Shown here: positions 1 through 64,000 of the stretch, piece after piece | Layout: each line of letters opens with the position of its first letter | Numbering within the stretch: the stretch's first letter is position 1 | DNA from: Phoronis australis | Taxonomy: Eukaryota; Animalia; Phoronida | Length of the DNA stretch: 64,000 nucleotides | Direction: 5' to 3' | Assembly: GCA_002633005.1 (NCBI GenBank) | Contig: NMRA01000496.1 | Location: 1-64,000 of the forward strand | The notes under the pieces: model-generated | What the model saw: the letters and a program-made list of their open reading frames with translations, nothing else | Database searches by the model: none | What the model was told of the DNA's origin: nothing | Program-made: the position numbers and the translations under genes

Positions 1-1977
1 GAGTTAACAATAGACTCAAAAGTAATAACCATGAGACAACCAATGCCAACAAAATAGACTCGGATTTGACAAATGTGAGTGGTTAAATACACTAAACCTA
101 ACTAAGGGAAGTTAAGAAATATTCCCATTCATTTGACATTCTAGATTTTTATAACATAAATTTTGTTTTGTATGTCACAACATGTTTGTTCTCATTGTCT
201 TCATTTCGAAGAAGCGTGAAAGAACATCAAAAAAGACCGAAGAAGTTATTGCGACTATATACATGGAAACTTTTTGCCTTCAAGGAGCATTAAACTGCCT
301 TGTCATTGTTCTTTTCATTTGAAATACAATTAAACTACATCACTATTTAACACCGGATTTCTTTATTCAAAAATGGGGTTTTTAAACAAAATTGAAATCT
401 GTCATGGTAGCAAGTTTTAAGCCTGTTATATACACAATGTAGTCATACTCAAATTGAACCTGATCAACAGAGATGTTTGAAATTTTCAGAGCTGCAATGC
501 AGAATTCCGTGTGAATGACAGATCATAAAGTTTACTAGTAAAGAATAACAATCGAATATTCAAGTGTCCTCATTACGATAATGCACTTAAGTAAATACTC
601 GGTATAATAACACGATAGTGCCCTTCCAAGCACTGTGACAAAAAATTCCTAAAAACAATATTCCCGTAAAATATATTCTTCACAGAACTCATTAATTGAA
701 ATTATAATTCCTGCAAAGCGGATTCTTGGGGAATTTTTCAGTTTATCAAAAACACGAGGACGCAAGCATAAAATATTGGTTCTTTGGCAATTTTACCAAA
801 TCTATATTGATATAAACCTGGGTTATAAATATCCGATCGGAAATTTCGAGTGTCGGCATAAATGTATTTCCACTCGTCTTTTCCAATTTGGACTCGTAAA
901 AAGTGATGTTCGAAAACAGGCGTCGCAACTCCATTGCCGCGAGTGAGAGTGACCCAATTTCTAGCTAGTATTTTTACTCTTCCGCTGGATACTACGATTG
1001 TTTTTCACACTTTATTTCGAGCGCATGGACTTATCGTGGTCACCAGTGCAAATGGTTGGTAGCATCTTCTGCCGTGTACTAAGAATGAGTGAGTTATTGA
1101 AATTGAAATTTCTAGGTCCAAAGTACACCACAAAACTCCAATAATACTCAACAAATTTCTCTTTCAAAATATTCATTCTCTTCCTGCAGTTATAGGAGCC
1201 AAGTCCTGGCCTTGTTAACATCCGAAGTAGAAGTAACGCCTGCTCTACACGTGACATTTTTTGGAATTTCTTCACTTATGACACATATTTAGTGCCAAGT
1301 AAACACAAATCGGTATCACGTGGTATTTTGTTGCTAACCAGCCTGTGTTTCCATATTGGACATTTTTCAGTGCTGTACAAAGTTGAGCTATTTTGAGGCT
1401 TTTGGTTGCATACAAAACTAGTTGTTTAATACCTTAGCAACACTAAACTCAAACCGTTCTTGGGAAACTTTGGTATATGTATTAATACGAACATCACACT
1501 GGCGGATTTCAACGATAGAGGTGCATTTTAACGGCGATTTGATGTTTTATGTTTTATGTTTGCCCCTGCAACTCCGGACAATGAGGTAAATATCTGTCTG
1601 TTAGCAAGATGATGACACACTCCGATTTTCAAGACGGCTGAGATAGTTTGCGTCACTCGGGAGCCATTTTTGTGATATTGATGAACACTTCTAGAAGCTT
1701 GATTTTAGCCGATGAACTATTGGTTATTTAAACCCTTGGAATTGCTTTAGTTACCTGCTATGCCTATCCTGTGTAATGCCAGTGCTTCGAATATAGTGAG
1801 ACATTTACATGTAACTCTACACAAAAATAAAAACAGATCCCTGAACACTTTTTTGTTCCAAAGGTTGTCAAGATTTGACTCGTTACAAACGGAACAGACA
1901 TTGTCACATCAATGAATGTGAAACCATATTTACTTGAAAATAGTAAAAAACACCTATTGCCTTTTAAGATCGGTTAA

Positions 1978-2443
1978 ATTGCGATTTTGTAAAGAGGTCA
2001 TTTAGTAAAAATTACCATAATTTCAGCTAAGTGGTGTGCTAGAAAGATAATTTTCAAAATACAAATCTTAAACGTTCAGATTTTTTCAAAGACATCAAAG
2101 AGATACAAGAACATACATGAACAAAAACGACTCAGGAAAGCCTCAACATGTAGTCACGAGACCAAACACAATTGTGATAGCTGCCAAAATTGCGTAAGAT
2201 GTTATCTTTGATGCAAACAGACGGGCTTAGAAACATCACTTGAAAACTGCATGACAACTATTTTTACACAAGAACATTTTTTGCAGGACTTACTCTAGGA
2301 AATTGTTAGCCATGACACAAAAAATTAGTGTAAATAATTCCTGTAAAACAAATTCCTAGTGGATTTGTGAGATTGTGAAATTCACGATAACTGAAAAATA
2401 ATAAACGGGTAATTTGGCATGACCTTCTCTCACAAAACGCAAT
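1978..2443. mobile_element. Degenerate MITE
   Basis: Imperfect inverted ends TTGCGATTTTGTAAAGAGGTCAT and ATGACCTTCTCTCACAAAACGCAA. Confidence 0.45.
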
Positions 2444-3059
2444 ATGCTGTATACAGGTAGTCTATTTGGCAGCCAACAATTCATTCATTGTGTTAGACGT
2501 CGTTGGTCATTGACAGGAAAAGATTAAAAGTAATTGGGCACGGACAACGCCTGTTTGAGAGCTCTCCCTTTTTGAAAACAGTGATTCTATGCAATTTGAT
2601 TCAGACAAGCCATAGAATATTAAAAAAAAATCTGAATCTGAATGGATTATAATTTATCATAAAGTATCGTCATTCATTTGACAACTGTAACCTTCCTTTA
2701 GTACATGTATGTCTCACCATCAGGGATGGCACTGTCGTTTGATTTGAAGTAAAGTTCGAGTTATAGGTGATCTTGTTGGTCCTCAATATTTTTGAGTCAC
2801 GGTTTAATTCCTACCTGAGCCAACTTCAAAAAAAATTTGCGAATGCTGGGTTGAATGGACAGTTTAAGTTGCACGTGACGGCTAAGACAGGCATTTGCTT
2901 GTTCTAAGTATACGGCTGTTGGCTTTTCACACTTTAACTCACGTTTTGCTCTGCCTTGGCTTTTCTTAAACACAAACTGCTTGCTAACGGGAAATTAAGC
3001 AGGAAATTTTCCGGAATATTCAGGAGACGTACAGATAATTTGGATTTTCAAAACATTTT

Positions 3060-3314
3060 GCTTGTCCACAATCACTTTTAACCTGAATCCTGTAATGCAG
3101 AGCATTTTGTCAGTTTCAAGGCATCTTTTTTTAACTTCTTAGTAATTGCATGCAAACCATGGTTTTGGGGTCAAACTGCTGATTGTGTTCGTATTTTTTC
3201 AAAATAACCAGCTGCACTTCCGGGATTCATAAAGATGGAAAGTATTACATTGGAATCAGTTTCAAGAGCCTTTCTTGAGTGCCACTAAGTGGTGTAATAA
3301 CACACTAATGACCC
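3060..3314 (-). pseudogene. Decayed death-domain exon
   Basis: After a CTGCAG acceptor, fragments SL*IPEVQLVILKKYEHNQQFDPKTMVCMQLLRS* and CSALQDSG*/VIVDK fit the DD pattern LGI....I......D..E...ML..W...L..AL...G...V. Stops and frameshifts present. Confidence 0.5.
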
Positions 3315-3432
3315 CTGCAGATGTGTTATTGCGGCGCAATTCAATGTTAAATCCACCAGTTTACTAAATAATATTTATATCCAAGTGGTTGTTGAGTATT
3401 CACATAAAATTGGTCACCATTGTCTCTCATAC

Positions 3433-3605
3433 CTGGTCCCTTTATTTCACTTGACAGTTTTTCCACCAGTTCTGCAAGTTCCTCCAGATGGAGCTGGTGC
3501 AGCATGTGGGTTAATTCACTGTAATCTCCAATATTAATTATCACTTCCCGCTGAAGCTGTTCAAGAAGTTCCTGAGTGCTTGTTATATTTTGCAGTACTG
3601 CTGGT
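3433..3605 (-). CDS. Exon with the C-terminal half of a death effector domain
   Basis: TTGCTTTTCAG acceptor, CAG|GTATGA donor. PAVLQNITSTQELLEQLQREVIINIGDYSELTHMLHQLHLEELAELVEKL matches the DED pattern LE.I.S..DLF..LE....I...NL..L..LL..I.R.DL...V. Confidence 0.75.
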
Positions 3606-4364
3606 CTGAAAAGCAACAAGACATTCAAAATCACATCCATCTAAAATCACGCCTGCTCACAAAAGCCTGAGCAAAAGTTGTACATGAGAATAAAAAACCT
3701 TCGTGATACAAATCAGGACGATTCCACAGTTCTCAAATAACAACATTGATGAAGATCCTCAATAGTTTTAGCTCATCAGTTTCACCCCCATGATTACCTC
3801 AGTGATGGGACTACTCTAAAAAAGAGTATCACGGGGAGGGTACTCTAAGATTTAACATTACGTATTGATATTCAAATTTCTTGAACCGATGTTAAGCCCC
3901 CGTCACACCAGAGGAGCGGTGCCACCACGGATTTTGGTCAAAACAGTCATTACGTAGTGACACCGTCAGTGGTATTTTCATAGTTTTCCCCTACCCGTCA
4001 CACATGCTTTCTTACGGTGCTACTCAGGTACAGGAGCGGAGCCACGGCGGTGTCAAGGAGGACATGGAGATTCCATGAGGTACCACTGCAGCTTGATGGC
4101 GGTGCTATTGCGATCATTGGTGGCTTGACTGCTAGGCAGCTCTACGGGACCTGTGAGGTGCCATTGTGGGGAAGGCAGTACTACTGAGGCGCTACTGCGT
4201 GGACGCTGCTGCTTCATAACGGCTCTAAGACGTACGCGCAGTGGTTAGTATATGGGAGGTGGTATTTGGTGCAATTCCGTCCCATATTTGCTCCTGCGGA
4301 GGACTTTGCTACAACTGTTATTGTTACTGTTACTGTCACATTCTGAAGCCGCTGAAACTGTCAG

Positions 4365-4635
4365 AGTGAGGAAAGCCAGCAAGAAGCACATGACGAGTCT
4401 TCACAGGATGAGCACGCTGATTGTGCTTCTGGTGCTGAAGATGCTGCAGAGTCTGACCACCAGTCCGTAACTAGCCAACCAAAGAATAAAAAGTCTGCAC
4501 TGATCTTAAAGAAGAGGACGTCATGTCGGACTTGCCATGTGGCCATCCGGAGCTTTATAACAAGAAGCTCAATGCTCATAAAGATAACATGTAGAAGGAC
4601 TCTTCGTGGGCTCAGCAAGCAGCCAGGCTTGATAA
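4365..4635 (+). pseudogene. Harbinger ORF2 (MADF/Myb-like) remnant
   Basis: Acidic stretch followed by HPELYNKKLNAHKDNM*KDSSWAQQAARL, a MADF-type motif. Confidence 0.7.
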
Positions 4636-4662
4636 GCCATTAGCATTCCTGCTGATATGGTA

Positions 4663-5354
4663 TCGCGCATCAGACGTGTATCCATCTCCACCAACATCTG
4701 TCCAGAGGAATTGGTATTCAGCGTCAACAACTCCCATCAACACCATTGAATAGAATCCTTTTTAATTGTGAAAGAAGCTTCCACTGCTGGGAGGTTTGCG
4801 AATTGCGACGTGCTTTCCACCCAGAGCCCCACAGCAAAGGGACGTCCTAGCGCTGCTTGAACTTGTCAGCTACAGCTTTACATTCGTCTTGGGTCGTAGG
4901 GCACTGGATCACCTCGTCTTTAGACGCTTCAGCAATGGCCTGGCAGACTTCCTTGACCAACACAGATACTGTGTTTGCTGGTATCCGGAAATCGAGCTTG
5001 ATTAGAGCCCAAGTGACGAAGAGATGCAGCCACATTCGTCCCTGTGTACAACGCCTTTCTGTACTTACTGTCCTTCTTTGTGATATGTGATCCAACCCTG
5101 ACAAGTAACTCATCAAACATCTCGGACTGAATCTAGGTGAGGGAATTCTGGCACCGGGCTGGACCCTCTCTACTGAACTCGACCATAAGCTGGTTGTAGT
5201 GGCCAAAATGTTCACGTCTCACATCGCCCAGCTGAGGTCTGTCCCAGTGTCTTTTTCGTCTTGGTCGTCTTCTTCTTCGCTCCAGGGCAATCATTGGTTG
5301 CTCATCTTTTGACTGGTATTGCTGCACATGCAGCAACTGCTGTATGACGATCAA
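4663..5354 (-). pseudogene. Harbinger (HARBI1-like) DDE transposase remnant
   Basis: Fragments HFGHYNQLMVE, FDELLVRVGSHITKKDSKYRKAL, FRIPANTVSVLVKEVCQAI and GALGGKHVAIRKPPSSGSFFHN*KGFYSMVLMGVVDAEYQFLWTDVG. The catalytic D of GALDGKH is lost; frameshifts present. Confidence 0.9.
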
Positions 5355-8300
5355 ATTTCTATTGTTATCTGTTATTCCGTTGAGCTTTCAATACTGACTG
5401 TCGATCTCAACTCAAGATTTTTAGAACACTGAAATTTAAGATGAAAAACGAACCTTTTATTCTAAAAATTAGGATTGCCGTAGCACTGCGCAAGCACCTC
5501 GGTGCAATCTCGGTGGAAATGTCATTGCCGCAAAAGCAGCTCAAAAACGCCGCCGTGGGATCGAAGTAGCACCGCAGTAAGATGGCCAAATTCCTCGCTG
5601 ACTCCTCAGTGGTATTCCCTTACCCTCAGTGCTTCTATGGTAGTACTGCAGTAGAACCGTTACGAGATCGCCGTAGTGTCGCCAGTCTACGTTTTAGCTG
5701 ATTGCACGCAGTTGAACTGAGGAAGCACGGCGGTGATGGAGGTGCTTCTGCGGTCCCTGTATGGTGCCACGGCGGTCATGAGAATGTACTGGTGATCCCA
5801 CTGCAGAGCATGTTCAAAGTTTCCGCCGTTCCATGGCGAAGGTCGGCGGTTTTGACAGTTTGCCGTGGTGCTACGGCGACCACTGACGGAACCACTGCGG
5901 TACCAAGAGTGGTATTTGACACAAACTTCAAATCACTTGTACTATATCTCTGGTAGATACATGTACATTGGAATCGTGTCCAATTCCACGATGATCCACG
6001 GGGGAAATAGTATTGAACAGCAAAGTAATAAATATGGCGCTGCAACAGTCTAACCCAGTCTGTAATCGTCGACAGTAGTGCACGTCAAGGTAGAAACACG
6101 TCTGTCAATTTTCATACGTGAATTTTTCTTTACACTGGTTAGTCCAATAGGTAGGAAAATTGCAAAACAGTTTATATGCATTAGGAATGACCAAAAGCTA
6201 ACACACAATATGTTGAATCCATTTAAAACATTGTTATTGTGTGTTGGATAGAATTCATTTACCATGCTTCATGAAGATCCGTGAAGGATTTAAGAAATGT
6301 AAACAACCATTTCAGACAAATTTATTAAAGATCCTGCATGACGTTTAGGACCATATACCACCACAGACGAAAAAACAAACAAACGTCATAAAGAGGTGCC
6401 ACAGCAGTCGAAACTTTCCCAAAGTCAACGTTAGCTGTGGTGTTCTCGGTAGAAATACATATGTCAGTTTTCAAAATGTTAAATATACTAGAGACTTTAC
6501 AGAGAAGTGCGTCAATAAACATTTTATAAATTCAAGAAAAATGGTCACTGGCACTAAATGGCTTAAAATACGTCAATAATATACACAGTCATAGCTATAT
6601 TCGCTTTTACACAAACTACCCTACAGTATATGCCAACTTTTACAACAATCCGTCTAAGCAAGTAATAATTACGGACGTAAAGGAGAAAACAAATAGCCAT
6701 TAGGTGGTGCCACCGTTGTGAAGAGCCATCGAAAAATTATCGTAAGCCGTCTGCGTCCCAGAAGGACCACGTATGTGTTCACAATCGTCCTTAACGTATA
6801 TGAATATGCCAATCTCATGTTAATATGTCAATCCTTAAAATAGCTTGGTATAGAGAAAGCGGACGCCAAAAACACTTAATGACAATTAAAGCGGCAAATC
6901 CGTGTTGGTGGTGCAGAAAACATGCACGTCAATTATCTCCCTGCAGAACGAGAAGACGGTGACGCATTCTTTAAAAATACCTACTTCCCAACTTTTATGA
7001 AAATTCACTCATAATTTGGAGCATACAAGCCGAATCGTAAAAACCTACATCGCAATTAAGCGGCATTCCACCGCGTAATCGGATCCGTCCAAAATTCGGT
7101 CATACCGTACAATCCATGATACGAACATGTCTGCAAAGTTGACAAACATCCATGCAGAGGTTTTGGAAATAAAACAGCGAATGAAGGACAGATGACCACC
7201 GAGCAAACGAACGTGGCACGAAAGGATGCCGGTAGAGGATGACTGTATGACGCATTCGCACATACATTGTACATGAACAGTGTAGGCATATGGGTGCATA
7301 AAACGAGAAAGGATTGAACAACATTGTAAAACAATAAACTGCAGCAAAATTGGAGGTGAAGAGAAAATATTTTTCAAAAAAAGGAATTAAAATGGTAAAT
7401 GTGTTTAATCTACGGTTCAGTTTATGAAAAAACGTATACAGTACATTATACGTGTTACCTATCTTGCACGTTCTGTTTGGAAATAGACATTTAACCCCAA
7501 GTTGTGGCTGGGTAGCAATTGATACAGGTCACTAAACAGAGTGATTATTGATTGATTGTTTCCACGATCTGGCATGGAAGGAAAACTCGACAAACCTGTG
7601 AAGCAGAGTGACTTTTGCAACTAAGAGTGTCGACAATCTATTGAGAATAAGTCACTGTTGTTTCCTCATGAAACTGTATAGCTGGCGAGCTGTTGTGAAC
7701 TGAAGTAATACCAGTTTACACGTTCTACAATTTGAGTGTTAAACCTTCCATAAAAAGTGTTAATTTCATTCACATATAAGTCCACGAGTATTTATTATTC
7801 AAAAATAATGAACTACTTCCAACTATAATGAAATTAAATTTTCATTGACAACAGCGTTTAACTACTAGGCTATCTTTGATGTTCCATCAAGATTATTTAA
7901 AAACAGTTGGAAAGCGTGAAGATAAATGAGATATCTAATAACATGGAACGTACAGGTTGATATATGAGACTCAAGTGTTGAAATTTGGTATAAGGTCACA
8001 AGTCAAACTCTACAGGCTTTGTTGTTTCAAAAAAGATTTACAGTTACTGAGATATAACTACGATTTTGAAGATATTTCGCAGAATACATGATAAGGTTCT
8101 GAAGAATTGAACCCACACAAACCTGGAACACGTTCAACATGAGACGGCGCCAGTGGTGCCATGTACACTTGTTTTTCAGTAACTCATTTCAAGCGAAATC
8201 TCGTAGTTTTGGCCATTAAAAGCTTGTTTTCGAGCAAAGGCGAGTGATTTCGTATGATTCCTCTGACAAAAATGGAGTCGTAATTCATGTTTTTGTGATC

Positions 8301-11300
8301 GATATGGCGCTCTTTGGCTATGCTGACTGAATCAACAGCTTCTTACGCATTTTGTTTCATTTTCAAATTGGCATTTCTTGACCGACCAAAGTGGTGCTGT
8401 AGAAAACTTTATGACGAAGATTGATACACGGGCGATTACTTTCAGTCACTGTGGAGCATATGATTTATTCGTAAACATGTTATGTTGTTTTTCTTACGTA
8501 ATCCAAACTTCACACAACCCCCTTAGACTTTCAAAATCACGACCAATGACACGTTCAGCAACTTCATGTAGCAGCTGTTGATGAAGTTTCCTTGCCACTC
8601 GCCGTTCTCCTGAGAATAAATAGACACATTTCTTAGTTACGTTAACATTACAGATAGCCGTTGTTGCACATGATCTAGCTGTCCTAGACATCGTTCTATT
8701 TAGTACCCCATTGAATTGAGGAGAATCACAGTTGTTGGGAGCTTTCCATCATAAATATTTCTAGTGTGTTTAATTTTGGTCGTTATTTTGGCAAAAACGA
8801 GTGGACCCCGTGATAGTTAAGTCACGAGACATTCTTTCGATGGCAGGCATGAAATATTAAAGTTCTTGAGTTTTAGCAGTACTCTAGAAAAGTGTCCAAA
8901 TTTAGCCAAAATCTTATCTGAAAAATAAACGACCATATTGATACGAAACTTTCAAACACCATGTTTTATCCATCGATTTTTAAAATTTTAGATCAGAATT
9001 TGTTTTTAAAAGTTTGATATTCAGCATGAAGCATTATCAAATATATTATTCAAAAGGTTGTTTGAAATATATTCTAAAAAATCAGTGCAGGCGGTCTGAT
9101 ACACGTTGTACCAGACGTGCGCAGGCCTCACATGTGGGCCCATTGCACTGATCACCTGATTGTTTGAAATGAACAAAGAGAGGAAACTTAGAGAACTGTG
9201 ATATACATGTGGTCTTCATCTTCAACATCTACATTAAACGAAAATTAACCATGCTATTAGAACCTTGCAGTAGTGTTGCAAGGTTACGTTATATAATCAC
9301 GTCTACTTCATACGTATATTGTGTCACTGGAATGCTACCACTACACAATACTTCCAGCACACTGAACTGGGTTCCATGATGGTGAGATTTTTCATGATGC
9401 GGACTAAAAAATGACTATACTTTGTTGTTAGCAGGAAGAACATTTGAAAATACAAAACGTTGACAACCGCTAATGGATATTCCAGCTCTTCAGCAAACTG
9501 TTTACCGTGTTTTACGTAGCCACAATACGATGTGACCATGCCTCAATACTACAGTACATAAGCTGGCAATCCAGACTGTTGGAGAATGTTGTCAAGTCTA
9601 TCAATGCGGTAGGGTGCTTCACATATAATGTACGGTAATATTTTAAGGAATGTTTCGTCATCTTACTATTTGACGTCGTCTTTCTCTGTACACCCTAGGC
9701 AAGCCGACCAGGAGGGCGTACCGACAGTGAGGTAATAAGTGAAACAAGCAAACTATACCAAGATCTTCCGACGTGGAGGGGATTCAACGGTGCAAGTGCA
9801 TGCTTGGGGGATAACTTGCATATCCAGGTAAAACTCCTAAATGCACAATTTGGCAGCGCTACAGAAATGATTGTTGTTTAGGAAACGATACCTCTTTTAA
9901 CAACACAAATGTGAAAGCGTGGGCTTTCAAACATGCCGAACCATTGGTAGTTTTGACACAGCACCTCATTTACAGGCATGTTGGAAATTTCGTGCATGTA
10001 ATGAACAGCTGCAGTCAAAGTGAATGAAAGTTGAGGTCGAAATATTGTATAATGATACTGAATACACTATTTAAATTGGGAGCGCCGATGTTTCGCTTGG
10101 GCCGTGTGGGTAAGATAATAGATTACAGATTTTAGGACGAACACCAGGTTGATTCCGGCAAAAAATCCCAGCTTATTGTACAATCCAATATCACCAACAT
10201 TGTAGTTTGTGCAGCGATCACCATTTTTTCCACTCAAGGTCAGGCTAGTAAGTTCGCTAGCATTCATATAAAACACAAACATTTCACTAAAGTGATTTTG
10301 CGAAGTATTCAGATATCTTGCTTTTTGGTAAAAATAGGGCTACGCAGTGTTTTTCCGTTATACGCCAATATGGTGAGTCAAGTTCACGCTATGGAAACTC
10401 AATTTTTCTTACCCGTTGTAATGGAGGTTAGTAGAATAGCAGATGGCGTTCCGCTTGCCGACTCTTCCTGAAACGAAAATGAAATTCAAAGCACAGAAAA
10501 AGTTAATAGTACAGCAACATACCCTCGAGGTAAATCTGTTAACCTGAAAAACACAAGACCTGGCAAAGATCTCGAAATTACTATGGATGGTTTTATGCTT
10601 TGCCTCTTAATTATTTACTGTATTTACCGGGATAATAAACAACAGGTGGGTCAAAATTGCTTCAAAACTCATTCATTTTAAGTTCATTAAAATAACATGT
10701 TTTAAATTTCGAAGAACTGTACAGAGACATTAAAATTGAAGGCCTCGGTGTTGCAATGCAATATATTTCAATGCTGTCAGATTTTTTAATATGCTGACGG
10801 GAAGTGATCCCTCGGTTGTTATCAGCATAGATAAAACAGTCCATAACAATACCATAAATAATACAAAAAGCAGTAGTTTGATCAATTACATCGGTAATTG
10901 CCACAATTTATTACCACAATACTGTACATGAACATACATATACAGTATGCAGAAGAAATAAAAACTGTTCACATGGTGCGAGTAGAGCGCTCGTAGGAAG
11001 TCCACCCGATACAGGATAAGTGCTGGTGCATCCTGGATAGTTTAATCTTTGAGCAATTTTGATTCGCAAAAAACCTTTATCTTTTGAAAAGCTTGCGAAA
11101 CACAAGGCTAAATGGATCCTAGATTGATCCGTTCTGTAGCATTGTAGAACTTTAAATTCTCTATACGTGGCGGTGATTCTTATAGTAATTGAAAAGTAAT
11201 CATGTCTGGCCACTTTAACTGGGCTTTTTCTCATCCATATATTATTGGGTTGGATTATGTGTTCTGCAAGCATAAACTAAATCATATTATTCCCCATACT

Positions 11301-12006
11301 TTGTACCCTCTTGATATTATCTGTTGTAGACAATCTGCCGCAAAAACCTGGACTAAACTCCACCCCCCCCCCCCAAGCCAAATAGAAAAATCTGAATTTA
11401 ATTCAGCTATAATAGATTTTTAAAATTTTGATAGTGATCTGGGCACGTTTCAAATTCAATCATAACAGCGAAAGGTCTGACGAAGACCCGGTTAAAATCG
11501 ATGCCTAAGCGTCTAGGTGACCTCTGGAGACGAACAGTACTGCTATGTGACGTTATTCCCAATCAGTGGCATGCCTCCTGATGTGCAATGTACTTACTCT
11601 TTTACACAAGTTTCGCACTGTTCCCACACAGTTACCAAAGCATATTCGACAGTATTTTCAATGTTTACAGTCACATGACTTCCTGTTCTGACTGAAGCTT
11701 TTACCTACGCAGTTACGTAACATCACAAAGGGGGTAGTTTGAGGCTGCAAAATACCCGAGGTATTCCCAATGAACTCTAAGACGATGGTGGTCCTATGTA
11801 GGCGTTTGTAAAGACTAAACAATTGTGAACATAGTATGTTACGTCGCTGGCGTCAGAGTTCAGCGAATGTTTCCGGGGCATTTACATGTAAATGAACTGT
11901 TGTGTTGACCGGGTGCATTCAAATGTTCGACCTGGGTGCGGCAGTCGAGTGCCAACAGTAGAACTTTTGCACCGACAGTGAAGGTTGTAACATAAGTTCG
12001 GCGGAC

Positions 12007-12895
12007 CACAGGCACCTTTAAGTAGCTCTCTACAATATATCATATAAAGAGAAAGGTACACAACTGACATTCAATATGGACGTCTGCCGGCCACTTCCGG
12101 AATAACCCAAGCACGTCAAATCTGAGAGTAATTTAACTCAAACATTTTATCTGCGACAGCAACACGTTCATTGCTTCCATTTGTTGACATATAAAGCAAT
12201 AAATATCATAAATACCTCCAGATCTTCCTAGTTCAATCCTCAACATTCAGGAACAAAGCGAAAAGCAAGAAGGCCTCGTATCAGTTTCGTCTAATGCGCA
12301 TGCTCATAAGGTCCCTCGCGACATCTTCAGAGCGCTGACATCAACTAAAAACAGCAACATTCAGAGAAGAGGCTCTTGACAGTAATTTACGAATATGTCG
12401 TCCTACCTAGCATGAGCATGTGAAAAAGCAGAGCTGTCTGTGGCCTCTTGAAAGTTTGACCTATTTTTGCTGTACCCAATCAGCGTGCTCATAGAGTAAC
12501 ATATAAATAATGTAAATTACTGTCAAGAGCCTCTTCTCTGAATGTTGCTGTTTTTAGTTGATGTAAGCGCTCTGAAGATGTCGCGAGGGACCTTATGAGC
12601 ATGCGCATTAGACGAAACTGATACGAGGCCTTCTTGCTTTTCGCTTTGTTCCTGAATGTTGAGGACTGAACTAGGAAGATCTGGAGGTATTTATGATATT
12701 TATTGCTTTAGATGTCAACAAATGGAAGCGATGAACGTGTTGCTGTCGCAGATAAAATGTTTGAGTTAAATTACTCTCAGATTTGACGTGCTTGGGTTAT
12801 TCCGGAACTGGCCGGCAGACGTCCATATTGAATGTCAGTTGTGTACCTTTCTCTTTATATATTATATTGTAGAGAGCTACTTAAAGGTGCCTGTG
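12007..12895. mobile_element. Foldback MITE with ~385-bp near-perfect inverted arms and 7-bp TSD
   Basis: Arms ~12007-12390 and ~12512-12895; termini CACAGGC...GCCTGTG; flanking direct repeat GGCGGAC at 12000-12006 and 12896-12902. Confidence 0.92.
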
Positions 12896-13323
12896 GGCGG
12901 ACTAACTGGGGACCACGAGATAACGGTGTTCATATCGGATGCTGAAAGGAAGGCACTGACCAAAAATACACGATGTACAAGCTATGTGGAATACTAAGCT
13001 GGGCTCTAACTCGGTAATATTAGTTTGGGTGCCACATGGACATAGTCAACACAGTTAGGATACATATTAGTGTTTGTGTGTAAACGCTTACGGTTGAAGC
13101 TTAGTTAATTATTGTTTATTTAAATGTAACTTTTCTACTGAATTGTCTGATTAAAGTCACGTCGTGACTGCGTTTCCTGGTTTACTTTTATAGAACCAAA
13201 AGTGACTTGGGCAGTTCATTTTGCCATCCCCAATGAAGTGTATGTCATTAAAACTCATTCGCATTTTCCCGTTGCTCCCAAGTTGTTCGATTCTATAGCC
13301 CAACAACATGTTGGGAAGTTTAC

Positions 13324-13676
13324 CCCTGCAGCCAATATCTTACATCACTGATTAACTCCATTCTGGCATTGATGACTGGATGGCCAGCTCTCTTTTGTTC
13401 GATAATTGCTCTAATCTCCAATAAGATCATACCTACCTTGACTGGGCTCTGCTTTAAAAAAGAAAAGTTAAGTAATACCATATCTGAACATAAAGCAATA
13501 GCATTTCTGAAATCTTTCTCAAATGTCAAAAGATGATCATTGTTTAGTTTGTGAATCGCCAAAATCCCACAACTTCAACTGAAGTTACAATAATCTACTC
13601 TTTCTGAACACACCAATTCACTCTGAGTTTCCCAGCGTTCACACGTGGTCTGTACTAGGCCTGGTAAATTATTGGC
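13324..13676 (-). pseudogene. Exon segment with the N-terminal half of a DED (in-frame TGA at 13575-13577)
   Basis: Reads ...VGMILLEIRAIIEQK...MELISDVRYWLQ GG|GTAAAC. The phase-2 donor matches the phase-2 acceptor at 3606. Confidence 0.6.
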
Positions 13677-13806
13677 CTGCTTGTTGTCATAACAGACAAA
13701 AAAGTGTTCTTGGCAGTTAACAAATAAGCTAGATGTTATAACATGCACGTCTGGTTAAGTCACCGAACGGGAAATCACTGTCACGATAGGGTCAAGTTCG
13801 TCTGAA

Positions 13807-14818
13807 TCATAAAGGTGTAGCACGGGTGACGGGTACGTAACTAAAATTGTCAACATTCCAGCAATTTTTGATGAAATTTGTACGCAAGTTTTTGGTGATT
13901 GCTTTTCCAGTATTTATCCCCCACCCTTCGGTCAAACCACTAAAATTCCCACGCCCACGGTGTGTTACTAAATCGCCAACCACAATGGTGCAGAAGAAGA
14001 CGCGATGAAAGTTTGAAATTGTGGGCCACGTAGACAGGGGAAAAGACTTTTCCAAAGTGGAATTTATTTCTGCCCTACAATAATATTTACGTCCATAAAG
14101 GTCTGTCCTGCTTAGAGAGAAATCAAGTGTAAGTACAACATTCCTCATCCAATCAAAACACATTCCAACAATATTCTTTTGCTCGCCGGTGTAATGTCCT
14201 AAGGCGACAGGTTCTCGTTTAATTCACCTGATTACATAAGCCCGCCATAACTTCAGTCTATTGTATACAAAATCCTTAATCCCAAAGACGCATTGCCATC
14301 TCAGACGTGTCGCTGCATTGGTGTACGTTCAAAAAGATGAATCAAATGTCCAACAACCTCCCATTCACACTAGCAAGAATTCATCAAGGGGAAGAGCGAT
14401 ACTCTCGTTTTGTCCCACTGGATAAAGGTGTGAACCCAAGGGACATCTCCCGAGCACACAATGCGTAGAGAACCAACTCGGATTCATACTCTGGCTCAAA
14501 TGTCAGGTATTTTAAACTAAATTGTTATGGCAAACAGGAGGGCCTACAACGTCGCATATTCAGGATCGTCTTGGGGTCCGCTTCATCGTCCCCATCAACG
14601 TAAGTATAAAGTATGTTTCATACAATATGGAATTGTATTAAAACAGGGAATTCATTAACTGCACGAGTCCCGGCGGATCAAATACCTGTAGTTTGGATCA
14701 AGGAGTAGGGTTAGATGAATGGTTATTTTTCATTTACGTCATTGCCAATTCAAGCCTTTCCAGCCGTTGTAACCGAAACGCTGACTCCTGATTCATACTC
14801 CAATACACCACACTCAAC
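13807..14818 (-). pseudogene. Decayed second ZU5/UPA-like segment
   Basis: Frame-broken fragments GVLEYESGVSVSV, LQVFDPPGLV and FPVLIQFHI resemble ZU5 motifs in the correct order. The downstream ORF ...LTLDFSLSRTDLYGRKYYCRAEI... is beta-rich. Multiple stops. Confidence 0.45.
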
Positions 14819-15712
14819 CTGCAGTCCCACACTCAAAAAAGACAAGAGAAACGAGTAATGTACTTACATGAACCTTCACAGCCCCGTCCATCAGCGTTTC
14901 CTTGTAGATAATTTCCTTCACGCGCAGTCTAACCTTGTCAGCCACAAGTGCACGAACACTAGCTTCAATCATCTCAAAAACTGTACATGCTCTTTCACAA
15001 TGATCCCTTTCAAGTTCAAACCCTTTAGAGGAAATTTGTTTCTTTTTGTCATCCTCAATGCTCCAGCATAAAATTCCAAACAACAACGTGGCGCTATTTA
15101 TCAAACGCATTTTGTAACTTGTACACTCGTGATCAATGTCATCAGTACACTCCACGTCCACGCCATGACAAAATAGTTTAACTATCAACCCTCCATCCTG
15201 TCTTTCTTTTATGTACGGGCATATCCTGCACATGTATGACGCTTCGAGTATATGTTTGATGGTCGTAAACACGCCAGTAGTGATAGGTGATGTGCAATCT
15301 GCCAGCCAAGCAATATTAACCATTGAGCATGTTTTAGAGTAGAAGATTATTTCCTTCCATTGCAGCCTGACATTGCATTCTTCAGTAATGTCCGTCACTT
15401 CACCATCTTTTTCATGCAATATGCGAAAGTCTTCGCTCTTTAGTCGTTGATCATCCACTTTTCCCAACATTGCTGCAACAGTCACTCGCACTTCGACTGG
15501 CTCCGAGAATGTTAGATTTCCATCTGTGCAGGTCACGCATATTCTCTGAGAATAGAGGTTAGCTCTGCCTTGGGTGTCGTAATGCACTGCCCGTGCTAAC
15601 AACAACTGATCTACAAACTCAATTTCTATGTTCCCGGATATTGCATTTGGTGGTACTCTGAGTTGAACCCCTTTGTACCCAAAAACTCCACCGACTGCTC
15701 CATCAATAGTTG
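14814..15712 (-). CDS. ZU5 domain plus UPA-like beta domain exon
   Basis: Extending ORF 14814-15605 to the acceptor CCCTATAG at 15713 gives ATIDGAVGGVFGYKGVQLRVPPNAISGNIEIEF...LYSQRICVTCTDGNLTFSEPVEVRV, the ZU5 signature (GG.L..GV.L.VP.GA ... F..PV.V). A beta-rich segment follows. The frame ends at TGA 14814, or at an alternative donor CAT|GTAAGT at 14867. Confidence 0.8.
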
Positions 15713-15985
15713 CTATAGGGATAGAAATGACATTTATCAGTACTTGGGAAGGATTGCAACGAAAGTCAATTAAGTTCCTCGTTTTCTTAGCAAGTAGCTT
15801 TTATTAGTGATCACTTCAATGTGCAGACTTTGGCACATATTATCTTAGTAATTTTGAATTTCCGTTATCAATTACAATCCGGGAATGAGAAGGTGACGAT
15901 GGCACCCTTTGTCCTTTTTATCGCTATAAATTTGAGAGTAAAAAAGCATGTGTGAGAGTAGCTATTCGGTTAAGCAGAAAAATAC

Positions 15986-16069
15986 CAAGCATTCCCCTTT
16001 TTTCGGAAAGATCGTGCCCCTGAACACGGCCGACCTCGTACTCATTGCTCGGACTGCTTCACTTGGAAG
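15986..16069 (-). CDS. Candidate linker exon (LPSEAVRAMSTRSAVFRGTIFPKKGECL)
   Basis: TTTTAG acceptor; only the phase-0 frame is open; GT donor at 15985-15984. It ends in phase 0, but the next exon starts in phase 1, so the 3' boundary is uncertain. Confidence 0.4.
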
Positions 16070-16247
16070 CTAAAATTGAATTGTTTGTGAGATTTGTTGA
16101 ATGTTGTGCACACTCTATTTTCACGAAAAATCGGGGGCACTTAGACATTCCGGGAGTGACGTCAAACAACCTACATAATTTCTTCTCCCTTCCGTTTGAT
16201 TCAAAGGACCAACTTTAAAATTCCTGAAAAATTACTGAGCGATTAGT

Positions 16248-16618
16248 TTGCAGGGTGGACCTACTGATCTGGTGATACAGGGTGGTTCTACTGGTCTCAA
16301 GACACAGGGTGGTCCTACTGATCTCAAGATACAGGGTGGTTCTACTGATCTCACTATACAGGGTCGTCCTACTGATCTCACGATGCAGGGTGGTCCTACT
16401 GATCTGACGATACAGGGTGATCCTACTAATATGACGATAGTGGGTGGTCCTACTGATCTGAAGATACAGGGTCGTCATAGTGTTCTTACGACAAAGGGTG
16501 GTCCTACTGATCTCACAATACAGGGTCGTCATAGTGTTCTTACGACAAATTGTAGTCCTACTGATCTGACGATACAGGGTCGTCATAGTGTTCGTACGAT
16601 AAAGGGTGGTCCTACATG
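16248..16618. repeat. 27-bp minisatellite (CAGGGTGGTCCTACTGATCTCAAGATA-like)
   Basis: About 13-14 units; explains the repetitive ORFs on both strands. Confidence 0.95.
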
Positions 16619-19485
16619 TCACAACAAACCTTTTTACAGCTTTTAAAATTGTTCAGTACATGTACTACATCTCTAATACCAGAGTATTTAACATGACACG
16701 TGTAAGTTAGACAGACACTAAAAATTCTAAATGAAAGTTTATCTACCATTTCTATACTTAGTTTTAATCTGCACAAGTGGACAAAGATAACAACAGTTTA
16801 CAATAAACGCAAACGTATGACAATAAATGCAACAAAAACCTGTTTCGTTATGCACTATCCTTTCTAACAACTATGGCCTTCCCACTGCATTTCAAGGAAT
16901 CAGTTGCTACCTGGGTGTTGGTGAAATTAAGGGCGATTGGGAACGTATAGTGACTTATGGCAATCGGGAGAGGCACTGCAGTTCTACCACGCCTAAATTG
17001 GGACAAAGATTTATAATGTGCAAATGAACACCACGCCTTTTGTTTTTGTACGAAGGTATATTTTGATGCTAAATTACAAGGTAGGAGAGACAACTTCGAA
17101 GACGCTTCCTAATAACAAGAATTGCCTTGACTCTTTGCAAAGACGCAAATTTTAACTAATTTACCCACTCCAGTAATAAATTAAGGGACAAAACCTTTCT
17201 ATATATTAATTGTACTTTTTTCACTGACTTGTGAAACTGTGACCAAAATATGGAGGAAACTGATCGGGAATTTCCTTGGCTACCAACCACCCGCGTTTCA
17301 AGTCTATTAGGCTACAGACAGGAAACTTACACTGGCCCTGTTTTCAGTAAAACATCCACGCACGTTAAGTTCTCAACAAAGAAAATTCCTCATCAACTCA
17401 AAATATTGAGTTCTTCACCTCAATTTCTTAAACGGGCACGCGTGCTTTTTTAGATAGCCCCCCCACCAGAGCACCGGAGTCTCCCAAATTATCCTTAAAT
17501 GTGACGTTCAATCCTTGATATAAACAACACAATGGATATTCCAAGCCTTAGACAGTCTAACTTCTTCAGAGTATGCGATATATCCGCTTGCAATATTCAA
17601 GATGAACAACTCTCACTTAGCATCCCCATGAAGATTTCAGAAGTTTTACAGTGTCATGCCTCTTTAAGGTCCAGCAGTACTCTAGAAAAGTGTCCAACTT
17701 TATCTACCGCCGCATCTCATCTCAAAAATAAATGACCATATCAATACAAAACTTCACACATCATGCTTTGTCCATTGCTCTCACAAATTTGGATTAAGAA
17801 ATGTTTCTAAATGTCAACAGTTTAGTATGAGGGATTAACAAATATACAAGTAGGACTCAAAAGATTGTTTGAAATGAACACGGAAAAGTAACTAAGAGAA
17901 CTTTAAACAGTGTTCATCACATTAGTCAGTGGTGTTGATACGAATGCGTATTTTGCTTCACTGTATTCATAATTGAACATTCCAATTTCACCAAAAAAAA
18001 AATAGTTTGTTCAGTGATGACCACATTTCTACTGTAGGCCAGGCCCGTAAACTGCCGGCTAGACTTCTGAAACACGTTTAATTCAGGAACGTAATTTTGC
18101 GAAGTCTTGAGATAGCTTGACTTTTTCGAGAGAAAATAGGTATACAAAACGCATTCCAAGTAAACGTCACGAAGAGGAGACAGGTTCACGCTATGAAAAC
18201 TCAATCCTTCTTACCAATTGGCGGTGCAGCAGATTCCGCTGTTTCGAACAGCTCTTCCTGAAACGAAACAAAATTCAACGCACAAAAATAGTTAATAGTA
18301 CAGTAGCGTCTCTTCGAAGTAAATCAATTAACCTGAGCAACAAAATACCTAGGGAAGATCTCAAAATTACCATGTATGGATTTATGCTTTGCGACTTCAC
18401 TGACATTTTCCTCGCTGATAAATTATTTTATTCCTTCCAATAACTATTGTATTTGCCGACATAATAAACAATAGGTAGAAGTCCAGACTAGTTTGCATTG
18501 GAATTTATTCCTTTTAAATACATTAAAATAACACTTTTAAATTTCAAATAGCTGAAGAACAGAGGAATTTCCATTTGGAAGCCTCGGTGCTGCAATGCAA
18601 TAGATTTTGGTGATTTGTTTTTTTTATCATGTAAAAATGAATTGATATGTAGGTTGAAATAAGCATTGATTAAACACTATTCTGCCCTCCGCAGAGTAGG
18701 CGTGTCCACCAATTGACTGAAATCAGTTGAAAAGTCTGTTGACCTAATGACTTTGTGGAAGTCAGCGCATACGCAGAGGGAGAATACCTGAGGAGTTACC
18801 AGTATTTTTCAAAATGATTGACATTTTTAAATCAAAACAGCTTACAAAATAAATGAGAAACTACAGTCAAGAAATTAGCAAGAAGGGCAAACACTGGAAA
18901 ACTAAAATTCGAGAACCGGTAGAAATAATGTGGAATATACTAGAGCTCGACTCATTGGTTTACTTGTAAATCTACGCGGTGACCACTGCGTTTCCAAGTG
19001 TATATTTTCACGGTCAAAAGCATTCATTGACAAGACGGAACCACTACAGTGTAGTTTCCACGTCTAGTGGTATTACACAGTACAAACAAATCGTAAAACA
19101 ACAATATGTAATTACAAACAAAAAGGTAGCGTAATGTGTGTGTCTGTTTGTGTGCGTACGTGGGAGTGGGTGTGGGTGTTAGTGTGCATGTTTGTGTTAT
19201 TTCATCTTGAAATTAGAAATGCCATTTTAGAGAAAGTCCCACGGGATTTCCATTTACCTGATAAATCATAAAAACGATGGAAATGCCGACGCACAAATTT
19301 GCACCAACGGCTTCATTTTTGATCTGAAATTCCGCAACTTTGCGTTTATGCGGTATTAGATGCTGTATTCAAAATTGTGAAAATTACATAAAAACGACTC
19401 CATTTATTAAAACCTTAATATTATCACACAAATACTGTCAACAATACTTATACACTAATCACCCGATAATTTCCATGAATGCTAC

Positions 19486-19569
19486 CTTAAGGAATTCCTT
19501 GATGTTTTCTGCAGTTGATTCCTTGATCCTGCGTCCACGTCCACAAACGTCGTAAGCGGTTTCTACAGC
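19486..19569 (-). CDS. C-terminal capping ankyrin-like exon (AVETAYDVCGRGRRIKESTAENIKEFLK)
   Basis: 84 bp, TTTTGTTGCAG acceptor, AAG|GTAGC donor, phase 0-0; the TAYD...I.EFL pattern is typical of a terminal ankyrin repeat. Confidence 0.75.
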
Positions 19570-19879
19570 CTGCAACAAAATGTTTCAATGGAAGACGAAT
19601 ATTACGTAAAATTACAAGACCCGAGAATTGATCTTATGTAGACATGAACCTACTGCTACTTTCTGCTCTTTCTGAAATTATTGGCAGCAGAAATTGACTT
19701 TTAAATACTTCGTCAACCGCCGATGTAGTGCTAAAATGACCACTACATATTGAGTTATTAATGTCAATAGTTTATGCCAAATACCGATTCTTCCAAAACT
19801 GGCTGTTGCTTATTTTCATCAACACTTTTGTTGTGCTCCTTAGAGACTTGAGAGGAAGCAGAATCGTTGCCATGTAAGC

Positions 19880-20238
19880 ATATACGTGGTGATGTTAGGT
19901 TACACCAAGAAGTGCTGTAGTAGATACAGTGTACCCTGGGGATGCTGAGTTACACGAAAGACTGTTGTAGAACGCACAGTGTACACTGGTGATGCTGGGT
20001 TACACGAAGGAGGTAAGTAGAACATACAGTGTACACTGGTGAGGCTGGGTTACACGAAAGACTGTTGTAGAACATACAGTGTACACTGGAGATGCTGGGT
20101 TACACCAAGGAGTGCTGTAGAACATAGTGTACACTTATGAAGCTGGGTTACACGAAGGAGAGCTGTAGAACAAACAGTGTACACGTGGTTATGCTCGGTT
20201 ACACGAAGGAGCGTGTAGAACATACAGTGTCAACTGGT
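19880..20238. repeat. 50-bp minisatellite
   Basis: Unit GATGCTGGGTTACACGAAGGAG..TGTAGAACATACAGTGTACACTGGT starting at 19891, 19941, 19991, 20041 and 20091. Confidence 0.95.
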
Positions 20239-21539
20239 ATAACCAGTGGGTTGGAGATCAAACACGACGGCCTGACCGCCCCAGAGACTGGCGTTGGACG
20301 TGTAGACCCTGATGTTTATTTGAGCACCAGCCAATCCATGTTAGGTCAGGCCAACCCGCTCTTGAGTGCAGCCATCTAGTATAGGAGTCCCACAAGTTGG
20401 AGCACCGGTCACTGGGTTTTGCAATCCAGCAGGTGGTTTGGAAGATCGATCAATCGTTGATTTCCGCTCGTTATTTCTGACGACAGCGCCACTCGTTTAA
20501 CGGCCCACGAGCAAAACTCAAAGCACATTTCACGTTAGTTACTCCATCATGATAATACGCTCACTAACACCTTTTCGAGCAACGTGTTAAGTCATTTATG
20601 GACTGTTGATATTATTGGTGTTCCACAGTAATTTTATGTGGTAACCTGAGACTAGACTATTTTTTTCTGAGTTACAAAACAATATGTGATATCACTGGTC
20701 CACATTTTGATCACGTGATTAGTATAATGTTGGGATTGTTTTCTTTCACAGAGGTAATTCCTAATAACAGGATCACCCTAAAGTCTAAAAGTCCATTTTT
20801 GTTCCAACATGATATGTACATGTAGGCTTGGTTGATGTTACACGAAACAAAGGCACAGAGAGCTTACTTGTTATGAAATAATCTGAAGAAGTACATTGTA
20901 ATGGATTAGAAAAGGAATTGCCAATAAAAGAAAAAATCATTAGGACAGCAGTATGAACGGAAGTGTCGAAAATGAAAAATACAACATGACATATTTTCAG
21001 ACTCAAGATAGGACAAACGTTGTACCACAATCGTCATTATTAAAAACAGTGGGAAAACAAGCAAATCATTTTACAAACGTCGGACCTTATTCAGACTTTG
21101 TGTTCACAGCCCATCTGGCAATGAGACCATTTTCTCTGACATTTCTCAATTGGTGATTTTACAGACTCTTTGTCTTCTGGATTTTGGTAGGTGCGCCTTA
21201 AACCACTGCGGTGTGACATTTGACCCACCATTCCAAGTTGTTTTTAATATGGTAGACCGGTTTCACGCCGGTTTAACTTCGGAATTTAAGAGGACACTTC
21301 AGTGGCTCTTTAACTGGATTGCAATGGTGCGATAACAATATTGTGTTATGGCATGACTCGGAAATATTCAGTAATTTACTGGTGAAAAAATTCTGAGAGA
21401 GTTGTATTAACACCGCAGTCAGAATCGATGTTTTCAATGAAATTATGCCTTCCACTCTAATAAGAATTTCATAATATTCCTTTCTGCGATATGATTCTAT
21501 TTCTGTCAACAACAATGACATCTAAATCATCAGTCTCTG

Positions 21540-21693
21540 GAGTTGACCATACCGTAAATTGTGCATTCTAAAGTAGCGCAAGACAGTGTACTCATCGCCT
21601 TCCACTCGAATTGACCATACCATAAGTTGTGCACTCGAAAGTAGCGCTAGTGTACTCATTGCCTTCAACTCGAGTTGTTCATCTCATAAGTTG
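21540..21693. repeat. Short degenerate tandem repeat (~65-68 bp, ~2.3 copies)
   Basis: Repeated GA(G/A)TTGACCATACC...AAAGTAGCGC..GTGTACTCAT..CCTTC.ACTCG. Confidence 0.8.
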
Positions 21694-24600
21694 CGACTTC
21701 ACGCCAATAATGCCCACCAACTTGAACTTCGTTTTTAGCCAGATAAACAGGGTGAAAGATTTGAGTGCATCTGTACTTAGAGATTAGACCCCTTGGCCAG
21801 AGTGCAAGACATAAGGTAAGAATTTTTTAAATTTTATTTTAAAAAATTATTAAAGAACTTCAAAAACCTAGAAGATCAACTTCAAAATCTACTCTTTCCA
21901 TTGATTTAAAGTACTAAGCGAACCAGAGGTTTCAGGGGATATTTCTAAGCATCTCATTACCTTTCTTGCATACTTCACGTTTTATTCAAATTTTCAAAGT
22001 AAATAAATATTTGTGTTCAAAGTGAAATGAAAACTGGATGCCAAATACTGCCAAGCAGGATTTTGTAAGGCTGTGGCCACTTTTGGACATAACACGGTTG
22101 AGAAGAAATTTGGGGAAGACCAACATGCCGTCAGCGTTTTGACTGCAACATAAACCGACGCACCATTTGTCAGTGCCCAAGTCCCCTACGCATGAAGTAC
22201 GAGAGACTTGATTTATTAGATAGTACAAAGCAGTGACTATAATTACGAGGTGGAAAAGATTGCAGTGACATTACAGTCTAGCTCCAGTGTACTACCATCT
22301 GGACCGCAATTGGGAACTAGAAATCACCAAATTTGGAGAAATGCACGATTAGTTTAAGTCCAAGCACCAATTCGCAATGTTTCATGCAAGTTGACAAAAC
22401 GCTTAGGTCTGGCACAGGGGGTTAGTGGGTGCTGAGCGTTTTGTTGGTTTTCGCTATATGCGGACGACGTAAGGATTATAATGACGTGTATGCAAGTTAA
22501 AAATGTTTCAGGTTTGCAAACGAGTCTCCAATTTGTAAGTAATTAGAAATAGTAATTCGTGAATCGTAGACTTTCGTCGATATTTTCAGATAAGCAAACA
22601 TGCAAACCAATAGCAACGAATCATTCCCATGTTGCTTCAATTCACACACAGTTATCAAATTAAATGAAACTACAACTCTCCATTTTTCTACACGTTTAGT
22701 TGCAAGGTTTTCGTTGAAGTCTGCATTGTTCAGCAAGGACCTCTTCGGCAATTCATCTAGGTATGAGTTCAAGTTTGTCTAGCAGTTTGTAAGTAAAAGT
22801 TGTAGGAGATCGAAGTTCTCAAAGCTGAGTTTGGGTCCCCTTAATTGTTTGAAATTTAGGTGAGAAAGGTTTTTCTGAGATCAACCTCAGCGTGGAGTCA
22901 ACATTCAACACCCGCAATGGCAGTCTTACGCCCTGTTAGCGCAGTTTCTCCGCTTCACACTTTACACTTAACTTAAAGTCCTTCTTGCAAACTGCCCATG
23001 TGGTTCCAGTATCCGAAAATATTTACTACATAAATTCTTATTTTCGACACCCTTTCTTTATATTCCTTTCGCCTTTCTTGCCAAAAACGATTTTTCAACC
23101 GTATTTGACCCTTTTCTCTGAGCGTATGATCATCGGTTATTTCCGTACCCACATTTCCGGCTCATCAGTTCAGGAACTTGTCCTGAAAGCCGCCATTTTT
23201 TCCTCGTAACTGAATGTGCTATCGCTTGCTCGAAAAGTCTTCATTATTTTGTTCTATTAGTAATATCTCGTGATTCGTTTGCATATGTAATGTATTTATA
23301 GTTTGTAGTTAGTGGTCGTTGATGTTTTTTGGAATGTTACGCGTACTTAGTATGTTAAAATAGCATTGGTGTTTAGTTCCTTACGTAGGCCGGTCGAACC
23401 TAGGAACCAATATGGGTCGAACCTTTTTTTTTTTCGGTTTTATTTTTTTTCTCGTTTTGAAAAAGTACTTTGCTATCATCGGAAAGGTAGTGCATTCTAC
23501 TCAGTAAAAATCAAAAAAGTATCAAAATCTGGGCAAGCAGTGTAAAGTTAATGCAAGTTTTGTGGCGAAATTTGGGTCACTTTGTTTGGATCGCGTCGGC
23601 CATATTGGAGGACAGCGGGATAAGTTACGAGTTTAAAACTTTGTGTAAATTGTTTTCGCCAACAAATTACGGTGAAATTTAGTTAGACATATCTTTACTT
23701 ACTATTCTGCACGATTTAACAGTGTTCACCAAATTTCAGCCTCGCAGTTGTTACTCATTAAGTGATAAATGTGCTCACAATTCCCGTTGGACTTCGTCTC
23801 ATTTCTGGCGGCACCGACAACATGGCGACTTTTGCTGAACTCAAAGGCACGTTCAATCGGCTACTTTGTAATTTGTGAAGATTTAATGTTGATACATTTT
23901 GACAAACGTTGCTACAAAAAAGAAACTTTGTTCAATTTTCGTGTTTTTTGTGCAAAAATCTAAGATGTATTTGAATTATTTTTCTGTAAATTTCCCATTC
24001 AGGTGATCTTACACTAAGCTGAAAAAATAGTTGAAATAATTTTGAAATGTTTTTTGTTTGACTGTCAACTGCTGTTCAAGACTTGATTCGGTGTCACAAA
24101 ATGATTCATATTTTTCTAAATTTTAAGTATGTCCACTTTTATATCATGGAAACTGTTGCTGTTGAATAGTGTTTGTAATGCTAAATGTAAAGTATCGTGC
24201 ATTTTAAGTTACTTATTATGTTAAAATTTTGAATCATTTTGGGTTAATGAATAAAAAATGATAACATGTTGTATTGGACTTGTCATACTTATGTGCTCGA
24301 ACGAACCCCCTTTTTGGAGAACTGGAAAAAGGTCTGCCTCAGTCACAAAAGCACGAATTCCGAAAAAAGTAGAAAATGAGACAATATTCCACATAATACA
24401 GGAAATACCAAAATTTAGAGTCTGCAATTCATAGCTCTGAACATACCCACTGAATCTTACAGTAAAAGATAGACATTCCTAAAAATTCCAGCCCCCCCCC
24501 ATTCTCTTAGGCTTGGTGCGCTCATACAAAGTCTGGGAAAATCTCTATTGAAAGCCAACAACTTTGCACAGTTCGCCAGAAGTACCCAAGTTCTAAATAA

Positions 24601-27074
24601 ACCTCGTTTGAGCGAGCGCTGTGGCCAGCGACCAGTTAGGCCTAAGGGTAGCCTTGGCGCAAAGCTGTATAGGCCTAACAAGCTGTATTTTGACGATAGT
24701 CTTCACTGGTTGCTGGTGACTGAGACTAACTAAAGTCTGCCGCGGCAGTGTTACACAGGACTAACCAGCCCGTAATTTCATGCAAGTATCTGAAACTACC
24801 CTTGAATATATGCAGCATTTATCATTTGACCATTTTACTTCGACGAAACAGCTTGCAACCGCATGCATTTACCGTTCGCCAGTGTCTGGTCTCGATCCGC
24901 ACCGGGTCCGATAGGCTGCGGTCCCGAGTCTGGCAAAATAATTTCTGTCAAAATTTATTCGCCACATTTCTTCAGCAAATTCCATAAAATTGTCCGTAGT
25001 TTGATTTTATCAAAATTAAGGCGCGCTGTCGATTTTTTTATCCCCGTTTGCTGGCTGGTAACAGTACAGGCACTGCTCCAGTCGCACTGACGGCGTTTTC
25101 TCGGCCTGGGTTCCTGAATGAATTGTACTTCGGGTTCCGCGGCAAGTTCAAAATGGCGGTGGTTCTTCGGGTGCGAATCGTGAGTGGCGCGTTCATTTAA
25201 ACTTTTTTCGAGTACGGATCGTGTATTAGTTATGGGGTAGGTACTTCTTGGATCCTTATAACATCTTCTAACCATGTAATAAGGGTTAACAACGCGTGAG
25301 AGAAGGACTTTAACGATTGCTGTTCATATATGTGCGCGTCCAAAAACAGGCCAAAACACCTGCACACGCCGAACGATGCTGTTGTCCAAATTATATAATT
25401 CTGTTCAAATGCTTTGCACGTACAGTGTAGATGCGTGTGTTTCAATTCATTTGTTGGTCCAGGTGCCTTTCGTAAACGGGATGTTTTTATTTTATTTTTT
25501 CATCAAGGGTCAGTACTTTGCATTTGACTAAATGTACGTCAATGTTTGCCATTTTGCATCGCATAAACACAATCAAGGCGCATGGCATAAATACGCGCAC
25601 ACGCAGCAAGCGGAACGATAAAGATGAATGGCTGCATTCATGTTACTTGGGCAGGTACAGTGTCGTATTAATGAGCAAAAGTGAGAGTATGGTTCGTGCT
25701 TATATCTCAGACAATCAGAGGTTGACAGGGGTATTTTCTTGAGTGCAGGCCGGGCGTCAGCGTCAAAGCTCGGCTAAGTTTAACTTTTTGTCAAGTTGCA
25801 AAAGTTTTTGATTTAACGACAAGCTGAAACATGTGCAGCTACATTGGGAAGATAGGATTTTCAGCAATACAGTCAAATCTTAAGAAATTTGAGTATGTTA
25901 ACATATAATCACGCTCCCTTAAAATCCACTGAAATGTCTGTTGACACAGTCAGTACATGTTTTCCGTGGGGGGCAGTCGTGGAAATTTATCGGTAAAAGG
26001 GACAATAGCTCATTTGAAGAGAACATCAGAATCAAAGGATGAAGCAACCATAGTTGAATTTTCAATTTTGAGGCCAAGAACCGACGACTTTTCATTTTAT
26101 ATCATTGTCAACAGGGACAGCACCACCCCTTTCAAATGACCGATAATTCACCAGACTGCAAGCTGCTTCGTGCAGTACAGTGTCGCAACCCTTTGAGAAG
26201 TTTAAAAAGCCTCTTCAACAAGTTTGAATTGCTCTGAAGAGTCGTTTTAAAAGAGTGGCGTAACATTTATCAAACTAAAAAGATCATCAGGGGAAAATCT
26301 TAATCCAGTATTTTCATATAGGATCTTATCTTATGCTTCATTCATACAGTAAATTAAGTTGTATGTCTTTGTATGTGCGCATGCTTTTGCGTACTTTTGT
26401 ATAATTTTTTAATTCTACTCAATTCACTGTATCAAAATTATCCACTGCCAGACAATTTCAGTGGCGGAGTGAACTCAGTATTTTGATTTGCAATTAAAGC
26501 TTCGCTCATAAATTACGGTCACAGACAACTAGGGGAATCAGTCAAGATAAAGGGCACCAATCTCTATCAACATTTCCGCGACAATGATGGATGTATTTCT
26601 TGTCCCGACACTCCCAAGTTATGCTTCTGATCAAGACTGTTTCACAAGAAGTTCACTGTATATCATATTTAAAAGTAAACCCAACTTCACCGACACATGT
26701 AGACCATCGAGACTTGCAAACAACACTATGCTTAGTTTAAACAACAAGGCGCAATTAACAGCAGGCATTTGGTGACTTAAAGGTTTCTTTTTTAGAGAGT
26801 TTCGGTCAATTTTAAGGTTTTTAATGAATCAGACAATTTAGCCTGATGTCGCTTGTGCGAAGAAACATTAAAAACAGTGCATAGCACAAAATTAACCGTC
26901 CGAATGAAACCGACGTGAACCAACATATTTCGTGGCACCGTGTAAAACTAAACATCAACATTGAAATGATGAAATATATCATTACAGCCTTAGAAGTTTT
27001 TGCAACTACATGATACAACTGATAAAACTAAAACTGATACTTTACTAACGGGAAGATAACACCACATCGAAAAG

Positions 27075-27319
27075 CTATAGCAAGGTTAAATGACATGCTC
27101 ACTATTCAGGTAAAGTTATAGCGAAGTTAGATGACATATTCACTATTCAGGTAAAGTTATAGCAAAGTTAGATGACATGTTCACTATTAAGGTAAAGTTA
27201 TAGCAAAGTTAGATGACCTGTTCACTATTCAGGTAAAGTTATAGCAAAGTTAGATGACATGTTCACTATTCAGGTAAAGTTATAACAAAGTTAGATGACA
27301 TGTTCACTAATCAGGTAAA
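27075..27319. repeat. 41-bp minisatellite
   Basis: About 6 copies of AGTTATAGCAAAGTTAGATGACATGTTCACTATTCAGGTAA, ending ~40 bp from the donor of ankyrin exon 5. Confidence 0.95.
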
Positions 27320-27361
27320 AGTGTGTCTTACCACACAGTTCCATTTACATTCATGTTTTAC

Positions 27362-27460
27362 CTTGTTGACAACTGTGACGTCACCATCCTTTTCCACGAG
27401 GAGTTTCACAACGTCCAGATGGCCGTATTCACAAGCACCGTGCAGCGGTGTGTCGCCATT
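27362..27460 (-). CDS. Ankyrin-repeat exon 5 (NGDTPLHGACEYGHLDVVKLLVEKDGDVTVVNK)
   Basis: 99 bp, TAG acceptor, AAG|GTAAAA donor, phase 0-0, canonical ankyrin consensus. Confidence 0.95.
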
Positions 27461-30400
27461 CTACATCAAATAAAACAGGCTTAAATAAACAAATACGAGT
27501 ACAAAGCGAGATACTTATCTGCATGTATACAATGTAACAGGACATGGTTGGGTAAGTGGCAATGCTTTAGCAGTTTCACGCAAATTGTAAACGAACATTG
27601 ACATGTCTTAAACCGAAATAAAAACGACCTAGTTATAATCCATCACTTCCCACGAACTTATTGAACAAAGCGATTTTCCGCTTGGTCAACAGAGCGACAA
27701 AAACAACACCTTCAGTGAAGATGTGAAAAAATAAACCCACAAGGAAAATCAAACATAACAATACGGTTAATTACCAGGAACCAAAGTGAAACTATTCTCA
27801 TTTATCCTGCTTACATGTTCAGTAATAATTTTCTGATCAACGTGTATTTAATTAGCTGTTGCCACACCAGCATCTTTCTTCTCGGAATATTCCATGTCGC
27901 CGACCACCATTGGACATGCACGACTGAGTACCGGTAGCAATCGGTTAGTCACGTACATGTACAACTCCCGGAAACCAAGCCGAGCGTTTAGTTTCTAATT
28001 AAGGACGTATTCAATACATTAGTTAAAAACTCCATTACTATTTAGCCTATTGGTCCACTTCACAGAGCATGTCTAATGTCTGCAACTCGTACGGATTGTC
28101 AATGTTTCCGTAAACATACATGTACCGTAATCCACGGAATACAAGGCCATGACCTGATGGTACTGTATAGCCGTTTACTGGAACATAAGGCCACAGCTGT
28201 ATAGGATGGGTCATTTCTATTTTAAAGTGCTCTGTAAAAGTTCGTTACTTTGCCTATAATGCCATAACAAACGTAGCACAAAAACGTGTAAAAGAATGCG
28301 CGTGACAATATTATTAATAATGTTAAAATAATGATGATTAAGTTAAGTAAAACAAGATACGTGTGATCACATCGCACAACACCATACAGCACAGCTACTC
28401 CGCACCCAGACAGTGTTCAGTGTTTGCCATTTCGGAATTCGCGGCATAGTTTGCTTGCCATTTTATTGTTCTTTACCATTACATAAAGTTTTTGTCCTGA
28501 TTGGTAAGCCAGAATAACGCCATTGCCTTACATAGTACGGGTCATTTGCATTTTAGTGTTCTAAAATGCATTATACGTTTAGTTCCGCACGGATGTAATG
28601 TACATCGTTTGTTCAAAGAAAAATGCTTAAATATTCCACAAGCACTAGCAATGGATCATCCGCCTTAAATTAAGCGATTTTTTCAGGGTTGGTACATTTT
28701 CAGTACTTTTCATTTAACAAAAAATTGCAAAATTGAATAAACGTCAATGTTTGCCAATTAGTTTTTCAAATTTAACAAAACAAAAAGTAAAGGAGCCATG
28801 TTCCTACAGCTCAACACGGTTGTGGAATTGCGTGACGCAGAAACTTCAAATTGTAAAATTGACAAATAATTAAGCAAAACCAAAACGTTCGAGTTATTAT
28901 TCATTTGAATCAAGTCCCCCGGGATTAGCGGAGAGTTTACTCTAGCCGAACAGAGATAAGAGACACTTTCAGTCAGAACTGAAAAGAAATAGATATCAGA
29001 GAAAAATCAAACACGTTAATCATGTACGTTATCGACACTTTAAAAATTAAACCACTTCCACTGATTTGGATTTTATCGAGCAACAGTTTGACAATTACTT
29101 TGTAATAGCCAAGCTTTTCAACGGCAAGTGCTACACCAGCGTCTTTTTGCGGAATAGTTCGTTTCGCCGACCATCTTCTTTTCACCGATGTGATCTTCCG
29201 CTACTTGAAACCGATATGCGTTTTCAAATTTTATATGATCCAATAATCAAGCCGTGTTTTAATTTTAATTTCAATTGAAGGACTATCCCAATACACAATT
29301 TCAGAACAACATAACTGTACAATATACCTCGATTATCAATTAGCATTCAGTTGGCAATTTATTTTAATTTCACGTCCCAGCTTCTCTTATTCTTTCGTTA
29401 CTTGTTCAGGTCCATGCATATCTTCAGCTGTGCGTTTGTATAAAAAATCGCTCGAACTTCCTACTAGCAATCGACCACCACTCTTAAAACTGAGTGTTCT
29501 AGCATCGTCATTGGTACATCTTCAGAACCTTGCCTTTAAAGCAACATGTCAACGTTTAACAAGTTGTACTTGAAAAGTCCATTTTCACTCACGAAATCTT
29601 TTACTCCTGTTCACGACGGCAGACTCAGTGAAATTGGCAGAGTCTGCAGATTTGAAATTTTTCGCTTTAAAATCAGTATGGACAAGATTGCACGATGTTC
29701 TGCAGCCGTTCTGCGACAGATTCGCGTGCGAACTGAGGGTGTCGGATACCAATCTTTGGAGTTTCTAACCAAATGTATTGTCGAAACATTACGAGTCACA
29801 ATCATTTTGCCAAGGTTCAATTCTATTGGACATACACAATGTGTGGAATCATAGACTATAGTCTATAATCTAGGGTGGAATGCAGTTGCAGACAATTTCG
29901 TGTTTGACTTCATAAAACGTCAATAATGTATGCACAAACCGGAAGCGTTCGGACTTTACGGTGGTGGAGAATAAGGAAGACGTGCAATTTCTTTACCGAG
30001 GGTCAAATTGAGCGGAAACATCATACTTCAGTTTTACTTCAGATTGGTGCAGAATGTGCAACTTGGGAATCCAGAATCTGTGATTTTTTGAAGATTTATG
30101 AAGCTGCTTCATCAAAGGACACCCAGGGTCGGTATTTGGCGCCCGCAGAGAGCGCACCCCTCACGATGTTCTTTTTAGCTTAGTTACTGGAAAATCAGTT
30201 CTTTGATAAAATACATGATTGTTAACTGAACTACAAACTCAAAGACGAGAGTCAGTTACGTCTTTTGTGTAGTCTATACCTGTATGACATCCACACTAAA
30301 TTTACATATTATAATGTTTCAATAATATGACTTTGGACGGGTGAGGAAAGCGAAGACACTGTTGACAACCGTAATCATAAAAATGACCTAACTTCTTAAT

Positions 30401-32929
30401 AAATTATGAAAACAGCCATAATTTGCATTACTGTAAACAAGAGACACTGCCACTTATTTTACGATTGTTATGTTGCTAAAGAGTCTGCACTGTGAAAAAT
30501 AAAAATATAACTTAGTTCCTGACAAATAGTCAATGTTACTTAGATCACTTCCTGTCATAGTTGTCAGTGTTGGAGAAAGAAAAGTGACAACTTGATAGCA
30601 AAAAAATCTGGGTCTGGTAAAAGAACGAGTGAAATGATTGCAGCAACAGAAGAAACTAACCTACAGCGTTTTTGTCGAACGAAGATTACGAGTGTCGCAA
30701 CGCCAAAGCGCAAGAAATTTTTGAATTTAGTCGACTGCAAACTTAAACACGTTGTTTACTCAGTTTATGAATGATAGCTACTGAGTCATAGCTCACGAGT
30801 ATTTGACGACGCACCAAGGTGTGTTCGACACCTAGATTGTACAATGTATTTTTACAAAGCGCACACTACCTGTATGATGGTGACATTTTTCAATCAGATT
30901 TGTCATTTGCATTTTTTACTTAAAGAGTGAGGCAAAATGCTGCTAAGCCCGTCAAGATGCCCAACAACTTCTACACGAATATATCCACCTAGGTCCGAAT
31001 AAAAACACCTTGACCAACTAAATTCAACTGCAACTGAGCAAACGAAATAGTCTGTTAATCCCTTGCGAGTTTGTAAAAACCTGGGAAAGCGAGGATTCCA
31101 CTCCTTGATTTTGTTTCTCGTTTTATTGATCTAAAATTAACAGTTTTTGCTCTACTGAAGTCATGTTTTTGAACTTGGGTAATAAATATAATTTCCATGT
31201 TTACAAGTGAAGTCAACCTCACCGACACATGAACACCATCGAGACTCACATACCGCTATCTTTTGTTTTAACAACAAAAAAGGGCATTAACCTGAACTTT
31301 TGAAACATAAAAAATACCATCTCGGTGATATATTTGTCGATTTCAAGGTTTTTAGTGAAGCAGGCACCCACTCGTAATCAATCTATTTTGATGCAAGATA
31401 TTCCGGCATCAATTTGAATTCTTTCAGCTTGAATTTGGTGAACTTAAATAATTGTATCGATATTATAAGGGCAAAAAACGTGTCACTTATAACAAGCAGT
31501 CGGTATTTATAGTTTTGTTACTGCATGTGGCGATTACGAAGGGATTCTCAATGCAAAATTCCCGACATCACTGGCTTGCGCGAGAGGAACTTAAAAGAAT
31601 ACTACATAGAGCAGAAATAACAGTTTTTATGAAAATGGCGTTCACAAACACATTTCATGGCTTATAAAGAAATAAATGGCGCTTCGATTTAATAATAGAA
31701 ATTAAATATGTACAGAACTGGTTTTAAAGCAAGATGAAGGTCTTTTTGATGGAATAGGTCGTTGGTAAATGAAGAAATCCTCAAACTCAGAGTATCCTGT
31801 GAGCACTACCCACAAAACTGTAAAATCAGTTCCGAACATCAGGTGTATTCATTCTCCAATGTGGTGGACCTCAGATAAGTTCCTACATCATTTTGAAGTT
31901 CCTGTTGTACATTTTAAAAGCAGTAAATGAGATATTTGGACTGGTTAATGTATGTTTGACACATGAAACTTTTGATAACGTGGCCACCAACACAAATCAC
32001 GTCCAGACCTAATCAAGATGTTTCAAAAAGAAATCACGTACGACAACACAAGCCCCACGTTGAAATGATGAAATACATCCTTATAACCTTAAAAGTTTCC
32101 GCAACTAAACAATAAAACTTGCTGACATATCAAGAAGACGAGAGATCAACAAAATAAACACCATACCGTATTTTTGAGACGAGTGAAGCAGACGACAGGT
32201 ATAAAACACGGTACTGTTTCCGACAACAAAATTCATGCAAAAATCGTAAACAAACCAGCTTCAGTGTATACACAATTTAAAGCACCTGCACATGTATACA
32301 CAAACTTTGAATTTACATATTGTATTGTGGACCACAGCTCGTTTACTAGGTTCACAGTGCTCGGCTTGGCACCGTGATAAAAGGACTTGTGCTTTCGACG
32401 GACTACCTGGGACTTTGCCTCAGTCACGCCCTAGATTTCAACTTCATAGAATAGTAAATCCGACCATGGCAGGAACATACACGGTTGTTTGGTGGTTTTG
32501 AAATACATGTACAGTTAAGCCACGGGGTTAAAACACACGGATAAATTGATTGCTAAATAATCGTTATATTGAAACAAGCGAGACTAAAACCTTCAGAAAT
32601 TTTCTAAACGCGCATTTGATTCCTTGCAGTGACTCGAATATAAACCTGCATGTTTTATAAATAATGAAGCGAGAAAATCTGAACCTGTGGCTGTTGTCTA
32701 TTTTTATTTCGTGCCGAATTATCGCGATTAGACAATCTGCTTTGATCCATTGAGTGTTATGGGAAGGTACATGCAGTGAAGAAGTGACTTTTTTGTGTAA
32801 CTCTACGCAGGAGACAGATCATTTTTGACGACATATTTATTACAAGTGAATAGTGTTCGAACTCATAGTACATTTAAAACACATTTATTACAGTCTCAGC
32901 TAAACAAGAGTACAACACTCTTGCAATAC

Positions 32930-33031
32930 CTTGTTGACGGTATTGACGTTGCATCCGCTTTCCCTGCACAGTAGTTTCACTACCTCTGTATGTCCACCTG
33001 CAGATGCCTTGTGCAGCGGTGTGTCACCCCA
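32930..33031 (-). CDS. Ankyrin-repeat exon 4 (WGDTPLHKASAGGHTEVVKLLCRESGCNVNTVNK)
   Basis: 102 bp, TAG acceptor, AAG|GTATTG donor, phase 0-0. Confidence 0.95.
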
Positions 33032-33580
33032 CTACAGTAAGTGAACAAAAATAGATAATGTTGATCAGCATTATACAGTAGTGATGTGAGTGGGTGAACA
33101 GGTCGAGTTTTATACTTTTCCAGTTTAAACTTTAACATCAGTTGCAATACTGATGGAGGGTGTGACTCAACAGGACAGATTAAAACCTGACATTTAAACT
33201 CAGACATAACTTGCGCGGGATTTTTAAAAAGTTCCTCTGACCTGATATAGTCACGTGATTGAAAAGAGTGTTTTAAATATCACAACTTGATCTTATACAT
33301 TACAACAGAGAACATTCATTTAATGAGTGCTGTGGAAATGCAAGTAAAGAACCACATCACTGTGCAAGTCTAGGTGAACTAAAACTGTTTATAATTAGTT
33401 AAAGTCGCGTGCACGTCACGTCACGTGCGGTGGAATGCAACAAAAATGTCAATGTTTAAAATGAAATCATAAATCACGATTAATTAAATCATTGAATGAT
33501 TCAGCCAAGTCACATGTTGTGTGTTCATCACGGTGTGTAAACAACTAGTTCAACTAAACAACCTGTGTGTCATTACTTAC

Positions 33581-33682
33581 CCACTCATCACGTACATCTA
33601 CACTGGCCTTGTTGGCCAACAGCAGCTTCACTGTGTCTGTATGACCACCCTCTGCTGCCTCGTACAGCGGTGTCCGGTCATC
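33581..33682 (-). CDS. Ankyrin-repeat exon 3 (DDRTPLYEAAEGGHTDTVKLLLANKASVDVRDEW)
   Basis: 102 bp, TAG acceptor, GTAAGT donor, phase 0-0; tandem duplicate of exon 34043-34141. Confidence 0.93.
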
Positions 33683-34042
33683 CTATGTAATATATAATGG
33701 AGATGTGGGAATGGACGATCAACGTTTAGAGCTAAGTAACATACACGGGGGAACGTGAACTTGTAAGGTGACATAAATGAAACATTACGGACCCCTCTAA
33801 GACGCTACAATACTTGTAATGAATTCAAGAATCAGGTGTTACAGATTTTAAAACGTTACAGAGCATGTTACAACTCTACGCAGCTTTGGTTCTTCACCAA
33901 GAAAAGCAGACGACATTGAACTTGTCATTGTTTTAGGACAATAAATTGTGAAAAATATCAACAAAACTTGTTCCTAAATAGTTTTAATCATCGTGTTTGT
34001 TAACAACTAGCTCAACTAAACAAACTGTGTGTCATTACTTAC

Positions 34043-34141
34043 ATCATCACGTACATCTACACTGGCCTTGTTGGCCAACATCACCTTCACTATGTCTGTA
34101 TGACCACCCTTTGCTGCCCAGTGCAGCGGTGTCTGGCCATC
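34043..34141 (-). CDS. Ankyrin-repeat exon 2 (DGQTPLHWAAKGGHTDIVKVMLANKASVDVRDD)
   Basis: 99 bp, TAG acceptor, GTAAGT donor, phase 0-0, TPLH motif. Confidence 0.95.
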
Positions 34142-34706
34142 CTATGTAATATATAATGGAGATGTGTGAATGGACGATCAACGTTTAGAGCTAATTAACA
34201 TACACGGGGGAAAGTGAACTTGTAAGGTGACATGAATGAAACATTAGTAACCCCTCTAAGACGCTACAATACTTGTAATGATTTCAAGAACCAAGTGTTG
34301 CAGATTTTAAAACGTTGCTGTAAGAACAGAACATGTTGTAGACGTCCATTGCCAGAAATTACAGAGTTCCTCCATAACTTGACAGCGATCCCGCCATGTT
34401 GTATTTCTTCACCGATTTTCTGGCTTCGCGTTTAATATAAAGTTGTAATGTTGAATGGACGATTGTTATTAAGAATAGAAAAGTATCAACTTTAAGTCGA
34501 CAAATATATTGTTGACACAATTCAAACCTCAATTTTTCTTAAGATGCATGTACACAGTACAGACTGAAAAATATTTGTTGAAATCATGAGATATGAAAAG
34601 TGTATTTACACACAAAATATTTCGTTAAACTTCAGATAGTCTACAGCTTTTGTAACAAAGATAACATTGTCTTAATTCTAATGTCGTCTCAAGTAATTGC
34701 TATTAC

Positions 34707-34802
34707 CCAGTCTAGCACTTCTACATCGGCCCCACCCTGCACCAGCACCCTCACCACCTCCGTCCTGCCCCACACTGCTGCTATGTGAAGTGCTGTCAGG
34801 CC
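34707..34802 (-). CDS. Ankyrin-repeat exon 1 (GLTALHIAAVWGRTEVVRVLVQGGADVEVLDW)
   Basis: 96 bp, TTTCTGCAG acceptor, GTAATA donor, phase 0-0; fits the ankyrin consensus G-TALH-AA--G--EVV--L---GADV. Confidence 0.92.
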
Positions 34803-35867
34803 CTGCAGAAACAATGAACAAGTTATAGCAAACTTCACAATCACTAACTTCACTGTGAATCTTAATTACTTGTCATGCAAAGGTTGAAATATCACAATTG
34901 TACACAGATTCTCTGTTAATTTGATATGAGTAAAAGATTTAATTAAATTTTCCTTTGTTAGCCACCTGAACGGGTATTTTGCTAAAAATAATTCTTAACA
35001 CAAAATACGATATAATAAACAGCAATGTTGAAGCTAATGTGCTCTGTATGAAAGCAGCGATTATAAGGTTAAAACTTACGGGGTCGCCTGATATTCTTAG
35101 TATATCTACCCGAATACCTGATGGGTGCATCAATTGAAAAAGACGTCCAGTTTCACTTCTGCCCGAGGTCCAAAATAGTTTCTAACGAATTTGGGTCATT
35201 AACAAACAGGAACGAAATTATGAAAAAGCATCAATACCTGATTGAAATGATATTGGAATTGGCTATTATTAAAATACAACTGAAGTATGAAGTAGTTTAA
35301 TGAATATTCAATTAGGCAATCTTTGGTAGGCCTATATGGTGTTTTACTGATTAGGAACAAATGCAGAGAGAACACATTCAACTTGTCAATGACTTGGTAA
35401 CTGGTAAAACCTCCTAGAAAAGAATACATGTAAACCCTTCTCTACAAATTAAGCACATGATGAAACACATTTTACCAAAACCATTCTTCTAATAAGACTG
35501 ATGGTCAATCAATCACGTGGTTCACATATTGCCGAAAATACAAACGAATTGTTCTGATGTTCTGAGTCTCCAGACGTCGAGGCAGTGGTTTGGCCAAGCG
35601 AACTGCTGCTTTTAAAAAGAGCGCTTTGCCGGCCAGTTTTCGCGTGTACACGCGATAAAGTGATACATTGGCCTGTTCTTGAATATATATAAAGGGGCAT
35701 TTCCTTATCACAAGGAGCCAATTAAAGAGACTACGACCATGACAAATATCATGAAACGTACTGCATCTTGAGTTTATCGACACGCGTTTGACATTGTAAA
35801 TGCTGTGTTTCGGCATGGACACTATTTTCAAACTTGCTTAAAAAGTTTGACAAGATCAATGACTTAC

Positions 35868-35879
35868 CTTATTCAACAT
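35868..35879 (-). CDS. Putative initiating coding exon (MLNK)
   Basis: Minus strand reads ACAAA-ATG TTG AAT AAG|GTAAGT: good start context, consensus donor, phase 0. It joins the next exon to give MLNK-GLTALHIAA, an ankyrin N-terminus. Confidence 0.45.
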
Positions 35880-37779
35880 TTTGTTTTTGATGTTGCGTAA
35901 AGAACGGAAAGTCAAAAATATGCGGTGTCCAAGACTTTCATATTCAGTACGGAACGATCACGACCTTTTTATGACAAGCAAACAAGGACTACAAAAAAGT
36001 CAACATCAACATAAGCTGCCTCTACTTGCCTACGGCCACTTGGACCCGACGGTGACTTGGATAAAATATAGAAAACAGACGTATAAATAACGTGCAAAAA
36101 TGCAAAATTATGCGTCATAGAGTCATATCCTCCATACCAAAAATAATGATAAAATGTTGCACCGCAAAAGTTAAATTTATCTTTTAATCAAATTCTCATG
36201 AAATTACCATCTCGCCTAATACAGAGGAGTTCACTTTCCCCTTGTTAATAAATTTACAGAAAAATCACACATTTGCAGTTGACAGATTTTATTTTTGAAA
36301 TTTGGAAATAAAAGAAAATGCTCTGTCATCAACAGAAATTAAAAATATTTACGAACAAAACTGAAAAAGACCAGGTGAGCTGGTTGAAATGTGTTTCAGT
36401 GGTGAAGAATTACATCCAATATTTCAATTTAGTTTGCTTATCGGGTTCCAAGCCTCTAATAAAAGATAATTTGGGAGTTAATAACTAGACATGCATTTGC
36501 AGGTCAACACTGCATTTCATTTCACTGAAATGTTCAAAACCAACATTTGAGCATTCAATGGCTTCTGAGTTAAATCAAGCAACGCAATAGCGATCGTTTC
36601 AATTGTGTTGAGAAATAAATTTTTAGTTCACAATATATTAGTGACTATTAGAACAGAGAATCTGGTTTAAAGATCAAGAATTGGCCCATGTCGCTTCTTA
36701 CTTTACAAGCGTAATTCCCAGACCCGAGTGTTCACTAGTTACATGTACCTACAGCAGGGTGATAATCACTCGTAGTGATTAATTTCATGACCCACTTTCA
36801 TCAAACGAGAGACAATGAAATTTGAAAAGTCAGCCACACAACCATGACAAGAACGTCTCTCATTTAAAACACAGTTGCGTCGTCACCGTTAACTAACAGC
36901 TATTATTGAGCACATTCTCCACGCGTTAGAATGTTGCAGTAGTACAACTGTACAGACTCAAAGTCTCATGCAAGCTGAGGATTTGGCCACCGGTATCAAC
37001 TTGCAATGTGCGGCTTGGAATTTCAAACATATGATTAGTGAGTTTTTATATATACATGTACATTTCTGGCAGATACATGGCAAATATGGTGCAATTCCCA
37101 TGGATCCTACTATCATTTACTTGTTGCCAAACGAAGTTCAAAGGAACACTAACATTAATGTATTGGCTGTAAACACACATGTATCGCGTGAGTATGAAAT
37201 AGTGCTGAATACGTGATCACTGGTCACAAAACAGCGATGTATCCAGTAATTCTGTGACGATTAACTGAACAAATTATATGGTGGAAAGGCGTATTGTTTT
37301 AAGTATTGTGTTGAGATATGTCCAATTACAATATCCTGGACAGTACCGTATTGCTACACTGTTCGGTCCCGTTGTTTGAGGTAAATGCAGGGAATCTTGT
37401 TTTGGAAATATCAGGCAACAGCCTGTTTGAACATGTGTCACATTTTTTCTTTTCATCGCAAACGACATCAAACGACTGAATGACAACCCTAGGCATACTA
37501 ATAGCCGAACCTCAGCCACGACTTGGGTTTCAGCAGACCAGTTTTGGGCTGCAAACTATTGCAAAGTAGACGCGACATTTATCGGAACAAGCACCCAGTG
37601 CTCTATAAATCACCACCTTTAACTCTTGAACATCTTCAATAAGGCGCCAATAGCTATGGCAAGTGCCCACCTTTCCTTTATCTCTCTAAAATTAATTTTC
37701 AAAACTTCAAGACGCGTTTAAAAAGCGCTAAACGGACCAAAGTTTGGAGTCGCAATGTTTTATGTTTGCAGTGGTCGTC

Positions 37780-37796
37780 AGGGTTAGGGTTAGGGC

Positions 37797-37827
<31 letters not shown>

Positions 37828-37894
37828 CTTAGGGTTAGGGCTTAGGGTTAGGGTTTAGGGTTAAGGTTAGGGTTAGGGTTAGGTTTAGGGTTAG
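37780..37894 (+). repeat. Interstitial telomeric repeat (TTAGGG)n
   Basis: About 18 units of TTAGGG with CTTAGGG and TTTAGGG variants. Confidence 0.97.
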
Positions 37895-38234
37895 AAATAT
37901 GGTTCTCCTCTCCTCCGTCTTGAAAAGACGTGGCAGTGGTCTGGCCAGGCGAAGCGTTGCTTTCAACCCCATTTAAAACGTCTGTACGTCAAATGAATGT
38001 CAAACAACTCAAATAGAAGAATTATAGCTTTATGGTGATTGGCCATGGTCTCTTTAATTGGTTCATTGTGATAAGGAAATGCCCCTTTAAATATTTTCAA
38101 GAACAGGCAAATGTATCAATTTATCCCGTGTACACGTGAAAACTGTAGCCTAAGGCAAAGCGCTATTTTTCAAATTCACATTCAAATTCATGTATTTCAA
38201 CATTTAAGGCCTTGGACCACATGTTACATAAAAT

Positions 38235-41200
38235 TTACAGGATAACGCTGAGAAGCTTTTCCCTGAGAGCAGTGGCGTGAAATACAAATTTCATTAGATT
38301 AATCTGAGCGATGGGCTCCGACATTTTCATTAGTTTTACAAATTTATGTTTATTTGGTTCACGCCAGCACCACTCAGGTACAAATGCAGTTCTCAGAGAG
38401 CAGTACATTTTACAAACACATATAAAATGGTATTCATCTTCAATTAAGGACACACAGAAACAACACACACGTTATTTTTGGTCCACGAGAGTATGTCTAC
38501 CATTCTCTATCATCAAGTTGTGGTTGGAACAACGTAATTTAGCCATAGCTGCTAAAAAGATATATGGTATATCACGCAACAGATAGGATTCCATTTCAAA
38601 ATCAATTTTAAATGAGAAATATGTATTAAGTGTTGAGCTATTCTCCACAGCAAAGCTCCAGTCTTGTAAAAAACAATCTTTAATTCGCTGCTCAAAATTG
38701 ACAAGAAACGATGCTTCGTAGCCAACTCCCTGATTGTACCATACCAAACCAAAACCATACCTTTGCAGCAATTTCCTAACAGATGAAGCCCAATTTTTAC
38801 TACCAGCCTCATCCAATGTGACAAGCTTGTCATAGACAGATTTTGGATTTCGATGTGCTGGCATTTTTAACAATTTAAACCAAAACTTGATCGGTTTAAC
38901 AAACAGCTTTACATCAATTGAATACCTTCCCAGTTCTCCCAGGACAGCATGATTTGGACAGTTACTTCCAACACCCAGCAGTTGCTTACAGAATTTCAAT
39001 TGGACTTGCTCGATACTAGAGTATTCTTTAAATCCCCAAATCTTACTTCCATAGCTAATGATTGGGTTTACCATTTTATCAAAAATCTCGAGTGCAATTT
39101 TCGGTGAAAGTCGTCCACATTTTGACTGAAAACGTTTAATTGAAAAAATTGCTTTCTGTGCCTGGTGAGACAAAGTTTCCGTAGCTTGCGTCCAGACTAA
39201 CTTACTGTAGGTGTAAGGCAAATATCCAGGTACTTATATGATGAGACGACATCAATTTTGTCATTTCCAAAATGCCATTTTTCGTATTTTCTCAAAGGTC
39301 CGCCCTTTCTAAATACCATTATTTTTGTTTTTGCAAGGTTGACTTTCATACCCCAATCCTGACAGTATTCATACAGAGCGTTAATTTGTTGCTGTAGTTT
39401 AAATGCTGTCTCTGCACAACCAACCATATCATCAGCGTAAAGCAACATACAAATTTGAGGCACATTCTCATTTACGTAAATTCCGCTAACTGAAGATTCT
39501 CTTAAGTAATCAACAAACTCGTTCAAATACATACTAAATAAAAAGGACTAAGCATACACCCTTGGCGAGTACCAATATTATTACTGAAAAAGTCAGTTAA
39601 CCCACGCTCAGTTCTTACACACGCTCTTAGCTTTGAATACATACTTTTCATCAATTTTAAAACACTACCATGTATTCCTATTTTTGAAGCCTATTCAACA
39701 AAAATTTATGTGAAATGCTGTCAAAGGACCGAGAAAAATCCACGTATATAGCATAAAATCTGCCCCTGCGCTTACTCAAGTACTTATGAACAATTCCTTG
39801 TAAGGTAAAATTTTGGTCTATTGTACTATACCTCTTTCTAAAACCAGCCTGAGCTTCGTTAAATAAGTCATTATCGTTGGCCAAACTTGTTAGACGAGCT
39901 TTTATGAGTTTCGTAAAAATTTTCCCGAGAACAGGCAGAAGTGAAATACCCCGATAATTATTTACGTCATTGACGTCCCCTTGCTTATGCAATGGACATA
40001 TTATAGCGTCACACCAGGACTGAGGAAATTCCCCTGATCGTAGAGCACTATTAAAAATGTTTGTCAAAACATGTGTTACATAATCTTTGGTGGACTTAAA
40101 GAGTTCATCAATGAGTCCGTCAACACCGGAAGCCTTACCGTTAGGTAGTTCTAGAAGAACGACAAAAATCTCACTTTCGCTAAAATCATGATTCAATTGA
40201 TTCGGGACATCTACCATACAATCCTTACAATACACATCATGACTTGCCAAGTTTCTTTCTATTTGTGCAATCACACGTCCATTATCAGGATTTTCTTGGT
40301 TTAAGAGTGAGTGAAAGTGGCAAAACCATTCATCAGCAGAAATAGAAGTATCTGACGTCATTTTCCTAGAGCATGATTTTACTAGCTGCCAAAACGCTCT
40401 GGGATTGTTAACATTTTCAATTAAGTTTTTCCTCAGTCCATCTTTAAATAACTTTTCTTTTGACTTAAAAGTCACTTTGAATTTTTGTCGCAATTCTTTG
40501 TACTTATTAAAATTAACCTGATTACTATAGTGTCGGAAACCAGTCAATGCACTATTTCTCTCTCTTTTCAGCACCTGTAACTCCTCATCCCATCATGATG
40601 GTTGGATTTTCAAAAATTTAACCGCAGCATTGGAGTGTACAATCATGTCGCAGGCAGCTGATTTATACACTTCATTTAACAACTGAACTGCGTCTTCAAC
40701 CCGACAACTCTCAATAAGATTCGCTATATCACTAGAGAACACTTGGAACCAACTGACAAACTTGTACATGAACTGACTACATCTTTCAGCCTTCCATCTA
40801 ACTCTGTCATATTCACGGACGACATAATTTGTGCTATGAACAGTGTGATCCTGTGACTGAGTGAAGCCGTGAAAAACACAAACAAGAGGAAGATGATCAG
40901 ATACATCCAATAAATCAACTTTAAAATCTGATACAAAATCAAACAATTCAGTGGACAATAGTACATAATCAACTACACTACACCCTTTATTAGATAAACA
41001 CGTAAACTCTCCTTCCTCATCACCTGATAATCTACCGTTACATGCATGGACATTTACATCGCAACACATTCTCACAAGTGATTTTCCAAATGAATTAATA
41101 ACATGATCTTTACTAATCCTTGGAAAATTAAAGGCATCTGAGTCGTACCATTCACCTGAAGGCAAAAATCTGCTGAGTCGTCTTGAATATAATCGGAGAG

Positions 41201-41640
41201 TTTGCCAATTCTAGCATTAAGATCGCCAGCAACCAAAAGAGATACATCATCGTGGGCATTCAAAAGGGCATCTTCAATACCACTTCTCAAGATTTCTACA
41301 CCATTCTTTTCAATTTGATTTTCATACACTGTCGCACCCTCAGGTGGCAAATAAACACCACAGAATAATACATCCTTTTCAGTACACAATAGACTCTTAT
41401 CAATTAATAGAAAAACACCAAAATCGAAATCATATTTCACTCGAGTTACATGCCGAGCTAAACATTTTTTACAAACACACATACTCCACCGGAGTTTCTA
41501 CCAAACCTCTTTTTCTTTGAATTAACTTTACTAAAACATTTGTACCCAGGCAAAAAGTTATCAAATTGATTTTCGTTCGTTGCCCAAGTTTCCGCAACTC
41601 CAACTAAATCAAAAGAACATAAATAATCAACGATACTTTT
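38235..41640 (-). pseudogene. LINE ORF2 (endonuclease, reverse transcriptase, C-terminal Cys/His motif), frameshifted
   Basis: Motifs GVAETW, GDLNARIG, SVVDYVL, SDHLP (APE); YRGISLL, QAGFR, YVDFSRSFDSI, LLYADD, YKYL (RT); CCFC..EDEYHFICVC. Split across several ORFs. Confidence 0.93.
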
Positions 41641-41754
41641 CTTCTCTGTTTTGCTACCTAATCCGTGTACATTCCAGACTGTTGTACGTATTTCACTGGT
41701 CCTTGAAGGCTCTGGGCCATGGCCAAACTGCTAGGCATTTCTGTAGATATCATG

Positions 41755-41969
41755 CTAGATTTCTTTAACCATTTTCTCTGCATCATCGTAAATAAACTGT
41801 TTTCCACGCCAATAGAGCTTGTTGAATTGTATAGTTGCATTCTCCATATTGTTTTCGTTTGAAAGCTCCTTTCGGGCTTTTCTTACTTTCATCGAAAAAT
41901 CTTCAGAGATGTGAATTGATTCATTGGTTATTTCCTTCTTTTTGCTCATCACTTTGCGTTTGTCTTCGA
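41755..41969 (-). pseudogene. LINE ORF1 C-terminal fragment
   Basis: IHISEDFSMKVRKARKEL...ATIQFNKLYWRGKQF, resembling the L1-type ORF1 C-terminal domain. Confidence 0.75.
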
Positions 41970-44900
41970 CGCTATTTTTAAGAGCAACGGTTAGAATTTT
42001 CTACTTCGCACCACAAGTTTTAAGATAATAGATAATTTACTTTAGGGTGTTGTTTTAAGAGGGAAATGTTAAAAATTTTGAATTCTCAAAGAATTTCATA
42101 TGCAAAGGGACGATCACGATTGCTTTGATGACAAACAAACACGAAGTACAAAAAATTCTGCATCTTGAACATAAGCCGCACTTTGATGTTACGTCACGAC
42201 TAGCAGACGGACACTTGGATCACACGGTTAGTGTATGGACAAAATAAACAAAAATACGTACAGATGTGTACAAATGGAAAATGCATAATAGAATATGGCA
42301 CTCATACCCAAAATTATAAAAACATGTTGAGCCTTAAAACAACTGTCTGTTTGAAAACTATCTACATGTAAGCAAAGCCTTAAAATATCGTTTATCAAAA
42401 GTCACCCAAGTACAATGCATCATGTGAACATCAATCCATCTATTAATAAAAGACAATCTGGAAATCTATAATTAGCATGCATTTGAACGTCAACACTGTA
42501 CTGCGTTTCACAATAATTTTCAAAATCTAATATACAATGTAGCAATAAAGATGTCGTGGGATTGAAATCAAGCCAACGTCATTATGTTCGTTTGAATTGT
42601 ATCTGCTCCCCCCACCCCACCCCCTTGACTGCCCTAAAAATGAAACATTAAGCGCGTGAGGAAAAACTGAGTTCATTACTTAACCGCAGTAATGAACGGC
42701 TTGGTTTGCAGTAAAATTTTAGAATTCCGGTTTATACTGGGTACAGTACGTGCTCGCGAATGGCCGAGACAAAATGTCGCCCCCTTTGTGATATCCTAGA
42801 TCCGCCACTGTATTGAATTCATTCTCGACACGTTACTAATGTACTACTGTACAGACCCAACTTTTCATGCGAGCTGAGATTTTGGCCACTCGTATTGTGT
42901 CGCAATATGCGACTTGGAATTTTCAACATAACCGTACTGAGTTTTTACATGTACACCTCTTGGTTGAAACCTGGCAAATATGAATCAACTCATGAGTGTC
43001 TGAACATAATTTTGTTGCTGCCGAATTAGTTCAAAGAACACTAACGGAGAAGAGCCAGATAAATGTCTAGCGTTTGCAAACATACATGTATCGCGAAAAC
43101 ATGAAATAATCCTGAAAGGGTTTTTGTTGAAATGTACTTTGGTTACTTTTTCAAATATTCGGATGCCCAGGAGAATATTTCAGACCACGTGATAAGACGT
43201 CACAAAACGGTGACGTTTACGATCAAGTTACCAAACTTTGTCTTGGAAAAAACATGTAATTTTTTTTGAGAAAATTGTCCGGATTATGAAATTATATTAT
43301 CCCAGATCATGGGCGACGCAGCAATGAGGAAAGTTAGGGTTATAGCCCCTAGACCCCTTGTGGAGCACCGCCCGTACTCCATGGGCAATGAAAACAGTGG
43401 AGGGTACAACCACCCACAAACCACTATGGTGCGACGCCCGTGCAGATAATAGATCCCATTGCGACACTGCTTGGTATTGTTCTTTGTGCTCACGGTCGAG
43501 TCCCGGCAAGGGATCGTGATTCGGTAATGTTAAGTAACGGCCTGTTTGAACACGCGTCCTGTTTTTTCGCAAAAGACAAAGTGAGTAAATTACAACCCTA
43601 GGTCCACTAATAGGCAAACGACGTCTTTTTCAGCGGAAAAAGTTTTGAGTTGCTACATATACAACTATTGCAACTTATTTTTAAACAAGCAGACATAAAG
43701 TTTTGAGCAATCATTTTATTCCTTTTATTCGCACACACCATGCCAATTTTTTACTCCCCAGATCATAAGTCGACTATGTCACTGATTTATAAAACTTGCT
43801 TGGGAAAAAATATTGTTCCGACTGAAACGTCAGCCAAAAAGAGTTAAGAATTTTGCGGGTGGCTAGAAAACACGTGGATGTTAACGAAATCCACACATTC
43901 GCGCCTTGGTGGTGCGCGTTGGACAAAAATATGGCGTTGCATCATTTCTTGCTATTCCAGTCTTTTGATGTTTTAGTACGCAACCATTTGGTAAAAAAAA
44001 AACTAAATTTGCGCCTATTCTTTACCTTTGAAACATTTTGTAACAAGCACCCACTGGTCTACTATTCGCCACTCTTAACTTTTGACAAAATTCAATAAAC
44101 CGCCAACAGCTCTAGCAAGCCCCACCATTAATTTCCCTCACTGAAATTCATTTTCAACACTGCAAGATGCGTTTAATATGCGGTAACCGGACCAATGTTT
44201 TGAGTCGCAGTGTATTAAGTATGTGGGGTCCACGGAGACATCGAATTCTGTAAGAGACTGCGTGGTTTGAAACTGTCATCTACGATGTCTATAGTCGGTC
44301 ACACACTTATTGTAGTTAAGAGTAAATTTGTTCTCCAAAAGAACCCCTCCTTTTATCAATACTTAAAAGCAAAGTCCCGGATTCGGTTGATGCCTCCGAA
44401 GGAGAATTAACCCCTCCCACATGCATGTTGGTTTCACGTGTCGTTTCTAGGCTAACATACATGTATATTCTGCAAAATTGTATGGCACGTACAGTGTATC
44501 CGGTCCCAAGGAGCAAACTCGAATTACACGGTAATGGGAAACCGCTCATGTATACATATACTACTTAAAATCACGTCAAGACAGCACCCCAAACCTCGCA
44601 GCAACTCGTTCCAAGAATAACATATTCTTCGACAGGGTTGTATTTGGATGGTCCTAATGCCTAATATCTCTGATCACAGCATATTACTAAATTAGGAGAC
44701 AATCTACAAACGCGGTTGACTGGAAAGAATTTAAAAATATACCATACTGCATGACGACATGCTGTGAATGTTCTAATAGTGTTTCAAAGTATTTTCTGCA
44801 AAGTTAGCAAAATAAAAGATGAATCATTTGTTTCTGTCATAGATCAGAAACATTAGTCCAAGGATGTCTTGTTCAATAATATAGTGCATGGAGTCGTATA

Positions 44901-47900
44901 AAATGTATGTAAAAAATTCTCCGATGAAGCCTTCCGCCAAATAGCATCAGAACTGGATCAGCAACAACACTTTAAAAACATGCATCAAGCAAAAAGAGAA
45001 GTCTATGATTTTTTTTAGGTTTTCACGAAATCGTTTTTTTTTTTAATTCTTAGGGATAAACTTAATTATAGCATGATTTTGTGATTCAGTGAGTCCTCTG
45101 TTTAAGCTATTCCGCAGTGCTACCTAACAAAAGCATCATGTGACTTTGGAACAACACTTGTCGATGGGAGTGGCTTCGCCCCTAACACACACTCTTGGCT
45201 ACAGCCACGATTCTAGCTCGCAGTGTTTAGTACATGAACGCCCAGCCCACACCAGAAGTTTGTTGAGACGGACAACTATACAGGCCCAAAAATTATTGGG
45301 TTGGGCACAAATCATTTTTACTTCGCCAAACAACCCCCACCCTTCGCCACCACCTCCGCCACTCCCCCCTCCCACGTCCGCTCTAGGTGGGGGACACAGT
45401 GGAGGATTCAGGGGTGGCCAGATTCCATTTGGGTGCAACTTTCTTACGGGTAGAACCCTGGTTAATACTCTGCCCTGCCCCTCCCCCCTTAAAACCCTAG
45501 ACAATACCGAGTCAAGAGTTGAGTAACCGTGAACCAACACGGAAAGTAAGAATGGGCCTGGGGCCAGTACACTGACCGGTAGCAAGGAGCTGACTCTAGT
45601 AGCTGTAGCTGAGATCTAACAGTGTGAAAATTGGAAATTGCAGGAGATTTAAAGCTAGTTTCTGGTCAGCTCAGCTGTGATTTAATTGAAACCGACAGCT
45701 CGTACCGACCGTCTGCCTTCGCTCTAAGGTCAAGATTTGTTTTTTGTGATCCAGTTTTGGGAAAACGTTATTTCCGTGGATTCTGCGTGGGCTAACTGCA
45801 TGGTTATATCTTATTTTTAGCGTGGGCACGTCAGTCATGACGTGAACGCAAATAAGGACAAGTAAATAAATCAGTTTCGAAGAGCAAAAATTCATTGCTC
45901 AACACTACTGGAAGCTAAACACACCTAGAAATTGCAAACACAACCTTTCCAAGCAATATGTTTAATTTTATTTATATAGGGATTTTTAAAACGTTTTTGC
46001 TATCTACTGTTTTTGAGTCCGAAATTCATCAATGTCTTTGAGAGTTATTTTAGATATGCAAAAATCTTCTATATGTTTACTTTACTATTTGGGGATCAGA
46101 TTATAGAGTTTTTCCAACTTCATGGTGCAATTAAATTCACTGAAACATAGTCATATCTTACAAGATTAGCTTCTAATTGTCAAAAATCATTTATGAATCT
46201 ATCGATTTTTGTAGCTACATAAACAAGTAAATCAGAAACCAACGAATTTGTTTGACGGGTAACCAGGGGAATGTGGGAGATGGGGCATTAAGGTGTGTTT
46301 GTGCTCGTTTCAGAGGTACCTTTAACAGTTCACGAGGTAAACTTGAAATCCACTGACAAAAAAACGACGAAATCTTTGTTTATGATTGCGAGAGTTTTCT
46401 GAGTACCCCCTTTCGACATGTACAAACTCATCACAAAAAGTAGCCTAGACAGCAGTTTTTTGTACATGTGGGAATTCCTTACAAACAACTCATAGTAACC
46501 ATCTCCAAATCTTAAGATACTACGGGAAACAGTAAAATTATTTTATAACTAACCATCGGAATTAGTCCTTTTGTGTAATTCACAAATAGTTGTCTTCATG
46601 TTCTTCAAAAATCCACACTTTCGATGGCGGCAATCTTACTGTATTTTTCACATTTTTGGTTGTTTGGGTGGAGTGGCTGTGCTGTGCACGAATGTTTTGT
46701 CTTTTTTGATAATTTGGAATCTTCATTGTGAATACTTGGCAGCGTCGGATTTAGTTGAACAGAGGGACAAAGGGACATTTCTCCCGAACTGCTCCAACGA
46801 GAGAGGGTACCGTCTGAAATGGGACACCTTGAGATGAAAGATTAAACATTATTAAGCTTGGAAAAAAGTGTGACAGTGCATTCCGCTGTCGTGTGGCCCG
46901 AAAACGATGTAGGGAGTGACCTCTTTGAACACGAAAGCCGGTTGCACGATTTCACAAAAAACCAGCAAAATAGAGGTAATCGATTCCAACAGTGGGCCCT
47001 CTCCGTGAGCGGCCCCTTAAAAATTTATCAAATAAACAGAAAAACGGGGGCCACTTGAGTGACATCAATGGGGTCCTTCAAGGGCGGAGCCCCTCAGTAT
47101 GAAAATATCTATTTTTTTCAAAAACCAGTAAATGCGCAGAAATCGATGTTATCTGCCAGTTCAACAATTTTTCTCAAGTTTTTAAAAGTTGTCTCCGTTT
47201 TCCCGTGCCAGAGAGAGGAATATGGAAAATGTAGTTTTGCATTCGCAAAATTGACTATATGAATTTAAAAATCCGATAAATTAGTACGCTCCGCAAAAGC
47301 TTTGCTTTACAAATTAGCTCGATTTTTGGAAACTTATAAATGATTGATTTCGTGCACGTTTTCAAGTGCCTTTAGACGACCTCTGCTGCAAAATCGGAGA
47401 CACTAACGACAATGTCCTGGTCAGGGTCCTCAAAAGGTAAACCATACAGTGATGCTTAGTTGTTAGATGTTCTCTTGAACTTTCTCTCTTATCCGTATTT
47501 CTCAATCTTTTTTTCTCGACTGTGCCTGGCCCCACGCCTATGTCGGTTGCCACGGTTTAATCTTGACGCCTGAATTTTTTGGGGGGCCGGTGCCCCCCCC
47601 CCCGCTTCCTACGGCTCTGCTATAAATTGAATAAATTGATCAGCGGGAACACAAAAATGAATGAAATAATTTTTTCAAGCTATAGCAGACTTCAACTAAA
47701 CATCAGGCAATTATATCAAATTTGTGTACGGAACAAACAGAATATAGAGGGGTAAGGGAACATCAGTATCGAAATGTGATATTAAAATAGGTTATTGACT
47801 GGAAAAGCAAGTTGCTGCAGGTGAAGCTACAAACAGTGATCTGACGTAACTTATGAGATACAGTACAGGTGCGGTACTTGACAGAGAATTGGTAGATAAC

Positions 47901-50071
47901 CCCAGCAGTTTATGGAAAATGACGTCATAGTGATTCTCAGATTCGGGATGAGCCGTTCTAAGGTACCTTGGTCACGTATGCGCAGTTGCCTTGAACAAAA
48001 ATCTGTGAACGAAATTTATTATCAAATTTTTCCACGTTTTTCTAAGGATTTATTGATAATTCTGTTACATGTATTTATATAACTGAAAAAGAAGTCCACG
48101 AAAAAATCCTCACGGCACTTTAGCAGATTTTGCGGTTACTCTAAAGGAACAATCATAAATTTCGCATTTTTCAGATATTTTACATTAACCTTCACATGTG
48201 TCTCTGGTTTTAAATGCACCCTGTTCACCATTTCATAAAAAATGTACGAGCTTGTGTTAACAGGTATTACTGATTCCAGACGTAATATTTGCCCAGTTGC
48301 CATTCCAAATGCAGTTTATGGTGAAACGTATATTATCCGGGATATAATTTTGACAAACATTTTACATATTCAATATTTTAACGAGATAAGTTAACTTTGT
48401 CATCATATCAGTTGGTTTATATCATGACGAAGGACGTCAGGTGTAACCTGCCATTGAGTTGAAACTGCTCAGTTTTGAATGGGTTTTCAATTCCGTCAAA
48501 ACTAGTTGCACTCTGAAACTTTTCGTATTCGTTTTTTTCTTCTTTTAACGAGAAGATTCTCTGAATGTTGAGTCAAGGCATACGCATGTAGATATAATAT
48601 TCAGTCATGGTTACAGAATGGTTTGCAAACACTTTTGTGTCGATAATATACGAAAACAAAGTGTTAATAAATAGTGATTTCAATGTCAAAAACAGCATCT
48701 GGTACAGATATGCTGAAGACTGCTAAACCGCAACAGGGGCTAAACTTTTTAATCCTGATGCCACCTATAGGAAACTCTGATAACAAGATTGCCTTAATTT
48801 CTGTGAACTTCTAGGAATGAACACTTGTGCACGAAACAAATTGGAAATTAAAACAGTCAGACCGTGAATGTGACAAACTAAAACCCTATCATTGAAGACA
48901 ACGTCACAAACAAATCAGTATTTTCACTTGCTAGAACGCCTTTCGAAATCCTAAGTGGACATATCCTATAGTCAACTATATGTTACATACTAAAGCGAAG
49001 ACACAAACTTTGATTCAAAAACATCAAGAGAGAGATCTATAAAATAAATACATTATACTGATCAAAGACAAAACAAACAATCCGTTGATTTTTCAAAAAA
49101 TTAAAACAATTTCACGGTGCGGGAACCTGTACTACGTGTTTGGAATGGTCGTGAGGAGTGCGGCGTCGTCATGAGCATATTGATGTAGGAACACAGCACC
49201 AGTCGAACAAGACAGTCTTTAAAATGTAGAAATCGATCCTATATGTAATTAAAACAGTTTTGTCCAGTAGCTTAGGAGTCGTGGCAAGCTCTGAAATCTT
49301 CTTACGTTAGTGTGATAAGGAAAGACAGGCCAGTGCAACAAGGTAGCCCTGGTGAAGTGAAAAATGAAGAATATCGGTGAAATTTTCTCATAAAATGATA
49401 CATTACAGTATGTCGGTGATTTAATACAACTCATACTGTAAGCAATATTCCATGCGTGTGCTGAAAAAGTTTCAGCTAAAATTGTGATTGATTAACAAGG
49501 ACATGGAAAGAGCAAATTAGGCAGTAGGACGAACGACAGTGTGGACTCGCCAGTGAGATGGTTAAGAATTAGTCAAATTTTAATCAGAATAGATTGTTTA
49601 GCTTTATAATTACCAGCTGTTCTCGAGAAGTATTGTCGGATATGTTATTTGACAAAGATTGGATGTATTTGCAAATGGTGTCCTAAAGTAAGAACACAGA
49701 CAGGAAGTGTCAGGCCATTGTCATTGACTATTTTGGACAGAGTGAAATCGATGTAAAAACATTTTACATTTTTTCTGATCAACCAGTTTTAAGTGTTGAT
49801 AACTTGTATTGACAAAGATCACTTTGCTGAAGTAATTGGCCACGACGATCAAGTACTATAGATAAGGTATCTAACATTGCACGAGCGCGGCGGTTTGGAA
49901 CGTTTCAGAGTAAAAATATATACATGTAGGCACATCTCAACTCTGCTTTGGGGGAGGGCTGTGAAACCAGGAGGAAAAGAGTTTGATCACAAGGGTCCAT
50001 TTATGAAGAAGTCAAAAGTACAATGAGATGGCTAAGATGACAGGTCTAGCACGAGAATACAGAAATATGCG

Positions 50072-50215
50072 ATATCACACCACGCATGATCGATGCTTTG
50101 AAAACAATAGGGAAGTCAAACATCTGAATCAAGTTTGATAGGATGATAATAGGTGATATCACACCACGCATGATCGATGCTTTGAAAACAAAAGGGAAGT
50201 CAAACATGTGAATCA
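50072..50215. repeat. Local ~60-bp direct duplication
   Basis: GATATCACACCACGCATGATCGATGCTTTGAAAACAA.AGGGAAGTCAAACAT.TGAATCA occurs twice. Confidence 0.9.
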
Positions 50216-50739
50216 TCTTATTAAACTTGGCACGTCCCGTTTAGCTGTCTTACTGTTTTTAGATGTGTCAGAAATGTTACCTTCGGCAAGACCGTAACAG
50301 TGAGGCACTCGAACGACATTGCAAAGTATTAATCGGATCAGATACAAACTTTCTTTGGAAAAAATTGAGATTTATTTGAGAGTTCAAGCATATTGGAATG
50401 GAATTTGGCAGAGATCCATTAGAATCGAAAATACGCTTTGCTGATCCAAACCTTAAGCAACTGCCTACTCCTGGAATTATACATGACCTTGTTGATATCG
50501 CTCCCAAAGCGAGTGCGTGTCAGTTAAGCGTTGACGACGAGAAGATAAATTTCGAAAAAGCAAAAACTGGTGGTGACACTGACCTGTTCGGCTACGAAGA
50601 CGAACCAAATTTGAAAGACGGAAAGCTAGGACTTACGCAGGAAGATGAAAAAGTTAAGGAACTGAGAAATTTGTTACAACTGCAGTCCATTAGGGGCAAA
50701 TATTTTAACAAATCCCACCGTATCTGCGCTTGGAGTTGA
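50215..50739 (+). pseudogene. Degenerate coding remnant, probably transposon-derived
   Basis: Protein-like fragments LAVLLFLDV, ESKIRFADPNL, PGII and GDTDLFGYEDEPNL, which I recall from invertebrate DNA-transposon-associated proteins. Family not identified. Confidence 0.45.
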
Positions 50740-52787
50740 AAGAATGTATACACAAAGTATACATCATTTCGTCACTGAGATTGAAAGAGTTAGTCCCACT
50801 GAGAAGGGGCGTGAACTAACATTGTAAAAATTCAAAAAGATATGCGGTCCTACATGCCAAATGTGGAAATCAGTGCCAAACCTTGAGTCATTTGACATTT
50901 TTATATCAAGTAAATGGTTTTAAAATATAGGAATACGTTACTTTCTACAAGTATCGATGCATAATTAGACGACAACAATTAGTTGAAAACACCACCACTT
51001 CAATGCGTACAGTTTCTCATGACGAGATCGGACAGTCACGCGAAACTCAAATATGACTACTCCCTACAGACACTTTGAGAGTAGGCCTAGCTGTCATAGA
51101 GTGCTACATAACTTAGAGTACAGTTTACAGTCACGTGTATCAATTATACTTCTCATGCTAGTTGTCTTTGGTAACATGGTAGTACTCAAACACAAAAATT
51201 AGCTAAACAAGAAAGCGTGTAAAAAATTGACCCGCAGTACATGTCCAAACACCGTGAATTTTCAGCTGTTAGAAATGAATTAGGCAAGTTAAACACGACA
51301 AAATATTAAACCTTTTGCAAACACAAATACATGTACATGTAAGGTTTCCACAACGTAATGGAACATCGTTCATTCATAAACAATACGCGAGCAACGAACA
51401 AAATGAACTGCTATCTTATTATGTGTTCTTTTCTTGGATTACTTCACAAGTAAAACAACGCCTGAATACCCACATTTGTTTTCGAGCAATCCAGATCAAC
51501 TGCAAAATTTCCAAGAGTCCCTTGCACATGTCAAATATTTACTAGAAAAAGCCAATGTAGATAACTGTGATCGCACCAACTATATCACAAATAACACAAC
51601 CATAAGGATATATCTATGCGGACCGCCCGTTTATTCAACTAATATTCTACTAAAAGGAACTCAACCTACTATACGAAAGCTGGAATTTATTATAATACCA
51701 ACATGGAAAAAATCAGAATCACTGCAGTCCTATAACCATCCAAAATTATTTCCTGAAATTGCATTGAATAAAATGCACAACAATCCCACTATCAATAACT
51801 TTTGAGTTACCATCTTCAGTTTGGGTTGATGATTGGAAAGCTTACCATATCTGACCGGGACGAAAATGTTTAATTAAGAAATACAATAAAAATACGAAAA
51901 TGGGTCTAACATTTGCCACCGTTCTACTTTGCTTCTACTTCTGCAAAGTTGTCTCATATGGAATATCGGACACTCTGTACATACTCTTCACTTCAGGTAC
52001 ATGTATCTATCCAATGAGGTAGTACGACTAGACAGGGTTTTCAAAACTTTCAGTCGCCAGACTCGTTAACCTAGGGATACCGAGAGCTAGTGTACTGAGA
52101 CGTTCCTTCTGGTCTACATAAATGACTTCCCTAGCTCCAAAATCATCTATATCAACGATTTTATCCAAATCTCGAACACATCCCAGAAGCCTCTCTATCC
52201 AGCTGCAATTGAATTTTAGAGGGCTCCAAAAGTCACGTGAACTTAAAGACACGTGAACTTCACGACTGAAGTGTTGAATTCTGCGTTTACTAGATGTCCC
52301 AATTACAGATTGACCCAATTTTTATCCGAACCTGGATGGTGAACATATTCCCCACGAACATTTGTAAAGACATATAGCGCCCCGGCTAACCCGCGATCGA
52401 GAACGACCGGAAGGCGATCAAGAACGAAATTTGGCGCGAGAAGCAAAGCCGGGCAAGGTGAGTAAATTTGATGAATTTTCGTTGTTTTTACTTCCAATGT
52501 GAAAACAGACATGAGTTCAAGGCGTAACACATTGAGGAAGAGCAGGTAGAGGTTTAGGTTAGTGTCTCTTCCAATTATAGGAGAAAAGTTACGTTGACAG
52601 AGGCATCGCTTAAGCCAAAGGTGATTTGCATGATATATTGGCAAATTGTCGGTGTTTTTGGCACTAAATCAATGAATGTACCATAGAGTTATGAAGAAAT
52701 GACGTGTGAAAATATAACGCAACGCTTGTTTTTTGTACATGTAGCTTTGTCAGGATCTCTGATTTTTCGACGCTCATCTGCTGAAAG

Positions 52788-52917
52788 CACAGGCGCTTGG
52801 GTTTATCGCAAATGACGTCACAAAATAATATATATAAGAAAACATATGTTTTCTTATATATATATATATATATATATTGTTGAGTGACGTCATTTGCGAT
52901 AAACCCAAGCGCCTGTG
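52788..52917. mobile_element. 130-bp palindromic MITE with 8-bp TSD
   Basis: CACAGGCGCTTGGGTTTATCGCAAATGACGTCAC inverted arms with a (TA)n core; TSD GCTGAAAG at 52780-52787 and 52918-52925. Confidence 0.93.
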
Positions 52918-54454
52918 GCTGAAAGATGCAATCGAGAACGCAACGAAAAGCTATCGAGAACGCAAAATTGTGTTTGTTTATGCGATCGGGAACGCATTGT
53001 GATGTGTCGAACAGTAATGGACTTTTTACTTGTAAAACGTGTAAAAGGTTACAAAATATGTGTGGTGCAATGAATTAATCACATTTTGTGTCATTACAGT
53101 GTTCCTTCGTATCAAAACTGAACAAGTTCAAAAACAACACAGCATATTTTCATTAAATTGCCATGAGCACTACATATACATCAAGCATAATTTTAGTTTC
53201 ACAAACGAATTTATTTTTATTTCAGGAAACAGGTTCACTGTTATTTTGAGGCGAGTTTCAACTAACATGTTACACCCTACCAGAGTTTTGAAAAGTACAG
53301 GCATCTACTTTTAGACCAAACCACTGAGAACAAGGGTTTCTAAACTGAAGACTCCCCCAGGAGTTGTTCCATGTTGAGTGTAGGCAGGGGTAAACAAATT
53401 GTTGCAGCATATAAAAGCGAGTGTGGAATCTTCTTGTAAAATTGTGACAGCAAAAGGAAAACAACAAATAGTCAGTGACGTCAAAGAATGATGATGAGCT
53501 TGCCCATGGGGAGAGAGGGGAGTGCGGCAACACTTCACGAGATGATTCAAAGATTCTCACTCATAAACGTCTGGGATCTAAGTATTGTCCAGAAGTTGTG
53601 TAAATTGGTGTGCTGATTAAACGGGATTTTACTTGATGTTTTACTGATAACATCGATACAGAGATGAACAGATTTACTTGTGGCATCGTGTGGCTTGAAT
53701 GTACATTGTGTTTGACTTTTCTGTTTTTTAGTCTTGGTCCTAAGTTCACCTGCATCACCAGTTCATGATGTTGAGTTAAATGTGACATTGAAAAAGTTTG
53801 AGCTAGTTATAATACACATATTATATTGAGATTTTCTCAAAACGTAGTCAACATGTTGTCATTAACGTCACTGCAACTACACACTGTAAGGATTTACACA
53901 GGAAATCAACAATATTATAGGATTTCTATTATAATATTAATCTTTTATCACACATACCTCAAAATTGGTCTTACAAAAATATATAAATTTATTGCTTTAG
54001 GGAAATCAACATAACAAATCCATTGAAGATTTCCAACAAATTACTTTTGGAATGTGTTAGACTAAATCATCACTGAGTCTTAGACAATATATTTAGGACT
54101 GATTGATAGTAAAATAGTCTCTGACAGGCAATCAACAATAATATGAAAGCAATTTCTACAATAATCATAGACATATATTTTCATTTAAAATACTAATTGG
54201 TCAGAACAACTGTATTTAAGTACATTTGTATTGCCCAATGACACTTAGTGTGGCCATTTAAATCTACCTAAACACTACAAAAATGTACTGGTTCTGTTAA
54301 AGATCCTTTTGAAATAACACAACTATAGAAAGAAACTTTAGGAAAAAAGGTTCAAAACAAAACGTCAAAATACTATCACATCAAACAACTACCAACCACA
54401 GACTCTGTAAATCTGAATAAACTATAGTGACTTAACAACCTTCACTTCTGGACT

Positions 54455-54745
54455 TAATGATTTTATTCATTACGCTTCTGCTTGCTATGCCTGTAGAAGC
54501 AGGCATACTGTTTGCATGGCATGCCACATTCACCACAAAAAGGGTTGTCCTCGTGCTGTGACGCAGTGTCGCGTCAGGCTCACTCTTTCCATGAAACGTT
54601 GATCACAGACAAGACACTGAATCGATTTGGTTCCTGAGCACGATGCTTCATGATGTGTTTTACTATACTGGTAAATACTCTTGAGCATGCAATGCGTCAA
54701 TCACAGGGCTGGTAAAGGTCTTGCTTTGTTCAAGTAGTGTCTCTG
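54455..54745 (-). pseudogene. Degenerate C2H2 zinc-finger array
   Basis: Fragments CSRVFTSIVKHIMKH, QCLVCDQRFMERVSLTRHCVTA and CGECGMPCKQYACFYRHSKQK, separated by frameshifts. Confidence 0.7.
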
Positions 54746-54805
54746 TATTTTATTGCCATGTGGTCGTACTAAGTCGATTTCTTAGTTCCTGAACGAGGCT
54801 CCACA

Positions 54806-54810
54806 ACACA

Positions 54811-54846
<36 letters not shown>
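54806..54846. repeat. (CA)n microsatellite
   Basis: Directly visible. Confidence 0.95.
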
Positions 54847-54848
<2 letters not shown>

Positions 54849-57800
54849 AAGGGTTCGGAGTCGGATACAATCAGATGTCGTCAGTGGCCAAAAATATCAT
54901 TCCAGGTTGTCCAAACCGGTATTCAAATGTTTGCACCTCAAGTTGTCAACATAGTAAATAATCAACCAATATAAATTCGAATAGGGTAGAGTTCAATAAT
55001 GTTAGGGCCTCGTTATGCCCTTTGCGAGAATACGTGTCTATTAAAACGTAAAGCTCTTCCAAAAGATTCCGGACACCTTACAGCCAAAAGTTTAATTAAT
55101 ATATGAGAAAATAACATGTTGCTTGCTTAAAGCCATTACAAATATAACTTTGACCAAATGGTACAGCAAAAGCAAACAAAAACAGCGCTTTAGTTTTGCT
55201 CACGCTCGATTACAAATGGCCTAGATTACGTGTAAGGCCACGAATTAACATTCGATTTTTACTACCATACTCATTTTTATTACATTAAAATACACCAAAA
55301 ATACATTTTGGGTGTACGACCATGTTGTCTATACACACAAATGTACACACAGGAACGTATTCAGACAAGTAAAAACGTCACAAGATACAACTCCAAAACA
55401 ACATAATCAATCATATAAAAGCGATTCAAAATACTTCCAATGCAGCAAGTATACAAGTACAGTATATCTGTTGACTTAGTTTAAATGTTTCTAAATAAAT
55501 CCAGACTAAAACATGTAACAAAAGTATTTTGTATGTGCTGAATTGTGCCTTTGGGTTTTTGTTTAAATAAGTTGATTCAAGTTAGGGAACTTACATTTTA
55601 TACTAATACTTTTCTCAGAAAATCAGTAAAAAGAGGGCCTCTTTAGTTTAAGTACATGTATATCTTACCCAATTTGATAGTCCATTCGTTTTTATCTACA
55701 CTGCAACACCACAAAATGACGTTTATCAGATTCATTACAGAAAGTGCAAAAATCATAATCGGCAGTTCTTTTAAAAAAATGTGGGTTTGGATAAGTTGCG
55801 AATTAGTGTAAAATAGTTAGAGCCGTTTCATTTGAGAGTCTGAAAAAATGATTGATGCAATTTGTAACTGTATTCTAATCGATGTTTTCATCGGTAATGT
55901 TTTAGGGTTTAAGAGAGATTCTACTTTAGTTTCCGAAAGGATTAAGTGTACTTTTTTCAAATACTTTATGGAATCGTTTGCACCTTTCTTTGACTACAGA
56001 GTACGTGATTAATACAAGATGAATTTCGGAAGTTCAAGTAGAATTTGCTGATATTCAAACCAATCTTTCGTGTTTCTTGAAAGGTACGGTATGTTTCACT
56101 CGAGAGCAAAATTAACGGTAGTCAAAAAGTCTTCATGAAGAATGAATCAAGTCAACTACACATTAATGTTCGTTATAGATAGAAACTCATAAAATCCTTT
56201 AAAACTATTCACTGTAGACGTAAGATCATCACAATAGTTAATGCAATTTACCTTCCAAAAAGAGTTTCCTAATTTGACGTGATGAATGTACGTAAATTTA
56301 ATAATAATGAGTCACGCTACAAAGTTGTCTCAGTGTTGCAAAACTAGATAAAAGTTTCTTAGAACCGGCTAATAAAAATAGAGAAATAAACTAACAGAAT
56401 AAAGAAATAATACACATGTAAAGCATTCGTTTGAATGAAAGCGGTATCATTAACAAATGAATAAAAATTAATTTCAAAACCGAATTTCTCGGAAAAGAAT
56501 TATCCTCTAGTAATTTTCAAGCAAAATGAAATGCCCCTGACGTTTGGATGCCCAGGTGTACTAAACACCGACCTAATGCCGCTGTCAACGCTGAGGGAAA
56601 TTCTGGTCGGTGCTTTCAGATAAAAAGAAACGTTTTATGTGGCATTTATGCAGTCGTATACTCACCTAAAAGTTAACTTAAAGCAATGCAATGACGCCGT
56701 ATTTCGTCACCCAGCCCTAAGGGTATAGTAACACACATCGAAAGAGGAGGGGTCGAAGAGAGGTTTGACCGAGACTATGACACGGGGGCACTTGGAATTG
56801 GTTGATCTATTTTCATCAATTAAAGCGGTATTAATCCCTTGCATCTGATCAAAAAACAAGATTTGATCGTTGACACTTACCAATATTCACTCAGTTGACC
56901 ATAGACATGTATCATTTGTGTTGTATTGGGCCTCAAGTTATGGGAATTACGTGTCAAATTCGGTAAAACATAATTTCAAAGATGATAACTGGGTCGCACA
57001 ATTTCTCGCTCCTCCACCAGCTCACGAGTTCTACACCCCCCTCAACAACTCGCAACCTCTGTTCACCATAAACAGAGTTACATGAAAGCCCGAAGTGATA
57101 TCGTTACGGATGCTCGTCAAATGTGCACACCTACTTTACCAAGATTAAACTTTCATGCAGTTGACCTATATGTATACTGCAGAAAGAAGTTTTAGCGGGA
57201 ACTTCGTGGCCCCTTCATGTAATGTTTAAGTCTTTGCCAGGCTAAACTGACTTTATCTATTTTAATTATTAGGTGGAATATTAGAACACCAGAAGTAGGT
57301 AACGTACAATGTACATATATGTATTTCTAGGAGCTCTATATAATGACTGAACTGAGTATTCCTTATCAATAGAAGGCATCCAAAATCCGTGTTAGAACAA
57401 CGTCCTGCCTTTACGCAGGTCATGCTCTGTATACAATTTATAATGACAGTTTAACAAAAAAATATTTCCCTCAGTAATTGGTGGCACTCAAGAGGAACAC
57501 TTAAGACTTCTTTTCTCTGAAAGCGCAAATTCCAAACAGTGATCAGATTGAGAAATTTATTTTTATGTTAATGCCATGGCACCTTAAGGTCCTATGAAGG
57601 CAAATTACGTGTACGTCAAACCCAATAACAAAGCGATGAATTTAACTGTAACTACTGTAATAGACACCAAAGGGATGAAACCGATTAATCTTATCTGCAG
57701 TGGCAGTGAAATGGTAAACATGTTTTGGTGATGCATAAAATATTCAACATAAAGTCATTTAATTTGAAAGGCAACGGTTGCAAAGAATATTTTCAAGGTT

Positions 57801-58886
57801 CAGTTTAGGAGAATGCTCATGTATGCATACTTACAATACTCTGCAGTGGTTGGTTAATGTTCCATTTATTCTTGATCAATTTCTGAAGAGGCGCACAGTC
57901 GCCTTCTTTCGCGGCTCTTATAACCTGAAAATGATAACAAATAAATATGAATTACACTTTACACAGTGTACATGTACTATCGTCATCGAGTCATTTCAGT
58001 GGTTCACACTTCCAAGTGTTTGAACTTCCCGTCAGTTATGACGTCAGCTGATACAGATCAAGATGCGTCTTGTTCCTAACGGTGACAAGTTTAGAAACAA
58101 TTTTAGGAAAACTAGCTGCCACTATTATGTTGCTGTAGAAACTTTTAGTCATTTACCGACTATCTTTTTGACTGCACGCTAAACAAAGGTCGTAAAACAG
58201 AGATTTTCCAAGACATTGAACAATACCCCGACATTCACTAAGCTTATTCTGAATTCCCTCATGTGTTTCACAAACCCAACTTTTTGCTTAATAGATTAAG
58301 AAAATTGGTTGCACTGGCAATACGGCTCTATTTGAAAGTTCGCTACAATTCGATTTCATAACATTTGATGCTAAAACTGACGGAGTTTAATTCTTAATGT
58401 TTAAAATAGCTTATTGGGGACAAATAAAATATCATAAGAATAATATTATATAAGTTTTATGTTGCATTGGTAATCCTCATCTGTTTATTGTGTAATCTCT
58501 TTTGATCATTATCAACATGACAGTGTACAAAATGTCGTACATTAACCCTAAAATTGATTTATCTATCTATTCTTTACAATTGGTAATGTTGTACACTTCA
58601 CTGAAGTTCTTGTTTCATTGATGTTTGTATAACTAATTGTATATGTATTTATGTGGGTTTCTCTTCCAATACTGATATACATGTATATGTGTACTGTGCG
58701 ATCTCCCTCTTTTACGAAACTCACATTAACAAAATATATGCTCAGAAAACGTGAAGACAGTTTTTACATAGTAAAAATGAACATGGCATGTACCAAAAAC
58801 TAGTTTCAATATGTAGACTAAAAACATCACGCCCCGCCCATTCTCAGTCATAAACGTTCTGTCTACATTACTTTAGGTCTCCATCA

Positions 58887-59814
58887 CATCAAACTACATT
58901 TCATACATTGTATACATGAAACTAGATGTCATGCATTGTATACATCAACCTACATGTCATACATTGTATACATCAACCTACATGTCATACAACGTATACA
59001 TCAACCTACATGTCATACATCGTATACATCAACCTACATGTCATACATCGTATACATCAACCTACATGCCATACATTGTACACATCAACATACATGCCAT
59101 ACATTGTATACATCAACCTACATGTCATACATTGTATACATCAACCTACATGTCATACATTGTATACATCAACCTACATGTCATACATNNNNNNNNNNNN
59201 NNNNNNNNNNNNNNNNNNNNNNNNNNNNNNNNNNNNNNNNNNNNNNNNNNNNNNNNNNNNNNNNNNNNNNNNNNNNNNNNNNNNNNNNNNNNNNNNNNNN
59301 NNNNNNNNNNNNNNNNNNNNNNNNNNNNNNNNNNNNNNNNNNNNNNNNNNNNNNNNNNNNNNNNNNNNNNNNNNNNNNNNNNNNNNNNNNNNNNNNNNNN
59401 NNNNNNNNNNNNNNNNNNNNNNNNNNNNNNNNNNNNNNNNNNNNNNNNNNNNNNNNNNNNNNNNNNNNNNNNNNNNNNNNNNNNCATACATTGTATACAT
59501 CAACCTACATGTCATACATTGTATACATCAAGCTACATGTCATACATCGTATACATCAAACTACATGTCATACACTGTATACATCAACCTACATGTCATA
59601 CATTGTATACATCAAACTACATGTCATACATTGTATACATCAAACTACATGTCATACACTGTATACATCAACCTACATGTCATACATGGTATCCATCAAC
59701 CTACATGTCATACATTGTATACATCAAACTAGATGTCATACATTGTATACATCAAACTACATGTCATACATTGTATACATCAACCTACATGTCATACATT
59801 GTATACATCAACCT
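58887..59814. repeat. 28-bp satellite spanning an assembly gap
   Basis: Unit ATCAACCTACATGTCATACATTGTATAC on both sides of the N run 59189-59484. Confidence 0.97.
59189..59484. other. Assembly gap
   Basis: Run of N. Confidence 1.
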
Positions 59815-62304
59815 GCAAACCTGTTGCATTCGTGGACACAAAGAGCTTTTTAAACAAATTAAGCGTCACTTGTCAAATAAAAATTCCACTTCCTGTCTTA
59901 TCAACTTTTCTATTAATCACTTTTATTGTCTCAAATAATCACAAAATAATCCCAAAGTGCCTTTTCTCCCGTAAGACCGATAATGTTCGTTAAACAAAAG
60001 CCTTTACAATTATCATTACCGAATCGGCTATCCCCATCGGCTGTATTGTACCGATGAAATTATTCCGAAAAAACGCCCAAGCGTTCTAAATTCTGGTGAT
60101 AAGTGTCCAGATAGCGGGGCGTTTGTTTGAAGAATCTCATCTGTCACTGTCCGGGCGTTTATTTGGGGTCACTTAAACGTCTGAAGATGCTCGTTATCCG
60201 AATTCACGCTCACTGGCTTATATACGGAATATCCCAGGAGCTATAGGCGCCGCGGAAATAGACGAGGCTCGGGGGCGGTTAAACAGTCATTCCACACGGA
60301 AGGGTACACTCCAGGGTTAGCGGCTCATTTCTTGAACAACTTGTGTGTTCATACATCCTAGTGAGATATGCTCAAAATAATTTTGGGCAATGACTTTTAA
60401 AATAAAGTACCATGGATATTTTGTCTCAAATAGCTCGCTTTGGGTTCGAAAAGGTTCAACTCGAAGATGGTTTTAATGAGAGACAAAATTTGACACAGAC
60501 TTAGCAATAACGTTCAAACATTTGTACCATTTTAATAATGTTTTCAATTTTTAGTTCAGATATCGATGTGTTGCATGTGCTTTGTATTTCAGTGAATGAA
60601 TAACTTTTGGTTCGTCCCTTTCATATAGTCTCAAACCCTTAATTCAAACTCTTGCTTTAATAAAAGAGTTGTTGAAAAGATTATATAGCGTAACCGAATG
60701 GAATTATTTGTTTTATGTAAGTCTCGAATTATTCGTGGCGACATAGACTATAGTACATGGACCGCCAACTCCGTATACTTTCAATGGACGAAATCTGTGA
60801 CCTTACGCACAAGCCCTTACGTCATTATTCACTGGCGACACCTGGCTAAATTATCTGGTGTAATTTCCGGCAAGTACGTCGTCTGCTAATCATAGACCCT
60901 ATTCACGCGGCGGCCATTAAGATCCAAAGCGAGGCCCACTGCGATAAACAAAGTGAAAGTAGACATTGTGTGAGTTAAATAGCCGGTCTTTCGAGTCCAA
61001 CCTGGATATTAAATTTTAATGATATGTCGACAATTAACCACGGAGACGTAGAAAATTACATTAGAGAACAAGTTAAGGCGCCAAAGAGTTGTCTGACGAA
61101 AGGGCTTAATTTTTTTCGGAAAACTAGGTTCGAAACATGAAAAGTAAATATGACCAAATTCCGGCGATCGTAGTGTTACGGATTAGATATTATGCTGAAT
61201 GCAGGGTTCCGTTTTTTCTTGTAAATTGTTGATCAAAATACTTTCTAAGCGGACCAGGTCATCTGCTCGTATTGTTGATGAGTTGAAGACATATTCGACA
61301 GTGGTGTCTGTCATGTGCAATTAGTCACATCTGGTTTATTTGTTGATCAAGAATATTAACATCAAGCATAGCCTGATCCTATGCACTCACTGGGACTAAC
61401 AGTTGATTTGTCATTGGTCTGAAAGAATGATTGATGTTATTAAATATATTTTATTAAAATAAAAAACCGGGCTCGTAATTGAAAATAAAAATTATTTGAC
61501 CATCAATGCTTTCTTGGTTGTAATAATTCTTACGTCTATTTTATGTGTTAGATTTCAAATATCAATCTGGACCAAGTTGAATTTTAAAATTAAAACACCT
61601 AATTCGTTCGTCCAAAACATAACATCGTTTTAAAACTCAATTTCAGTTAACTGGACAATGCAATCATAGTTATCATGTTTCTGCAGGAGTCTCTTTCATC
61701 CGAGGGGAACGGTGCCAGTGCCTACTGAGAGGCGATTTTTTCGCCAACTGAGGGCGGGAACAATCTACCTCCCGATCACCAACAATAGCACCTCCGTCCT
61801 GTTGCAAGCTCTCATAGGCTCTGCCTCAATTTAAAGTAGTCTTTTGTGCTCTTAAAAATTGTCACCTGTGTGGTTACAGGTGATGTGAACTCAGAGAGAT
61901 TTTTCACTAGGGGAAGTTTTATCAGTGCCTCGTGGGGGGAATTTCGGGTGATATTTCAATATGTTTGAGTGGGGAATAGGGCCGATATTGGGCCCCAAAT
62001 TTGAGGGATTGAGGGCCCAGTGCTTTTTGGAAAGAAAAATTATAAATGTTTCAACCCGTAGCAGGGGCGGATCCAGGTTTTTCAGTTAGGGGGGGCAGGG
62101 CACAGGAATAAGCAGCATTTCGGCAGATGCGCGCGCCCAGCCTAAACTCTGGGGATGCAGGGGTCTTGAATTCTTGGGTTTGCGGACCTGTTGACTAAAA
62201 AATGGTAAACGGGGTTCATTCAGCGCCTATACGTTGTTTATTCACCCACCAAGACCCGCCCTGGTTGCGCACGTGTGCTAGTCAGCAATTCGCACCCGAA
62301 CTCA

Positions 62305-62387
62305 NNNNNNNNNNNNNNNNNNNNNNNNNNNNNNNNNNNNNNNNNNNNNNNNNNNNNNNNNNNNNNNNNNNNNNNNNNNNNNNNNNN
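62305..62387. other. Assembly gap
   Basis: Run of N. Confidence 1.
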
Positions 62388-62388
62388 T

Positions 62389-62961
62389 CTCGCTGGTTCC
62401 CTGCGTGCTTAGCCCAGCCAGCACGCAGGTATCACGCAGTGGCACGCGCTTTAGCATTGGTCGATGTAATCTTGGCAGTCATTGGTTAGCTTTACAACAC
62501 CGTGAAAAAATGGCAGACTGTGAATGATTTTAGCCTTGTCATGCAAGTGGCGTCGCAGCAACTATTTCGTTTGTGCAGTGATGTTTAATAGCCGCGTGCT
62601 TGAAGTACATACATGCACAATAAACACTTATTACGGTGTGTTATTCATACTGTACAAAGACGCTATCGTAAACAAAAGTCATCGACAGTAGAAAGATGCA
62701 TTCCGAAAAGGCTCAATCACAATTTCTAGGCTTCACATTTCCTGAACATAATTTTAAGCACCGGTTTGCCTGTACAACAGACCACATTTACACTTCAGTC
62801 CATCAGCCATACCAGTTTGTTTGCGCAAAGCGCTGCCTGTTGACGAATCGACTAGCCAATCAGAAACGCCGGTGTAAAAAAATTTACAGAGGAAATTTAA
62901 GTGATACCTGCGTGCTGGCGCGGCTACCGCCCCACCTAGCGGCACGCAGGGAACCAGCGAG
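62389..62961. mobile_element. Nested MITE
   Basis: Inverted ends CTCGCTGGTTCCCTGCGTGC...CCAGCACGCAGGTATCAC and GTGATACCTGCGTGCTGG...GCACGCAGGGAACCAGCGAG. The left end abuts an N gap. Confidence 0.75.
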
Positions 62962-62988
62962 CGCTCAAATAAGACTACAATGTATCTG

Positions 62989-63734
62989 CCAGCACCTTGA
63001 CCTACATTCTGCTGCTGCTGACTGTAGCCACAGGTCACGAGAGTTCATGAACCAGACAGTGTATGTCTTGATGAGTGACGATTTGGTGTGGAAAAGAAAT
63101 CTTTGTGTCCGACATTCCATGTTTAAAACCCCATTTGTAATAACTATTTGTAACATATAATTAAGATGAAAGGGTTAATAATCTAAGCTGTTGTGGTTGC
63201 TTGGCCTAAACGCTGGGGTAAAATATATATTCAATGAACGTGACCATGGTGAGGCTACTAAACCGGGCCCGGCCACTATAACGCCCGGCGAGATTTTGGC
63301 AACTCAACAACCATAATTTTAATTAGGTTGAAATATAACCACTATATTTTTTAAATTATGCTTGAATTATACATGGTGATATACATGTTGGGTTTTATTC
63401 TCTTGCGATATTTTCTTTTCGTTCAGTGTCTCGTTAGCCAACAACATGGAGCCCAGCAGACCGGACTGGCCGTGGCACGGCACGGCAGCTGATGGTTCAC
63501 CAAGTAGAAACGTCTGTAATATTTGATGTTCTATCAACACTAAGGCAAAAGAGAGTGGTTTCAACTGATATAGTATCTATTTAACGAACTGAACCATGCA
63601 CTATGAACATGTTGGTGGCCATGATTGATAACAGCTGACGGTATAAACAAAAAGTGAAGCAATGAGCTCATCATTTTACGTTGTCACAACGGCGATGTGA
63701 CGTCAGCAGCTGTAGAATGTAGGTCAAGGTGCTG
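62989..63734. repeat. Inverted repeat pair (probable further nested MITE)
   Basis: CCAGCACCTTGACCTACATTCT..GCTGCTGAC at ~62989 and its reverse complement at ~63702-63734. Confidence 0.6.
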
Positions 63735-64000
63735 GGTCAAGATTCAGTTCACAAAGAATGTCACATGGCTCTAAGCAGCGCTGCCTGTTAGTAAAGCATC
63801 ATTGCATCCAGCGCCATCTGTTTGCCGTAAAGGTTTTGGATGAGCGGGTACCTTTTGCACAGAACTATGCCGATAAGCTAACAGAGCTATCGTAGCGAGC
63901 CTCGTTTTGAAATGCGCCTCCTGTCGGCGTGAATAGGGTCTATGGTCGGCTACTGTGTGGCCGGTTGTTCGGCCACACACGCAAAATGCAAAGGTATTAG

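Follow-up and report, generated by a model that had tools for sequence, protein, structure and literature searches.

The minus strand of the window, that is, the whole 64,000-nt stretch of Phoronis australis DNA analysed (GCA_002633005.1 NMRA01000496.1:1-64000; coordinates count from its first letter), carries a real spliced animal gene, alleles or close copies of which are spliced in RNA. With five ankyrin repeats, a probable ZU5-UPA module, and a probable death-effector domain (DED) in one chain, the encoded protein likely senses or regulates cell-death signalling inside the cell.

Gene model and transcript evidence

Twelve exons between 35879 and 3433 form a single open frame of at least 607 codons. 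In 5' to 3' order they are a candidate ATG exon, five ankyrin exons, a cap, a linker, a ZU5/UPA-like exon, another linker, and two exons that together encode the likely DED. Every internal splice site of this model is AG/GT.

E1, 35868..35879, minus strand: candidate first coding exon with ATG, 4 codons, phase 0; GTAAGT donor, frame fit
E2, 34707..34802, minus strand: ankyrin repeat 1, 96 nt, phase 0-0; Pfam Ank 36.1 bits
E3, 34043..34141, minus strand: ankyrin repeat 2, 99 nt; Pfam Ank 44.5 bits
E4, 33581..33682, minus strand: ankyrin repeat 3, 102 nt; Pfam Ank 35.9 bits
E5, 32930..33031, minus strand: ankyrin repeat 4, 102 nt; Pfam Ank 39.8 bits
E6, 27362..27460, minus strand: ankyrin repeat 5, 99 nt; Pfam Ank 40.7 bits
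E7, 19486..19569, minus strand: likely ankyrin capping exon, 84 nt, phase 0-0
E8, 18215..18257, minus strand: linker exon, 43 nt, phase 0-1
E9, 14868..15712, minus strand: likely ZU5 and UPA in one 845-nt exon (281 codons), phase 1-0
E10, 10413..10467, minus strand: second linker exon, 55 nt, phase 0-1
E11, 8498..8609, minus strand: first exon of the likely DED, 112 nt, phase 1-2; frame fit
E12, 3433..3605, minus strand: second exon of the likely DED, 173 nt, phase 2-1; GTATGA donor

The earlier note on this DNA had described seven small phase-0 exons on the minus strand, and their splice sites bear this out, with GT donors throughout and AG acceptors on all but the first; five of the seven pass the Pfam Ank cut-off. 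The linkers E8 and E10 and the true first DED exon (E11) were missing from that earlier model. We infer that E1 is joined to E2, a joint that is absent among 15 of the 88 RNA joints listed. E7 gave no Pfam match with a query that was one base out of register. If E12 is left unspliced, its frame continues to a stop at 3347-3349, and the last exon may sit outside the 64-kb window.

The RNA evidence consists of stranded reads from runs X2, X3, and X4 (the last with fewer joints) and contigs of X1. Since the RNA comes from related individuals, with reads mostly 88-99% alike to the window, it shows alleles or paralogues rather than this particular copy. E2>E3 is covered by 3 reads and one contig, and E3 joins E4 and also E5 directly. 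Downstream, E5>E6 (10+13 reads), the canonical E6>E7 (8+5+1 reads and one contig), and the canonical E7>E8 (17+43 reads and one contig) lead to E8>E9, which occupies four rows of the RNA joint table. The canonical E9>E10 joint (14868>10467) is represented by 9+9+7 reads, and the chain is completed by E10>8609 (E11) and 8498>3605 (E11>E12). Exon depth reaches 30-50x in two of the three raw-read runs, and the depth of E9 is strand-specific (55 to 1 at 15132). These joints run from ankyrin through ZU5 to DED, and the exons therefore belong to one gene; the proposal that all three parts share one transcript is supported, and the alternative of separate genes fails.

Ankyrin repeats and internal duplications

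All five candidate ankyrin exons exceed the Pfam Ank (PF00023) cut-off, with 35.9-44.5 bits against 21.1. An ankyrin pattern of AG, 96, 99 or 102 nt, and GT retrieves those five exons on the minus strand and none on the plus strand, and has no match in 30 simulated 64-kb strands. Over 325 nt the E3 and E4 regions share 91% identity, which indicates from the sequence that E4 is a recent tandem duplicate of E3, flanks included. Reads also join E3>E5, E5>E5, and E4>E4, so that ankyrin repeat number varies among alleles or copies. All 10 base differences between E3 and E4 are non-synonymous; positive selection on the ankyrin exons did not reach significance (p 0.07), and the clustering of changes on the ankyrin binding face gave p values from 0.004 to 0.38 depending on the positions chosen.

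Duplication extends to the linkers: E8 and E10 are paralogous together with their intron flanks (67% identity over 730 nt). Read variants of E10 are 21 and 36 nt shorter than that of the window, both multiples of three, so the DED stays in frame. It is likely that duplicated and shuffled exons gave rise to this gene.

The ZU5/UPA exon

ZU5 is the sole Pfam match of E9, below the cut-off (E 0.0013-0.007; 17-19.4 bits against 21), and neither a UPA match in its 3' half nor a FIIND match anywhere in the exon was obtained from Pfam. In the ESM Atlas, the top three matches (0.95-0.96) are all ZU5/UPA clusters, with 186 of 256 features in common at 0.96, and clusters containing UPA score 0.91-0.96; since the recognition value of E9 is 2081, below the 2300 mark, such high scores are weak evidence. 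FIIND clusters (0.92) rank below the plain ZU5/UPA clusters. Single-sequence AlphaFold gave a pLDDT of 33 for E9, and a fold search with this model was uninformative (Z up to 4.0). From the profile and language-model matches we infer that E9 folds as ZU5-UPA.

At the likely end of ZU5, a Thr-Cys-Ser lies near 15330 (a site placed by eye), and both His-Phe-Ser and Ser-Phe-Ser are absent from the E9 translation. The self-cleavage motif thus looks degenerate.

The likely DED and the region downstream

DED is the top Pfam match (PF01335) of E12, at E 0.0052 and 17.4 bits against a cut-off of 35.9. The match covers profile positions 33-81 of 82, which leaves about 32 positions for the 36-codon E11; E11 alone has no profile match. 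The best named ESM Atlas clusters for E12 are DED as well (0.85 and 0.82, both below 0.9), and E12 by itself is predicted to form a two-helix hairpin (pTM 0.36). Co-folding of E11 with E12 adds weak support, with a score of 0.36 against 0.01 for the best of three controls, at least 94% of contacts agreeing between runs, and a partner pLDDT of at least 73. In the microbial calibration of the co-folding mark, 51 of 78 solved pairs passed, as did 2 of 108 mismatched ones, yet only 5 of those 78 passed with a score at or below 0.60, whereas all 4 mismatches that passed did so. In eukaryotes, 39 of 65 solved pairs passed and 2 of 126 unrelated ones. The predicted co-folding may reflect memory of solved DEDs.

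Aligned by eye to what we take to be the DED consensus, this domain appears to have Gly-Leu at the site of the Phe-Leu (FL) motif and Leu-Glu-Glu-Leu at that of RxDL. Neither the Phe of FL nor the Arg of RxDL seems to be present. Substitutions of FADD F25 impair caspase-8 activation (PMC11074299, in the part covered). As the self-cleavage motif and a pair of signature motifs of the DED look degenerate, the earlier reading of a PIDD-like protein recruiting caspase-8 is weakened.

The intron of about 9.7 kb proposed earlier within the DED is not confirmed; the likely DED is split by a phase-2 intron of 4.9 kb, from 8498. The previously proposed 13324>3605 joint is absent among 15 of the 23 joints listed, and the reads show 8498>3605 instead. 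The 13324 exon can be forced into frame with five of the acceptors tried and was rejected as DED exon 1 on read evidence, as it lies within the first of two further features:

13264..13743, both strands covered: dispersed repeat in an intron, containing the DED exon 1 proposed earlier; outside the gene
about 3314-3080, minus strand: possible decayed death-domain exon, unconfirmed; CAG acceptor at 3314

The interval 13264-13743 is covered at 60-80x on both strands (160 and 154 reads at 13375 in X2), and hundreds of reads end loosely at 13264 and 13743. Coverage of both strands together with these loose ends indicates the behaviour of a dispersed repeat. An ORF within it has no Pfam match.

The second feature resembles, by eye, what we take to be the death domain (DD) consensus. 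It contains two frame changes and three stops (3247, 3229, and 3133), and has no Pfam match in any frame and no death-fold match among PDB sequences. There is little room for reads here, with a depth of about 1x in the 2501-3167 bin, and no joint from 3433 occurs among 15 of the 23 joints listed. An ORF at 738-1004, considered as a later DD exon, was set aside (no Pfam match; depth at most 0.4x). Inside the window, the DED is not followed by the intact DD that would mark a FADD-type adaptor, and the FADD-like DED-DD tail suggested previously is not upheld, its DD stretch being broken, without a profile match, and barely covered by reads.

Searches for relatives

For E9, none of 3165 candidates among longer proteins and none of 671 among proteins of near length proved homologous, and for E12 none of 117 among longer proteins. 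A phmmer search with E9 against 1.84 billion representatives gave two matches, one to a repeat protein of low complexity and one to a bacterial protein with cadherin repeats; each was dismissed as a sum of short matches. Among metagenome contigs, E9 was found in 0 of 393 and E12 in 1 of 592 (L001), where 23 residues matched within an intronless ORF that is unrelated, and this match was discounted. PDB sequences matched by E9, its ZU5 half, E11, E12, and the DD-like stretch were designed repeats or unrelated proteins only.

We found no description of an ANK-ZU5-UPA-DED protein in the full texts searched, which include few subscription papers. The supplements of PMC8195603 contain no such architecture among 72 of the 96 ZU5 places in file 4 and 30 of the 66 in file 6. 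The part of that paper covered describes lineage-specific death-fold shufflings in invertebrates, such as TRADDN-ZU5-ZU5-UPA-Death in corals and Death-Death-TRADDN-ZU5-UPA in a sea urchin.

Proposed working and alternative readings

We tentatively favour, with somewhat less than even confidence, a likely cytosolic ANK-ZU5-UPA-DED protein that would act as a predicted non-cleaving, UNC5-style switch coupling ankyrin binding to DED signalling. In UNC5 and ankyrin-B, UPA and the death fold are reported to pack back on ZU5 (PMC9162469, in the part covered), and the Phoronis protein at rest might be arranged in the same way. Binding of a partner or pathogen protein to the ankyrin repeats would open the module. 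As UPA clusters the CARDs of CARD8 and NLRP1 (PMC11874512, in the part covered), an opened UPA could cluster the DED, and clustered DEDs might then engage a FADD- or caspase-8/10-type DED protein. A broader version, which we consider doubtful, posits an invertebrate receptor family in which a variable, exon-per-repeat ankyrin surface acts via ZU5-UPA on the DED and sets off DED filaments of the caspase-8 type, with no need of a death receptor or FADD. Such a family would be a DED counterpart of CARD8 and PIDD1 made by exon shuffling.

By analogy with cFLIP-type DEDs, the apparently degenerate DED could instead use a single face to bind the DEDs of FADD- or caspase-type proteins and so end the chain, a decoy or brake that we rate as unlikely; that the ankyrin repeats would set where or when it acts is, as part of the same reading, equally so. 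The presumed replacements at the FL and RxDL sites and the frame kept into the DED across E10 length variants fit this idea, but the motifs were aligned by eye and Pfam covers invertebrate DEDs poorly (17 bits here). Caspase-8 F122G/L123G is mostly monomeric and forms no self-filament yet still binds FADD (PMC11074299), but RxDL is dispensable in some DED proteins (PMC4558505), both as given in the parts of these papers covered. The gene might also be a recently shuffled, lineage-restricted scaffold or a drifting gene with no sensor role, whose ZU5-UPA and DED are spacers or decaying. We regard this as unlikely. In its favour, neither signalling domain comes close to its profile, the 1.84 billion representatives contain no relative beyond two repeat artefacts, a broken DD-like stretch follows the DED, and internal duplications are recent; against it, the 845-nt exon and eleven others remain open and in phase, linker length variants preserve the frame, and the exons are read at the depths given above.

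The version put forward earlier, in which PIDD and FADD features are combined in a single chain with a DED-DD end, appears quite unlikely, whether that end is intact in other alleles or its DD exon lies beyond the window. The DD-like trace has its CAG acceptor 119 nt past the E12 donor, a post hoc pattern matches only this stretch and none of 30 simulated windows, and depth arithmetic suggests that most transcripts exit at the E12 donor to a further exon. These points are countered by the stops, frame changes, and low depth of the stretch, by the absence of a joint from 3433 among those listed, and by its lack of a Pfam or PDB death-fold match. Still less probable is, by analogy with CARD8 and NLRP1, a tripwire that would cut itself before the Ser of Thr-Cys-Ser, such that damage to the ankyrin half would free UPA-DED and start a DED filament. 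CARD8 has this same order of one ZU5, UPA, and a death fold (PMC7483925), a Ser occupies the likely nucleophile position, and His at -2 is dispensable in CARD8 or NLRP1 (PMC3210808, PMC9162469). Against this, Cys here takes the place of the buried Phe at -1, which is described as what sets the motif apart and as required for strain (PMC3210808); these sources are cited for the parts covered. The gene also has no His at -2, its site was placed by eye, and Atlas FIIND clusters rank beneath plain ZU5/UPA ones.

Comparison with known systems

To our knowledge, the last domain of the ZU5-UPA proteins described so far is either a DD (UNC5, ankyrins, and PIDD1) or a CARD (CARD8 and NLRP1). A DED-ended version, if true, would add a third death fold to those served by the ZU5-UPA switch, and an invertebrate would then have a direct means, in the cytosol, of reaching or braking signalling of the caspase-8 type. 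The exon layout further displays a route of origin, with one repeat per phase-0 exon, varying repeat number, and a duplicated linker on either side of the ZU5-UPA exon. Against its significance stand domain matches that fall below threshold, motifs that look degenerate, and the large number of comparable shuffled architectures known from marine invertebrates.

UNC5 proteins carry a cytoplasmic ZU5-UPA-DD module (UNC5B structure, PDB 3g5b), which is reported to keep the death fold closed (PMC9162469). The Phoronis model resembles UNC5 and UNC5CL in its likely single ZU5, UPA, and death fold, and is likely non-self-cleaving; it differs from UNC5 in having ankyrin repeats in front and no ectodomain or membrane helix, in a death fold that is likely a DED instead of a DD, and in encoding ZU5-UPA in one exon. 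PIDD1, which is LRR-ZU5-ZU5-UPA-DD, has the layout predicted for the Phoronis protein, a single cytosolic chain in which a repeat array precedes ZU5/UPA and the death fold, but the Phoronis gene has ankyrin repeats rather than LRR, a likely DED rather than a DD, and one ZU5 rather than two, with Thr-Cys-Ser (placed by eye) where PIDD has His-Phe-Ser; on these last two counts, the label "PIDD-like" is a weak one. FADD is DED-DD and shares with the Phoronis gene a single likely DED, but the latter has no intact DD in the window and its DED signature residues appear changed.

CARD8 and NLRP1 have the ZU5-UPA-death fold order predicted for the Phoronis gene, and UPA could cluster the death fold in both cases. 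The Phoronis gene differs from them in having no FIIND or CARD match, Thr-Cys-Ser instead of Ser-Phe-Ser, and a likely DED instead of a CARD; one dog FIIND sequence is labelled 'ded' in the alignment of PMC3210808, as far as covered. The canonical ankyrins ANK1-3 consist of 24 ANK-ZU5-ZU5-UPA-DD (PMC5135030, in the part covered) and, like the Phoronis model, have ankyrin repeats ahead of ZU5/UPA and a death fold, but the Phoronis gene has five repeats, one ZU5, and a likely DED tail, and no sequence-level similarity to them was found. Judged by its sequence, it is not an ankyrin orthologue. A parallel in kind is the recombination of ZU5-UPA, ankyrin, and death-fold domains in marine invertebrates, although ANK-ZU5-UPA-DED is absent among the rows listed in the part of PMC8195603 covered. 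As predicted here, ANK-ZU5-UPA-DED is a new variant, with a predicted function, on the known ZU5-UPA-death-fold design.

Exon Structure and RNA Joints

As the earlier note had proposed, ankyrin, ZU5 and DED exons belong together on the minus strand: overlapping short-read joints chain them, and read depth over the exons falls on one strand (55 to 1 at position 15132, run X2), from which we infer one transcription unit on the basis of overlapping reads rather than a single long molecule. The four public runs come from two studies: X1 comprises contigs, presumed to be RNA, and X2-X4 are raw paired RNA reads (~18-19% of each). They were aligned to positions 500-20499 and 18000-37999, and the joints examined were the best-supported 15 of 23 and 15 of 88, respectively. 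Read identity to the window is mostly 88-99%, so that the reads, and hence the joints, derive from other alleles or close copies.

Exons (all minus strand) and the joints leading from them
35879-35868, E1, 12-nt ATG exon; joint to E2 absent among the best 15 of 88
34802-34707, E2, ankyrin; to E3, 3 reads and one contig
34141-34043, E3, ankyrin; to E4, contigs; to E5, 17+4+11 reads
33682-33581, E4, ankyrin; to E5, contigs
33031-32930, E5, ankyrin; to E6, 10+13 reads
27460-27362, E6, ankyrin; to E7, canonical ends, 8+5+1 reads and one contig
19569-19486, E7, likely cap; to E8, 17+43 reads
18257-18215, E8, linker; to E9, seen in reads
15712-14868, E9, ZU5/UPA-like; to E10, 9+9+7 reads
10467-10413, E10, linker; to E11, seen in reads
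8609-8498, E11, likely first DED half; to E12, seen in reads
3605-3433, E12, likely second DED half

Across the twelve exons the frame is open for 607 codons up to the 3433 donor (636 codons with that donor unused), and it is kept in two read classes in which the E10 linker is shorter by 21 and by 36 nt.

Ankyrin Exons and Exon Duplication

A six-frame motif scan of the window picked out ankyrin-like sequence at five minus-strand sites. Each is a single AG/GT-bounded, phase-0 exon of 96-102 nt that passes the Pfam Ank cut-off; scanning the plus strand and 30 simulated strands with the same AG-GT exon pattern gave no match. Together with the 12-nt ATG exon at 35879 and the 84-nt exon at 19569, these five confirm the seven phase-0 exons predicted earlier. 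In X4, E9 has a depth of only 1-2x vs. 53x in the bin containing E3, and in both X1 and X4 the ankyrin exons at 32930-34802 lie far above the ZU5 exon, which suggests that other genes carry near-identical ankyrin exons, i.e., a gene family.

A recent tandem duplication, flanks included, gave rise to E3 and E4 (91% over 325 nt). All 10 of their base differences are non-synonymous (p 0.07 vs. neutrality), divergence in the exon is no different from that in the intron (10/99 vs. 15/223, p 0.37), and clustering of the changes at the binding face gives p 0.004 to 0.38, depending on the positions chosen. An older duplication, again with flanks, links E8 and E10 (67% over 730 nt, with a second stretch of 72% over 205 nt). 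Since E8 and E9 combined begin and end in phase 0, the gene could have acquired its ZU5-UPA unit as a cassette.

ZU5/UPA-Like and DED-Like Exons

The ZU5 part of the proposed ZU5/UPA-like exon has a profile match below the cut-off: ZU5 is the sole Pfam match of E9 (19.4 bits vs. a cut-off of 21). The UPA part has no Pfam profile match and appears only in the ESM Atlas (a language-model search of protein clusters), where the top three clusters for E9 are ZU5/UPA (0.95-0.96; recognition value below the mark); the nearest clusters are commonest in echinoderms and sponges (few records). For E12, the best Pfam match is DED (E 0.0052, below the cut-off) at profile positions 33-81 of 82, so that E11 could supply helices 1-2; by eye, E11 follows the DED pattern. 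Two-chain folding of E11 with E12 scored 0.36 vs. 0.01 for the best control, a weakly supportive prediction that possibly reflects likeness to solved DEDs. Sequence searches for homologues of E9 and E12 among proteins, protein representatives and metagenome contigs returned none or artefacts only, and single-sequence structure prediction gave no usable fold for either.

The likely minus-strand DED keeps the second exon proposed earlier, and E11 replaces the first, which lies within 13264-13743. That region is read at 60-80x evenly from both strands, with loose ends in hundreds of reads at both borders, and is therefore a dispersed repeat; the ORF within it has no Pfam match. The joint 13324>3605, singled out earlier for checking, is absent among the best 15 of 23 joints, and reads instead reach 3605 via the 55-nt exon 10467-10413 and then the 112-nt exon 8609-8498. 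The intron splitting the DED is in phase 2 as predicted, but read joints make it 4,892 nt rather than ~9.7 kb.

Three X2 reads (3439-3606) run from the end of E12 into the beginning of the same exon, as they would if the RNA were circular or if another copy had the DED exon in tandem.

The 3′ End

A stretch opening at a CAG acceptor at 3314 looks by eye like a death domain, granted two frame changes and three stops, and a pattern composed post hoc from it matches there alone. Searches of Pfam (three frames, X at stops) and PDB sequences gave no death-fold match, and the DD remnant claimed earlier is unconfirmed. If all reads in bin 3168-3834 are assigned to E12, its mean depth (43x in X2, 32x in X3) equals that of E9 (43-49x and 32-37x), and the next bin falls to ~1x; most transcripts therefore seem to depart at the 3433 donor toward a further exon, perhaps one located to the left of position 500 or one whose sequence has diverged too far to align.

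Repeats in and around the Gene

The window is intron-rich animal DNA with a G+C content of ~38%, and contains the following repeats.

58746-59936, minisatellite, 28-nt unit
38472-41730, minus strand, decayed, fragmented LINE-like reverse-transcriptase element upstream of the gene (Pfam RVT_1, E 1.4e-11)
35610-35739 and 38040-38174, inverted copies, ~87% identical, on either side of E1 and the sequence upstream of it
27030-27357, minisatellite, 41-nt unit, beginning right after ankyrin exon E6
~22970-25310, E6-E7 intron, block of high-copy repeats, both strands read, ≤225x, many loose ends
19887-20234, minisatellite, 50-nt unit
16199-16669, minisatellite, 27-nt unit
11995-12907, E9-E10 intron, near-perfect foldback element (arms 396 nt, 97% complementary, spacing 121 nt), RNA reads from both strands
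9076-9158, abundant short repeat, loose-ended reads in hundreds
~4640-5400, minus strand, G+C-rich, broken ORFs (one scanned, no Pfam match), by eye resembling a Harbinger-type transposase remnant

Predicted Function

The likely end of ZU5 in E9 reads Thr-Cys-Ser. The corresponding motif is His-Phe-Ser in PIDD1 and Ser-Phe-Ser in CARD8 and NLRP1, with the buried Phe as the distinguishing feature (parts of PMC3210808, PMC9162469). In this gene the Ser is retained, whereas the Phe is replaced by Cys; judging from these residues, self-cleavage of E9 is unlikely; a self-cleaving tripwire is the least probable reading, a very doubtful one. In the likely DED, aligned by eye, we take the FL motif to appear as Gly-Leu and RxDL as Leu-Glu-Glu-Leu. 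According to the parts of PMC11074299 consulted, FADD F25 substitutions impair caspase-8 activation, and the caspase-8 F122G/L123G mutant loses self-filamentation and keeps FADD binding; RxDL is important in certain DED proteins and dispensable in others (part of PMC4558505). The altered motifs are, with these mutant data, compatible with an activator and with a decoy.

As the predicted function of the gene product, we tentatively favor that of a sensor or adaptor which does not cleave itself and acts on DED signaling. A decoy acting on the same signaling is somewhat unlikely, and a scaffold or drifting gene is unlikely. A DED-DD tail is quite improbable; it concerns the tail alone and could be combined with the sensor, decoy, scaffold or drift, and tripwire readings.

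Comparison with Known Systems

The full-text literature search found no description of an ANK-ZU5-UPA-DED architecture, the portion of two supplementary tables of PMC8195603 that was covered has no such row, and the parts of PMC12909245, PMC9573974, and PMC10855541 covered hold nothing closer. The gene itself is real; it is spliced and shuffled, and its likely architecture is ANK(5)-ZU5-(UPA)-DED. Its general design, repeats followed by ZU5, UPA and a death fold, is known in PIDD1, ankyrins, UNC5, CARD8, and NLRP1 (parts of PMC9162469, PMC5135030, PMC7483925, PMC11874512), and in marine invertebrates ZU5-UPA, ankyrin, and death folds have been widely shuffled in lineage-specific ways (part of PMC8195603).

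Follow-up and report, generated by a model that had tools for sequence, protein, structure and literature searches.

On balance, we consider it reasonably probable that two neighbouring ankyrin exons on the minus strand of the window (the 64,000 nucleotides of Phoronis australis DNA analysed here), hereafter exons A and B, belong to a family of in-frame exons, present in multiple copies and encoding one repeat each, in which selection acts to diversify the surface through which a predicted ankyrin-ZU5-UPA-DED sensor binds. Duplication and sequence exchange between copies would keep the scaffold alike, with unequal crossing-over or gene conversion homogenising the framework, and selection would promote residue changes on the concave, binding face of the ankyrin stack; the available part of PMC8229355 describes the concave face as the target-binding side of designed ankyrins. 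The ankyrin exons would be spliced to ZU5-UPA and DED exons and, by analogy with UNC5B and PIDD as presented in the accessible part of PMC3210808, binding of a partner to the ankyrin stack could free or cluster the DED via ZU5-UPA, and the freed or clustered DED could then recruit a DED adaptor or caspase. The binding partners may be foreign molecules, from pathogens or otherwise non-self. Both the role in ligand specificity and the immune-receptor function are suggested by domain content and analogy.

Variation in the exon pair and among family copies

Exon A (34043 to 34141, minus strand) is 99 nt long and encodes one full repeat in phase 0-0, and exon B (33581 to 33682, minus strand) spans 102 nt in the same phase; both are bounded by AG/GT ends and score above the Pfam Ank cut-off, at 44.5 and 35.9 bits, respectively. 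Each sits with flanking intron in a duplicated minus-strand unit, A in 33995 to 34316 and B in 33533 to 33857 (325 nt), which are 91.4% identical to each other; about 137 nt that the copies do not share lie between them, and their outer flanks differ. Over the 32 shared codons, of which 24 encode identical residues, we counted nine nucleotide differences in eight codons (G/D, Q/R, H/Y, W/E with two nucleotides, K/E, I/T, V/L and M/L) and no synonymous difference. Exon B carries Asp in place of the hairpin Gly and one additional codon at its 3' end. This recount reproduced exactly the substitutions and terminal difference described in an earlier note on this DNA, as well as its 11 differences in the duplicated intron, which lie in the 175 nt on the acceptor side; four more occur in 48 nt on the donor side. 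That the intron is less divergent than the exon, as the note had also claimed, holds for the raw values (15/223, or 6.7%, versus 9/96, or 9.4%) but not as a statistical difference (Fisher p 0.27).

Ordinary purifying selection is rejected for the pair, with P about 1e-4 at a dN/dS of 0.2. However, since about three quarters of random changes in the A and B codons alter the residue, nine non-synonymous differences out of nine have a neutral probability of 0.079, 0.057, 0.046 and 0.040 at transition weights of 1 to 4. Nor are the changes clearly concentrated on the binding face. In the portion of PMC4308713 available to us, the designed ANK-N5C library randomises repeat positions 2, 3, 5, 10, 13 and 33, and its C-cap sequence was used to fix the repeat numbering. 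The A/B changes fall at positions 4, 5, 9, 10, 13, 19, 22 and 23, so that 5, 10 and 13 are the only ones shared with the library (3/8, p 0.15, on a near-identical position set); of the others, 4 and 9 belong to the framework, and 19, 22 and 23 are found beyond the hairpin and first helix. Placing the changes mostly on the binding face was thus an overstatement, and the pair taken by itself is weak evidence that offers little proof of selection.

The signal is an excess of variation over the silent rate among near-identical copies. Using exon A with short flanks as the reference, we aligned 398 and 407 reads from two RNA runs as well as 82 and 111 contigs from two DNA contig sets of one sample; no more than 11 of the 398 and 14 of the 407 reads matched exon A at 99% or better. 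At a likeness of at least 87% and a share of at least 10%, the complete variant table for exon A comprises 35 variant letters at 27 sites, which pool alleles and paralogues, are unphased and do not represent independent events. DNA contigs also carry 30 of the 35 letters, and RNA editing is therefore not their source. On the background of exon A two of the 35 letters are silent, against a neutral share of 22-26% (P 0.002-0.009), but by hand count up to about seven of the 35 would be silent on another codon background, which equals the overall neutral share. Because the letters are unphased and up to about seven are possibly silent, a site-based test is the safer one.

For this, the six codons randomised in the ANK-N5C library were specified beforehand (PMC4308713). 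They hold 20 of the 35 variant letters (permutation p 0.0002), position 14 holds four more, and when interior codons only are considered the six still account for 12 of 27 letters (p 0.004). At the level of sites, 10 of the 12 first and second letters of these codons are variable, whereas outside them 2 of 15 fourfold silent sites (p 0.0004) and 3 of 26 degenerate third sites of all kinds (p 0.00003) vary. The result persists with DNA-supported variants only (9/12, p 0.002) and without the two exon-end codons (6/8, p 0.006). Variation is concentrated at repeat positions 2, 3, 5, 10, 13 and 14, where it exceeds the silent background, and library-randomised position 33 shows no common variant in the exon A family. 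Diversifying selection on the binding face, proposed in the earlier note from the pair, hence draws its support from the family-wide reads and little from the pair. Silent-site variation in exon A is of the same order as the divergence of 342 nt of the intron preceding it, for which we counted at least 25 differences, most of them near-fixed, among the 40 of 789 rows listed. In old repeats of unrelated proteins from Mytilus and oomycetes (53-61% identity), too, these positions vary most, and variability at these locations alone is therefore ordinary.

With respect to the origin of the pair, the letters of exon B at positions 5, 9, 13, 19, 22 and 23, that is six of the nine differences, are common variants in other copies, whereas its Gly-to-Asp change and both position 10 letters are absent from the common family variants. 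Because of these six, A and B are probably two draws from a shared pool rather than a duplicate that gained nine selected changes, and the history implied earlier, a single duplication followed by nine selected substitutions, is probably wrong. In every read and in nearly all of the contig depth that crosses the last base of exon A (at 34043-34045), G stands where A has T, and the weaker donor context of A is thus the unusual form in the family.

We regard it as unlikely, although it is the strongest of the rival explanations, that the pattern reflects relaxed constraint in a young redundant exon family whose surface tolerates change, with B decaying and often skipped and the lack of silent differences arising by chance. 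The neutral probability of the pair is 0.04-0.08 and the pair was picked from a scan, the hairpin Gly change of B is not among the common variants, and each of the three raw-read runs described below contains joints leading directly from A-type to exon-4-type exons. Framework replacement sites, moreover, are variable at the silent rate (10/54 versus 3/26 degenerate third positions, p 0.53); with the two rates so close, this sample gives no sign that the scaffold is under purifying selection. Yet tolerance would raise replacement sites to the silent rate and not far above it, as seen at 10 of 12 library sites versus 2 of 15 and 3 of 26 silent ones. It also sits poorly with codons 22-32, the 3' third of exon A, which contain one variant letter despite the best DNA coverage, and with the recurrence of B-like, one-codon-longer hairpins in spliced transcripts.

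Transcripts, exon order and hairpin length

We sampled about one fifth of each of three raw RNA runs carrying the same species label and aligned the reads to positions 27330-35600. The target attracted 1278, 1173 and 1427 reads, nearly all in one orientation, which is consistent with transcription from the minus strand. Just 13, 9 and 9 of them were at least 99% alike to the locus, so the transcripts derive mostly from other alleles and paralogues. Among the joints listed, A-type exons were spliced to A-type exons in 10, 9 and 7 reads of the three runs and straight to exon-4-type exons, skipping B, in 17, 4 and 11; B-type to B-type joints were found in 11, 4 and 0 reads and exon-4-type to exon-4-type joints in 21, 13 and 0. 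Joints from exon 1 to A-type exons were also present, and the joint between exons 4 and 5 (27462-32933) was covered by 10, 13 and 0 reads. These repeated and skipped exon types indicate that the number and order of cassettes vary across transcripts, with alleles, paralogues and splicing pooled.

Hairpin length varies as well. By hand count, three listed joints (4, 4 and 7 reads) and one more carry a hairpin longer by one codon at the junction, and one listed joint (19 reads) carries a form shorter by two codons. We had considered that the extra codon of B might be a defect peculiar to this copy or a relic of cDNA repair, and rejected this because one-codon-longer hairpins recur in spliced transcripts; in the exon A variant table, no insertion of an extra codon like that of B reaches a share of 10%. 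Exon B may be functional or skipped. In one of the runs, RNA depth exceeds 100 in the intron before exon A (34142-34706), which suggests that this intron is retained, or that transcripts start inside it, in some copies.

Loose ends show that exons with the 5' half of A diverge into other 3' halves near 34085, 34096 and 34112, and that genomic copies share the intron adjoining the acceptor. Mosaic exons of this kind, combining the 5' half of A with other 3' halves near 34085-34112, would fit exchange between copies. They could also be read as the work of a dedicated diversifier, either short-tract templated conversion from donor exons or regulated combinatorial cassette splicing, with selection acting afterwards. 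We think this quite unlikely, in spite of the recurring points at which the 3' halves change, the variation of all three letters in the hot codons, the whole-codon changes in hairpin length at splice junctions (one codon longer in four listed joints and two shorter in one) and the same intron flank in many genomic copies. The locus contains five ankyrin exons and no array, the variants are already present in DNA contigs from one sample, alleles or paralogues with different exon numbers explain the joints equally well, and neither a donor locus nor a dedicated enzyme was seen.

Predicted gene model and output domains

Besides A and B, we found three ankyrin exons at the locus, all on the minus strand. 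Exon 1 of those found (34707 to 34802; 96 nt, 32 codons, phase 0-0) has AG/GT ends and a Pfam Ank score of 35.1 bits, exon 4 (32930 to 33031; 102 nt, phase 0-0; 39.8 bits) is reached from A-type exons and joined onward to exon 5 in RNA, and exon 5 (27362 to 27460; 99 nt, phase 0-0) scores 39.2 bits. In exon 5, which is not expanded, two silent changes and one replacement (repeat position 10) occur among the 40 of 789 rows listed. All five ankyrin exons are thus in phase 0-0, 96-102 nt long and encode one repeat each, so that the gain, loss or swap of an exon leaves the reading frame intact.

Further downstream on the same strand, sequence pattern predicts a C-terminal capping exon (19486 to 19569; 84 nt, phase 0-0) with AG/GT ends and an open frame, for which Pfam returned no match. 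It is followed by a candidate linker exon (18215 to 18257, phase 0-1), the sole one to pass the splice filter between the cap and the ZU5 exon; a 22-nt microexon near 16750 was set aside as the linker because the splice sites of 18215-18257 are better. The predicted ZU5-UPA exon (14868 to 15742; 875 nt, phase 1-0) matches Pfam ZU5 at E 0.0056, short of the cut-off, and its top ESM Atlas matches are UPA and ZU5 clusters at 0.95-0.96 with a recognition value below the threshold of the tool; single-sequence structure prediction gave an unusable model (pLDDT 35). A second candidate linker (10413 to 10467, phase 0-1), one of four candidates, has flanks that align with 18100-18420. The candidate first DED exon (8498 to 8609, phase 1-2) is blank in Pfam by itself but fits the next exon in splice sites and phase, and the second exon of the predicted DED (3433 to 3605, phase 2-1) covers positions 33-81 of 82 of Pfam DED at E 0.0052, likewise below the cut-off, with ESM Atlas matches to DED clusters at 0.82-0.85 serving as a lead only. 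With the two 0-1 linker candidates included, the ankyrin exons and the DED are connected by a complete in-phase series of exons. We infer from it that the gene encodes an ankyrin-ZU5-UPA-DED protein, splice phases being what suggests the link from the ankyrin exons to ZU5 and DED.

Around the two linker candidates, the intronic stretches 17673-18676 and 8875-10838 are homologous (67-72%); flanks and splice sites are conserved between them, whereas the exon bodies are very unlike in sequence and length (43 versus 55 nt). The stretches could be either a linker module that was duplicated around the ZU5-UPA exon or the remains of a single repeat.

No NACHT or NB-ARC domain was detected in 150 of the 160 minus-strand frames of positions 1-36200 or in another 140 (at least 42-45 codons), and the gene may run past the window. 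An upstream ankyrin or start exon was found neither by tblastn, a small profile (with one mis-framed row), three short motifs and a pattern scan nor by Pfam on 128 upstream frames, and after the DED no exon passed the splice filter. Close protein relatives were absent among 2093 candidates for the ZU5-UPA exon and among 117 for the DED exon; two representative-library matches to the ZU5-UPA exon are repeat-driven and look spurious. Searching PDB sequences with this exon gave chance alphaRep matches only and no solved ankyrin structure at E up to 5. The A/B profile matched 343 generic ankyrin proteins, with none above 66% identity among the best 120 of these. Spliceosomal introns, a TTAGGG array and the ZU5 and DED content are what one would expect of an animal, probably an invertebrate. 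The translated ZU5-UPA exon lacks the HF/S or SF/S self-cleavage motif as given in the accessible part of PMC3210808, which makes self-cleavage unlikely.

Diversifying selection could be real and yet serve a non-immune function, such as gamete, symbiont or developmental recognition, or act through other output domains. The order ankyrin, ZU5, UPA and death fold also fits structural ankyrin adaptors. This shared domain order and the conjectural nature of the ZU5-UPA-DED link lend such a function some support; however, a terminal DED together with ZU5-UPA is typical of apoptosis and immune signalling proteins according to the available parts of PMC3210808 and PMC8195603, and we judge a non-immune role improbable. 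Finally, it is very improbable that the assembler collapsed two alleles in tandem to give A and B, or that the variation reflects read-alignment bias: although the assembly is scaffolded with N gaps, the best-matching DNA set contains only 0.31 of the sequence words and codons 1 and 33 can be distorted where reads are clipped at the exon ends, the copies have an unshared stretch of about 137 nt between them and unlike outer flanks, tandem A-type joints occur in transcripts, the 5' 70 nt of A are found letter for letter in an independent DNA contig, the signal persists in interior codons and at DNA-supported sites, and the likeness filter is blind to silent versus replacement sites.

Related repeat systems and neighbouring sequence

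On the features tested, the gene containing A and B appears to be neither an NLR, nor a canonical ankyrin, nor a self-cleaver of the PIDD type. As far as the available parts of the sources go, ankyrin repeats of fungal NLRs are near-identical, polymorphic in repeat number and selected at five positions on the hairpin and inner helix (PMC4986451), and a 2026 survey describes, at the protein level, repeats of high internal conservation also in animal NLRs (PMC13449251). The Phoronis exons resemble the fungal examples, including Podospora Pa_3_8560 and Pa_2_8180, in number variation and variable positions on the binding face, and to some degree in near-identical repeats (PMC4986451, PMC13449251, each in part). 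In comparison with the 80-100% identity of the fungal type, A and B are 91% identical in DNA and the family copies were filtered at 87% or more, and the other three ankyrin exons show 43-67% identity to A and B. Hypervariable binding-face positions above the silent rate are present here at 10 of 12 versus 2 of 15 unphased sites, and repeat-number variation is present in three RNA runs with alleles, paralogues and splicing pooled. Fungal NLRs, as described in those parts, combine a NACHT or NB-ARC NTPase with C-terminal repeats, whereas here no NTPase was found and the repeats lie N-terminal to the predicted ZU5-UPA-DED; moreover, each Phoronis repeat occupies a separate exon, unlike the fungal NLR ankyrins.

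One repeat per exon and in-phase introns are shared with the brown-algal ROCO (LRR) and NB-ARC-TPR genes, for which the accessible part of PMC11378527 likewise describes exon shuffling, diversifying selection and varied transcripts and proposes a role as immune receptors. Those genes join LRR or TPR to ROC-COR or NB-ARC, in contrast to the ankyrin repeats with predicted ZU5-UPA-DED found here, and alternative splicing is reported for them, whereas the varied joints in Phoronis come mostly from other alleles or paralogues (PMC11378527, in part). PIDD1, UNC5B and NLRP1/CARD8 have ZU5-UPA and a death fold, with the order LRR, ZU5, UPA and DD in PIDD, and the likeness to the PIDD type lies in a repeat sensor followed by a predicted ZU5-UPA and a death fold (PMC3210808, in part). 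Compared with that same description (PMC3210808), the Phoronis gene has ankyrin repeats instead of LRRs, one ZU5 and a predicted DED rather than a DD or CARD; it lacks an HF/S or SF/S motif, and its sensor is hypervariable and present in multiple copies.

The ankyrin-1 sequence gave 23 matched stretches in our analysis. Canonical ankyrins R, B and G consist of about 24 repeats, two ZU5 domains, a UPA and a DD. The predicted order of ankyrin repeats, ZU5, UPA and death fold is the same as theirs, but the Phoronis gene has five repeats and a predicted cap in 64 kb, one ZU5 and a DED-like end, its ZU5-UPA exon has no sequence match to solved ankyrin structures, and it varies rapidly where they are conserved. 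In the available part of PMC8195603, invertebrate expansions join DEDs and ankyrins and are presented without an exon-level cassette pattern, and the accessible portion of PMC8683736 gives no positions. We found no description of this combination of features in the open-access literature, a search in which subscription papers fell mostly outside and supplements of the fungal survey could list animal cases.

In relation to designed libraries (DARPin and ANK-N5C), natural variation occurs at the shared positions 2, 3, 5, 10 and 13, and in addition at 14; the exons depart from the libraries in that position 33 has no common variant and that the hairpin also varies in length (PMC4308713, in part). 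A bolder version, which we hold to be doubtful but deserving of some weight, is that the family constitutes a natural DARPin library, in which one-repeat exons, exchangeable for one another and numbering from dozens to hundreds, would have hypervariable binding codons and hairpins of varying length, be recombined through conversion and combinatorial splicing, and feed ZU5-UPA-DED death sensors; if so, it would represent an intracellular repertoire for recognition that is Dscam-like and has no NTPase switch. Were the favoured reading of a selected multi-copy exon family correct, the regime of concerted evolution and hypervariable paratopes known from fungal NLR ankyrins and brown-algal repeat exons would extend to an animal, where its targets would be ankyrin cassettes of one exon each, coupled to a death-fold output and not to an NTPase. 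It would also provide a testable candidate for intracellular recognition diversity in an animal without antibodies, and a natural set of binder sequences for comparison with engineered ankyrin libraries.

Several other elements lie in the window. Upstream of the ankyrin exons, a broken LINE-type element with endonuclease and reverse-transcriptase matches occupies 38472-41730 on the minus strand. An element with inverted ends of about 130 nt and an interstitial TTAGGG array (37780-37894) spans 35610-38174, and a copy of it with 67-78% similarity is located at 42035-44223. A long inverted repeat, apparent by eye, lies at 12100-12720 in the intron that follows the ZU5-UPA exon and is absent among the self-comparison rows listed. 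Between the two DED exons, positions 4000-5800 are blank in a Pfam scan, GC-rich (49%) and read like a decayed transposase gene.
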